Below, in pieces: positions 1 through 64,000 of a stretch of 64,000 nt of DNA. Position 1 is the stretch's first letter; the number at the start of each line of letters is the position of its first letter. The notes under the pieces were generated by a model. That model was given only the letters and a program-made list of their open reading frames with translations, ran no database searches and was not told where the DNA came from. Source of the stretch: Raja brachyura (lineage: Eukaryota); the NCBI GenBank assembly GCA_963514005.1, contig OY740795.1:39308001-39372000 (forward strand). Reading direction: 5' to 3'. The position numbers were made by a program, and so were the translations under genes.

Positions 1-79
1 CGCGGTTTCCCAGGGAACATGTTGCACTGAAAGTTTCAGATTAAATATTTTTGAGCAATTGAACAACTATTTACATAGC

Positions 80-835
80 AACCGGGTGGTGCCAGCAATG
101 GCTGCCTTGCCAACAGTCTGTCTGTCCCTTCCTTCTTTGTTGTGTTTTTTAGTATGTGTTAAATGTATGTTTTAGAATTCTTTAGTTTGTTTTATGTCGG
201 GCGGGCAGTTGGGGAAACCTTTTTTAATCTCTTTCCTCGACGGAGATGCAAACTTTTCCGTATCGAATCTCCGTCTGCACTGCGGCCTAACATTGTGGAG
301 TTGGCGGCCTCTGCTGGAGACTGACTTCGGGAGCTCCAACCGCAGGAGCCTGCGGGACTTACCATCATGGAGCTGGCGATCCCGTTGCCAGGGGTCGACC
401 TCGGAGCTCCAACGGCAGGAGCCTGCGGACTTTAATATCGTGGAGCTCGCGGTCCCTGTTTAGAGACCGACTTCGGGAGCTCCAGGCTGCAGGAGCTTTG
501 ACCGCCCAGATCACGGGAGCTTCGACCGCCCCAATGTGGGAGATTAGATCGCCCCAACACAGGGGCTCCGATTTCTGGCTGCGGGAGCTTTGATCATCCC
601 GGCGGATGGTTCAACTGCCCCGACCAAGGGAGAATAAAGAGGGAAGAAGATTACATTTTATTGCGTTCCATCACAGTGAGGGATGTGGGGAATCCGCTGT
701 GGTGGATGCTTATGTTAACTTTTATGTAGTTGTGTGTCTTGTTGCTTTTTTTTAGTATGGCTGTATGGTAATTCAAATATCACGGTACCATGATTGGTAC
801 ACGTGACAATAAAAGACTGTTGAAACTTTTGAAAC
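80..835 (+). mobile_element. Non-autonomous retroposon with GC-rich internal tandem repeats and a Rex-Babar-like 3' tail
   Basis: Internal repeats such as gggagctcc/gggagcttcgaccgcccc at about 320-625. The 3' end atcacggtacc...ggtacacgtgacaataaa resembles tails at about 13880-13905, 26715-26750 and 62410-62450. Confidence 0.55.
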
Positions 836-852
836 AAAAGAGTTACAAACGA

Positions 853-1051
853 AACACAAAGTGCAGGAGTAACTCAGCGGGTCAGGCATCGTTTGCGGAG
901 GGAATGGATAGGTGAAGTTTCTGGTCTGTGGAAGGGTCCCAAACCAAATATCGCCTGTCAATTCTCTCCACAGATTCTGTCTGACCCACTGTGTTACTCC
1001 AGCACTTCGAGTTTTGTTTAAGATTCCAGCAGCTGCTTTTCTTTGCATCTC
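853..1051. mobile_element. Penelope-like pseudo-LTR inverted pair (degenerate)
   Basis: Left arm acacaaagtgcaggagtaactcagcgggtcagg is complementary to right arm ctgacccactgtgttactccagcact. Confidence 0.7.
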
Positions 1052-3348
1052 AGGAATAACAAACCGTTTTCTTCTCACTTTTAATGTACATAATGTGTAG
1101 AATAACTGATAAATGTGGACTCGGTATCTAACGTTCTGTACTCTCAGGATATGGGAAGAGGTACTCCACACAATAACAACCTAAATCAACATGTGTTGCA
1201 AATATTGGTTCATTTCACCATTCTTACATTTGAGATCTACTGTGTAAACTGCCTGATTTCAAGCAACAGATTTAGACTGAACAGTAATTGGATTACTCTA
1301 AAGTGATTAATCTAACTGCGGATAGCACGCAATCCACGAAGGCGAATTCAATGTTATTTGGCGTGAAACCATCAAACCACACGTGAAAATAGGAAATGGA
1401 TTTAAATATTTTAGAAGCTATGGACAAAACAATCAAAGGACAGATGTTACTTAAAAAATATTTTCTATTTTACTTACTTGGGTCTACTTGGGAGTGTGAA
1501 CTGACTATTTTGGATAGCAGCAAATTATGGTCTGTATATCTTAAACCACTTGAAAAACAATGACGCAACAATAGTACTTTTCTCACAACACAGTAGTGGG
1601 GAAAACTCTGCAGAAAAACTTATCATCTGTGCAACAGCCAGAATAATTCTGATACTAAAACTAAATCAACAGCAGTTACTGATATACACTGATTCAGAAA
1701 CGCCTAAAATTATTATCAAATTATTGCCAATTACAAATAAAAAGTGATAACTCTATAGCACAAGAAAATTGTGTTTTTAATCTTTTTTTTTTGCAATGAT
1801 ATTCAATAAATAACTTAACATTCACTTAAAATAAGCCCATCAAACGTGATTGCTGAAGGTGGGATCACAGCACCATTCAAGCACATGGAGCCCAGCTTCC
1901 TTAAACGTTTACTAAGTAACAGTAACGACAGTTAGAGGGAGCTTTATATCTGACTGCTGTACCTGACTGTGGAGTGATTCAGGGGTATCCAATGTGGCAA
2001 AACTGTTCCCTTTCTCGCCAATGAGATTCCTCATCTTGTTGAGCAGAAAATATGCAAGGGGCAAATGAAAATACAGAGATCAGGGCTCGAGATTACAGAA
2101 AGCAATTCAAACACAGCAATATTGACCAGACACCAAGCTTAATCAATAAGACACACTGTGTCAGTGCCATGAATTCCTAATTAAAATATAAGCTCCCCTC
2201 ATTTTTTTAAACCGGCCATATTCCTTCATTTAATAACCCAGGAACATTCCTTTTGGACCAGACCCAGATGCAGCTTGATCACCCGCTGGACCTTTTCATA
2301 CCTACAGCTGCACAGGTCCTCAGGAACAAGTCAGGTAATCTGTCTGCATAATTGATAACACCACACGATGAGACGAGTTGCCTACATAAAGTAGGCTGGT
2401 GAAAAGGCAGGCTTACTTGTTTGAATCCAAATCCAACAATACTGCAGCCTAACTTCAGGTGATGTAATTAATTGCCTTTTTTATTAACATAGTTATCAGA
2501 TCAATTATCTCCATGTGCTTCTGGGAAAAACCTTCAGCCCCTTTTCCCACCAGCGGGAGAACACTACTGAGGCCTAACACAAACATAGCTCAGTTACACT
2601 GCTTTCGACTTGGCTTATAAAACTAAATTAGAAACTCGTGTTGAATTTTATCCTGGGATTTAAGCCACAGAGGAGAAGCTCTGTTCTAACACTACTGCAG
2701 TTTACTTAAGTCCACCAACCGCCTCCCTCAACTGTGTTTCTTTTGGCCAAAACTTTGACTTCTTTTCAGCAATAGCCATCGAGCCCAGATATACATAAAC
2801 TTGTAACTCTTTCAGCACTTTAGTCCTGTGATCAACACAGAAATAAAGCAACCATATTCAATGGGAGATGAATTCAAGCCATCAAAAGCACCAATTTCTC
2901 TTTGCAGTGAAGCAGTGAGATATACCATCAACACATCAATCCTCTCACATCTTGCACTTTGCACTAACACAAGGTTACTCAGAGGAACTCAATGTCACAC
3001 CATTAAAGAACTTCTCTTTATCTCAAGCCTGTCGCCCTTTCCTCCTCTGGATTATTTGTAAAGTAGCTTTAGTTGCTGTGACAATATCTCCTGTTCAGCC
3101 TCTGAGGTGTTGCTCAATAAATACCGTTTTGCACATGAGCTTTGATAGCTCGCTCCAGCAGGTTATAAAAATCATCGGCAAGTTCAATCCTTCTCATATT
3201 TGACACACAAACGGCCAAATGTCAGTGGACATCAATCTGATGAGAACAGAGGCTGATTATTGTTTCCAACCGGTTATACAAGGTGGCATCAATTGTATAT
3301 CACCATCAATGTGGTAACACAGAGCAAAAACAGAACCAGGATGTTTCT

Positions 3349-3874
3349 GGAAGGACATTATTGCCATAGAGGGAGTGCAGAGAAGGTTCACCAGACTGAT
3401 TCCTGATGTCAGGACTGTCTTATGAAGAAAGACTGGATAGACTCGGTTTATACTCTCTAGAATTTAGAAGATTGAGGGGGGATCTTATAGAAACTTACAA
3501 AATTCTTAAGGGGTTGGACAGGCTAGATGCCGGAAGATTGTTCCCGATGTTGAGGAGGTCCAGGACAAGGGGTCACACCTTAAGGATAAGGGGGAAATCC
3601 TTTAGGACCGAGATGAGAAGGACTTTTTTCACACAGAGAGTGGTGGGTCTCTGGAACTCTCTGCCACAGAGGGTAGTTGAGGCCAGTTCATTGGCTATAT
3701 TTAAGAGGAAGTTAGATGTGGCCCTTGTGGCTAAGGGGGTCAGAGGGTATGGAGAGAAGGCAGGTACGGGATACTGAGTTGGATGATCAGCCATGATCAT
3801 ATTGAATGGCGGTGCAGGCTCGAAGGGCCGAATGGCCTACTCCTGCACCTAATTTCTATGTTTCTATGTTTCTA
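3349..3874 (+). mobile_element. CR1 LINE 3' fragment
   Basis: ORF 3406..3777 encodes the CR1 ORF2 C-terminus (LSYEERLDRLGLYSLEFRRLRGDLIETYKIL). Ends in a (tttctatg)n tail. Confidence 0.95.
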
Positions 3875-4896
3875 AACTCATTGCATAAAATCACTCCACC
3901 ATTAGTCTGTGGTGGTTCTGTTCATGAGAGTTATAATTAGATATGGCTTTGGATCCTACACGTCTATGATTTTAAGACTCAGGATGCTTAGACATCATTG
4001 AGCAGCTGGTCAGCAAAAGCTTCTCACGCCCGCTGCTCGATACAGAGCCACAGTGAACACAAGCTACAGACTTCCCTTACCCTGGGCACAAAGTGAATAA
4101 CTAACCAACTCACGAAACAGCGCAGACCGCACTCGTGGGACAATAGTAACCTCAGTATGGCAGCCTAACAGAGGACCAAAACTCTTGAGAAACTATCTGC
4201 TTTTAATCTTCAAGAAAACAGGCTTACTGAAACTTAAAGCAATCTGCAGTTTGCATCAGACTGGACTTGTTGGTGATTAGAAGTATTTTTTTAAACCCAC
4301 TATCAGTACCTTCAGCCAAGCTGAAAGCAGATGCTAGGATGTTTGCCAAAAACAAACCTCTCAAAAGTAGTAAGATTAATCATTTGCAAACGACATGGAT
4401 AGTAACAAAACAAATTAATAAAAAGGAAGAAAAATGTGCCTCTTATTCAAACCAGATGACACAAAGTATAGTCTTTTCAACAATCTAAAGGCAAAGTAAT
4501 ATAAACTTTTGACCCTTTGCAAAACATAAACATAATAAAGACATATCAGAGTGCTGATTTTTCTCAGTTGCATGACGAATTTTAAAAAAAGTGACCTTGC
4601 CAGCTAATGAATAAACAGACAGATTATTTTTAAATGAGTCCATCGGGCAATAAGTTTCTGGAAAAAGTGTGTATGCAGCCAAGTTTACTCAGATTTCACC
4701 AGCTAGCTCCTTGTAAAAGGAAGTCTGTGCCCAATCCCAATTTGCTCATCAATTAGTTCAGCTCCAGAGAAGAGGGAGTCAGTAGGCTTAGCCTGTGGAA
4801 GATAGTCCGCAATCAGCTTCTCCATTGCTTCCAGTTTGTAACAAGTTCCAGTTTGTGATTCCTTTAATCAGACTGCATTCTAAACAGAACTCTTAA

Positions 4897-5132
4897 GGGC
4901 CTGTTCCACTTTCACGACCTAATTCATGACCTCTGCCGAATTTGCCCTTGACTCATACTTGCAGCATGGTCATCACGAGGTTGTAGGGGGTCGTAGGTAG
5001 GTCATAGCAGGCAGTGAAGCTAGTCGTAGGTACTCGTGACATCAAGTAGGTCGGGGCGTTTTTTCTAGCCTGATGAAAAATGTCCACGAGTAAAAAAGGT
5101 CGTGAATTAGGTCGTGAAAGTGGGACAGGCCC
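4897..5132. mobile_element. MITE with about 36-bp terminal inverted repeats (PIF/Harbinger-like)
   Basis: gggcctgttccactttcacgacctaattcatgacct at the left; aggtcgtgaattaggtcgtgaaagtgggacaggccc at the right; preceded by TAA. Confidence 0.8.
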
Positions 5133-5261
5133 TTTTGAGCAGCAGAACATAGAGGAAAGAAGGACTAAGAGGGCACAACCTGATGCGGAGCCATTGAGTT
5201 GAGCATCACTGTGTGATCTCTGCCAATGGACTCCACAATATACACTGCATGGAACACATAC

Positions 5262-5532
5262 AAGTTATAGGACATGGATTTAAGGTGAAGGGGAAAAGAT
5301 TTAATACGGAACCTGAAGGGCAACTTTTTTTTACACAAAGTGTGGTAGGTGAACTGAGGAGGTAGTTGAGGTAGGTACTATCATAATTTTTCAAAAAACA
5401 TTTGGACAGGTGCAGGGATAGGGATCATATGTGGGCCAAACACAAGCAGGTGGGACTAATGTAGATGGGGCATGTTGATCGGCATGGACAACTTGGGCCG
5501 AAGGGCCTGTTTCCACACTGTATGACTCTAGG
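5262..5532 (+). mobile_element. Older CR1-family 3' end
   Basis: ggacatggatttaaggtgaaggggaaaagattt... ending in gggccgaagggcctgtttccacactgtatgactcta. Confidence 0.8.
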
Positions 5533-6499
5533 ACTATAACATTTGAATATGTGGAAAAATAATAACCCCTGCAGTTGTCTGCTGCAATAATTTATATACT
5601 TAGCATGGAAGGAGCATGTAAAACACTCTACAGTTCCAACACCATTTCCATTTTGAGCATTTGTGGAAGAGTTTAGAAACAGGTGGTCTATCTGTGCTAA
5701 GCAGAGTCCCATTATGGCCCTGAATAGCTGTGAATTGGGGCAAATCAGCCTAGTTAGTCTTGAATGGTGGGACAGGTTTGAGGTGCCAGCATGGCCCACT
5801 CCTGATCATGCTTCCTTGTGTCCGTCCATCTGAGGTCCAGCAGAAATTTGGGGCAAAGTTCATATAGCAAAGAGAAAGGAAAGTCTGTCTTCACCATGAC
5901 TGACAATGGCCCAATGGGACGAGACCATGGTAGTATTGAGTCACACTTAGACCAATGCAGTATGGACATTATTATTATGAGTGCTAATTCAGTTTTGCTC
6001 AATTTTACTGCCCTGTGAGTTCATTGATCCTTCGCAAAGGAATGTCTAATAGTGATTTATTATATACTCTGCCAGAGAGCAAAAGTTGAAATAATTACAT
6101 TTGTATTGCTTTTGCATTGCTTAACGATGGAGGCACAAATCTGTGTTTGCTTTTCTTGATCTAGGTTTCAATATAAACACTTCATAATCTTCAGATGAAT
6201 TATCATATCAGGATTGTGATCTACAGCTCAATGGCGCATACCAAACTACACAAGAATTATCACATTGAATGAGTGTTTATATTTTTCCGCGTTTCTTAAA
6301 CATTTTTGTTTCCACCGCATGTCAAAATGCTTCCTTGACAACCACTGCATTTCTTTCCCAAGAGTCTTTGCCAAAACAATGACCTTTTATTTAACCTCCA
6401 TGCGACCCACCATGGAATTCTGCCCGAACCCGTGTGAGAACACCCAAACTGTGAAATATTGCAATTATGTGGTCAGGTAAAACTACAGTAAACCCTCAT

Positions 6500-6910
6500 T
6501 TTAGTGGACCCCTTTGTAACGGGCTTGAGTTATAGTGGGTGGACCTGCCGAGGTCTGGTTGATGTGGTTGTTGTTGCGGGTCACGTTGTAGCCCCTTGCG
6601 ATAACACTTTCTTTGAGCCGCCACCACCGGCAGGAAGTGCTCACTCACTCGCCATGGGGCTTCCTCCCCTCTCATGTCCTGCCGCGTCTTTCTGTTGGCC
6701 GTCGCTATGTCCACTCGGCCTCCTCCTTTCTCCCCGGGACGCCGACATGCTCCACCTTTAACGAAGTCGGCGATTGCAGGGGGGAGAAGGAGGAGACGAC
6801 AGCGGTGGAGCAGATAAAGCGATGGGTGAGAGGGTAGACCGAGAGTGACCGAGCATGTCCTGTCGGTTGCGGCAGCCCGAAGAACACACATTCTGTCGGG
6901 GGCTACAACC
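6500..6910 (-). mobile_element. GC-rich non-autonomous element with subterminal inverted repeats (possible Helentron/HINE type)
   Basis: 11-bp inverted repeat gttgtagcccc (6585-6595) / ggggctacaac (6899-6909). Hairpins at about 6509-6523 and 6542-6555. CpG-rich against an AT-rich background. Confidence 0.4.
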
Positions 6911-6979
6911 TGAGCAGCTGCAACAGCTGTGTCAACTGGTGCAGAGCTGCAGCATCAGCATCTAGTTTTAAGGTAAAAC

Positions 6980-7132
6980 GACACAAAGTGCTGGAGTAAC
7001 TCAGCAGACTGAATCAATCTGGAGAAGGATCCCAACGTCACCTATCCATGTTCTCCAGAGAAGACCCACTGAGTTATTCCAGCACTCTGTGTCCTTTTGT
7101 GTATTAACCATGATTTGCAGCTATTTGTTTCA
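6980..7132. mobile_element. Penelope-like pseudo-LTR inverted pair (internally deleted)
   Basis: acacaaagtgctggagtaactcag ... ctgagttattccagcactctgtgt form complementary arms. Confidence 0.7.
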
Positions 7133-7379
7133 ACTACATACAATGATAATACCTTACTTGGTTGTCCGCGGACAATTGGTAGTATGGACACCATTGCCCC
7201 CCCCCCCCCCCCATGGTCCATTATAAAGAGGGTTAGTGCATTTAAGTTAAAAGGTCAGAGATCTGTAACAGGGCCTTCAAACAAATCATTCATCCCTCTT
7301 TTTCCTGGAGCTACAGAAGATAAAGTGCCTGTCTGTATTTACTTAGTTATAGCTCATATATCTCCATATTTGGTTGCAA

Positions 7380-7662
7380 CGTGGAAGGATGGACCCATTG
7401 GGTCTTTGCCAGCTTATAGCATGAACCCATTCCTCACCAACTTCCCCTGTAACCTATTCTCCATATATTCTCATCAAAGCCTCCCCCCTTCAAACTTGGG
7501 ATAATCTACAGTGGCCAATTAACCTAACGACCCATGCGTCCATGGTAGCAAACAAATACAGCTGGGGACGCACACATGGTCACAGAGAGAACATGCAAAG
7601 TCCACACAGACAGCACTGGAGGTCAAGATTGTATTCTGATTCATAGGGGTTGTGCCACTGCG
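7380..7662 (-). mobile_element. tRNA-derived V-domain (HE1-like) SINE, degenerate
   Basis: Reverse complement contains gtctgtgtggactttgcatgttctctctgtgaccatgtg, the V-SINE core. Confidence 0.7.
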
Positions 7663-7837
7663 CATTTACAATCTTGCAATTGCAATTTTGGTTCTTTTAG
7701 TTCATGCCTGTTCTTCACAGTTGTTCAATGCTAACTGACTGGTGATTTTGTACCCCAAGTTTCTATTGTGAAAACATCTAGATTGCACACAGAACACTGT
7801 CATCTCACATTAAATACCAGAGTGAGGAATATGACAG

Positions 7838-8138
7838 GGACGGTAAGTGGCACAGCGGTATAGTTGCTGCCTTACAGCTCCAGAGACCCAGGTTCAATCC
7901 TGACTACGGGTGCTGTCTGTACAGAGTTGGCATATTTTCCCTGTGACCGTGTGAGTTTTCTCCGTGCCGTCTGATTTCCCAGCATATTCCAAAGACGTGC
8001 TGGTTTGTAGGTTAATTGGCTTCTGTAAATTGTTGCTAGTTTTGTCGCTTAGAGCTAGTGTACAGGTGATCATTGCTCGGCACGGTCTCAGTGGATCGAA
8101 GGGACTGTTTCCATGATGTATCTCTAACTAAGCTAAAC
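7838..8138 (+). mobile_element. tRNA-derived V-domain (HE1-like) SINE, near full length
   Basis: A box (tggcacagcggt), B box (ggttcaatcc), V core and a CR1-like tail (gaagggactgtttccatgatgtatctctaacta). Confidence 0.85.
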
Positions 8139-8755
8139 CAAGACTGACACAGACATTACAAAACATTTAGGAAATTGGTACCTAGGTCGGGATCTTTCTA
8201 ATGAAAGGTCTCAGAATGGAAATCCAACTGTCCCCCCCCCCCCCCAACCACCAGCACAGACGCGGCCTGAGCTCCTGTGTTTTATTTTGCTTTTATTTCA
8301 GATGTCTAGGATCTGCAGTTTTTTGATGTTTATTTACTAGCATACATGTTGAGACTCTTTTACCCTGTACTGCAGGAACAGATTGAAGTTTGCAATTTGG
8401 ATGACAGATGGCCCAGATAAGGCACCAAATCTTTAATTCTCTCTCCAGTAATGATGTTTTAATGACTCTTATGATCAACAATGCCTGGAAATTAATTTTG
8501 ATGTCCAAAATCTTTTCAGAATTTATGGCCACATCTTAGAAAATCTGCTAACAAACCTCACTATGACTGCAATCTATTTATGGGCCTCATTTGTCATTAA
8601 TCTTTTAATACATGGCATTTTAACATGTACTGCAATTAACTTTTCCAGCAATAAAATTTGCATTAGATCAATTTAGATTTATATAAAAACATTTGAATTG
8701 TTTTACTTTGGGTATATTGGAGAAAAACCATAGTGTCTGATCTATATGGAAGATA

Positions 8756-8842
8756 AGTCTCAACCCGAAACGTCACCCATTCCTACTCTCCAGAAATGCT
8801 GCCTGCCCCGCAGAGATACTCCAGCATTTTGTGTCTATATAG
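8756..8842 (+). mobile_element. Penelope-like pseudo-LTR mini-insertion
   Basis: cccgaaacgtcacccattcc...ccagcattttgtgtcta, flanked by imperfect direct repeats tctata(ta)tggaagata (8741-8755 / 8843-8859). Confidence 0.7.
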
Positions 8843-9139
8843 TCTATATATGGAAGATACATACACCCAGTTGGTCTATATGCTAAGTTATAACCAATCC
8901 AGACCAACAAACAATTAGCCACTGTTAGAAGCATCTAATTAAATGCAACATTTCTATTAATAAGTAAACTCCTTGTACTTAGATGTAGTTTAGGAATTTC
9001 CATTTCCAATTATTTAACATAGGTTTAATATTAGTGTAATTGATGTGATTTAATTTGGAGGATTTTTTTTAAAAAAGGAGCTTGATATAAACAGAACCAA
9101 AGATGCCAGTTTCTAGCAAACCAATATGCGTCCATTATA

Positions 9140-9240
9140 ATCTGAATTCGGGCCCCGAGCTGAAATGTCACCTATCCTTGATGTCTAGAGATGCTCCATG
9201 ACCCAGAGTTACTCCGGCATTTTGTGTCTCTCTTTGGTAA
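9140..9240 (+). mobile_element. Penelope-like pseudo-LTR fragment
   Basis: gaaatgtcacctatcc...gagatgct...gagttactccggcattttgtgtc. Confidence 0.65.
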
Positions 9241-10404
9241 AGTTGTCCGTTGTGGAATTGTTATCCCATTATGATCTGTCTGAAATATTAACTGCAAAGT
9301 AGGTAATCAGCTGAATATTAAGATAATAGCATTTACTAAAAGGACTGAACAATGTAAAATTGCTTCCCAAGGCTGGAAGGTCACCGCAATATTAACTCTA
9401 TTCTCTCCTCACAAACGTTACCTGACCTATGATTTCTTCCAGCATTTTCTGTTTTTACATTAAATTGCTTTCAATTGCGTGCTATCATGAACGATTTAGC
9501 TGCTCGCTCTCTACGGCTGGGACGAACATGCGGAAAGGCTTTTTGCCTTTGTTGCAAAAGGCCATCATTATTAAAATGTCTTTGACAAACCTTTTGTTGG
9601 TCGTGACGCAGAAGGACCTATCAACTTTGCGGAAGGGAGGGGGTTACAGATGAATACTTCTTGCCATCTCTCAGATTCGTGTTTATTAGCAGAATAAGAA
9701 CTATAATGAATATTATTAATGAATACACTATTCTTGGAAAAGTAAAGGCAAGCTGCGACTTTGCTGTTCCTCATGCTTTGTACTCAGGTAGCCAGTTTAA
9801 TTTTGCAGCACAGGAGCTCATTCAGGCCCACACATATAAGCACTGTTGTTTAAATGGAATTCATGAAACCAGAAGGTCAGGAGGAGAATAAAGTACAATT
9901 GGGAGGATTATCAAATCTTACATAAGATACAAATGAATCCTGCACATAATAAATGATATTTTACAAATCCCTTCAGTCGCCTTTTTTTCCTGTTATTTTG
10001 ATGACATATTTTTCTGAAATAAACTGCTTTCATCCCAAATTTTCAAAACTTAAAAAACGCTGCATAAAGCAGGCATTATTTGTCTATCATTGCTCATAAT
10101 GTCTGTGCTACCAACGCAGCGTGTCGTTACAGCTCCAAACTGGCGCTCACCAGCCAGAAATTACTATTCATCCTGACCTTGAGACAATTCCAACATTATG
10201 ACATGCTGTATAAAGAGCTGGAAACACTGTCTGAATGCCATTCAGTTTGCCCAGGAATGCCAGAATGATCTTGTTCTTGTACTCCTAGCCAAGTCCATAA
10301 TTCCATTATGAAGCCTGCCAGAACAAAGGAACTGATATCAGAATCCCACGTACGACGAAATGCAGAACTTGAACTGTTGAGATTTGCACATTTACTGTGA
10401 GAAG

Positions 10405-10600
10405 CACAGGGAGGGCACAGTGGAGCTGACATCTCACAGCTCCAGCGACCCACATGTCGGGTGGTGTCTGAGTGGAGTTTGCCCGTTCTTCCGGTGACAC
10501 TGAGGGCTTCTTCTGGGTGCTTTGGTGTCTTCCTGTGTCCCAGAGCGGTGCTGGCTGATGGGTGAATTATCCGTTGTAAATTGATCTTATTGTCGGTGAG
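10405..10600 (+). mobile_element. HE1/V-type SINE, degenerate
   Basis: gtctgagtggagtttgcccgttcttccggtgac V core. Confidence 0.65.
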
Positions 10601-10639
10601 CGGTAGGCAAATACGTCGCATGTGAAAGTCAGAGTTTTG

Positions 10640-11150
10640 AGTCATATGGCACAGAAACAAATTCTTCAGCCTTTCACGTCCACACCAATCATTGAGTACT
10701 CATCTATATTGATGCCAATTTCCAGTAACTGGCCTATAGCTTTCTGGGCCTTGGTGATTCAAGTCCTGATCAAGATAGTTCTTAAATGTTGTGGGAGTCT
10801 CCACCCTTCCCTCTCTCCGCTCCCCACTCAGACAGTGTGTTCCAGGTTACTCATCCCCTCTGCTTTTATATACTACTGTTGTGGGTAAAGGTCTCGTACT
10901 TCCTGCCATATCAGAGGGCACTTCAAGCATTTAGTGTACCTCAATCAGATGTCCAACTACCCCCCCTCCCAGCCTTATCACTTCCCTGCAGAACAATCCC
11001 AACTTTTTACTCTTTCCTCATAAATGATATACTCCACCTTGGTGTTTCCCCTCAGCACCCTCTCCTGCAATCATGTTATTCCATTAAATGTGGCGACCAG
11101 AAGTGCACACTGTACTCTGGCTGTTATCTAACCACCTGTGCATACAAGAT
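10640..11150 (-). mobile_element. Old CR1-family 3' fragment
   Basis: Degenerate reverse complement of the CR1 ORF2 end and 3' UTR (gaccagaagtgcacactgtactc). Confidence 0.55.
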
Positions 11151-11289
11151 CACAGTTCAAGTGCTGTAAAATGGCATTAGTATGGAAGGCTAAACAATGG
11201 TCAGCATGGGAATGGTGAGTCAAAGGACTGTTTCAGTGGAGCGCTAGTTGATATTGTCACACAGCAAGTTCCCTATTACATAAGCTACA

Positions 11290-11556
11290 CCCCAGCGGTA
11301 TGAACATTGACTTCTCCAATTTCAGGTGGTCCCTGCTTTCTCCTTCTTTCCCCTCCCCTTCCCAGCAGTCCCATAGCCCACTGTCTCTGCCTCTTCCTTT
11401 CTTCTTCCAGCCCCCCCCCCACCCCCACATCAGTCTGAGGTAGGGTCTCGACCCGAAACGTCGTCTATTTGATTAGCTCCATAGATGCCGCCTCACCCGC
11501 TGAGTTTCTCCAGCATTTATGTCGACCTTCGATTTTCCAGCATCTGTAGTTCCTTC
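11290..11556 (+). mobile_element. Penelope-like element 3' end (ORF C-terminus plus pseudo-LTR with hammerhead motif)
   Basis: Encodes LHPSGMNIDFSNFR, typical of the end of a Penelope GIY-YIG ORF. Then a pyrimidine tract and ctgaggtagggtctcgacccgaaacgtc. 9-bp direct repeat taagctaca at 11281-11289 / 11557-11565. Confidence 0.8.
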
Positions 11557-12561
11557 TAAGCTACAGTCTGTTCAGTTGGCTTCAAATTACTAATAATAGC
11601 TATAGACCTTGCTGTGTATGTTTCAGACAGAAATACGGTCAGTGTATGGATAATGTACACCATTGGGGTCTTTATGACAGAAATCGATATAGCAACCAAA
11701 CTCTAGCTCTCTAAACCATGTGGCACATTGGTGGTGATTGCCCACTCACTAGATTCACTACTGCACGTAAAGTGTACAGCCACAGAGGATGTTTTTGCAA
11801 TTTGGCAGACTGAATGAGCCGTCAGCAAGTGACGCACATTACAAACAGAAACAACAGAGGGGACGGTCCACGAACACTGATCTCATTATTAAATGTAAAA
11901 TACTTTACAACATTAGGAAACAAGCAGCTCATTTATTTTGGTCAAGGACTTTTCTCATAACATTAATCGGTTTCTTTTGTTTTAAAGCTCTGAGGAAGAG
12001 CTGAGGTATTAGTCATGTCCCAAGGGAGAAGCCCTCCCCAACCAGCGTACAGTGTTGTAGGGGGAATCCAGCTGCGAAACTCTCCCAGCTTCATTTGCAT
12101 CCAAACTTGCATTAGTGCAGAGTCTTTAGATACAGTCAGGTGCAAACACACACAGAAAAGGTGTGGCTGCAATGGTGTTAAAGAGCTAAATTCACGTAGC
12201 AGATTAGTGCCAGAGGCATGTGCAAGGTTAGGTTCTAGGTGTGGAGGACACAATTATCTGCCTAGCCAACAATCATCTACAGTTGTCACACAAAATATGG
12301 ATACACACCTGCCTGTTCACCCGCTCACATTCAGGATGTGTATGCCGATCCCTCCAAAGGTCAGAAACTAAACAACGCCTGACATGGTGCTGAGTGCCAC
12401 CCCCTTTTGCATCATGATGCACCCCTTATTTTAGGCACTGTTTGGGAGCTCTAAAGATCCACCATGTAAATTGTAGGTGCCATTGAATCTGGGCTGTGCA
12501 ATTTGTAAACGAAAATGTAAAACCTTAACAACGCCTTAACATGACCGGAAATCTTAAAATG

Positions 12562-12751
12562 AAGGAAATAGGCAACGTTTCGGGTCGAGACCCTTCTTCA
12601 GACTGGATCAGACTGAATCAGTCTAAAGAAGGGTCTTGACCGGAAACGTTGCCGATTTCCTTCGCTCCATAGATGCTGCCTCACCCGCTGACTTTCTCCA
12701 GCATTTTTGTCTACCTTTGATTTACCAGCATCTGCAGTTCCTTCTTAAACA
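12562..12751. mobile_element. Penelope-like inverted pseudo-LTR pair with two divergent hammerhead motifs
   Basis: Minus-strand motif at 12574-12601 and plus-strand motif at 12623-12650. Perfect 14-bp TSD gaaatcttaaaatg at 12548-12561 / 12752-12765. Confidence 0.85.
12574..12601 (-). ncRNA. Minimal type-I hammerhead ribozyme motif (GUU site)
   Basis: Reverse complement is CTGAAGA A GGGT-CTCG-ACCC GAAAC GTT: core CUGANGA, stem II, GAAA and an NUH triplet. Activity not shown. Confidence 0.7.
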
Positions 12752-12799
12752 GAAATCTTAAAATGTTCAGTTCTCATTAATATCAGCGAGCAAAATGAT

Positions 12800-13070
12800 T
12801 ATTTTGTGGATATACATCACGGAAACATATCCGGCAACCCACCCAGTCCACACCATCAATCACCCGTTCACACTAGTTATATGTTATCTCACTTTCTCAT
12901 CTACTCCCTACACATTATGGGCATTTATTTTTACAGAAGCCAATTTACCTACAAACCAGCATCAGGAGCACGTGCAAACTCCATACAGGTAGCACCCAAG
13001 GTCAGGATCGAACCCGGGTCTCTGCCACTGTGAGTCAGCAGCTCTATCACCTGCAACGCGGTGTCGCCCT
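12800..13070 (-). mobile_element. HE1/V-type SINE
   Basis: Reverse complement has B box gggttcgatcc and core gtatggagtttgcacgtg. Confidence 0.75.
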
Positions 13071-14309
13071 TGACAAATTTGTGAAACAAACCCGTCCCAG
13101 CAGGTTTGGTGGAAGTGGGTGGAGAGGATAGGGTGGGGAAGGATGCGATTTCAAGTGCAGTCTGATTTGTGAGTTTCAGAATGTGGCTCATGGCAGCGTG
13201 AACTGATTCAAAAGGGAAAAAAAAAATCACATGTTGGCAGACTCTCAGTCTCCCATAGTTTCAAATATTGCAAAGTGTCTGGTTATTTGGATTCATCTTG
13301 AAGATGACCGCAGCATATATGCTCAGAGAAAGAATGACATCAACGTGTTCTATTTATTAATACAATAAAATGCCTTACATAACAAATTAAATAAGCATGT
13401 GACCTTGCTTAAAAAGAAATCTTTAGAAAAGTAGGGTGATTGCATAATCTGCCTCATACAAACCTTGCACTTGCCAGAAATCACTGGGGGGTCAAATTAG
13501 TACTTTGCTAACATTTTTTGCCAAATCTATTCTCCAAGTTTCCAGAGGGAATAGAACAGCTATATAAAGTATTATCACATGCAGTGACACATTTTGAAAA
13601 TAATTCATTGCATCCAGTGACACACAATATAGAGTTTCTCACACCAAACATCATGCAGTGTAAAGTACAACTGTTCAACCTCAGACTGTGGGCCCCAGAG
13701 TGGGTCAGGCTGTCCAGAGCAAAGAGGGGGAGAGGGTTGCTGAGAGCAAAGAAGGACCGGGGGGGAGAGTACAAAGAGGGACCCACAGTATTATAATGAG
13801 TACTTAGTTACTTTGTCGACGCCAGATTCAGAGTGACCCTTTGTGTACTTTGTGCATCGTATGTGAAGACAACAAATTTCACTGTACCTGGGTACATGTG
13901 ACAATAGGGTATATTTTAATTGATACAGTGTGCAAGAAATTATTCACAGCACACAGCACCTTGCTTTTTAAAATACAGTTCAAAACCTATGGGACCAGAG
14001 GATAAGCTGGTTAAAGCAGATGGGATTCTTCCCTTCTATGTCTCAGTCAATGAAACCAAGAGCAGGGAAGCCTAACATTGGAACTGTAAGAACTAGTAGT
14101 TAGGCTGCACCAGGTAAAATGCTCTTTACTGTTCTGATCATTCTGTAGGAGTATGACAGTCCTTGGCATCAAAGTAGCATTTGACTGAGTGCACCATTGA
14201 GTAGCCTCAGCATATTTAATGTCCCTGACAACTAGAAGCCTTCACTGGCTGGAGTCATACTGTTCGGACAGGACAATGGTTGTTGTAGGAGGACAATTGG
14301 CACAGGCAG

Positions 14310-14860
14310 GCTGGAGGGGCACAGTTGTACAGTTTGCAAAGCTGCTACTTCACTATATCAATGATCCAAGTTCAATCCTGACGTTGAAGTGGGTTTCTCC
14401 AGCTGCTCCAGTTTCCTCCCACATCCAAAAGACATGCAGATAGGTAGGCTAATTGTGTAAGAAGGAACTGCAGATGCTGGGTTACACCAGAGATAGACCC
14501 AAAATGCTGGAGTGACTCAGCGAGTCTTTCCTTAATATACGGTGCTGGCTTTGATTTGTTCTTTTCATTCCTTTCATTAATTTGTTCTTTGTACATTTTC
14601 ATGCCACTAGTTTCCCTCTCCCTGACTCTCAGTCAGAAGGGTTTCGACCCGAATCATCACCTATTACTTCTCTCCAGAGATGCTGCGTGACCCGCTGAGT
14701 TACTCCAGCATTTTGTGTCTATCTTTGGTAGATTAAATGCCTCTCACAAATAAAATCTGGAGGTGGATGTGCATATAGAAAGAAATGTTTACAGGGAAGA
14801 TGAGTGGGTTGGGGATCAATCTGGGAGCTGGCCATAAACTCACTGAAATGGCCACCTTAT
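14310..14860 (+). mobile_element. Degenerate SINE interrupted by a Penelope-like inverted-arm insertion (about 14455-14728)
   Basis: SINE B box agttcaatcc and V core precede gaaggaactgcagatgctgg...; the right arm is cccgctgagttactccagcattttgtgtcta. Confidence 0.6.
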
Positions 14861-14962
14861 ATGTTATAAAGAAAATATGGAAATCATCTCAGTCCCAGTA
14901 CAATGTTGCACGGCTTCCTCGGGACATTAGCACAGCCCTCGCCATCGGCCCCTTCATCAAGC

Positions 14963-16846
14963 ATTGAAAGAAAACTGGCAGGGAACATAAAAACTGACTG
15001 CAAAAGTTTTTATAGATATGTGAAGAGAAAAAGATTAGTTAAAACAAATGTAGGTCCCTTGCAGTCAGAAACAAGTGAATTGATCATGGGGAACAAGGAC
15101 ATGGCAGACCAATTGAATAACTACTTTGGTTCTGTCTTCAATTAGGAAGACATAAATAATCTGCCGGAAATAGCAGGGGACCGAGGGTCAAATAAGATGG
15201 AGGAACTGAGTGAAATCCAGGTTAGCCGGGAAGTGGTGTTGGGTAAATTGAATGGATTAATGGACAATATCTCCCCAGGGCCAGATAGGCTGCATCCCAG
15301 TGTACTCAAGGAAGTAGCCTCAGAAACAGTGGATGCATTAGTGATAATTTTTCAAAACTCTTTAGATTCTGGAGTAGTTCCTGAGGATTGGAGGGTAGCT
15401 AATGTAACCCCACTTTTTAAAAAAGGAGGGAGAGAGAAAACGGGGAATTATAGACCAGTTAGTCTAACATCGGTAGTGGGGAAACTGCTAGAGTCAGTTA
15501 TTAAAGATGGGATAGCAGCACATTTGGAAAGTGATGAAATCATTGGACAAAATCAGCATGGATTTACGAAAGGTAAATCATGTCTGACGAATCTTATAGA
15601 ATTTTTCGAGGATGTAACTAGTAGAGTGGATAAGGGAAAACCAGTGGATGTGTTATATCTGGACTTTCAGAAGGCTTTCGACAAGTTCCCACATAAGAGA
15701 TTAGCATACAAACTTAAAGCACATGGTATTGGGGGTTCAGTATTGATGCGGATAGAGAACTGGCTGGCAGACAGGAAGCAAAGGGTAGGAGTAAACGGGT
15801 CCTTTTCAGAATGGCAGGCAGTGACTAGTGGGGCACTGCAAGGCTCAGTGCTGGGACCCCAGCTATTTACAATATATATTGATTTGGACGATGGAATTGA
15901 ATGCAACATCTCCAAGTTTGCGAATGGCACGAAGCTGGGGCGCAGTGTTAGCTGTGAGGAAGATGCTAGGAGGCTGCAAGGTGACTTGGAAAGGCTGGGT
16001 GAGTGGGCAAATGCATGGCAGATGCAGTATAATGTGGATAAATGTGAGGTTATCCACTTTGGTGGCAAAAACAGGAGAGTAGATTATTATCTCAATGGTG
16101 GCCGATTAGGAAAAGGGGAGATGCAAAGAGACCTGGGTGTCATGGTGCACCAGTCATTGAAAGTAGGCATGCAGGTGCAGCAGGCAGTGAAGAAAACGAA
16201 TGGTATGTTAGCATTCATAGCAAAAGGATTTGAGTATAGGAGCAGGGAGGTTCTACTGCAGTTGTACAGGGTTTTGGTGAGACCACACCTGGAGTATTGC
16301 GTACAGTTTTGGGCTCCAAATCTGAGGAAAGACATTCTTGCCATAGAGGGGGTACAGAGAAGGTTCACCAGACTGATTCCTGGGATGTCAGGACTTTCAT
16401 ATGAGGAAAGACTGGATAGACTCGGCTTGTACTTGGTAGAATTTAGAAGATTGAGGGGGGATCTTATAGAAACTTACAAAGTTCTTAAGGGGTTGGACAG
16501 GCTAGATGCAGGAAGATTGTTCCCGATGTTGGGGAGGTCCAGAACAAGGGGTCACAGTCCAAAGATAAGGGGGAATTCCTTTAGGACCGAGATGAGGAAA
16601 ACATTTTTCACACAGAGACTGGTGAGTCTCTGGAATTCTCTGCCACAGAAGGTAGTTGAGGCCAGTTCATTGGCTATATTTAAGAGGGAGTTAGATGTGG
16701 CCCTTATGGCTATAGGGATCAGGGGGTATGGAGAGCAGGCAGGTACAGGATACTGAGTTGAATGATCAGCCATGGTCATATTGAATGGCGGTGCAGGCTC
16801 GAAGGGCCGAATGACCTACTCTTGCACCTATTTTCTATGTTTCTAT
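14963..16846 (+). mobile_element. 5'-truncated CR1 LINE with RT domain (inactivated)
   Basis: ORFs 14903..15145 and 15197..16756 are in the same frame, split by a stop. RT motifs NYRPVSLTS, QHGF and YLDFQKAFDK are present. Catalytic FADD reads FANG. Ends in a (tttctatg)n tail. Confidence 0.97.
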
Positions 16847-17700
16847 CAATGACCTCCTCTCTACTATCACATCCCAAGTGGCACACAATTCAATTCCATC
16901 TGCATCTCCTCATATATTAAATCATCTCTGCATGTTTGTGGCAAGATTGGACAACATTAATGCTTTGGGGCGAGTAACAAATGTGCCACAAACGTTGTGG
17001 TTTGTAAGCTAATTGGCTTGGTAAAATTGTAAATTGTTCCCAGTGTTTGTAGGATAGTGTTAGTGTGCAGGGATCTTTGGTCAGCGCGGACGCGTTGGGC
17101 CAAAGGGCCTGTTTCCGCCCTGTATTTCTAAACTAAACGCAGCATTGCCAGGTAAGGGCCAGCACCAACACAAAGTAGAATCATCTCCCTTTGGCATTCA
17201 ATAGAATAACATCATCAAATCTCCTGCCCATCACTGAATTTCTGTGGCGGAGTGGAATGATCAATGATCAAAAGCCCGACAGGGTCAGTCATAAAAACAC
17301 TGTGGCTATAAGAGCAGGGCAAAGATCAGTTATTCCCAGGGACGTATCTGCTGATTACCACAAGCATTTTTGCGATCTAGAGAGCACAAATCAGTAGTGG
17401 GATGGAATATCCTTCAGTCGCCTGGACGCAACTCAAACGCTTGACGTCATGCATTATAATAACAACCCATTCAATCAGCACTGAATCTACCATCTTGAGC
17501 ATTTACTCCCAGCTCACTGTGGTAGCAGCGTGTAGCGTCTACAAAATGCAGTACTGACTTATCAAAATGTCTTATATAGAAATTGGAAAACTTGACCTCT
17601 TCCATAAGAAGAACAAGGTCAGCATGCACAAACCTCCATAATCACAAAGTTTATCTCCAAGTCACACACCATCCTGACCTCAAACCAAATTGCCACGCGC
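16847..17700 (+). mobile_element. Ancient LINE (CR1-group) remnant split by the young CR1 and a SINE 3' part (about 16990-17140)
   Basis: Sequence before (ccttcatcaa) and after (tcaatgacctcctc) the CR1 joins into a motif also seen at about 32970-33030. Confidence 0.5.
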
Positions 17701-18689
17701 CCATATCAATGGGCCACCATTTAGCGTGATCGAGTTCGACGGCACAATAAGCAGCCTTTGGGCCCAATGCACCGTGCTAACCAGGGTGTCTTCCTGAGCT
17801 AGTCCCACTCCACAGCACTTGGCCCATAACACTGCCCTATCCATGAACCTGTCGAAATGTCTTTAAAAATAATTTAAAAGTCATTATACCCAGATGCTGC
17901 CTACTCGCTGAGTTCCTCCAGCAGGTTGCTTTTTTGCTCAAGATTGCAGCAACTGCAGTTTCATGTCTCTCCTATCATTCTATAGTTCATTGCTATGTGC
18001 AAGATGTAAATCATTACACTGTATGATTATTTTTATTATTATTGGCAAGAATAAGATATGGTTCACCCATTCTTTCTCCATCAACAGTCATTAAAGATCA
18101 TTCATTCTTTAGGACCGATAATGAAAAAAATCAGCTTTATCCCCGTTAAGCTACGAAAATTCACGATAAATGGCCTGGATGTTGGACAGCTACCTAACAT
18201 ACAACTTTAGTGCTCCAAACTCTGTTACGTTCGAACAGGCCTTTCCAGAAAGTGGTCATTGGTTTCCAATCCCTAGAGTGAGGAAAATGATCCAATTGAT
18301 GCAATAGAAATGCCCTGTTAATGAATCTTGCCTGTGATGGCAAATGGCAGTCATATTAGGTCACTATCACTGTGGAAATATGACTGTGGCTTTCTACAGC
18401 AACTTCCAGCAATGGTGTGTGAGAGACAGTAAAGAGCCCCATGTTCTGACCCTGTCACTTGCTTCGTGGTTTCTGTTGAAAGGGGTTTGTGAAAAAAAAT
18501 CTGTGCTGTAGAAATCATTAGAGTGCAAAATCTGGTCAGTTCTCAACCACGAACATTTAGGAGATTACTGCAGCTGTAAATAAAGCAGGTAGCATATTCA
18601 GTCAAAAGTGTGGCAAAGAGCTGGAGGAGGAAAGAAAACTATATTTTAGACAATCTGGGAAATATATCCCTTTTGTTGTCAATTAATAG

Positions 18690-19075
18690 TCATAAACCCA
18701 TGAGTTTTTATTTGGAGGAGATCAAGATGAATGATGTGGGTAGAGCAGTGGATGCTGTCTACGTGGATTTTTGTAAGGCATTTAACAAGGACCTTCATTG
18801 TAGGCTGATGCAGAAGATTAAGATGCAATAATAGAAGATAGCAGTGGAAGGGGGTTATTCTGGCTGTAAACCTGTGACCTCTGATGTCCCGCAGGCTTTC
18901 AGTGTTGGGACTTGTATTGTTTGTGATACTAAAACATTGGTGGGTTGGTTAACAAGTTTGCAAGAAACACAAACATTTGTGGAGTTGCAGACAGTGAAGA
19001 AGGCTGTCAAAGGATTCAAAGGATATAGATCAGTTACAGATAAGCAAGAAAAACTATCAGAGTTTAATGTGAGCA
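18690..19075 (+). mobile_element. Old CR1 RT remnant
   Basis: GRAVDAVYVDFCKAFNK and PVTSDVPQ motifs, frameshifted. Confidence 0.75.
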
Positions 19076-19519
19076 TGCGTGAGGAACTTAAACCCACAGA
19101 TTTAAACAATATATTTTTTGTAATTATTTATTATAATGAAGGACCTTATTTCTGAAAGCTTAACTGTTTCTCTTTCCACGAATGTTATCTGACCAGCTGA
19201 ATGTTTTTAGCATTTTCTGTCTTTATTTCAGATTTCCAGCCTATGCAATTTTTTTAAATTGTCATTGTGCATGGATTTTGTTTTCCCCCCCATAGTTGTA
19301 CAATTCACTTGATTGTCACTCTGCAAATGATAAAGGACACGGATAGATTACAAAATGCAGCAAAACTCATTAAAGGGAGAACTATCTTAAAACAAGCGGT
19401 AAAGTGACCTTCAGTATGCACTCCACAGCTGCCACTCAATGTTGTGACATTAAGAGCTGTCTAAAAAAACCATGAGGCTGAGGAAGGGGCTCACTGCCCA
19501 CAAAACCCTACATTCAGTG

Positions 19520-19623
19520 GACTTCACTCGTCTGAAGAAGGGTCTCGACCCGAAACGCCACCCATTCCTTCTCTCTGGAGATGCTGCCTGTCTCGCTGTG
19601 TTACTCCAGCTTTTTGTGTCAAT
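19520..19623 (+). mobile_element. Penelope-like pseudo-LTR mini-insertion with hammerhead motif (cleavage triplet mutated to GCC)
   Basis: ctgaagaagggtctcgacccgaaacgcc at 19532-19559. 13-bp TSD ccta(c/t)attcagtg at 19507-19519 / 19624-19636. Confidence 0.8.
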
Positions 19624-21257
19624 CCTATATTCAGTGAGGTGTGTACGTCAGGTAAGTGGTGGTGCATGCCAGGAAGGAAGCACCATTGAGAGAACTTGTT
19701 GGATTATTTGCATCAACCCACAACAAAAACCCTATTACTACCATTAGGACTGGCCACACCTCAATATCCACAGTCACCACCTTTATGACAAATGTCATTG
19801 TGCTTCAGTTACTTGTTAGAAATTATGAAGTACATTGGCTCTCAGGAAACTTGAAACATTTAAAAATAAAACTTGTTTACTGCTTTGAGCAGATGTTGCT
19901 GGCAACCAGAAGCCTTGACAGAATCTGGATTAGAGATGTTCCAGTCAGGAAAATTTGGCAATGGTCACAAGTTTTAAATCCTATTATCTCTGACCATAAA
20001 ACCAAGCTCAGCCATAAAATGCACCTGGAGGCTACAAATTTTCCTGCATGCAGTGTGTTGGAAGTTTGAATCTCAGGACAGGTTTCTCATCCTCAACTTC
20101 ACATGCCTGTATGTCTCTTTATTTTTTTACAAACTAATCTGCTTGCTGCTTTGTTTGTAGTACCTATGGTGTCTCATTGTTCCCCAACCCCACACCCAGG
20201 TCAAGATCAGGAAATTATTATTTAGTATCCGGCTAAACACTTTGCAAAATACATTGAATAATATACATTTCTAGCAATTAATCACATTTAAACCTAAACA
20301 TTACCCTTTACCACCTCATTCTCAGCAGGCATTGGCACAACAAGAGTTTTAATTATTTCTACAAATGATGAACAAACTGAATCTTGCAGGTGAATGTCAG
20401 CAGTTTCATGATATTTATCCCCCTCAATGCAAGCAAGTTCGGGATTCATGCTTACTTACATCCGCATGTGGAATCCCAAACTTGCTGACAGATTGCCCGC
20501 TGGGTGAATTCTGCCTTATGCTCTCACACCAGTCTCCACATGAAGGCAGAGCACAAACTTGATGCGAGTCCCCAACACTTAGACTGGGAATCAGTTTTAG
20601 GATCGTGTGCCAGGATTCATCTGAGACCCCATTCATTGCCGTGGAGAAAATACAACTGTATGGAACATAAACAGACTAGTTATCAAGCATGTTATCTATT
20701 ATTTTTTATCTCAGTGGTATTGCCTTGATTATTTTGGCATTCTTAATCTTGCTAATAATTTTCTAGTTAACATTATTTTGCTCATTATTTAACAGTTTTT
20801 GAAAGCAGCCCAGAAACTTTACAGATTTGACAGATGGCTGATCAGCGGGGGGTGGGCATAGCAATCTGTCAAAATTTCCACAGCAGTTAGTGGGTGGGCT
20901 TGTTCTGAGCCACCCATGTGACCCTGTTATGGCCTTTGATCTTGTTGATTAGGTCCAGGTTGCTCTCCACCAGCAAGTTCATCCTTATGGACGCGAACCA
21001 AATAAGTTCGGAACGACAAGGAATCTGATTGATGAACAGGGATCAGAACTTGTTTAGTACGTTGGGTTAATATGGAACTAATCGTTATTTACTTACATCA
21101 CACTTTTGAAATTCTATTACCTGTCAACTAAAAACAAACAAAAAATACAATAAAATTCTGCATTCTATAGGATCTCTCATCTATAAAATGCTCTACAAGG
21201 ATTTTCTTTTTGTAAATTTGAATGCTGCCAATAGTTGATCCAGTTGGTCTTCAATAA

Positions 21258-21347
21258 TAAACACAAAATGCTGGAGTAACTCAGCGGGACAGGCAGTATC
21301 TCTGGAGAAAAGGAATGGGTGACGTTTCGGGTCGAGACCCTTCTTCA
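21258..21347 (-). mobile_element. Penelope-like pseudo-LTR mini-insertion
   Basis: gacgtttcgggtcgagacccttcttca. Direct repeat tcttcaataa at 21248-21257 / 21342-21351. Confidence 0.8.
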
Positions 21348-21892
21348 ATAAGATTTATATCCACATAATTCAGCCTTATTGAAACAATTCTGTTCATATC
21401 CCTCATCCGAGTGCCAAGATTATTTGGAGATCCATTGTTGCAAACCACATTAGTAAATCACTGTTCCAATGATAACAACGTCTGTTTATATTTAACATCT
21501 ATGCGTTGGCCCCAATTTTCATCTGATCACAATGTAAGCAACAACAAGCTTCATATCAAATGTACTTCCCCAGTCTACACATGTACAGGCAGTTTTCATT
21601 TTAAATGTTTAAACGTTCTGCTCGATTTAGATTAAACCAGTGACCATTATCGACCATTATCTACTAAATGCCACAGTTTCCTTAACTATTCAGCCTCCTA
21701 ATCCTGTACCACTTCAGTATTCACTTTTGTACTGTACCATCACATCTTATGTTGTTTAATCTCTCCTGCATTGCATCCTTTTACATACTGTACCTTCCTC
21801 TTTGTTTTATCCCCCATTTCCTTTGCAGCCAAACATTTTTGTTCCATCATTAACTTTTTCTAGTTCTAATGGAAAGTTATTGAACTGAAATG

Positions 21893-22580
21893 TTTAGTTT
21901 AGTTTAGTTTTAATTTAGAGATACAGCGAGGAAACAGGCCCTTCGGCCCACCGGGTCCGTGCCGACCAGCGATCCCCATATTAACACTATCTTACACCCA
22001 CTAGGGACAATTTTTATATTTACCAAGCCAAGTCAAATGTGGGTCCCTTGAAGGCAGACACGGGTGAAATTATTATGGGTAATAAGGAAATGGCAGAAGA
22101 GTTGAATAGGTACTTCGGATCTGTCTTCACTAAGGAAGAAACAAACAATCTCCCAGATGTACTGGAGGACAGAGGATCTAGATGTACTGGAGGACTGAAG
22201 GACAGAGGATGCAGGAAAAATGTTCCCAATGTTGGGTGAGTCCAGGACCAGGGGCCACAGTCTTAGATTAAAGGGGAGGCCATTTAAGACTGAGGTGAGA
22301 AAAAACTTTTTCACCCAGATAGTTGTGAATTTGTGGAATTCCCTGCCACAGAGGGCAGTGGAGGCCAAGTTACTGGCTGGATTTAAGAGAGTTAGATAGA
22401 GTTCTAGGGGCTAGTGGAATCAAGGGATACGGGGAGAAGGCAGGCACGGGTTATTGAATGGGGATGATCAGCCATGATCACAATGAATGGCGGTGCTGGC
22501 TCGAAGGGCTGAATGGCCTCCTCCTGCACCTATTTTCTATGTTTCTATGTTTAATTAACCTACAAACTTGTTCGTCTTTG
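21893..22580 (-). mobile_element. HE1-type SINE 3' part interrupted by CR1
   Basis: (tttag)n tail and gaaacaggcccttcggccca...taccaagcca; resumes after the CR1 as ttaattaacctacaaac. Confidence 0.75.
22032..22551 (+). mobile_element. Internally deleted CR1 nested in a SINE
   Basis: GPLKADTGEIIMGNKEMAEELNRYFGSVFTKE (pre-RT region) is joined to the ORF2 C-terminus, 3' UTR and (tttctatg)n tail. Confidence 0.9.
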
Positions 22581-22969
22581 CATTAACTTGGTCACTCTCT
22601 TCTCTGCTGCAGCATAATCTGTTAAGTATTTCCATCATTTCGTATTTTCATTTAATCCAAACCAGAGCTCTCATTATTGTCATAAATATAGGATTCTTAT
22701 TCTTCAGAGACAGCTAGCTGTAGGCCAAGCAGATTCTGCCCTTGTGTCAAGGCCAATACTCAGCAAATGCTTTATGGTCGATGACAGTAACGGGAGGATT
22801 TTAGTGAAATGTATTATATGGTATCATAAGCCTTAATCTTGAGCAAGGTCTGCAGTGACACTGAAGTGAATTACATTGTCTCAAGAGATGGTTCAAGGCT
22901 CATTCAGCAACATTTATGATGCCAGATACTTGAATCATAGAGAATCTATGATACCTAAAGAGGCCATTT

Positions 22970-23560
22970 ATTCTGCCAGTATGGAGTTTATAGAACAGGC
23001 TTTCGTGGCCGCTAGTGTCATGATTGTTTGTGCCTTTTTACCCGTCTGGGCAGAGAGTTTTAGACCAATACTGCCCTTTGCATGAAGATTGTTTTCTTAT
23101 CTGCCTGCCACCTATTATTTCATGGTCACTGACTTGCCTCCTTCTGTCCTCCAGGCCCTTCAAATCTCTCCTAAGCTTCCCCTGCTGCAAAGTAAACAAC
23201 ACTAGCAATCTAGGTAATATCCTCACAAACCTCCTTTGCATCCTCTCCCATTCTAAGATATCTTTCTGCCAGGAGCGCTCAGACCATGTATTGCTGAAGC
23301 TGTGGTCCAATGGGTGTTGTTTACAATTCTTGTACAACCTCCCTGTTTTAATGTTCTATGTCCCATCTTAAATGAAAGCATCATGTTTGCCATCTTATTG
23401 ACCAGTCCTGCCACCTTTAAATATCTCCGGACATAAACTCCAAGGTCCTTTTATTTGTCCTCATCTCTTGCTTGCTGTATTTTCCTGAATGCTTTATCTC
23501 ACATTCTCTAGTTTAATTCCCATTTGCTACTTTGCCCAATAGATTCCTTAATGTCAACCA
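22970..23560 (-). mobile_element. Old CR1 remnant
   Basis: Minus ORF 23038..23337 reads KDILEWERMQRRFVRILP, a degenerate CR1 ORF2 C-terminus. Confidence 0.65.
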
Positions 23561-26034
23561 TAGAGATAATTGTTGTACCATTTAGAAACTGCTTTAATAT
23601 GCCCCTTATATTTAAGTTTTAAAATCCTTGGCTCCAAGCATTAAAAATATTTCTGCATTAATGCTGTTCCATCAAAGGGCTCAAAATCAACCTTGCAAAA
23701 GGTAGTGTAACAGTCCGACTTTCTAAAGTTTCAAGTGGAATCCAAAATCGCTGTGTTCATGTTCTTCCCACTGAAGGTTTCTGAATGCGTCTGGATTATT
23801 GCCAGTGGTAACAGACAAGATGAAGGTTGTTCTTCACTAGTAGGGATACACAACAAGGAGCCGCAGCTCCTTCAGACCTGAGCTACTTGAATACTTCACG
23901 CTGCTGCTGAGTATAAAGCAGCAGAAACCGAAGCTGACAGCAGGCTGTCTGCCCACGCTGCTGACGTGTGACACAATAGGAGAGAACAAAGTTGAAATAT
24001 GCAAATACAGGCGCAGGATACAAAATGCAAATACTTACTAAGTCCCAACTGCATCAAATGCAGAAAAGATCTGGAGTTGAACCCACAGGCGTCACCTGGA
24101 TGAGATCTAAAACCATAGCTGTTTAAGGAACAAAGACACACTCTTCACAATCCTGTGTGCACCGCGGCGACTATCCACGTACTGAATTATTTCATATCTC
24201 AGAGATCATCTGTCCAAAATGACTCATGTATGCAAAGAACACCATGTCAGAAAAAGAATCAGGCACAGAAGAACACAAAGAAGAACACAAAGAAGCATGT
24301 TACACCAGTGAAAGCAATTGATAGAGAGATATTGACATGAAAAGTGTTGGAAATCAAAGATGCGATCTTCCGTTCACCAGTGCAATATTCCTTGTGGCTA
24401 AACCCTTTGTGTTTCAATATCAATAAAATCAAAGAAAAAATGTGCGATAGGTATAAGATTCAAATGGTTAGAAAGCACTCAAAGCTACAATCAGCATAGC
24501 TCTCGGGCTAAAATGAGCGAGATGAGAGATCTCTCAGTGAGGGAGCAGTAGCTGTCACTGTTCTACACGTGGGTATCTTTACATAGCCATAGCTTGACCA
24601 GCTTCCCCCATACCTTCAGACCAGCCTGGGTCACTGTTGTCACTGTTGTCACTGCTGCTGCCCACAAGTGGGCAGAAAAATGAGGTTGGGGAGGTACTTG
24701 CAGCAATGTAGCTTTATTTAGAACCACAACAGTAACCCACAGTGATATTAGTGACACAAAGGCAAATTTCCTGTGGTAGTGAAAATCTGAAATACAAACA
24801 AGAACATCCTTAAAAGCACTTAACTGGAAGATTTACAGGTCTTACAGAACAATGTTGTACATCTTAGCCTTCATTGTAAGTGTGGTCAAAGGAGGGCAGT
24901 TGAGAAGCACTCAGAGTTGAATGTTTGTACGTCTCTCGGTTCCTTCCACACCTGCTCTCAAAGCTAAGCCCAGCGATGGAGTAGTGCTAGGGAAAAGATC
25001 AGGATGGTCTTGGCACTAAGCTGTACTAGAGAGGGCTGGTGCAGTAATATTGGCTTCCTCCAATGGAGTACAGACAAAGATAAGTATTTTGACCATTTTC
25101 TTTCTTTACATACCCCTTTTAGTATTCTAATGAGTATAGTTTGATCCATATTTTACTTAACTCCATTAGGCCCTGGAGGCAGATATAATAATATAATTTA
25201 TGGGGCTTTTGGATAGGCCCATGGATTATGCTGGGAATAGAAGGATATGGATCATGTGCAGGCAGAGGAGATTAGGTTAACCTGCACTATGTTTGACATG
25301 GAAATTGTGGGTTGAAGTTCAGTTCCCTTGCTGTACTGTTCTCTGCCTACTTGAAATGGTTTTAAAATGTCTCTTGACGATAAGGGACATTTAAAACGTA
25401 TTAAAAGGTTTCGACAATGCTGTTGTGGGGCCATCCCCACCATCACAAATGCTTGTTGGGTGCAAAGGTCTGATTGACCAGCCCACCACATCTGGCAGAT
25501 GTGCAGCGGGTGTAAGTGTTGGTGTCAATGAATCAGGGCAGGAGATGTGAGCCAGCCCGTGGATGGGGTCAACAATTATTCATCATTCCTGATGAGAAGT
25601 TACTTCTGCTTCTCTCTTTACAGCTGCTGCCTGCCTGACTTACTGTGTAACCACAATTGGTGAAGGTTTTTAATGTTCGCTGCTGGCAACTTAATATAAT
25701 TGTCATAAGTCATGAGTTTTGTGCAAGACTATTGTGCAATTTACTTTAACTTATTACAGAGTTATATTCAGAGATGAGACGTGCCGTGCTGGAGAGGAAT
25801 TTTATAGCCCCAAAAATGAGTTGGGCAAGATGCTAAAATATACAACATTAATAAAATATTAAAACATATTCCTGAGCCAGGAGCATTTTGGGAATGTTGG
25901 TATTTTGTGAAAGGTTTGTGCACCTTGTGATTTTACATGTTCTAGCACTCGCTAGCTAAGTTCCCCAAGCATCGGGATGCCTGATTGATTGGCTGTAGTG
26001 CCTGAGGAGCAGGTCGTTCCACTTGCATGCTCTC

Positions 26035-26760
26035 TCTCCCATCAGGCAGAAGATACATAGGCCTGAAAGCACTTAACACCAGATTCAGGAACAGCTTCTT
26101 CCCCACTGTCAGAACATACATGATGGGCCAAATGGCCTAATTCTGCTCCTCTGTCTCGTGTTAGACCTAAATTACCGCATCATTGACCTTCCAAACTCCT
26201 CCTATGCAATGGTCTCCAATCCTCCCTTTGTCTTCACTCGACCCACCTCCCAATCCTATCCCTCCTTCCTTCCCTTGGCTGCAGCCTGGTATTAATGCCA
26301 GTCACCTTCCCCTCTCTCCAACCACCTCCTCCCCAATCCTGCGTTCCTCTCATTTCCAAATGTTTCTCACCTTTACTTCCTCAGAAGACATGCTGAATTT
26401 TTAAATTCAGTTTATTTTGACAAGAGTTCTACCACAAGACCGCAAGCAATTGCCAAAAGTTGAAGATTTAGACCAACACGTAAACCTACTTCCCCCACCC
26501 CCCTCTCCCCCTCCCCTTGTGCTGCCTTATGAAAACAGTCAACATCACCAAGGACTAATTATATCTGCACTTTCTCTGTAACTAACAGTATAATGCTCTA
26601 ACATTATAATTTGCAGTCTAGTCATTTTTACTGTATGTTCACCGTTGTACTTGTGTGTGGCTTCATTGTACTTATGTATAACATAATTTGACAGGGTATC
26701 ATGCACACAATGGTTTTCTCTGTACCTTGGTACACATGACCAAAATAAACCAGTACCAAT
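26035..26760 (+). mobile_element. Rex-Babar-like LINE 3' remnants (fragmented)
   Basis: ccatcaggcagaagatac...accagattcaggaacagcttcttcccc (PSGRRY...TRFRNSFFP) and tail ctgtaccttggtacacatgac. Confidence 0.6.
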
Positions 26761-27689
26761 GCAGTCAGCCACCAGTAATAATAACAAAATGCTAATTAGT
26801 TCTTGACACTAAATTGAGTAGGACTCATAAAAATCCCTTTTTTGGCAAGATTCCTAACCATAAATCTTGTTGAATTACAGCATAATTGTATTTAAGTCAC
26901 ATATGGAATACTGTACTACTGCTGCCCTCTGATAAAAGCATTGTCACCTTTATAAAAACCACTATTTACAGAGTTACCCCCAAAAAAAATCATTTAGCAG
27001 ACCCCTTTCTGAATTTTTTTGTTATTTTCCACAGTCATCATAACAAACTGCTAAGTATTTTAAAAACTGCAGGAAAGGTCAGCAGACATTTGATTACACA
27101 ACAATACAGCCCATTTCTGTTTTCTGTGATAAGGAGAGCCATATCTTTTCCCGAATGGTTCTCCAAGTACCTTTCACCAGCGATATTGATGGAAAGCTCC
27201 CATTTAGTGTGTGTCTCACGTCCTAGGTGCAGCTAAACATTGAGTCAATAAAGTACATTAGTTGTGGGAACATAATCCACTCAAAGTGTGAGCTAATTGA
27301 CTGGTATGATTGGCAGACATAAAGTGGTAAAGGAACAAGTATATCTTTCTGCAAAACATAATATTGCTGAGCGTTGCATTATTTCATTCCTTTATAGTGA
27401 ACCTTAAAGCAAATTCTATCACATTGATATGTCTGTCCAGAATATTTCAATCCATTATAAAACTTTTGATATTTGTAAAGATACCCTTCAAATTAAAGAT
27501 ATATAGCATTTGATTGCAGTGGTTCCATTTAAGCTGCAGTGCAACCACAGTGAAGATCTTCCCCAGTGACTTCATAAATAATTGTAGCAAACAGATTTAC
27601 AGGGACAGAGTTTGATCTTTGCAAAATGAGACAATTGAAATCCAAGTATCAGCGTTAGCTTTATTTTCACATGGAACCTATGTGTCATT

Positions 27690-28080
27690 GGAAGGATGAC
27701 AATTTATTGCCCATCCATAATGGTCTCGGGGGAAATGTTGGAGCCATTGTTATTTAAGCACTGTCAGATAGATAATCTGCGGACTTTGGTTCAGCTGAGC
27801 AGTTTGCTGCTCCATTTCAGAACAGTTGACTAAATTACTGTTGGCCTCAAATCACATGTGAGCCCCACAAGATAATGATGGCAAATCTGCTTTCCTAAAA
27901 GACATCGTTGAACTGGATGGGTTTAATGACATTCCAGTAGATTCCTGATCACTGGACCTAGCTTTTCAAATTCCAGATTTTTATTATAAATTTCCCACCC
28001 GCCTTGGTGATATACAGAGGCCTGGGACACAGACTTGCCAACTCTCACTCACTGGATGTCTGACATTAACATGGCATTTA
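27690..28080 (-). mobile_element. Ancient SINE-like repeat (related copy on + at about 49890-50080)
   Basis: Shared degenerate motifs (tttattgcccatcc; gaactggatgggttt; ttccagattttt) recur in the window. Confidence 0.45.
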
Positions 28081-29911
28081 CTACCCCAATGCATCCCTGA
28101 GCTCATTGATGTTTTTCAGGGCTGGGACGCACTGGCAAGCTCTGGCAGAATAGAGGTTGCAGAGGCACAAATTCTTACAGTGCAACAAGGCAGGTCACAA
28201 GACGTCACGCGTGTTTGGAGGTTGCAACTAGTTCCCATGAACTTTGGGCAGTTGGGAAATAATTTCTAGAGTGCATCAAAAGATCTGATAACTTTCCTTC
28301 CCTTTTGATAAGTTGAATTCTGGCAAAAGTCCACAATCACATTTTGTGTTCTTTTTAACATTTACTAAACTTGTCTAACGTCTTAGACCCGAACAACAAC
28401 CTTTATAGTTTCAATTTGGACTTTTTCCAGCATTGATCTCTGCAGTCTTGGAGCCAAGTCTTTTCCAAAAAAATTTAAACTTAAAAAAGTCGAAGACCCT
28501 CTCTTGGGAGATGGGGCCAAAAGTTCAATATTCCCAGATTTGTACAGCCTGGACCTCAGCCCTTGTTCAAAATTCAGATTTTAAAACTTTAGTGTGTCCA
28601 CGAAATCAACACTCACAATGAATAGTGTGTATGCAATGCAAATTATCTGGAACTAGAATGCAAGGTTTTAAATTTGTTAGGAATGTTGTTCCCCTTTTAT
28701 GTGGAAGCATATAACCATCTTAAAAAGAGTGACATAATAGTGCCAAATGCCGTTTTGATAGCTAATGGAGAAATTATTCATTTTGATTGATGTTGTGATA
28801 TTGCCCAGTTAAATGTTTAAATAACATTCCATAGTATCTAAATTTATTTACCTTTCAATTAGATTGATTAAACTAATTTCCGCATTTTAAAAAAAAACAT
28901 TCTTTAAAGAAACTGACATTCCCGTCTCTAAGGGAAAAGTAGTTTGGATCATGCATTTGTTTTGAAGTGGAGATGAAATCAATAAAAATACTAAAGAGAT
29001 TATAAGATTGAGTAAAAATGCAATCCTTTTTCACTTGATCCCACGTGAAATAGAAACAATGTTTAAAAATTAGTAACATATATGAAAGTTTCTGCAATGT
29101 ACATGATATTTTAATGTAACTGCTATCTTAATATATAGCATTATACATTATATTTGTGCGTCAAATGAATTGCTGAGGGAAGGTTCAGTGGCCACTGGGA
29201 TTATTGCCAAACATGGTGACAGATCAAGGATGATATGATATTTAGAGTGATCCAAGAATCACATTATAATTGAAGTTATAAAAACAACAAGCCAAATCAT
29301 GGCAACATAACAGGCACATTAATTAAATAAGAAACAAATAAGATAATAAAAATGTGGAATCCAAGTAAACTATCTAGATTTATTGGCTTCAAATTAATTA
29401 AATTCCATTATATTACTTTGGTTATATAGATTATATATTACTATTAATTTAGTTTCTATTCATTTATTTTTAGTATCAATTAGTTATAGTTTAACATAAA
29501 TGTAATATGACCAAGAATATACAAATTAAATCATATCTGTAAAGTGGTTTTCAAATAGATAACCACAGTGACAACGTGATACAGAAAACAAACATCCTTG
29601 AGTTGACGACTATATTTTTTAAGCTTGTGTCCACTGACCATATCCCTAACCAGAGGTTACAGTAGTAACTTTTGTCCTCGAGGGATCTCCAAAACCCACA
29701 GGTTTTTGTTCCAATCAGTAAATAATTGCTTCTGATAAAATCCATTTGTTTGCACTCTCACGGAAGTCTGGAGTGTGTATGAACGAGTCCATTTAGCAAT
29801 GGGGTGTTTGCATTGCGCACATCAAAATTAACTATCATGTGCTTGTTCGATTGAAAACTTGGATCGCAAAATATCACCATAGACCAAAGAAGAGTCTGGC
29901 TTACAAATTGA

Positions 29912-30080
29912 GTCGGAAGGAACTGCAGATGCTGGTTTACACCGAAGATAGACTCAAAATGCTGGAGTAGCTCAGCGGGACAGGCAGCATCTCTGGATAG
30001 AAGGCTGAGACTCTTCTTCTCAGGGTCTTGACCCAAAACATCACCTATTCCTTCTGTCCAGATATACTGCCTGGCCTACT
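29912..30080. mobile_element. Penelope-like inverted pseudo-LTR pair
   Basis: gaaggaactgcagatgctgg...ctcagcgggacaggcagcatctctgga followed by gggtcttgacccaaaacatcacctattcc...ctgcctggcc. Confidence 0.75.
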
Positions 30081-31741
30081 CTATCTTATGGGTTAAAAAT
30101 GAGTTGTCTATCCTTGTGGCTTAAAAATTAATCTGTGCAACACAAAGGAAAATGGTGTTGTGCAACACCAACCAATTTTAACCACAGTTCTTAGAGAGTT
30201 AAAAGCAGTAGTTAATGCTATGATGTTTTTAATGGAAAAAAACTAATGTGTCTAGCATGTTTTCTGACGACTGGCTTACCCAAACAACATCAACACTTGT
30301 GCAATACCCAGAACTAGTTTCTGGCCTGATTGTTAACCACATTGGTCTAAATGATGGTATTGTTCGCTACAGAAGAACCAGTTCTTTGTAATGCTGGAGG
30401 CTAAAACTAATTGGTATCAAAGGTTTCAGGCGTATCTCTCCTGCAGTTGATAGTAGGGCTGCCAAAGAAGGTTCAAATGGGCTGACTGACTCAAACTAGG
30501 ATCCCAGTCACGCCGGCCACTTTCAGCAGATTTCCGCTCAAAAGCAAGCACCCAGAAAAAATGCCAGAACAAAAAAAATCCAGCAAAAAGTCAAGATAGT
30601 TTGATTTTCATCTGGACAAAAATATGGTAAAAATTCGAGAAAGATATCCGACAAAAAACTCAGAAGGATGTTGCCAAATTGGTGCCTGTCAGAGCACAAG
30701 AGTCTCGGTAAATGCCCTGCACTTTGTGGAGTCCTACACTCCAGCATCATAAAGTCACATTCACCAAAGAGATGGTTCTCCATTTATCTAGTATTTCTTG
30801 ACTTCCCTAATTCAGCGGGGAGCAAATTGACAGATCTGGAGTTTCTCAGCAGAGACGCTGCAAAGATCACGGGGCAAAGTTTCTGAAATAAGGGTGACTT
30901 TGAGTTCAAGAATAGTGAAGGCATGGGTTTATTCGACATTTGTGGTCTGCTAACTATTGCATGAAAGAGGTATGCGGAAACCAACCGCTTAAATGTCACA
31001 TGAGGAAGCTTGCTGGTGTAGTTTGGAGCTGACACAAATGAATTTCATGATTTCTCCTTAAAGCGTTAAAAAAAATTGTTTTAGACAGCACCCGAGGTTG
31101 GGATTGAACCCAGGGCTTTGGGACTGTGAGCCAGTGGCTCTACCCGCTGCAGCACTCTGCTGACAGTCTCCTCCACTCCAAAGAAAGTTTGAAGAAATCT
31201 CTCCCCATAATCAAAGTCCTCTATGATAGGCAACATCCCAGTAAATCTCCTCTACATATACCAAAATCTACCAAATGTCATTTATCCCTTACTTTGTCAA
31301 TTGTCTCATCTTCCGAGTTACTCTTTGTCATTTCCATTTGTAATTTCACCTTTTATAATTTGGTTCCAGCAACAAATGCACGCATCACAATGACATTCAA
31401 AGCACTCAGACCCTTACGCCAGCCACATGCTGAGACCCAGGCTCAGTCACACAGCAGCACATGTGATCTTCGCCCTTACTGATGTCAAGTCTGAGCAGCA
31501 CAACGGCACGAGACCTCGCCCTTCCTGAAATTCAGTCTCAGAGACACGCAGCATCATGTGCGTGGCACAAACTTGCACTGCAAACCCTTCCTCTTTAAAG
31601 CTGTCATTGCTTTTGGTTTCCCCTCTAGTCTCTTACCCTTCTACATCTTCAGTCTGATACAAACAGGCTCAATTTTTCAACTTGCTCTGAATTTGTAACA
31701 ACCTGTTCTTTTGTCTTATTTAGCATTTCTTATATCCTAGC

Positions 31742-32305
31742 ATTTATTTCAAGAGGGGTAGAATACAAATACAGGGATGAAATGCTGAGGCTCTATGAGG
31801 CTCTGGTGAGGCCGCATTTGGAGTATTGGGAGCAAGTTTGGGCAGCATATCTGAGGAAGGATGTGTTGTCTCTCGAAAGGGTCCAGAAGTGGTTAACAAG
31901 AAAGATCCCAGGAATGAGTGGGTTAACATATGATGAATGTTTGATGGCACTGGGCCTGTATTCGGAGCTTAGAAGAATGAGGGGGGACCTCATTGCAATG
32001 TACAAAATAGTGAAAGACATGGATAGAGTGGATGTGAAGAGGATGTTTCCACTAGTGGGAGAGTCTAAGGCTAAAGGTCATTGTCTCAGAATTATAGGAC
32101 GTTCCTTTAGGAACAAGATGAGAAGGAATTTATTTAGTCAGAGGTGAATCTGTGGAATTGATATAGATAAGATTCTTGATTAGTACGGGTGTCAGGGTTT
32201 ATGGGGAAAAGGCAGGAGAATGGGGTTAGGAGGAAGAGATAGATCAGCCATGATTGAATGGCAGAGTAGACTTAATGGGCCAAATGGCTTAATTCTGCTC
32301 CTATC
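31742..32305 (+). mobile_element. CR1 LINE 3' fragment (different subfamily)
   Basis: ORF 31782..32147 reads LRLYEALVRPHLEY...RRMRGDLI; 3' UTR ends aattctgctcctat. Confidence 0.92.
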
Positions 32306-32899
32306 AAATGCCTTCCACTGAACATCAAGCCACCATTTCCCAGAGTTCCATGACCTCATCCCACTTTCTTCCCACGTACGTCCTTCCTTTAATCGATTAA
32401 CCGGATTGTGCTATGGAACACTTGTCTCAGCCTGTTCCTGAGTAAGCACACAAGAGGTTGGGTGTGCCGACTCTTGAAGTTGACGAGGTCAACACAGAGT
32501 TCAGAGGGTATATCGTGCCCAGTGGAAGATGGGCTGTCTTACAGAGATCATGCAAGTGGTAAAGGACAGAGAAGTAAGTGCAGCTAGCAATGAGACAGGG
32601 AATTAAAGTCGCAGGGTAATTGTAACTCAAAGCCATGATGTAGACTGGAGCAGGTTGCAGGCAGTACCACTTTTGAAAACCTTTAATTCTTCATTGACAT
32701 AGAGCACCAACTTTCAGAAATGTTCACGGAATATTACAAATCAGTCCCATGCAAAGATGTGCCCAAACATTCTCAATCTCTGGGTCCCCAAAGCATCATG
32801 TATTTGGTCATGGACTCATTATCAAGCACTAAGATCTAAGATGTTTACGTAGATATAAAAAAATGTAGGCAATTGTTCAAAAATATTGGAAACTTGGAA

Positions 32900-33790
32900 A
32901 GTTGAGATTGTCTGGTGAATCACCCCAACCCCAGGACACTGCTGGAGTACCTCAAGACTATCTACTAAGCCCAACGGTCTTCAGTTGCTTCAATGATCTT
33001 CCGATCATCACCAGATCAGAAGTGGAGAATTTTTCTGATGAGGCACAATATGCAACTTGTCAGCAAATAAAGCAGTCAAAACCTGGAGAGCATTCAATTA
33101 TGAGCTGATATCGAAATTGCTACAAAATTGCCAGGCGATCTCAATCTGCAGCAAACGTGTGTCTATATACCTACTGACATTATCATCAAGTTCTACACCA
33201 TCTATTTTCTGGGGGTGTCAGGTCACCACTGACCAGCACCATAAATGGACCGGCAACATGAACAATGTGGTCATTTTCAAGTCAGAGCCAAGGTATGCTG
33301 TAACAATACCTCAATGTCCAATATTATTCATATCCTTTGCTCCATTTGGATTGCACATTTCATGAGAGTGATGGAGTGCCCTCCACTTGCCTGGTTGACT
33401 ACAGCTCCAATAACACTCATGAATCTTGCACCAGCCTGGACAAAGCAGCCTGCTTGATACGCCCTGGACACCACCTGACATATTCATTTCCTTTACTACC
33501 ATGTACACCACCAACACAAATCATTGCGGTTACCCAACTCACTACTTCAAGCCTCTCAAGCCCATGAGATCTTGCGGCTAGGAGTTCAGTCGGCTCCAGG
33601 AAATGCCACCATGTGGAGTTTCCGCTGTTAGTTATACTCTATCCTGACTGGCAAATATATCACCCTTATGTTACTGGCGGTGGGTCAAAATCCTGGGCCT
33701 TTCAAGAGTATGCTGGCACCATCATATTCGGAGGTGGCTCATCACCTCCTTCTCAAGATCAATCAGGGATGGTCAGTAGGCAACTCCTGT
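32900..33790 (+). mobile_element. Ancient CR1-group LINE remnant
   Basis: TAGVPQD..LSPTVFSCFNDLP..RSEVENFSDEA, a degenerate RT motif B/C region. Confidence 0.65.
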
Positions 33791-35135
33791 ACATTTGGAA
33801 TATCTATGGTGGAGAACGAGTCTCAGAAAGAGGGGGGGGGGGCAGGAAGGAAGAGGTGAAAGGAGAGAGAAAAGGTACGAGGAAAGATGGAGACATGGGC
33901 AGTACAGAGCAGAGCAAAAGAGAAAGTAGGGAACAAGCACTAAGAAGAGAGAGTTAGTTAAGAGATGGAATTAATCATGGTTTATTTTTATAAAGAAAAT
34001 TGGTCAACAGCTCAGGTGCTAAAGAAAATAATTTGCTCATCAGTACACGTGCTGAGTTTGGTGTGTTGAAACAACAAGTGCAAAAGAGAGGATATTAAAT
34101 CATCTACTTAGGTACATAACAAAGACAATAGGTTTCCAAAAGGGTTCACTCCCTCAGTTGAAGCATGTTATGGATCCTCAAATGTGAAAAAAGTAGAAAA
34201 CGGCATTAGTAACATTTTGCTAAATAAACTAACATGATACTGAATTATTTTTTGATGAAAGCAGTGTGGAATGGCAGTTTTTACCGTCGCAAGAACAGGT
34301 TATGGGTTGCCTGGAGCATCAATAAATTGATCCTCTGCTTAAAGAAATGGGAGTGTTTTGCAATCTTTGATTTTAGATAGTTGCTTCCAATCTCTCCTGC
34401 CTGGTTTGCATTGCTTTAGGTTGGATTTTAGAAACTGGATTTAGAAACATCCCGGTGGATATAGAACTTCTGACGAGTTGAACTGCAAAGAAGCGCCAAA
34501 GCTGAATTAAAGAATTAGAACATTGCCGCATGAAAAGGATTGATGGTGAAGAGAGGGAAGCAATATTTGCAATTCCGACCAGACGCAAAGTGAAGGACAT
34601 TGTTTTAGGAGGGCACATGCACTCCCACAACAAAGGAGTCAGGCAATCTGTACAGTGTTTGAGGTTAAAAAAAATCTGTTCATGGCTGAATAAAATGTTG
34701 CTGCATATAATTTAAAATCAGCTCAGAATGAAAGGGCTGAAATGTTGCAAGTTATTAATATTTCTGGAACAGTTTTCCTTTCAATTCCATTCTACACCGG
34801 CGCTCAAACAAGAATGTTAATCCCTACACGGTTTCTCTTCAATCAGCTTTTACAGTCCTGTCAAAATGTAATTGTGCACACAGATGAATGACAATCCCTG
34901 GGAAATTTAAAGTAATCTTATCAAAAGGTTGAGTAATTTCTGCATCTGTCTTACATGTTGCAAAATTTAAATACACAAGTCACTCCTAATGTGCTTATGT
35001 TAATGGAGATCTGTGGCATTTACATCGTTGCAGGTTATAATTTAAAAATACTGCAGTTTGTTTCACATCCATTTTGGGATGGCAGGGGAGGATTTGGAAA
35101 TGAGTGTCAGCCTAAGCCTACAGTCCGTCACATAC

Positions 35136-35920
35136 CTGAGTCATCTTGGCAAGGTCAAGGGACGGCCTTTGTTCTTCCGGACGGCGACGCTTCATCCCAA
35201 CTTTCTGATCGTTGTGGACACACGGCTGGGACCTGCATCGGAGTAGGCGGCTGGCCTGCTGTGCGTGGTCTGAGACCGGAGCAGTTGCTGCATTAGTGGA
35301 CGGCTTGCCGTGCTCCAGCACAGATATCTGCTCGTGAGATGCGGAAAGGGGCCGCAGCAGATCGACCCTGGATGCCACGCCCAAACTGGAATCGGGGTGC
35401 AAGTCATCCTCAGGCCTTCCACAAGCGGGCGGGGTCCAGAAGCCCTGGCCCCGAGGGCACGCTGGTCTGTTGCTGGTTGCCAAGGGTTCCCACGGAAAAG
35501 ATAAGACGTTGGATCTTGAAGGCAGACTAAAACTGGAACTCCTCTGCATTGTAGACACCCCGTTGGAAAAATGTTGCACGCTGCTCCCACTGTGGCAGCG
35601 CCGTTTATCTACTGGAGTCCACACCTTTGACCCACTGGGTTTCCAGGGTGATCGACAGCTGGAGAGCTCATCTGAAAATGAGAGCGACCTGCACTGCCGC
35701 TTGCTGGGAGGTGCCGATGGGTTGCTGCTACAGTCACTGAGGCTGAGGTCTTTGATTAAACTGGTCACAGCAGACGTTGTACTTGCATCACTTGGCCAGA
35801 CTGCAGTCTCCTGATACTCATCTGAGCCAGTCAAACAAGTCCAAGGTGGATCCAGATTACTGGTAGTTTGCTCAAGGTCAATTTGACACTTCCTGTTGAG
35901 GTCTTTCCACCGATCACCCT
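35136..35920 (-). CDS. FAM53B: FAM53B large coding exon (785 nt)
   Basis: aaaaag|AG GGT GAT CGG TGG AAA GAC (E-GDRWKDLNRKC) to ...ATG ACT CAG|gtatgt. Contains AVTSLIKDLS, PSAPPSKRQCRSLSFSDE, SKVWTPVDKRRC, MQRSSSFSLPSR, RSQPC and KRRRPEEQRPSLDLAKM, typical of FAM53B. In frame with ORF 35118..35834. Confidence 0.97.
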
Positions 35921-36177
35921 CTTTTTATTCCAAACAAACAAAACAAAAAGGTTTCATTAGACTGTACCCAAGATTCCACTGTATGGATTAGTTCTTAAGG
36001 AAAGAAACATTATAAAATGGATTGGTATATCATCATTTCAATCTACTGTCTAAATAAAAGTTATGGCCATCATATTTCCCAACCAAATAGATCATGTGGT
36101 TTGTGGGAGCACAGATGATTAGCAGGATGGAACGAAACACAGGTCAAACAATGGAGCAGTCAAAATGCAATTAAAAA

Positions 36178-36302
36178 AAGGAACAGCAGATGCTGGTTTA
36201 TACGAAAGATAGACACAAAATGTTGAAGTAACTCAGCGGGTCAGGCAGAATCTCTGGAGAAAATGGATAGGTGACACATTTCGGGCCGGGATCTTCTTCA
36301 GA
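36178..36302 (-). mobile_element. Penelope-like pseudo-LTR fragment
   Basis: ggaacagcagatgctgg...aactcagcgggtcaggcag...tttcgggccgggatcttcttcag. Confidence 0.75.
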
Positions 36303-36849
36303 TGTTTTAGCAGCCTGTGTTTTAAAAGTCAATAATGTACATGCTGGCTCGAAGGGCTGAATGACCTCCTCCTGCACCTATTTTCTATGTTTTCTATAAC
36401 GAACATAACATCAATGTGCACATAACTACTTGAGATCGCACTATTGATGTACATTCAGGCACCACTAATAAATAGTGCAATTCGGTCTTACAAGGTGCCA
36501 GTCAATGGTAAATACAGGCACTGCATCAATGCTGAATATGAACTTTCAAAAGTCCATGTTCACTTTGGTTTCATTTGCCCCCCCTTCTCAACTTGATGCT
36601 TCATTGGTCTCCTCTACAGCCCATTCCCATTGATATCCTATCTGACATCCTGTGGACACCTGTCCTGTCTCCTGCACTCTGATCTAATCCTGATATGATC
36701 CTTTGTCCTTGCTCCCTCCCGATCAATTTCCTCTTATTGTCCAATCACCCGCTCGCTCCCCCCAACCATTCCCCGCCCCCACCCTGCGTCTAATCCTCAC
36801 TCTTCACTTCCTTCACTCTCATTGTCCGTCCAGCATAGGAGCCAATATT

Positions 36850-37000
36850 CTTGCTTCTGAGTCAGACACTTCAGCGCAATAGTCCAGGTTGATGCTTCAG
36901 GAGGAGCTGCATTGCCCAAGGTGCCGGCTTTCAGATAAAATGCTAACCTGAGCATCCCAGATGGCCATGATCCTATGGCACTACATTAAAGAAGCTCAAG
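36850..37000 (+). mobile_element. Deu-domain SINE remnant (AmnSINE1/SacSINE1-like)
   Basis: aggtgccggctttcagataaaatgctaacctgag...gatcctatggcactac...gaag resembles the recalled Deu core ggtgccgtctttcggatgagacgttaaaccgagg...gatcccatggcact. Confidence 0.55.
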
Positions 37001-37559
37001 TTTTTCATTGGTTGTGAAGTGATTCCGGATACACCAAAAGAGGCACAAAATCTGATACAGTTACAAATTGTTCTTCACTATCTGTCCACTAACTGTATCC
37101 AATAGTCTGGCCACTTCCTACTCCACTCCTTAACTTTGATCATCTTGCCCCTCCATCTCTGTGCCCTATCACCATGGTACTGTTTAATTGAATGACCTCG
37201 AAAAGGATCCGGTTAGCCACATATCTCTCACAACGGATGGGTCAAGCGTGGGACACCCACAATTTTAGTTCATTCTTGGAACTGTCAGTGATACAGTGAT
37301 GAATGGGACCAGTTGGGAGCTTCTCCCAATCTTTATCCAAAACAAATAAGTTCAACCTGATTTTGCTAAAATTGGGTACAAGGGGCTATTCCTCAAAAAG
37401 TTAAAATATACACAATATTCATTGTTTTCCCCTCACCGCAAAATCTCAATGATAACAGTTCTACTGTGAACCAAAGTGTGCCAACAAATATATTGTTCTT
37501 CAAAATAAGATTTTCTTATTAATTTGGCAGTGTGATTTTAGACATTTGTTGACATGTGT

Positions 37560-37660
37560 CATGTTAGACATATGTCATGTTGTTACTTGTGGACGGAGCA
37601 CCAAGGCAAATTCCTTGTATGTGAATACTTGGCCAATAAACTTACTTATTTATTTACTTA
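37560..37660 (+). mobile_element. Short retroposon 3' end with (ACTT/ATTT)n tail
   Basis: gcaccaaggcaaattccttgtatgtgaatacttggccaataaacttacttatttatttactta. Confidence 0.55.
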
Positions 37661-40471
37661 AAACAAAAGAATAATTGATATTTAAGAGCTAATTGTGATG
37701 TGAGATGTCAGCATCCTGCAAAAGTTCCATGACATATTCTGCAAATTTTCATACACTGCCCATTTTGAACTTTACTGTTTTACCTAAAAAGTCCCAACAT
37801 GCCTGTGCAATGTATGGCCCGTCAGTGGGACGCCTTACTGCCAAGTGTCTCAACTCAATTTATGAATTTGGGCGGGTTGTAAAGGGTAACACGATAAAAT
37901 GACAGGAACTCTCCTTTGCTGGAGGTGCTGGTGTCATTGAACAAAGGCCTCTTTGATTCCTGCAGGTGGATGTGAACGAGCACATGGGCCATTCGAATGG
38001 TATCCTCGTCTAAAGTTGCTTTAAAAAAAATGCTCCCATAACACTGACTGCACTGACGTAGCTGTAAATGGCCTTAGGCTCACATGAGGACATAGAAGGT
38101 GCTTCTCCCATTTCAATGACAAATATCAGAATGAGAACTGTGCCCACAGGATTGGTACTGCAGAAATCTGCATTATGCAGAAAGACTGGAGCAATTTGAG
38201 TCTCTTATCCTTCAAAGGAAACTGTTGTGAGGTGATTTTAAAGCGATTCAATACGGTAATAATACAGAAAAAAGCATCATAAATGAATCATTCATGACTC
38301 TGGGTTAAATAATTCCTATTGAAAAAATGAGAGGTGTACCTTTGTAGGGAAGTGTGTTGACCTATTCTATTACTGCGGTGACAAAAGTTGAAAACGCTAT
38401 CCATTAAATCTTATGATTACAGATAAGGAAAATCATTCAGCCCGTCTTTCTCATTTGCAGTTTTCAAATAAGCTTTATTGGATTCAAGGGTCTTAATTTG
38501 ATTATGGGGTGCAGAAGACTAATCTATGCATACTGCAACATATTCAATTTAGTAAATGGTACATGTGGATAAATATCATTCAGCACTTTGTCGAACGCTG
38601 GCTCTTGCCTCTACTAAACATCAAGAGAACGAGGTGGTTCCAATCAAATGCCAAATTTAGTGCAGAACTAAAATTACTTGCAAGATAAATGTTGTGACTG
38701 ACCTGGCCCAACCTGTTCTAACTGAGCAGGTTCGGTTAAATTTGGAACTGTTGAATCATCAATACATGAACAGAATTTCCCGATAAAATATACAGAATAT
38801 AAACTCTAGAATATATCAAAGAGGAGGTTTGGTTGCTGCAATTGACAATTCAGAACTTTCCCAGATGGATGTATAAAGATGGGTTGAAAGGACTCACTTA
38901 TCCATAATTAACAAGAGCTTTTATGATCTGGTTATTGTTCTTGTCATCATGGCAATATAACAAGTTAGCCCTGCTGGCATCAGTATAATCACCTGCAAGG
39001 CTCTGCTTCTTATTCATCCAAATAGGAATTAAATTGTTTAACACAGTTTCATAAATGATTGATGTGACACAATGATTATTTCCATCAGTGTGTAGGCTAT
39101 TCATCATAAACTATTTTAAGCCAAAGGCATGTTCAACCCACCAAAATATATTTATATCACAGTGATTCATTATTTTGTTAACACAGTCCGCTATAGCCTT
39201 AAAACATTATAAATAATGAATGTTTAATTTAAATAAAGACTTTTATGTAGATCCAAGAGACCTTTTCACTGCCCTCCATCGTACTAATTCAAAAAGCCTG
39301 CAAACAGATTAAAACGATCAACTCAGAAAACTCTCTCTCAACCCTGAACATAATTCAATTTAGGAGACAAACAGAATTATTTTAAAGACCCAGAACATCG
39401 TCACAATCCAGATCCTTGAATGGCAAAAAAACAAGTTGATTCTTGGCAAAACTAAATACAACATATATACAGTTTCACTCAAATAAATCAACTTGATACT
39501 GTATTAACCAGGGAAGCAGTGACAGCATTTTTCACCAACTCGCTCATTTGAAAACCATTAATAATTTGATGATCGAGCTAGCACAGTGCATGGCCTTTTC
39601 ATGCCACAGCATGTCTTAAGCTTGTAACTCAGTCATGATGAGGCAAACCGATGGGTCCTGGTTACGTTAGAAGTAAGAGTACTCCGTGAAAGCCAAGAGA
39701 AATTCCAAGCCCTGGAATCATTCTGATCCACTCATTCTGGGATATAAAAATAGTTTGCATTTTAAAGACGGGCTGCAAATGCAAATGGAAGGGATCGTGA
39801 AGCAGATTATTTGCCTGCCAAGTAAATCAGGGAACATTTCATGAGGAATTATTGAAGTGACAAGGAGAGATGTGAATAATGCACAGGGACATTATGGGAA
39901 GACATACCTGCCAATCAATCAAGCATGCACAACGCAGTCCGAAAGAAATCCAGATAACAAACTACAAAGCGTGAAATCAATATGCGAACACTTGACATTC
40001 TGAACTTAAAAGGACTGATTTACCTTTACGTTTAAATGAACGATGCCAATATTCCCATTGTTCCCTATTTCTTAGAGTTTTAATGCTTTGTATTGTTATC
40101 AGTAGGGATGGTGGGAGGCAGTGATGTATATGTTAATGAATTAGTACCAGGATCCATCAGGTTATTCTGCAGTGGCAAATTATAGCTTTGCAATGAAATA
40201 AAGATGATTTTGCGCCATTTGCATTCAGTTCAGCACTGGTATTCTGTATGCAACAAACGATCAACGGCACCATGTATGCAGTTGTGGAATTGAACATTAG
40301 AATCAGCACACAGTACACAGCCGCTACCTGGTGCAAACGTATTGGCAGTAGCCCATGACGGATTGCCACTCATCTGCTTTCCTTCTCAAAAAATGAATTC
40401 CCTACTATAACAATTATATATTTTACAATTACAGAAGGGGTTTCGTAAAATATATTAAATTAGTTCAGTAG

Positions 40472-40563
40472 GTAGACACAAACTGCTGGAGTAACTCAGC
40501 GGGACAGGCAGCATCTTTGGAGAGAAGGAATGGGTGACGTTTCGGGTCGAGACCCTTCTTCAG
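40472..40563 (-). mobile_element. Penelope-like mini-insertion with intact hammerhead core
   Basis: 10-bp TSD agttcagtag at 40462-40471 / 40564-40573. Confidence 0.85.
40536..40563 (-). ncRNA. Minimal type-I hammerhead ribozyme motif (GUC site)
   Basis: Reverse complement is CTGAAGA A GGGT-CTCG-ACCC GAAAC GTC. Sense with respect to the FAM53B pre-mRNA. Activity not shown. Confidence 0.72.
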
Positions 40564-41209
40564 AGTTCAGTAGATATTCAACATGAAGGATGATAACAGG
40601 CAGCCGACTATAGGGCATCTCCCTCGTAACTGCATCAGTGTCACTATAAGGATAAAGAATATGGCTTGATAATGTCTCTCGCCATTTTGCAGGATCATGC
40701 TGCGCAAATACAAAAATGCCACTGTGGAAGTAAACTGAATATTGACTCGGCTTCTTATCCCTCCATTGTCAATGAGTTCCCCTTCCTTCGCTTCTGAAAC
40801 TAGGCTGACATCTGGTCCTTGGTTTCGTTGTCATCCAAGTGTTCTGAAGTGGGAAACTGTTTGCAACAGGAAGTGCATCACAACAGCGGTCAACTCGCCC
40901 AACAGTAACACAGGCAGATTTCAAGTCAAGGTCAGTAATCCAGAACAGGAAAGTCTGGATAATTTATTTCCTCCCAACTCTGGCTCTGAGGAAAATTGTG
41001 GGAACCCTGGTGCTCCTCAGGATATCAGTCAACTGAACAAAGACGGGATCGTCTGGGTCTTAGCTACTCACTAAAAAGCACATGGGCAAAGCATTCACTA
41101 AAAGCACACAAACAGAGGATGTGGGCCAGCCTAATAGATGCTCACAACTCATTTCATAATTTGTCACTGCAATAAGTGGACAATATCTATTTGTCTATTT
41201 TGTAAATAT

Positions 41210-42895
41210 TCAATTTCAGCATCTGGATGTCTCCAGCAAGGTCAGGATTTATTGCCCAATCCAAAATACCTTCAAAAAAGGTATTGCCGCCTTGATGCAC
41301 TACAACTCTTCCTACGTATATACTCCCGCAGTGTTGTCGGGCAGAGAGTCCCAGGATTTCAACCAAGTGATTATGAAGGAACAGTGATACATTTCTAAGT
41401 CACTCCTATATTATCATAGAAACATGCCTTTTGCCCAACTTGCCCATGCTGACCAAGATACCCTATCTACGCTAGTCAGAACAATGTGTGGTTTAAACAT
41501 GCATGATTGTGTTCCCAAACATCTACTGCCATTTTCTTTCTTTGCGGATTTGGGAGATGCTGTGGGAATTGACCATGGCAAGGAACCGCAGCACATCTCA
41601 AAGATGGCCAATACAATACAGCCAATACATGTTCCATGCATGTGCCTTGTGGATCATCATCAGCCAGCTCAATACAGCCATTGTATACCAATGGTGGAAA
41701 AAATGAATGCTTGGTATGGCTGATGGGGTGTCATTAAGTGGGCTATATTGTCCAACATGACATTGAGCTTTTTGTGAGTTGATGAGTTACTCATGCATGT
41801 GAGTGGAGAATATTCCATCATGCCTTGTGGATCATCATTAGCCAGCTCGTTGTTTCAAGATTGTCCAGAGCCGAGTGTCCAAACTCAAATTGGTCACCGG
41901 TGAGTAGGTTATTGGTGAGTAACTGGGGTTTAGAACTTTAGTGTTGATGATAGCTTCCATCACTTGTTGATGATTGAGAGTAGAATGACTGGATGAAAAC
42001 TGCATGGCCAGTGTTGTAATTATATTGAAACTGCTTGGCTGAAGGTGCAGCAAGTTCTGGAGTGCATGTCTTCAGTACTAGATCTAAGATATTGCCTGGT
42101 CATAAAACCTTTGCTGTATTCAGGGCTCTCAGCCGTTTCTTGTTATCACGATGAGCGAATCCAAGTGGTTGAACACCGACTGTTGTGATAGTGGGAATGG
42201 TAGACAAAAGTGCTGGAGAAAATCAGCGGGTGCAGCAGCATCTATGGAGCGAAGGAAATAGGCAACGTTTCGGGCCGAAACCCTTCTTCAGTGATAGTGG
42301 GAATCTCAGGTGGATACTTGGATGGATCTTCCATTCAGCACCCTAATTGAATATGATTGTGAATGCTTTGGCCTTTTCTTTAGCACTCACATGGTGCCGC
42401 TCCTACCACTGAGAAAGGGGGTGATCTTGAACCCTTCTCCTCCTGTTTGCTGTTCAATTGCTCACCACCATTCATGGCTGGAAGTGGCAGGTCACCAGAG
42501 CTTCCATCTGATGCGTTGGTTGTAAGATCACTTATACTCATCTATTGCATGCTGGTTTTGTTGTTTACTCTGCACATGGTTCTGTATTGCAGGTTCCAAA
42601 TAAACGTTTGGTACACCTGTTGCTTCCAGCATGCACACTTCAGTGAACTAGGGTTGACACATTGTCTTGACACTAAATGGTGGATTGAGGGAAAGTACCA
42701 GGCCATGAGGCTACAATCATCGGGGGTGTAAATGTATACTTCTGTTGATGGTCTACAGTGCCTCATGGATGCCTGCTTTTGAGATGCCACATCTGTTCTG
42801 ACTCCAACATTTGTAATGCCACAAACATAATGGAGAGTCCCCTAGCTGCAAGGATGGACCTTTGTCTTCCCAAAGAGTGCAGAACATGTATCTTT
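41210..42895 (-). mobile_element. Ancient CR1-group LINE remnant, interrupted by younger inserts
   Basis: 3' end reverse complement (cagcaaggtcaggatttattgcccaatcc) matches the family at 32900-33790; no intact ORF. Confidence 0.55.
42199..42290 (-). mobile_element. Penelope-like mini-insertion with hammerhead motif (stem II variant)
   Basis: Reverse complement CTGAAGA A GGGT-TTCG-GCCC GAAAC GTT. Perfect 14-bp TSD gtgatagtgggaat at 42185-42198 / 42291-42304. Confidence 0.85.
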
Positions 42896-43055
42896 GTAAA
42901 CATAAGAAATTGCCAATGCTGGATTTAAAAAAAGACAATACTGGAGTAACTCAATGGGTCAGGCTGCATCTCAGAGGGACATGCATAGGTGACGTTTCAC
43001 GTCGGGACCATTCATCAGAGGGATTGTAGTGGAGAGAAGAAAGCTGCAGGAGAGC
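42896..43055 (-). mobile_element. Penelope-like pseudo-LTR fragment
   Basis: ctggagtaactcaatgggtcaggctgcatctc...gacgtttcacgtcgggaccattcatcag (CTGATGA core on the minus strand). Confidence 0.7.
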
Positions 43056-43762
43056 TTTGTATTTTTGTAACTTTTATTCATCTGCTCCTTGGGCTGTGTT
43101 CAACCTTTCAATAATTATTATACGGGCAAGCTGATAGCTTGCTGTGCAGACTTGGAGTAAAAACAGATAGTTCTAAGATTGTAAGCACATTGCAAATGAG
43201 CTGTTACAGCTTGAGTTACAGGTTCAAATTATTTATCTTATCCAAGCAAGTCCACAGCTTTCTTTTAAAATAAAGCCAAATAGAAAAAGCAATAAAATAA
43301 TATAATAATTGCCAAAATTATAATTCATTTTGCAGGCCTGCTGAGTTGCAACGGTAATGGTGAATGTGCAAAGTCGTATACTGCAGCGATCACCGAGGAC
43401 AGGCTGGAAATAACTTGGCCAATATTAGCAAATAAACAGATTAAACATTGATCTACTGATCTCAGCTGCAGAGAATAAGTCCCAACTGTGACATCCCTTA
43501 CATTGGAATTTTGAGTCAAATGAATTTTTTTTTAAAGCACACTGATTTGGTTGTGTAAAGTTTGCCAAAATAAACCCATTTATAAGTCCACATTTCTTTT
43601 AGTTTTGGAAACCCCAAATTCAAAAGAAAGGTGGGGGGGTGGTGGTAAAATATAATATTGACATCCCTCACCCCATGTTGAAGGTGTGGAAATATGTTCA
43701 ACTGGGAATAAGGTCTGAAGGCAGGGCCAGCAGCTGTGTGTTTTGAGCCTCCTCTAATTGCG

Positions 43763-43782
43763 CACACACACACACACACACA
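43763..43782. repeat. (CA)n microsatellite
   Basis: cacacacacacacacacaca. Confidence 0.9.
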
Positions 43783-45657
43783 ATCAAAGTGCTTTCTATG
43801 CAACGTCTTTTGGGAGTGACTCCTGACGGACGTGTATGAAAATGTCCTTCCCCGCTCCCACAGAACTGCACAAGCATTGAGTACAATGACTCTCCTCTTG
43901 TTTAAAACGAAGTAAACAAGTTCAATGCTGCTGGGGGGAACAAATATGAACAGCAGATCCAGGCAGGTGTCACAAGAGACATCTTATTTGCAATTGCGTC
44001 AGGAGTGGGAAAGCATCAGACGGCAACTAGTTACAAGCGATCGGCTTCATTGGTTCATGAAGACAAACTTGACAAACTTGCCTGGGTCCTCATCCAGGAT
44101 GTTAATTACACTATACCCACTGCCATTATACACCACTGCGCACCAGTCTAAACACTCTGCTATCAACATCCACGCAGCCCACAACTGGAGGCTGGCAGGC
44201 AGGAGTCACGGCAGCCATTTTTATACTATTAACATTGTCCTCAGGCCTAAAATGGAGATGTAGTCATGGCGTAGGCAGAAGACCTGACCCAGAAAAGCTG
44301 TAGATCCAGAAGAAAAATCTGCCAACTGGCAGTGTTTACCGTGGCCAACACCACCCCCAGTCTCACACCTCATGCCCCAAGCTCAGCATTAACAGGTGGT
44401 GTCAAAAGCTCGCAAACAATACTCTAAACCTATAATATGGCTTTGAGTTCCACTCAGATTGATTCACAAGACCCTGCGGTCCTCCCATTGTTGAAGTTAG
44501 TCCATAATGGGTCAGTACATACATTGATGATCCATCATAGTTGTGGCAGAGAAAAACCTGTTAGGAGTGACCTTGATGCCTCAGCATAGAGTGCAAGCAA
44601 GGATTGGGATGGGGAGTCAATGTTCTGCCCTCTGCTGAAAAAAGTGCAAGATTAAATAAAGGGACAATTTTAGGACAGGCAAGGGTGAGCAGGTGATGTA
44701 CTTCAATTGTCACATGAGGGGTTTGATGGAAATGATTAGGATTTAAGATGATTATATCAGCAGCGCATGGCTGCAGCCAGAGAAACATTGGCTCAGAGTT
44801 GATCTCCAAAATTCAGACACTGCATTGCATCAGTGAAGGGGAAAGTTATCTGGTAGCTTCATTCCAGGAGGCGGTCACAACCTTTAGGTTGAATACCGTA
44901 GAACTGATCAATCAAGAAGGATAACATGGTGTGGCAACGTGTGGCAGGTATTGGGACGAGAAAGGAACAATGGTCAGTGCTTCAATTTGTCCGATACATA
45001 CAAAGTTCTTGCAACCTGTGTGGACAAGAGTACTGTGGTTTGGGAGCCATTCAACATAGGGGAATGAAAGAGAGGACATTAAGGTTAGATGTGAGAGTGA
45101 ATCTCAAAGGTGTTACTAGCTGCGAGGTGCCAGGAGTAAGGGTATCTCCTCAGAGCTGGAGAGGAACTTGGAGCGGGAAGGGAAAAACTAATTATTGTGA
45201 TCCTTGCGGAACTAATGTGCAGGGAGAGTACAACAAAGGCTCTGCTGAAGGAGAATAAGCAGTTAAGAGTCCAAATCAACAAAGGTAATAACCTTTGGAT
45301 TGCCACACAATTGAGCCTCGAATAAACTGGCAACGGGTAAATTGGGTTAGAGAATTGAATGTGAGACTCAATAGATTGGAGTGGGAGAAGTGTGTTTCAT
45401 TTCACGGGACACTGGCACTTATACTGGGAAAACGGTTCCATTGGATCGAGTTTCAATTTAATCAGGCAGGAGCTAGCGCCTCAGCTAATCGAATAACTAC
45501 GTCTATGATATGAACTAATAACAATTATATGATTTTAAACAAATTCCTAGGGAGGGGAGGTAGGAATGATTTGGTATGGGAAATCTATGAAGTTGAAGAG
45601 AAAGGGCAAAGCTTTTCAGCAAGGTAGTGCCGATAACTGGAGTGTGCCAGGACAAAA

Positions 45658-45790
45658 TGTGTAGGAAATAACTGCAGATGCTGGTTTAAATCGAAGGTAG
45701 ACACAAAATGTTGGAGTAACTCAGCAGGACAGGCCGCATTTCTGGAGAGAAGGAATGGGTGACGTTTCGGGTCGAGACACTTCTTCAGAA
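45658..45790 (-). mobile_element. Penelope-like pseudo-LTR fragment with hammerhead motif
   Basis: gacgtttcgggtcgagacacttcttcag at 45761-45788. Confidence 0.8.
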
Positions 45791-45974
45791 CTAACATTGC
45801 ATATGAACAAGTGAGTCTACCTCGTTCTAGAGCAAGGAGATGTGGTACAAATACAAATTTAAAGCATATTTATCTGAATGCATACTGCATTCATAATAAA
45901 AACAAATGATCAATGCTGGGAATTAAATATTCCAGGGTACGTATTTTTTAGAGGAGATGGGCAAAATAGAAAAT

Positions 45975-46232
45975 ATTTCGCTTGGGTAGCTTACACCCCA
46001 GTGGTATGAACACTGACTTCTCTAATTTTAAATAGCCCTTGCTTTCACTCCCTCTCCACCCTCTCCCCCTTCCCAGTTCTCCCACTAGTCTTACTGTCTC
46101 CGACGACATTCCTTCTCTGTCCCGCCCACTCCCCTGATATCAGGCTGAAGAAAGGTCTCGACCCGAAACGTCACCCATTCTTTCTCTCCAGAAATGCTGC
46201 CTCTCCAGAGTTACTCCAACATTTTGTGTCTA
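45975..46232 (+). mobile_element. Penelope-like element 3' end with ORF terminus and hammerhead motif
   Basis: FRLGSLHPSGMNTDFSNFK* followed by ctgaagaaaggtctcgacccgaaacgtc (46145-46172). 12-bp TSD aaaatagaaaat at 45963-45974 / 46233-46244. Confidence 0.85.
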
Positions 46233-47059
46233 AAAATAGAAAATGAGTCAGGTATGCCTAATATTGCCGCAACAGAATAAAGAGAGCAAAGAGAAAAATC
46301 CAGACTCAAAAATATCAATTAAAAGAAGCTTGGGTGGAGATAAGAGATGGCAAAAGTCAAACAACTTTGGCAGGAGTTGAATGTAGACACTAAAAACAGT
46401 TGGTCATCTTAGAGTGTAGTAACCAAGGGAATAAAAGAATCACAGGGACTTTAATGTACATGCAAGGCGGAAAATCAAATTGCTGGTGGAAGTGTGAGGG
46501 ATGAATTCATCAAGTGCATAAGTAATGGTTTGCTGGATCACAAATCAAAGCAGAAACAGTCTATTGCACATCTAGCATTGTGCACGAAAGGAAAGGTTAA
46601 TTATGGTATTAAATCTAACCAAGGCAAACTACGAAAGTAGGTTGTGTGATCTGGTTGTGCATAATTGGAAACTACACAAACAGAGAGTGAATGCACACAA
46701 CCTTTTTCCGCACAGTTGGAGAATCAAGAATTGGAAGGCACAGGTTTAAAGTGAGTGGGGAAGATTTAACAAGAACCGAAGGGGCAGCTTTTTCACAGAG
46801 GAGTTGGTATGTATATGGAACGAACTACGGGAGGAACTGGTTGAGGCAGCTATAAGAACATTTAAAATAATTTGGACAGGTACATGGATAGGAAGGTTTT
46901 AGATGAATGTGTGTCCAAAATGGGCGTGGGACATGCGTAGAAGGGCAACTTGATCGGCATAGACAAGTCAAGCTGAATGGTTTGTTTTCATACTCTATAT
47001 AGTAAATAAGCAATGGCAAACTTTCAAGAACCTTTGGATATCAAAATAAGTTAAGGAGA

Positions 47060-47490
47060 GTAGAAACAGGGAACTGCAGATGCTGGTTTGCAAAAAGAAA
47101 AGTACTGGAGTAATTCAGCAGCTAATGCAGCATCTCTGGAGAATATGGTGACATTTCGGGTCGGGTCCCTTCTTCAGACTGTTAGGCGGCGGGGGGAGAA
47201 AACAGAAAGAGAGGAGGAGCAGGACAAAGTCTGGCAGGTAATAGGTAAGTACGGATGAGGCAGATGGTTGGACAAAAGTTTGAGATGAAAAGACAGTTAC
47301 GAGACAAAAGGATTGAAGAGTTGCGAATTGTGAATCTAGAGGAAGGAATGTAGATGGAAGGGGAGGAAGAGGAGTGAAATAGGTGTGAGAAAAGGAGAAA
47401 TGGTTAGCAACTGTGAGATCCAGTCGGCCTTGACGTACTAAGTACAAGTATTTGGTGAAACAGTTGCCGGGTCAATGCCTGATCTCATCG
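47060..47490 (-). mobile_element. Penelope-like element 3' region
   Basis: gaactgcagatgctgg...gacatttcgggtcgggtcccttcttcagact followed by a purine-rich tract, the complement of the pyrimidine tract seen in other copies. Confidence 0.7.
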
Positions 47491-47594
47491 TTGTGCAGAC
47501 TTATAACGTTCCCAAGAAAGGCGGTAATCTGAGAACAGGAAACATTTCAGAATTCGACAAAGAAGGACCAAGTTGATGATAAGAAAAGGGATAG

Positions 47595-47900
47595 ATGACC
47601 ATCTATCTAAATCCAACTATGGGTTGGGCGAGGTGGGCGGGGTGGGTATATCTCCACTTTTTTCCTTTTTTCCTTCCTTTTCCTCTCTTACATCTTTATT
47701 CACTCTTTGGCCACACTACTTTGGTAGTCTAGGGGTCTTTTCACATTTCACATTTCCTTCTCTTGTTCTTTCTCTCTTCTTTTCCCTCATTTTCAGGTTA
47801 AAAGGTCAACATTGAATGTACAATAATTCTATAATTTTACATGCCGAATGTTTTATTCTTGTACAATTGCTTCTAATAAAAATAATTTTCAAAAAAAGAG
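47595..47900 (+). mobile_element. Polyadenylated retroposon 3' UTR (L1/Tx1-like) with TSD
   Basis: AATAAA at about 47875, short A tail, and direct repeat aagggatag at 47586-47594 / 47903-47911. Confidence 0.6.
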
Positions 47901-50900
47901 AGAAGGGATAGTTGAAAATGAGGGTAATCTAGTGAGAAATAAAACAGACTACAAAAATCTGACATGTAAAAAAGGAAAGAAAATAGCAAAAATGTATGTG
48001 GTACTTTTACAGATGGAGTCAGAACAAATTATGTTGCAGAGTAAAGAACGAGCTGAAATATTAAATAAGTGTCTTTCACATTACATGGAAGAAGATGGTG
48101 GAGAACTATAGTTTTGAATGAATAAGGGGCTCAAAGAAATTGACATTAGGGGAAAAAATGAATAGTAGATAAATTAATGGATGAATTCCCAGGGCTAGAT
48201 GACCATCATCTTGGGGCTCACAAGAGTGATTATGGAAATGGTTGGTACAGTCACCTAACAAAATTCCATAGATTCTACAACAGGTTGGAAGACATAAAGA
48301 GTAAGCTCAAAAGTGTATCAAAACTTAAGTAAAAAGGGAGAGAGAAAACTCGAAATTTTAAACAGTTCGCCCAAAAATAGAGGTAGGGAGGCTAATGAAA
48401 CTTTGGAATTCGCTGCACCATCAAGTTAACACATGGTAAGCAACTAGAAAAAGATTCATAGGGAATACAGTATTTCTTTGCACTGCTGGAGATTGAGCCA
48501 ACCTATTCACCACTATGATTCAGATTTTCCTTGAAGGATTTGGCCTTTCAGAAGCTGCTAAAACAGTTGCAGAACTGCTGATGAAGTCACGAGGACGAGG
48601 AGGAGGAGGAGGAACAAAGAGGGATAAAAACAAAGCAAAGACTGAGGACTAAAATTACCAGGCCACTATTTCATTCCATGTCCTACAAAACATCTGTTGC
48701 GTTATTTGACAGAGAAAAACTGGCCAATTGTGCAACTGACAAACTACGGAGAAATGAAATATCTGTTGGTTTTGAGAAGCAGGACAGGAACCACAGTAGT
48801 TGCCATCTCCTGAATTTTTCCAGAAGTGTTGTTAATCATGTATCAACATACTCCGTGAGTTGTGAGTTCTGTGTTTAGATGTGCAGATCCAATAGCACGA
48901 TAGTAAACTACAAAACCCAAAATATAAGCAAATGACAACCCTTTTGCTGATAGCTTTATTTAATTTTATTGAGAAAGTTGCCTGAAAGGTTTATTCACCT
49001 CTCCGGACACCAGAACATGAGCGGAATTAGAATAAAAATGATAGGGAACATTGGAACTTCAGGTGAAATGAGTCTCAAAAATTTAGATAGAGAAAAGTTA
49101 AGGTATACTTTTTAATTTTTTTTACCCCAGTTTTCATTGTAAAAATGTGAACAAAATTTGTACATAATTCCAGACAGAAATATCCAAAACATTCTTAACA
49201 CAAATAAGCAAATATCAGCAAAGAAATTTGATGCACAATTTTTCCAGAGGCAGTCTCTAGCAGCAGGAATCTTGACAGGTATTAGGTAGGTATTCTTGAC
49301 CACACACACATCTTAATGAAGTTGATTTTATTTTGCTGGCAACATTCACACTGGTGATAACATCATCAACATGCATGACACTCATTCCTGTCTTACTAAC
49401 AGATTTATAATATGACACCTAGGATCTTCGTTTTCAAATCTTAGTAAAACAAGGAGCGAACCCTGCAGCATGTTGGCAAGGAGACAGGAATTAACAAAAT
49501 CATGCACAGCAGAGGCATGCTGTGAACTCTGCCTGGTTAATGATCTCATGCCTCATGGGGTAAAGCTACTCTCAGCATAAGATCCAATCTGTGAGGATGA
49601 GGGACTGCAGAGTATTGGGGTTCGGTCCAGTGATGTATTTCCAGTCTATTTCTTCATCTCCATGGCAGCCTTTTATGTTTCTGCATTGTGACTGAAAAGA
49701 ATTCTTTAAGGTTCTGGCACATTTCCCCCGTTCTTCCTAGTGGTAAAGGCAGGGGCACGCTGCCTTTTACAGCAACTTGCATACAACAGATTCACTAGAG
49801 CTCAGAGAGAATGAATTGTGTCTCCTTCGAGAGGTCTACCCCTTCATCCGGGCTTGTCAATGATCAATGCTCCTGAATGCTCCAGTAATGGGAGTATAGT
49901 GGAGCAGTTGGTAAGTTAGTAAACTAGCAGGCAGAGTTTGAAGTCACTGGTTCAAGAACTACCATGGTAGTTGGAAATTGTAAATTCCATTAATCAAATA
50001 ATTCTGGAATGTTAAATCTTAATGGTGGTCTTAGTAATAGTAACCGTGACATCGCTGAATGTGGTTAAAACAAAACTATTGAATTGGAATGGTTGAAAGG
50101 GAAAGAGCAGCATTATTAGGAAAACTGCTTTAAAAAATATGGTGCGGGGAAAGTTAGTGAAACTTAAGTAAAATAAATGTCAGGTCTTGACAGATTACAG
50201 AGAGAAGTGGGAAAGAAGATGGTCTTGACAGTCCTTCGCTCATCCTCACCTTTGGACACTGCGCTAAAGGAATGGAAGCTGCTGGCAATATCTGAGTTGA
50301 AAGAGAAAGTGGGGAACCCTTCAGCCCACTGTCAAGGCAGAGCATCTAAAGTTGACAGATCTCCTCCCTTTAAGAATATTAGAGATTCAGATATAATATT
50401 TAGACCAGGTTTGTGATTATTAACAGATGTAAATCCCACAGGTGCCATGCTAATAATTGCTCTCATGTCACTGAATGTTTAGTCCAAGCCTCTGGATTAC
50501 TATTGTTTCAACACTATTCCCCGTATCAGGCAACTAGCACAAATTATATAAACCACAATATGGAAATGTAAATTGCATTGATATGGATATACAGTAAATG
50601 TTTTGCATGTAAACTTTCAAATGGCACACGTAATATAATGCCATGTAAATGTCTTTAATAACATTTTCCCTGATTATGATGAAAGAGAGTGTTGGTGAGA
50701 GTACAGAATGTATTTATATTTTGCCAGAATTATCAGTGGGGTTAATCGAAGGTTAATATAGAGTCGTTGGTACATAGGGGAAAATAACTAGCATGTAAAA
50801 GTTAACCATACACAGTACAGATCCAAAGGCCCAAAGTAAATCTCGAGATGCAAGTTCAACTCTTAGCATGAATGTGGAACTTAAATTTATTCATAATCTG

Positions 50901-51184
50901 GAACCCTATCTTAAAATTATATCTGATTGTCCAATGAGGAAAAGATCTGGCATCCTTGCATGGTCTGGCTTGTTAGGCTAATAAGTTCCCCCCACTTTCT
51001 CTTATATCTAAGATATTGCCATCCTTAGCATAATGGCCAAATATGAAGATATATGAAGGATTGTGATGTGATAACCATCCCCTTTCCCTTTCTCCTCTGT
51101 ATATAGAACTTTATCTCAAGATTTAGAGATAACACAGTTTAGGAAGTGTGAAGATGGCAAGCAAAGCTGCGAGAGGTAGCGGGA

Positions 51185-51495
51185 AAGGGTGGCAAAGTGG
51201 CGCAGGTGCTGCCGCTGCCTCACGGCTCCAGAGACCCGGGTACAATCCTGGCCTCGTGTGCTGTCTGTGTGGAGTTTGCACTTGTTGTCCCTGTGACTGT
51301 GTGGGTTTCCTCCAGGTGCTCTGGTTTCCTCACACATACCAAAGGTGTGCAATAATTGGCCTCTGTAAATTTCCCCTCATGTGCAAGGAGTGGATCCAAA
51401 AGTGGGATAACTAGAACTAGTGTAAATGGGAGATCGCTGATCAGCGTGAACTCAGTGGGTCGAAGGACCTATTTCCATGCTGTACCTCTAAACTG
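51185..51495 (+). mobile_element. HE1/V-type SINE, near full length
   Basis: tRNA head (gtggcgcag...gggtacaatcc), V core gtctgtgtggagtttgcac...gtgggtttcctccaggtgctctggtttcctc, and a CR1-like tail. Confidence 0.85.
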
Positions 51496-52911
51496 TATGA
51501 AATGAAATTGGAGTGCAGGGCTAATAGTTGGTATATATTTGCTCATTCATCTCCAGCGGAAACAGCAATCAGATGGTGAATGGGCAAATGTGCAAGGAAC
51601 AGATTTAGTAAGTACATGGTCTACAAGGTATCAGCATGTTCTCCTTGCAAGCAGTAATGCTAAGAGGCATCAGCCCTGATTGCAGAGGAACCTAAAATGA
51701 GAGTCAGTCATACTGTTTTTTGGGAGGCAGCGCAAGCGGGTGCAAACCCATTAGCCTCCTTCCCATCAGATTCTACTGAGGTTCTAAGTATGAAAATGGA
51801 TTCCACCACCTCCAGCCCAACCTTAAATGTTCAATCATATCTATCAATTTTACAATATGTTCAATGTTTAGCCATTCATTCTTTTGCATTGATAACTGTT
51901 GCCATGGTTGCCCCAGTAACCACTGTCAACGGGCAGGCTCTTTGATTCAATAATTTGCATTGGATTGCCCCCGTGTTTACACAAGGTAAAGTGACTCCAC
52001 CTGTTCCCACACGTATTTATACAAAAAAATAAAAATAAAAAGGTTGGAATTCAACAAGGCATTCCCATGTGGGAATGATAAAAACATGCCATTCCAGGGA
52101 AATCTGTGTTCTATCTTCTCGGCAATGTGTTGGCATTTGCTGTGTGCAAGCAAACAACACATTTCAGAAGCTGAGTATTGTCAGCATGTGTAAAAGGCAT
52201 TTGATTTGGGGGAAAAAATGTCTTGGCACAAACCTTAAAATTAATTTCTAATTTTCAGGCCGGATGAACTTTGTTAAAAACATAGAGACATGATAGTTAA
52301 AAATTAAGCAAGCCATAAAAACAAAACCAAAAGCAGACTATATTTCTCATACCAATACACTTGTCACTATGGAAAGTTAGTTATTACCATTGCTTTCGGC
52401 AAGTAACTCGCACTGGTTCCTCACTTATAGGTTAGCAGAAGTATAGGTTGGCAGAAGCTTGTCAATTTTCCTGTAAGGAATGCTTTAATGAGGAGCAGCA
52501 GGGTAACTTATAAATGGAAGGGAATGTGAACTGATTAATATTTACACTGATGAAAAGAAACCTAGTGAATAAAGAGGTGTGAGAAACTCTTGGCCACCTT
52601 CAGTGATTGCAGTTGGTAAAATAATAGTATAAAATGCACAGATGGAGAGAAAGTCTGCAATACTGTACATTTTTTTGTATATACCTCAATTTTTAGTGGC
52701 TTTTTCTCAAAGCCATGCATCATTCGGAAGTCAAGAGGGTGACAAAGTTATCTCTCCTTGTTATCGCTGCCTCAAAGACCACATGGGACGTGGTGCAAGT
52801 ACATATTCTACCAATGGCGAGTCAAAATATAAGACTGCTATAGACCATCAACTTTATTCCTCATATCAAAATAAGTCACTTGCAGTACCTTCATTGTTAA
52901 ATGGTCTAATT

Positions 52912-53414
52912 AGAGGAAGGACATTCTTGCTATTGAGGGAGTGCAGCATAGGCTCACCAGGTTAATTCCCAGGATGGTGGGAATGACATGGTGAAAGAAT
53001 GGGTCGATTGGGCTTGTATTCACTGGAATTTAGTAGGATGAGAGGGGATCTTATACAAAAATTGTAAAATTCTTAACAGATTGGACAAGCTTGATGCAGG
53101 AAACATGTTTCCGATGTTGGGGGAGTCCAGAACCTGGGGTCACAGTTTTAGAATAAGGGGTAGGCCATTTAGGACTGAGATGAGGAAATACTTTTTCACC
53201 CAGAGAATTGTGAATCCGTGAAATTCTCTGCCACAAAAGGTAGTGGAGGCTAATTCTCTGGATATTTTCAAGAGAGTTAGATTTAGCTCTTAGGGCTAAA
53301 GGAATCAAGGGATATGGGGAAAAAGCAGGATAATGGTACTGATTTGGGATGATCAGCGGTGCTGGCTCGAAGGACCAAATGGCCAATCCTGCACCTATTT
53401 TCTATGTTTCTATG
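52912..53414 (+). mobile_element. CR1 LINE 3' fragment
   Basis: gaggaaggacattcttgctattgagggagtgcag... ending in a (tttctatg)n tail. Confidence 0.9.
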
Positions 53415-54365
53415 AATTGTATAGTAAATGACAGGACACCATGGAATGTTATAGAACAGAGAGATATAGGGTTACAAGGACATAGTTTCCTGAAGTTGGC
53501 AATGTAGCTGGACAAGGTAGTAAAGGCAGCACTTGGCCTACTTGTCTTCATCGGACAGAGCATTGAGTACAAGAATCGGGACATCATGTCAGAGCTGTAC
53601 AAGATGTTGGAGAGACTGTACTTGAAACACCATGCGCAGACCTGGGCACCATACTGTAAGGAAGGATGCGATTAAGCTAGAGAGGCTGAAGAAAATGTTC
53701 CCAAAGATGTTGCGGGGATTAGCTGGCTTGAGTTATATGGCGAGACTGGATATGCAACGACTGGTTTTCCTAGAGTGATGGTTAAGCAATGATTTATAAA
53801 ATCATGAGGAGTTTAGTTAAGGGGGATGGTCATGGTTTTTTTCCCAGGATAGGGGAGTCTAAAACTAGGGGACATAGGTTTAGGGTGAGAGGGGAAAGAT
53901 TTAATGGGGACCCAAGAGGCAAGTTTTTCCCACACACAGGGTGGTGGGTATATGGAATGAGCTGCCGGAAGAAGTAGCAGAGTGAGACACAATTGGAACA
54001 GTTAAGAGGCATTTAGATCGGGACACAAATAGGAAGGACATAAGGGCCTGTCCCACTTGGCGATTTTCTTGGCGACTGCTGGCATCATTGACTGACATAT
54101 CAGGTCACCGAAAAAGTTGCGGCGTGACGCACGGTGTTTCCTCAGGTGTAGCAACATTTTTTTGTCGCCACTGGATTTTGAAATGCTCAAAATCTATTGG
54201 CGACCCTGATGTGACGCCGGCAGTCGCCGAAAAAAATCGGCAAGTGGGACAGGCCCATCAGATCAATATTGGCTAAATGCAAGCAAATGGGATTATCTCA
54301 TGAAAGGCACCTTGGTCGGCATGGACAAGTTGGGCCAAAGGGCATGTTTCTCTACTCTGTAACAC
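53415..54365 (+). mobile_element. Older CR1 3' fragment containing a MITE
   Basis: IYKIMRSL..DGHGFFPRIGESKTRGHRFRVRGERF; 3' UTR ends gggccaaagggcatgtttc. Confidence 0.8.
54044..54256. mobile_element. MITE with long inverted termini (PIF/Harbinger-like)
   Basis: gggcctgtcccacttggcgattttcttggcgactgctggcatca ... tgacgccggcagtcgccgaaaaaaatcggcaagtgggacaggccc; preceded by TAA. Confidence 0.8.
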
Positions 54366-55499
54366 TGACTCATTGGAAACAACACGCATGATATATTAAA
54401 TGGAATTAAAAAATACTTCAGCAGTTTAAACTTATTAAACTTCAATAAGCTCAAAGGGTTTTTGCTTTATCCCAGGCAGTGCATATATTAGGCAGATATG
54501 TCTGGGCATGATCAGTATTTTACATATTTACAGTCCACTGGCCAAGGCAATGCTGCATGCACACACACACTATCAGGAGAATCAGTTCAGTTCATGCCTG
54601 AAGCAATCCCATGGCTCTTGAACTATTTAGGATGGAAATTCCTCTACCCATTCAATTAACGGTTTCAATGGCTACACCCTTTGTCCCTTTCAGCAGAGTG
54701 CTGACTCAATATACCTCTTGAAACTGGATTCAATGTAATGTCCTCCCTTTTCACTTTTATACCTGGACCACAAATACAGTATTTAATAGCATTGGCCTCT
54801 GGTTTTATGGAGAGCTCAGTACAAGCACGTGCACACAATCAGCTCGCTGCATTTACAAGTATCAGATTCAAGTATCGTTTTATTTTCAAAATTGTAAGGT
54901 CGTGCATTAATCAAGACATAATGGAATTGGGATTAGAATGGGGGAGGAGGGGTTGACAGAGACTGGAACCCAGACTCATATAAAAGTAAATTGCCACATC
55001 CTGTGCTCCCTGTAGGGCATTTCATCTGAAGGAAGCATGTCAGTGCAACTGCTGTAACAGTGCAGCTCTGATAATGATCCACATTCCCTTCAAACACAGT
55101 TCATTGTTGGGGGTGCAAGATCCGTGAAGTTATTCTATAGTTTAAAAGGCCTCTTTTCCCACTGTTAGGGGTTGCCAAAACTATGTATTCCACACAAAGA
55201 ATGTGCTCCTCAAAGTATCCGTAATATTATTGCATGTTGTATATTCTCTGATCTAAATGGTTTAAAGGGTTTAATTTATTCGATTCAGAACTAGAATTCC
55301 TAGTGCCCAGAAAATCTTCCATGACTAACAAACATGGAAAACAGCACAATCTCCAGAAAAAATATATTCTGTGCTGTATTAAGACAATGAAATTATCCTC
55401 CTTCATATTTATTCTTTGAAGCTGATCCCACTTTAATAATAAATGAGGGAAGTTAATATTTGAGACAAATAGGTACTGGTAAATCATTTCAACACTTAC

Positions 55500-55554
55500 C
55501 CATAATTCCACACGAGAGGAGAGTGGGCCCTTTACTCATCTTCTTTGGACGGTG
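55500..55554 (-). CDS. FAM53B: FAM53B 55-nt coding exon (HRPKKMSKGPTLLSCGIM + G)
   Basis: tttcag|CAC CGT CCA AAG AAG ATG...ATT ATG G|gtaagt. Matches recalled human HTPKKMSQGPTLFSCGIM. Phase 0 to phase 1 links the flanking exons. Confidence 0.95.
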
Positions 55555-57174
55555 CTGAAATTATTAAAATTAGCAGTTAAAATGAGAACAGAAAATCTCC
55601 GAGGTCAAGAGTGGGCTAATATAAAAACGCCATTATCGGTTGCTGACTAACAAAAAAAAGCATGCATCAAAAATAAAAATAGAGAGGTCATGAAGTTAGC
55701 CAATCATATCCCAAGGGGAAAAAATGCAATTGGCAAAAGTGCTGATGCAGCGAGACATTTTACAACGAGTAAAGTTACCCAATCACAACAAAAGAATTGT
55801 GTCATGTGACCACGCGATATTATGACACCACTAACTGACTAATTTTGAATAACACCCATGTAGAAACTTAAATGATTACGACTTTTACCACTTGGCCTGT
55901 GTGAAAAATCTACTAGTAAGTACAGGCCTTCAACTTGAATTCTAAACGATTGTGAAGAATTTGCACTTTTTTCCCCCTTTAATAATTGTCGGAAATGTCA
56001 ATTGATGTGAAAATATTGCAATTTTTCTGCTAGCTTTTTTATGCATGGGCACGGTTCACTTCAATTTCAAATATGATCCTTTTCTGATGAAATTATATCA
56101 CTGGAGATAAATGAAAACCCAACCTGAAGCCGTCTAGTTTAAAATAAGAATGTCAGAGACAAATTGACTTCATAAATTCATGTTCTTATTGAATCGAAGA
56201 GTGGTAAAACTGCTTCCAGCTTCCAGGTTTCGAGTTTAAATCAACAGCTGGAATTCATAGACTTTTGCAAACTCCTTGCTTGATATGACTTGGGAATTAA
56301 AACCGACACTTCTGTACTCCAGAGATTAAATTAGCAAAGCAGCAAACTAGAACTCTGTATCTACATCTGATCACATTCACAGCTTTCCTGCTTGGACTTC
56401 CTTCTCCTACATAAGTGCTCTCCATTGTTCATAATCTAGGATGAACTTAATTTTTTTTAAACTGAGAATCAATTGCCTTTGTTTATGGACACAGGATCCT
56501 GAAGATACTTTAGTTAGCAGTCTGTTCACGATTTTGGTCAGAAGATGGACTTCTCTATCCTGCGGCAACATGAATCAAGAAATGAATTGCATTCTACCAT
56601 TTTAAAAGGCAATCTGCACCATGCAACACCTGTAGTAGTCACTTGTACTGTGGAAGTTCCTCTGACTACCTTCCCAAAACTGTAAGTAGCCTGGCCAGAA
56701 GAAGTACTTAACATATTCCAAAAGACAGTGAATTATGGCCAGACATGGATTACATTTCCCTTCCCATTTTCTGGTTGGTTTTTTTTCTGCTCATCTTCTG
56801 CATGGCTATGTTGTGAGCTACACATCAGCCTGCCTTCATCCATTCGTCATGGTTGTCATCAGGATACTGGCCTTGGCATGCCACATTGGAGCACTGATCA
56901 GTCTTCACTTGCCCACCACATAGGTTCACTGACCGCAGGCCATTTTGAGTGGTGATCTGGAGCAGGAACTGCAAGTGATTTTTTTCCCCCCTCAACAATC
57001 TCAGTGGCAATTTCCGGTGTCCTCACTGTCACTATTGTTGGGAACAACCAAATGAACACAAGCTGGTGACCAAATCTGAACTTGGCTGCTCTCTAATTTA
57101 ACAAAATGACCTGATACGAGTGTAAACTTGCAAATGTTAATTATTTTTAAGAAGTGCATACTCTATACTCGTAT

Positions 57175-57318
57175 TTGGGGTGGAAGATTGCAACCTTCAC
57201 GTGGTCCGCCCTGTGTCGACGAATGCAATCAACCCGGCGTGCACAATCAAATAAGATCAAATAGAACAAGTTGTCCTACAACTTTAGTCTGTGCACGCCA
57301 TACGCAAGAAGAAGAGAA
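57175..57318 (+). mobile_element. Short retroposon ending in a (GAA)n tail (Ingi/Vingi- or RTE-like 3' end)
   Basis: CpG-rich 140-bp insert ending cgccatacgcaagaagaagag; family assignment tentative. Confidence 0.45.
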
Positions 57319-60312
57319 GCATTTGAGAAGCTTTCCTTCAGAATTATTTCATGGTTTGGCCACAACTGTGAAGAGATGGGTCTGTAACAGCCTCTGCCAT
57401 TTTACACAACTGTCTCTCTCCATTCCAGAAGAGACTTTCAACCATTTTAGGAAACCCCTCAAACAAAAGATTAAGTGCTAATTTCATGTATTAATTACCC
57501 TCAACCAGATATAGCAAGAACGAGAATGATATTTTGACACTATCTCAGAAAAGAATAAACCGCTGTTTCAACATAATCCACTGATGCTATAAAGGAACAG
57601 CACCACCAGTTCTCTGTTACAGGCATCAAACTCTTCAGTATTGAAGCAATAAAGGCTGGCTTCACCTTACTACAGCAACCCAGAAGAAATATGTAACAAA
57701 GGCAAATTTCTCACAATGTTGAATCCAACAGGAATCCAATTGGAAACAAATTCTCAATTGGGGAAAAAAAAGAATCCCCTAAATTATAACGTCCTACTAT
57801 TATCCAACTAATAGCTAAATGCTAATCTGAACTAATTTTAACAAATAATATAATTTCAGTGGAAGCATTTTGTGGAAAGGGCCTCCACAAGAAAACTAGT
57901 ACTTGAAACAGATCATGTATTCCACATGTGATGGTTAAATTAATACAAAATGGGGTGCTGTCACATTCTCAACTATGACAAGAAGCCAGGATGCTAGATC
58001 CTAATAAACTTCTAGAAATACTATGGTCTACAAAACCGTTGTGGGGTGATTCTATACAACAAATGGATTACAAACTGGCTTGAAATTATCTTCAGAATCC
58101 CAGAGAAGAGGAATTTTACATGTCTCTCATGTGCTTCCTTCTGGGGTTGGCAAGGGTTTTTTTTCCCCACCAACTGCAAAACTCCCCTAATTACACTTTA
58201 CTTGAGTAGTGTAAAACTTCATGTATGGTAACATTTTCATCCCTAGGCTGTAAACGAGTAGCTCCTAGTTACTCAGCACACTCCTCTATTTCCTGTAAAT
58301 CCACATTATTTAATTATTTGCCTCCCTTGGATCTTTGACCTCTTAGTACCTCAATTACATCCCCATATGTGTATTTAATGCTTTACCATGAAGGTAGAGG
58401 TCACAACCTACCCTCAGGTTCATTCCTGAATACCAGTGTTGATTCCTGCCATGTATCATTTCCTGGTCATGGCTGCGGTTAAGGAAGTCATTGACATCCA
58501 TAGTCGACGAAAAGCAAGTTCATATACTTTTACTTCAAGCCAAGGCATATGCCTGCTTTAATGGACAGGCATTTATAAATTGCGCTCATGTCCTTTCAGA
58601 TATCTTCCTACCTAATTTCTGCTAGAAGCCTCTGGCTGTGGCCCTACATGATTTGTAGAAAAATCATGCCCCCCCCCCCCACCCCAAAGGCAATATTCGT
58701 AACCAGTCTGTCAAAGACTGAACATTTGTGACCTCCCCGACCATAGCACCCCATCATTGCAACACTCCTGTGTACTTGAAAGATTGTTACATGTACCGTG
58801 GCATGCTCCTTCTATAGCTAGCTGCAAAGATCATATTTACTGGGATACATGCTGGCATGTGCAAGAACCCGAGACATAGCATTGCCCACATAAACACAAC
58901 AATGCTGTTCAGTGAACCTCGTAGCTCCAGTCTTCATTTAACTTTCATAAACAGTGTCAGGATGACCTGCAATGCTGCCTTCCTGTCAAAACCTGGAGCA
59001 ATACTTTCAACAGAGAACTCGTGAAAACTGGAGTGATTTCTTGGGCAATGTTGTTTGGATGGTAAGATTTCAAAGTATAGAAATTCCAAATCAAAAAGTA
59101 AAGCAAATAGCATTCATGCTGCAGTTCTTTGCCACTCTAATTGAAGTAGGTGGTTTAATGCTTCAGTTTGCATTCCAAACAAAGAAATGTTACTAAAGTG
59201 AGTTTAGGTTTTGATCTGCTCATGTTGTTAAAACATTAATGTATGTCCCTTCAATAAAACTAACAAGACTTTCCAACTCATTCAGTTTGTTCTACCAATC
59301 AAGTCTAAGTTCCATTTCAAAAAACAGGGAAAATCTTTACTCTTCAACATCAAGGTACGAGAGGTTTGCAGACAAGAAATGCTTACTGGAAACTTGGATG
59401 TGAGCAGCTGGCGATTTAATGAATGGAAAAATCATAACAACTTGTGCCCAAACTTGTGATAAATACTTCTGCCTTGTCAAGCTCTTATGCCCAGGCACTG
59501 AAAAGGAAAATCTGCTCTTGAAATGACCATCAAATGGATTTTCCACGCTGCTACATTCATGCTCATAAACGCTGCACCTGTCTGAGTTAGGCATGGACAA
59601 GTCTGTCAAAAACATTCATTCATCTTCACAAATAAACCTCATGGAAAAAAAAATGGAATATTACAATCCAGGATACCTCCTCTCAGGAGAGTGATGCCAA
59701 ATATGGGGAGCAAAGGACAATAACCTCTTAAGCACCCAACACTAAACTATTGTCTTTATACATAGGTTTGATAACTTACTTCTAATTGCAAAGGTTAGAG
59801 TTTATTTCATTGGTTAATTTGAAAGAGGATACACCCCCCCCCCCAGAAAGCCTTTATGAATCATTGCTTAAATATTTGGTTGTGTTTCGCCATGTACTAT
59901 AAGGTACCCATGTGCGGAAATTAATATTAACTAACTTTCCTCAACTATTGTATATTATTTCAGCAGCTGCTCCAATTACCAGGCTAACAGCTGCAATTAA
60001 TGTGTGACTGCTGTACTGGGCTTGCAAATTATGTAGGTCTCTAAATATCATTTAGGATCAAATAAAAGGCTGCATTCATCACAATGAAATCAAAATAAAT
60101 TACCCAGGCAAAACTAGTGGAAATTAAATTTACATATTAATGGCAGCACGGCAGGTTCAAAAGTACAATTTCTGAAAGTTTATGGAAGGTGCACTTAAGG
60201 CTCTGAAGCTGTATAACACAAAGGTACATGTGGAAGTTATCTTTCAAACCGTTTATATTTTAAACTTAAATGTTTTTTTAATTTCACATGCTTAGCTTAA
60301 TTAATAGCTTAC

Positions 60313-60390
60313 CAGTTCTCTGTTGAAAATGTGATGTATACCATAATCCAAGTCCTCGTTTCCCAGACCTTGCATTAACAGAGTCACCAT
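60313..60390 (-). CDS. FAM53B: FAM53B first coding exon, CDS part (MVTLLMQGLGNEDLDYGIHHIFNREL)
   Basis: ATG at 60390 in strong Kozak context (gttaccATGG). 78 nt ending ...AGA GAA CTG|gtaagc donor, phase 0. Same length as and similar ends to the recalled human first coding exon (MVMVL...FSREL). Confidence 0.9.
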
Positions 60391-60515
60391 GGTAACATAG
60401 TCACTTCTCTGGGTCCATTACACTGAGGGCAGTAGACGGTATTTGCCATTCTAGGACACATCTTCTTCAAAAGAGAGTGAGATCTAGCTGGGTACTACGG
60501 CAGGGCTCTTCATAA
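60391..60515 (-). other. FAM53B: Predicted 5' UTR part of the first coding FAM53B exon
   Basis: Pyrimidine tract and acceptor on the minus strand: ctgtctctctttttctcctccatggtattgaacag|ttatg, exon start at 60515. The acceptor is predicted only. Confidence 0.6.
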
Positions 60516-60654
60516 CTGTTCAATACCATGGAGGAGAAAAAGAGAGACAGGTAAGTTTCAATAGAGCCAAGACTAAATACTTACTGTCTCCTTTCTCATT
60601 TTTGTGCTGTGCACCTTTTACTAGGCAAGATGATTTGACAATTGATGAGTCCAG

Positions 60655-61195
60655 AGATCAAGTTCAAGTGAGTTTATTGTCATGTGTCCCTGATAGGACA
60701 ATGAAATTCTTGCTTTGCTTCAGCACAACAGAACATAGTAGGCATGACTACAAAACAGATCAGTGTGTGCATATACCATTATATAAATATATATGCACAC
60801 ATGAATAAATAAACTGATAAAGTGCAAATAACAGATAATGGGTTATTAACATTCAGAGTTTTGTCCGAGCCAGGTTTAGTAGCATGATGGCTGGTCGTTG
60901 CAGTCTTCAGGCTCCTGTACTTTCTACCTGAAGGTAGCGGGGAGATGAGTGTGTGGCCAGGATGGTGTGGGTCTTTGATGATACTGCCAGCCTTTTTGTG
61001 GCACAACTGCGGTAAATCCCCTCGATGGAAGGAAGGTCAGAGCCGATGATGGACTGGGCAGTGCTTACTACTTTTTGTAGTCTTTTCTTCTCCAGGGCGC
61101 TCAAGTTGCCAAACCAAGCCACGATACAACTGGTCAGCAAGCTCTCTACTGTGCACCTGTAGATGTTAGAGAGAGTCCTCCTTGACAAACTGACT
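60655..61195 (-). mobile_element. Rex1/Babar LINE 3' fragment
   Basis: LSNIYRCTVESLLTSCIVAWFGN...KKAGSIIKDPHHPGHTLISPLPSGRKYRS, the Rex-Babar ORF C-terminus, plus 3' UTR. Confidence 0.88.
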
Positions 61196-61339
61196 CAGGT
61201 CTCTTATTAAAAATAACTTAGACTGGCATCCTCTTAAAACTCCATTTTGTCTCTGTGCAATGGTCATCTGCCTTCTTGACCTTAATGCCACGATTGAGAA
61301 AAGGAATCAATATATGTAGAATATCACAAACACAAACCT

Positions 61340-61423
61340 AGGTAGACACAATATGCTGGAGCAACTCAGCATCTCTGGGGAAAAGAAATGGGTGACATTA
61401 TGGGTCGAGACCCTCCTTCAGAC
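61340..61423 (-). mobile_element. Penelope-like pseudo-LTR fragment
   Basis: ggtagacacaatatgctggagcaactcagc...gggtcgagaccctccttcag. Confidence 0.7.
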
Positions 61424-61761
61424 ACAGGCGGCATGGGTTATTAATGGTCTCTTGGAAAAAAAATGAAGGCCAGGAGTTAACGAGAACTGAGTACAAATAT
61501 TAAGATAAATGAATTTGTCATGGATTCCAATCAGGGTTTTCATAGAAATGCTCATTTATTTATGGATGAAAAGGATAAAGTTCACATGATCTTCCACTTA
61601 AAAACAGTGCATTGTATCCATCTTTTCTCCACATAAATTAGCACAACATCCATAAATTGGACGTACCATAATGTGACATTTGCAACAGAGATATGATTTT
61701 GTTTTAAAGGCTCATGGTATTTTCAGGGATCAGATCTTTTCAACAATAAAAATGTTCAGGG

Positions 61762-61970
61762 TTACACAAAAAGCTGGAGAAACTCAGCGGGTGCTCAGCA
61801 GCAGCATCAGAAACTCAGCAGCATCTAAGGAGCGAAGGAGGCGACGTTTTGGGTCGAGACCCTTCTTCAGATTGGTCAGGGATCAGGGAAATGAGGGATA
61901 TAGACGGTGATGTGGATAGATAAAGAACAATGAATGAAAGATATGCAAAAAAGTATCGATGATAAAAGAA
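61762..61970 (-). mobile_element. Penelope-like pseudo-LTR fragment with local rearrangement
   Basis: gctggagaaactcagcgggtg...gacgttttgggtcgagacccttcttcag; gaaactcagc is duplicated. Confidence 0.7.
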
Positions 61971-62404
61971 ACTTCAGTTGTTTTGATCCCCGATTAGGGA
62001 TGATGATTAGTTCAAACGCTCTCTCATTGTTAAAAGAGAAGATAATTTAGAGCTTTATTCAATTGATATTGCTGTTCTGTAATGCCACATTGAAAATGGC
62101 CTCAGAAGAATAAAACTATTTATTCAGACACTGGATGAGTCACATTGATAGACTTTACAACCACTATCATATTCAAACTTACTAAGCTGATGCCAAATGA
62201 CTCACTGGTTAAGGCAGTATGTATCAAAACTCACACTAGCTGAACTTTTCATAGTAGGAAACTTGTGATGAAGTATGACTTGCTTTCACTCGATTTCTGT
62301 GCCACACGGTGGCTGAACAAACTTTGGGGGCACAGTGATTGGGGGACATTGATTCCATTGTTTGCTTTAGGTCTCTGTTTGCTCTTGAAGAGACTCAAGG
62401 TGCT

Positions 62405-62640
62405 TAGTTTAGCTTATTGTCATGTGTAACGAGGTACAGTGAAAAGCTTTTGTGTTGCATGCTATCCAGAAAGCGGAGAGACTACACATGATCACAATCA
62501 TGCCATCCACAGCGTACAGTAGCAGCATAAGAGAATAGCATGTAGTGCAAGATAAAGTCCAGTAAAATATGATGAAAGATTTTCTGTTGGAGTGGAGTGG
62601 TTTTCTGTAGAATGGAGTGATTGTATTGAATGATTGCAGA
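62405..62640 (-). mobile_element. Rex-Babar-type 3' UTR fragment
   Basis: ttattgtcatgtgtaacgaggtacagtgaaaagc is the reverse complement of the tail seen elsewhere in the window. Confidence 0.6.
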
Positions 62641-62979
62641 TCCACTTCTGGCACCAGAATGCAGAGAATCACCTGGCTTCACCGTCATCTTTGATAAAGT
62701 TCCCAGATGTCCTTTCCTTATTTTGAACAGTCACAGACCATGTGACATTTTGCAAAGGAGACTTTCAAAAGATCCTTTAAGCATTGTTTTTTGTCCTGTT
62801 GGAAATTTCTTGCTGTGGTACAGTTTGGAGAAGAATGCTTGTTTCTGAGCTCCAAGATGAGGCATGTGATCAGGGACTTAGTGCTAAGGATCTTGAACAT
62901 CTATCAGAGAGAATCCTCTTGGACATAGCCAGATGCATAAGGAAGTAAATACACTGATGTGCTTTTGCAACAGTGTGAA

Positions 62980-63900
62980 GGGATTAGGTTAGGTTCCTGG
63001 CGATATGGATGCCTTGGAACTGTTCATCATCTCTACAGCAACCTCATCGATGTGTACAAGGCTGTGGTCACACCCTTTCCCTCCCCCACCCCACTTCCAC
63101 AAATCAACAACCAACTCTTCCATCTTGCTGACATTAAGGGCCAGGTTAACAACCTGACACAATGTACTTTCCTGTACTTTCTCTTTATCATTGATGTAAA
63201 TACAGCCACACTGATATCACAGGCAAACTTACAAGAGATGGCGTTGAGATAATCTGGTAGAGATGCTTTGTTGCTTGAGATTTCTCCCAGCTTCAGCTTG
63301 TAGCCCGTGATCGTATCAGGCCCAGCCCCTTTAACCTGGCAACCACTTCATTAAATTGTTTTGGAATTATCTTTTGGCATCGCTGGTAGCCTCGTGGAGA
63401 TGAAAACGGTGACGACTGAGGTATATTCAATTAGGCGGGATGATGTGATCTTGAACATCGTCCAGTCCACCGATTCAAAGAGTCCTGAATTAGAATCTCA
63501 GCCTCCACAGACTGTTGCTCTATTACTGTCTTCATGAGGTGACTCGCGTTTCAGTCATCCTTCGTAGGCTAGCAGGAGCAGCACCAACAGATGATCAAAC
63601 TGGCCAAAATGAGGGCGAGGGAATTCCATCAAATAGACCTACTTGATGGTGGTGTTGCAGTTAACATTCTGTGTGGGGCAGGAGCAATGGCGATGCTATT
63701 TGGAGAGGACTTCCCTGAAGTTGCCGGTGATGATGGAAAGGACATCATGGTTAACAATCAAACATTATTTCTCCAGTCCCACCTCAGTGTTGGCTTAAGA
63801 TAGTATGTAGACTGCCAACAAGATTGTATAATGGAATATCCTTGGTAGATAAACGAGATGGCAGGTATTCTAGATCAGAGGAGCAGAATTGTGCCGAACC
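62980..63900 (-). mobile_element. Decayed Rex-Babar LINE internal fragments
   Basis: Reverse complement of tccagtccaccgattcaaag reads FESVDW, and tcgtatcaggcccagcccc resembles the Rex linker region; frameshifted. Confidence 0.55.
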
Positions 63901-64000
63901 ATCACATTAGTGCAACACAAAGTATTGACCATCCTATATAATAACTACTCTTCAGTGAGAAGAATGTTAGAGGACAATATTTCAGCAAGAAAGATTGAAC

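What the first reader, a model, noticed from the sequence alone, without database searches (positions are those of the whole stretch)
850..61970. Dispersed hammerhead-ribozyme-bearing Penelope-like repeat family throughout the FAM53B introns
Seen: more than 20 related fragments. The best carry CTGAAGA-A-GGGT-CTCG-ACCC-GAAAC-GT(C/T), on the minus strand at 12574-12601, 40536-40563, 42264-42291 and 45761-45788, and on the plus strand at 46145-46172. Mutated copies are at 11435, 12623, 19532, 21321, 42991, 47150 and 61843. Two longer copies (11290, 45975) are preceded by an ORF end (FRLGSLHPSGMNxDFSNF) typical of Penelope GIY-YIG ORFs. Known: Penelope-like element pseudo-LTRs carry minimal type-I hammerheads with almost no stem III, thought to act as dimers through a palindrome (here ACGT). 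Two subfamilies use GUC-A versus GUU-G at the cleavage site; both are NUH triplets and both following bases can pair with the T before CTGA. Stem II variant GGGT-TTCG-GCCC keeps its pairing. Inference: a very abundant ribozyme-carrying retroelement family in this fish genome.
Basis: partly seen in the sequence, partly recalled or inferred. Interest (0 to 1): 0.8.

Follow-up and report, generated by a model that had tools for sequence, protein, structure and literature searches.

The report
A million hammerhead-tipped Penelope fragments
These are short end-pieces of a known kind of jumping gene (a Penelope-like retroelement) that carry a minimal hammerhead ribozyme motif and number an estimated one million in this genome, and their ends suggest they were likely copied from uncut RNA, with the two cut DNA strands likely starting at two different sites.

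Summary
Confirmed; a known kind of element. The window holds 25 fragments of the pseudo-LTR of Neptune-clade Penelope-like elements. The parent has RT, a CX4CxxC linker and GIY-YIG, and a near-full copy has a 5' hammerhead-bearing pLTR. The motif fits the published minimal type I hammerhead consensus. It is not FAM53-specific: sampling 1.18 Mb gives about 1.2 million fragments (4.9% of the genome), and 61,494 exact cores were counted genome-wide, far above published counts.

Copy ends bear on mechanism. 214 of 536 5' ends lie at -7..+3 of the core; 5 lie at the cut site. 208 of 536 fragments form head-to-head pairs, and 60 of 69 independent pairs join one long and one short 3' end.

Best reading: uncut RNA is copied from both nicked target strands at two start sites. 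Cleavage is untested. Helix I has only 2 bp, a rival hairpin is predicted to be more stable, and only 1 of 25 window copies keeps the full fold. The scan noted the 5'-end clustering before, in another genome.

The parts
851..1043 (.). Head-to-head pair: 851-926 minus (+15..+90, short 3' end) and 930-1043 plus (+4..+118, long 3' end); positions are relative to C3 of the hammerhead core
6943..7134 (.). Head-to-head pair: 6943-7025 minus (+40..+120) and 7012-7134 plus (-7..+127), decayed
8749..8839 (+). Short copy (+2..+92) with a 13-nt target-site duplication
9139..9238 (+). Short decayed copy (-3..+98)
11287..11566 (+). Long copy, subfamily B: end of the GIY-YIG ORF, pyrimidine-rich pLTR, mutated core at 11435-11462, long 3' end
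12561..12608 (-). Arm of a head-to-head pair; core 12601-12574 is the only window copy that fits the whole minimal-hammerhead descriptor (2-bp helix I, 4-bp helix II, ACGU palindrome, GUU cut triplet)
12617..12754 (+). Partner arm with long 3' end; the pair is flanked by a target-site duplication of at least 14 nt
14450..14731 (.). Head-to-head pair: 14450-14526 minus (+58..+134, long end) and 14513-14731 plus (-122..+100, short end)
17892..17973 (+). Tail-only fragment (+47..+128)
19526..19626 (+). Short copy, core at 19532 with U16.1>C, TSD-like flanks plus filler
21243..21347 (-). Short copy starting at the core
29907..30079 (.). Head-to-head pair: 29907-30018 minus (long end) and 30022-30079 plus (3' broken)
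36178..36302 (-). Short copy (-1..+122)
40469..40564 (-). Short copy with exact core 40563-40536, starts at the core, 13-nt TSD, helix I 5' strand absent
42197..42295 (-). Short copy with exact variant core (GGGU-UUCG-GCCC, GUU) 42291-42264, perfect 14-nt TSD abutting the core
42896..43053 (-). Decayed subfamily C copy (-41..+127)
45657..45789 (-). Short copy with long 3' end; helix II broken by one change
45976..46241 (+). Long copy, subfamily A: ORF end FRLGSLHPSGMNTDFSNFK*, pLTR, mutated core at 46145-46172
47059..47312 (-). Long subfamily C copy
61337..61427 (-). Short decayed copy
61755..62013 (-). Long copy of young subfamily D, core 61870-61843 with G12>A
35118..35924 (-). Host gene: large FAM53-family coding exon (context only)
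   Evidence: Pfam PF15242 E 1e-72

Best explanation
These are 5'-truncated insertions of Neptune-clade Penelope-like retrotransposons, made of the pLTR hammerhead motif plus about 70-100 nt downstream, and they were likely made by target-primed reverse transcription of uncut element RNA in which the two nicked DNA strands likely prime at two different internal sites (about +95 and +128). Shown: the parent ORF and its motifs, the two 3' ends, target-site duplications, the head-to-head pairs with one long and one short end, the pile-up of 5' ends at the upstream edge of the core, and the lack of ends at the cut site. Inferred: when both primings run, the two cDNAs are joined at their tips to give a head-to-head pair; when one aborts, a solo copy or a tiny inverted arm results. 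Inferred, weaker: copying stops at -7..+3 because the template RNA begins there, at an initiator-like YCAGT shared by all subfamilies, so the transcript's own 5' pLTR yields about 100-130 bp products. The hammerhead is kept by selection in the source elements and would cut only when dimerised or helped by protein. Nearly all inserted copies are predicted to be inert.
For: Parent: RVT_1 E 8.8e-7 and GIY-YIG E 4.3e-4 in open stretches of natural copies (both just under Pfam's cut-offs, as are most of these domains in full-length relatives). A shark protein is 62% identical over 573 aa to copy L087. DKG, RT motifs, the CX4CxxC linker and CxxC within GIY-YIG are present. L083 has a 5' pLTR with the motif, then the ORF. 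3' ends are bimodal at +85..104 and +120..134. 104 head-to-head pairs against 7 tail-to-tail and 19 tandem; 63 of 76 classifiable pairs are long+short, and 60 of 69 after dropping 8 pairs with shared flanks, p 1e-10. TSDs: 15 of 66 pairs against 1 of 327 swapped; 30 of 142 solos against 2 of 142 swapped, 26 of them ending within -50..+45 where the control has none. Rate of ending per base: 8.1% at -7..+3, 0.37% at the cut site (+27..29), 0.5-1.8% elsewhere. The short-end arm reaches further 5' than the long-end arm in 36 of 63 pairs, and L226 has a tail-only inverted arm; simple fold-back of one cDNA does not give this. Families A and D share 75-77% in the ORF and 50-52 of 94 nt upstream but 28 of 28 in the core. 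In vitro, the anole element extends both strands, starts at two sites, uses unprocessed RNA, and its hammerhead needs the protein (PMC11167929).
Against: No RNA data and no cleavage test. PMC11167929 saw no difference in start site between strands in vitro, whereas the pairs here are strongly non-random. The 5' stop is not one base: deconvolution spreads starts from -5 to +2 (92 solos). The extra G expected from a capped 5' end was not supported: 7 of 8 in a small post-hoc set, but only 1 of 20 selected loci had TSD+G+AGT and 6 were pair arms. Unmodelled subfamilies can inflate the pile-up: 13 of 30 unselected young copies were long by eye, against 118 of 332 core-spanning copies by HMM. Central deletions in palindromes after insertion could mimic arm asymmetry. 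Loop II is also identical between A and D, so the constraint may be for protein binding or promoter function, not catalysis. TSDs were found in only about a fifth of copies.
Confidence: 0.6

Rival explanations
1. Same element, but pairs arise by self-priming: one cDNA (or an antisense RNA template, as proposed in PMC3846280) folds back at the TCAG-N-CTGA palindrome just upstream of the core, and the endonuclease resolves the hairpin, leaving the tail on one side only.
For: The palindrome at -5..+3 sits exactly at the pile-up, and several junctions are near-perfect palindromes centred on it (L083, L107, L112). Arms are usually of the same subfamily: mean distance 0.149 within pairs against 0.224 between, partner in the closest tenth for 29 of 54. 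Only 17 of 207 arms pass -8, against 101 of 320 solos.
Against: The short-end arm is the longer at its 5' side in 36 of 63 pairs. Many junctions have filler or non-overlapping arms. Solos also pile up (123 of 320 at -7..+3), and both short-end and long-end solos have clean TSDs with no inverted arm.
Confidence: 0.22
2. The 5' pile-up marks a structure or bound protein and not the RNA start: the +2..+39 hairpin, or protein on the hammerhead, halts reverse transcription or protects the cDNA tip from trimming; or the YAG/T at -2/-1 is a 3' splice site, as in Drosophila Penelope.
For: A hairpin pairing GAAG..GGGU with ACCC/GCCU..CUUC is the predicted ground state and ends at about +2. Starts are spread over about 8 nt. 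All subfamilies have a pyrimidine tract then CAG/T, and the D. virilis intron ends at helix I (PMC4209133).
Against: No shared upstream exon among short-copy flanks. No GT..AG joint among the best-supported joints listed in contigs (357 joints not shown, runs not on record as RNA). A fully paired RNA:cDNA hybrid should not be opened by imperfect hairpins (inference).
Confidence: 0.13
3. The short copies are a separate SINE- or retrozyme-like family, transcribed by read-through and re-inserted, with the hammerhead cutting the RNA as part of the cycle.
For: 446 of 536 fragments are 140 nt or shorter. Animal retrozymes are proposed to derive from pLTRs (bioRxiv 10.64898/2026.07.22.740005).
Against: TSDs abut the core with no carried flank. 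Only 19 tandem neighbours. 5 of 536 starts at the cut site. Each subfamily tested continues into an RT-GIY-YIG ORF.
Confidence: 0.05

Closest known systems
Minimal hammerheads (min-HHR) in pLTRs of metazoan Penelope-like elements (Cervera and De la Pena 2014, PMC4209133)
   Same: CUGANGA, one unpaired base before G10.1, GAAA, palindromic 15.2-16.2, NUH; nearly the same layout as the Acropora Neptune motif in Fig. S3; mostly dispersed single copies.
   Different: Helix I is 2 bp with a U-A or U-G pair (the listed 2-bp cases are both G-C pairs). 61,494 exact cores against about 4,000 (coelacanth) and 9,000 (Xenopus). No cartilaginous fish in the supplement parts read.
Neptune-clade endonuclease-positive PLEs (definitions in PMC8557442)
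   Same: Single RT + C-terminal GIY-YIG ORF, CX2-5CxxC linker, pLTR, heavy 5' truncation, adjacent inverted copy, 30-40 bp tail on one end.
   Different: About 0.9 million insertion events estimated, against about 37,000 called exceptional for Naiads; most are about 100 bp; the TSDs seen are in ordinary sequence, not microsatellites. Clade placed by motif, no tree built.
PAc, Poseidon from Anolis (Frangieh 2024, PMC11167929)
   Same: Two internal RT start sites defining the tail, both strands extended, hammerhead cleavage not needed for insertion.
   Different: Here the AUG lies about 160 nt after the core, not inside it, and genomic pairs use the two sites non-randomly, one per strand, which the in vitro assay did not show.
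Adineta Penelope inverted pLTR units (PMC3846280)
   Same: Head-to-head inverted pLTRs, palindromic junctions, tail on one arm, TSD around the whole unit, initiator-like motif in the pLTR.
   Different: A few copies there; here hundreds could be counted, and they fit two primings better than the self-priming proposed there.

Membership tests
Penelope-like elements, EN+ | One ORF with telomerase-like RT followed by GIY-YIG endonuclease | tested here: met
   seen as pieces in broken natural copies, no intact ORF among those fetched
Penelope-like elements, EN+ | pLTR repeat at both ends of the ORF | tested here: met
   L083: ORF-end sequence, core and tail upstream of the ORF start, and a broken 3' pLTR
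Penelope-like elements, EN+ | 30-40 bp optional tail and adjacent inverted truncated copy | tested here: met
Neptune clade | CX2-5CxxC linker between RT and EN, and cysteines within GIY-YIG | tested here: met
   linker in L084, L087 and L296; CxxC within GIY-YIG in L295; also L014
Neptune clade | RT phylogeny with reference Neptune, Nematis and Poseidon sequences | not tested
   No named reference set was held; Nematis also has a linker motif
Minimal type I hammerhead of PLEs | Core CUGANGA-H, G10.1-C11.1, GAAA, palindrome, NUH | tested here: met
   modal letters; 61,494 exact genome matches, 0 for the reversed control
Minimal type I hammerhead of PLEs | Helix I closing the cut site | tested here: inconclusive
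   only 2 bp in 21 of 29 descriptor hits; predicted pairing probability <=0.0005
Minimal type I hammerhead of PLEs | Compensatory changes in helices | tested here: not met
   only one-sided changes (U-A to U-G) at 11.4 and 1.1 in 200 anchored copies; the subfamilies may be too close to show more
Minimal type I hammerhead of PLEs | Self-cleavage as a dimer or with protein | not testable with these tools
   no RNA holder on record
Non-LTR retrozymes | Tandem arrays of units, each with a hammerhead | tested here: not met
   19 tandem neighbours against 104 head-to-head among 536

The most novel reading that the evidence does not exclude
This genome holds a natural record of about a million Penelope-type integration events showing that one integration complex primes the two target strands at two different, assigned RNA sites and copies an uncut transcript to its 5' end, which sits right on the hammerhead. 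The hammerhead would then be a protein-gated switch at the very start of the RNA that removes the cap and first 30 nt (an off switch, or a dimerisation handle) and not a processing step in transposition.
Probability: 0.3. Interest if true: 0.72.

Novelty: new member of a known kind. Interest (0 to 1): 0.42.

Why it matters
The role of hammerheads in Penelope-like elements is called unclear in the papers read (PMC8557442, PMC7761336), and the integration mechanism has only one in vitro study. A family with about a million fragments turns single-copy anecdotes (tail on one end, inverted arms) into counts, and gives exact predictions for where capped and cut RNA ends should lie. It also makes this motif about 5% of a vertebrate genome, on the order of the most abundant SINEs (comparison recalled). 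The individual copies in this gene are ordinary decayed insertions.

Tried and rejected
Rfam scan of the window: no hammerhead family at E<=1, two chance miRNA hits. Peak of 5' ends at the cut site: absent, 5 of 536. Cap-derived extra G: suggested by 7 of 8. Genome counts were D-G-AGT 2,941, R-A-AGT 1,309, R-T-AGT 564 (the patterns differ in their first letter), but only 1 of 20 fetched loci was a clean case; not supported. An apparent discrete 5' end at -150 in family D was the query's own truncation. Special stability of the short copies: folding z-scores of -1.5 to +0.9, not significant. Read-through SINE with carried flanks: TSDs abut the core. RNA evidence: no RNA holder listed; contigs of four runs showed the same depth step and opposite-strand joints but cannot show starts or ends. 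tblastn of full-length relatives against the window found no significant hit, because the ORF remnants are too short. Lunse et al. 2017 is not held; only its title was seen. The last FAM53 exon was not found. No earlier notes for this genome.
Full report
Observation. Every coordinate given holds a fragment of one repeat family. With six profile models built from natural copies, the window has 25 fragments, 14 minus and 11 plus. Three have an exact core, and one fits the whole minimal-hammerhead descriptor. Positions below are relative to C3 of the core; the predicted cut lies between +27 and +28. A FAM53-family exon is at 35118-35924 minus. A second exon near 55500-55560 was found with a recalled motif. 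Rfam gave no hammerhead hit.

Parent. Walking upstream through the own genome gave copies up to about 4 kb. L083 runs: ORF-end sequence, core, tail, an ATG about 160 nt after C3, RT, an inserted CR1-like piece, linker, endonuclease, broken 3' pLTR. Pfam gives RVT_1 at E 8.8e-7 and GIY-YIG at E 4.3e-4 in 2 of 5 element stretches scanned, both under the curated cut-offs; most of these domains in three full-length relatives score alike. 31 longer relatives were found. One named from the shark Chiloscyllium is 62% identical over 573 aa to L087, which is the basis for inferring a cartilaginous-fish host. DKG, RT motifs, CX4CxxC and CxxC inside GIY-YIG occur in natural copies. By the passages read in PMC8557442 this linker marks Neptune or Nematis; Neptune is my call from motif form and vertebrate range, with no tree. 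A second, younger family (D; copies 90-98% identical) has its own ORF and a longer stretch before the same core.

Abundance. 118 stretches of 10 kb at round coordinates on large contigs (1.18 Mb; 2 more requested did not exist) held 511 fragments: 1.17 million genome-wide (bootstrap 1.00-1.34), 4.9% of bases, about 0.94 million insertion events, median 102 nt. An exact 28-nt core pattern occurs 61,494 times, control 0. The sample held 20 against 26.9 expected, so it does not overstate. The descriptor with helix I gave 29 hits in the sample, about 66,000 genome-wide, with 0 in a reversed and five shuffled controls. Published figures are about 4,000 and 9,000 min-HHRs (PMC4209133) and about 37,000 copies for the most abundant Naiad (PMC8557442); the methods differ.

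The motif. It matches the Fig. S3 consensus of PMC4209133. Between families A and D the core is 28 of 28, the tail 46-49 of 62, the upstream part 50-52 of 94 and the ORF 75-77% (3 A and 3 D copies, the A copies chosen with a near-intact core), so source elements keep it under selection. Against strong activity: helix I has 2 bp, changes are one-sided only, and a rival hairpin is predicted at -8.7 to -12.1 kcal/mol against about -4 for the hammerhead fold, with helix II probability at most 0.015 in 4 of 4 copies (the model ignores tertiary contacts). Inserted copies show ordinary CpG decay through the catalytic G12 (60 of 200 are A).

Ends. 3' ends form two peaks about 33 nt apart, the known tail. 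5' ends: 214 of 536 at -7..+3 and 5 at +27..29; ending rate 8.1% per base against 0.37%. TSD search in 142 short solos found 30, control 2; 14 end at -7..+3 and 26 within -50..+45. So these are true insertion edges and templates were not cut at the hammerhead, in line with the in vitro result in PMC11167929. Caveats: HMM edges are good to a few bases, and unmodelled subfamilies add false starts (13 of 30 unselected young copies were long). The cause of the stop is open. An initiator-like YCAGT is shared by all subfamilies (initiator consensus recalled; PMC3846280 notes a similar motif), but starts spread from -5 to +2 and the cap-G test failed.

Pairs. 104 head-to-head, 7 tail-to-tail and 19 tandem neighbours. 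15 of 66 pairs tested in the first sample have a TSD around the whole unit, against 1 of 327 swapped. Of 76 pairs with both 3' ends classifiable (28 dropped as unclassifiable), 63 are long+short; after removing 8 pairs with shared flanks, 60 of 69, p 1e-10. A tail on one arm is described qualitatively in PMC8557442 and PMC3846280. The short-end arm reaches further 5' in 36 of 63 pairs, the long-end arm in 22, which a single fold-back cannot give without later deletion. I therefore favour priming from both target strands, one per site, on the same RNA or on two RNAs of one subfamily (cannot tell these apart).

Literature seen: PMC4209133 main text parts 1-2 of 4 and supplement parts 1-2 of 3; PMC11167929 parts 1-2 of 4 plus passages, supplements not opened; bioRxiv 10.64898/2026.07.22.740005 parts 1-2 of 5 plus passages (it includes one chondrichthyan; its supplements were not seen and may list this family); passages only of PMC8557442, PMC3846280, PMC2377424, PMC6155905, PMC7761336 and PMC8455134; Lunse 2017 title only. 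Nine searches listed no paper on this family's copy number or end statistics. Repbase, Dfam and subscription journals were not searchable, so it may already be catalogued. Two earlier scan notes on other genomes report the same motif and 5' clustering; they were read after my analysis and are not independent evidence.

Verdict. A new, extremely abundant member of a known kind. The window itself is ordinary. The end statistics make the open questions about PLE hammerheads and integration directly testable. Interest 0.42.

Noticed in passing
L129:6295-6971, also L137, L112, L198, L206: A roughly 690-bp element with 62-bp inverted ends (MITE-like; Harbinger type by recall) carries a head-to-head hammerhead pair inside it; 5 copies with the pair in 1.18 Mb, so the double motif has been re-amplified as a passenger of another transposon.
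   Followed up: partly
window 15146-16850 plus; also 3342-3871, 22208-22552, 31629-32147, 52908-53414: CR1-like LINE remnants; 15146-16756 is a 536-codon open stretch with RVT_1 E 3.5e-23.
   Followed up: partly
core +24..+28 of the repeat: If transcription starts at the A of YCAGT, the cut-site letters CGTCA/CGTTG fall at +28..+32, the register of a downstream promoter element, matching 4 of 5 positions of the recalled consensus; the core may double as a promoter.
   Followed up: no
core +8..+19 of the repeat: The helix II hairpin is self-complementary enough to form a 10-bp duplex between two RNAs (dimer energy about -20 kcal/mol against -6 for the double hammerhead).
   Followed up: partly
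L044:1230-1335, L070:1160-1427: The long N-terminal part of the ORF holds a 27-nt tandem repeat of variable copy number.
   Followed up: no
L022:1285-1460: An ORF-start fragment followed by a core and tail, with no pLTR upstream part, is inserted inside another copy's RT region.
   Followed up: no
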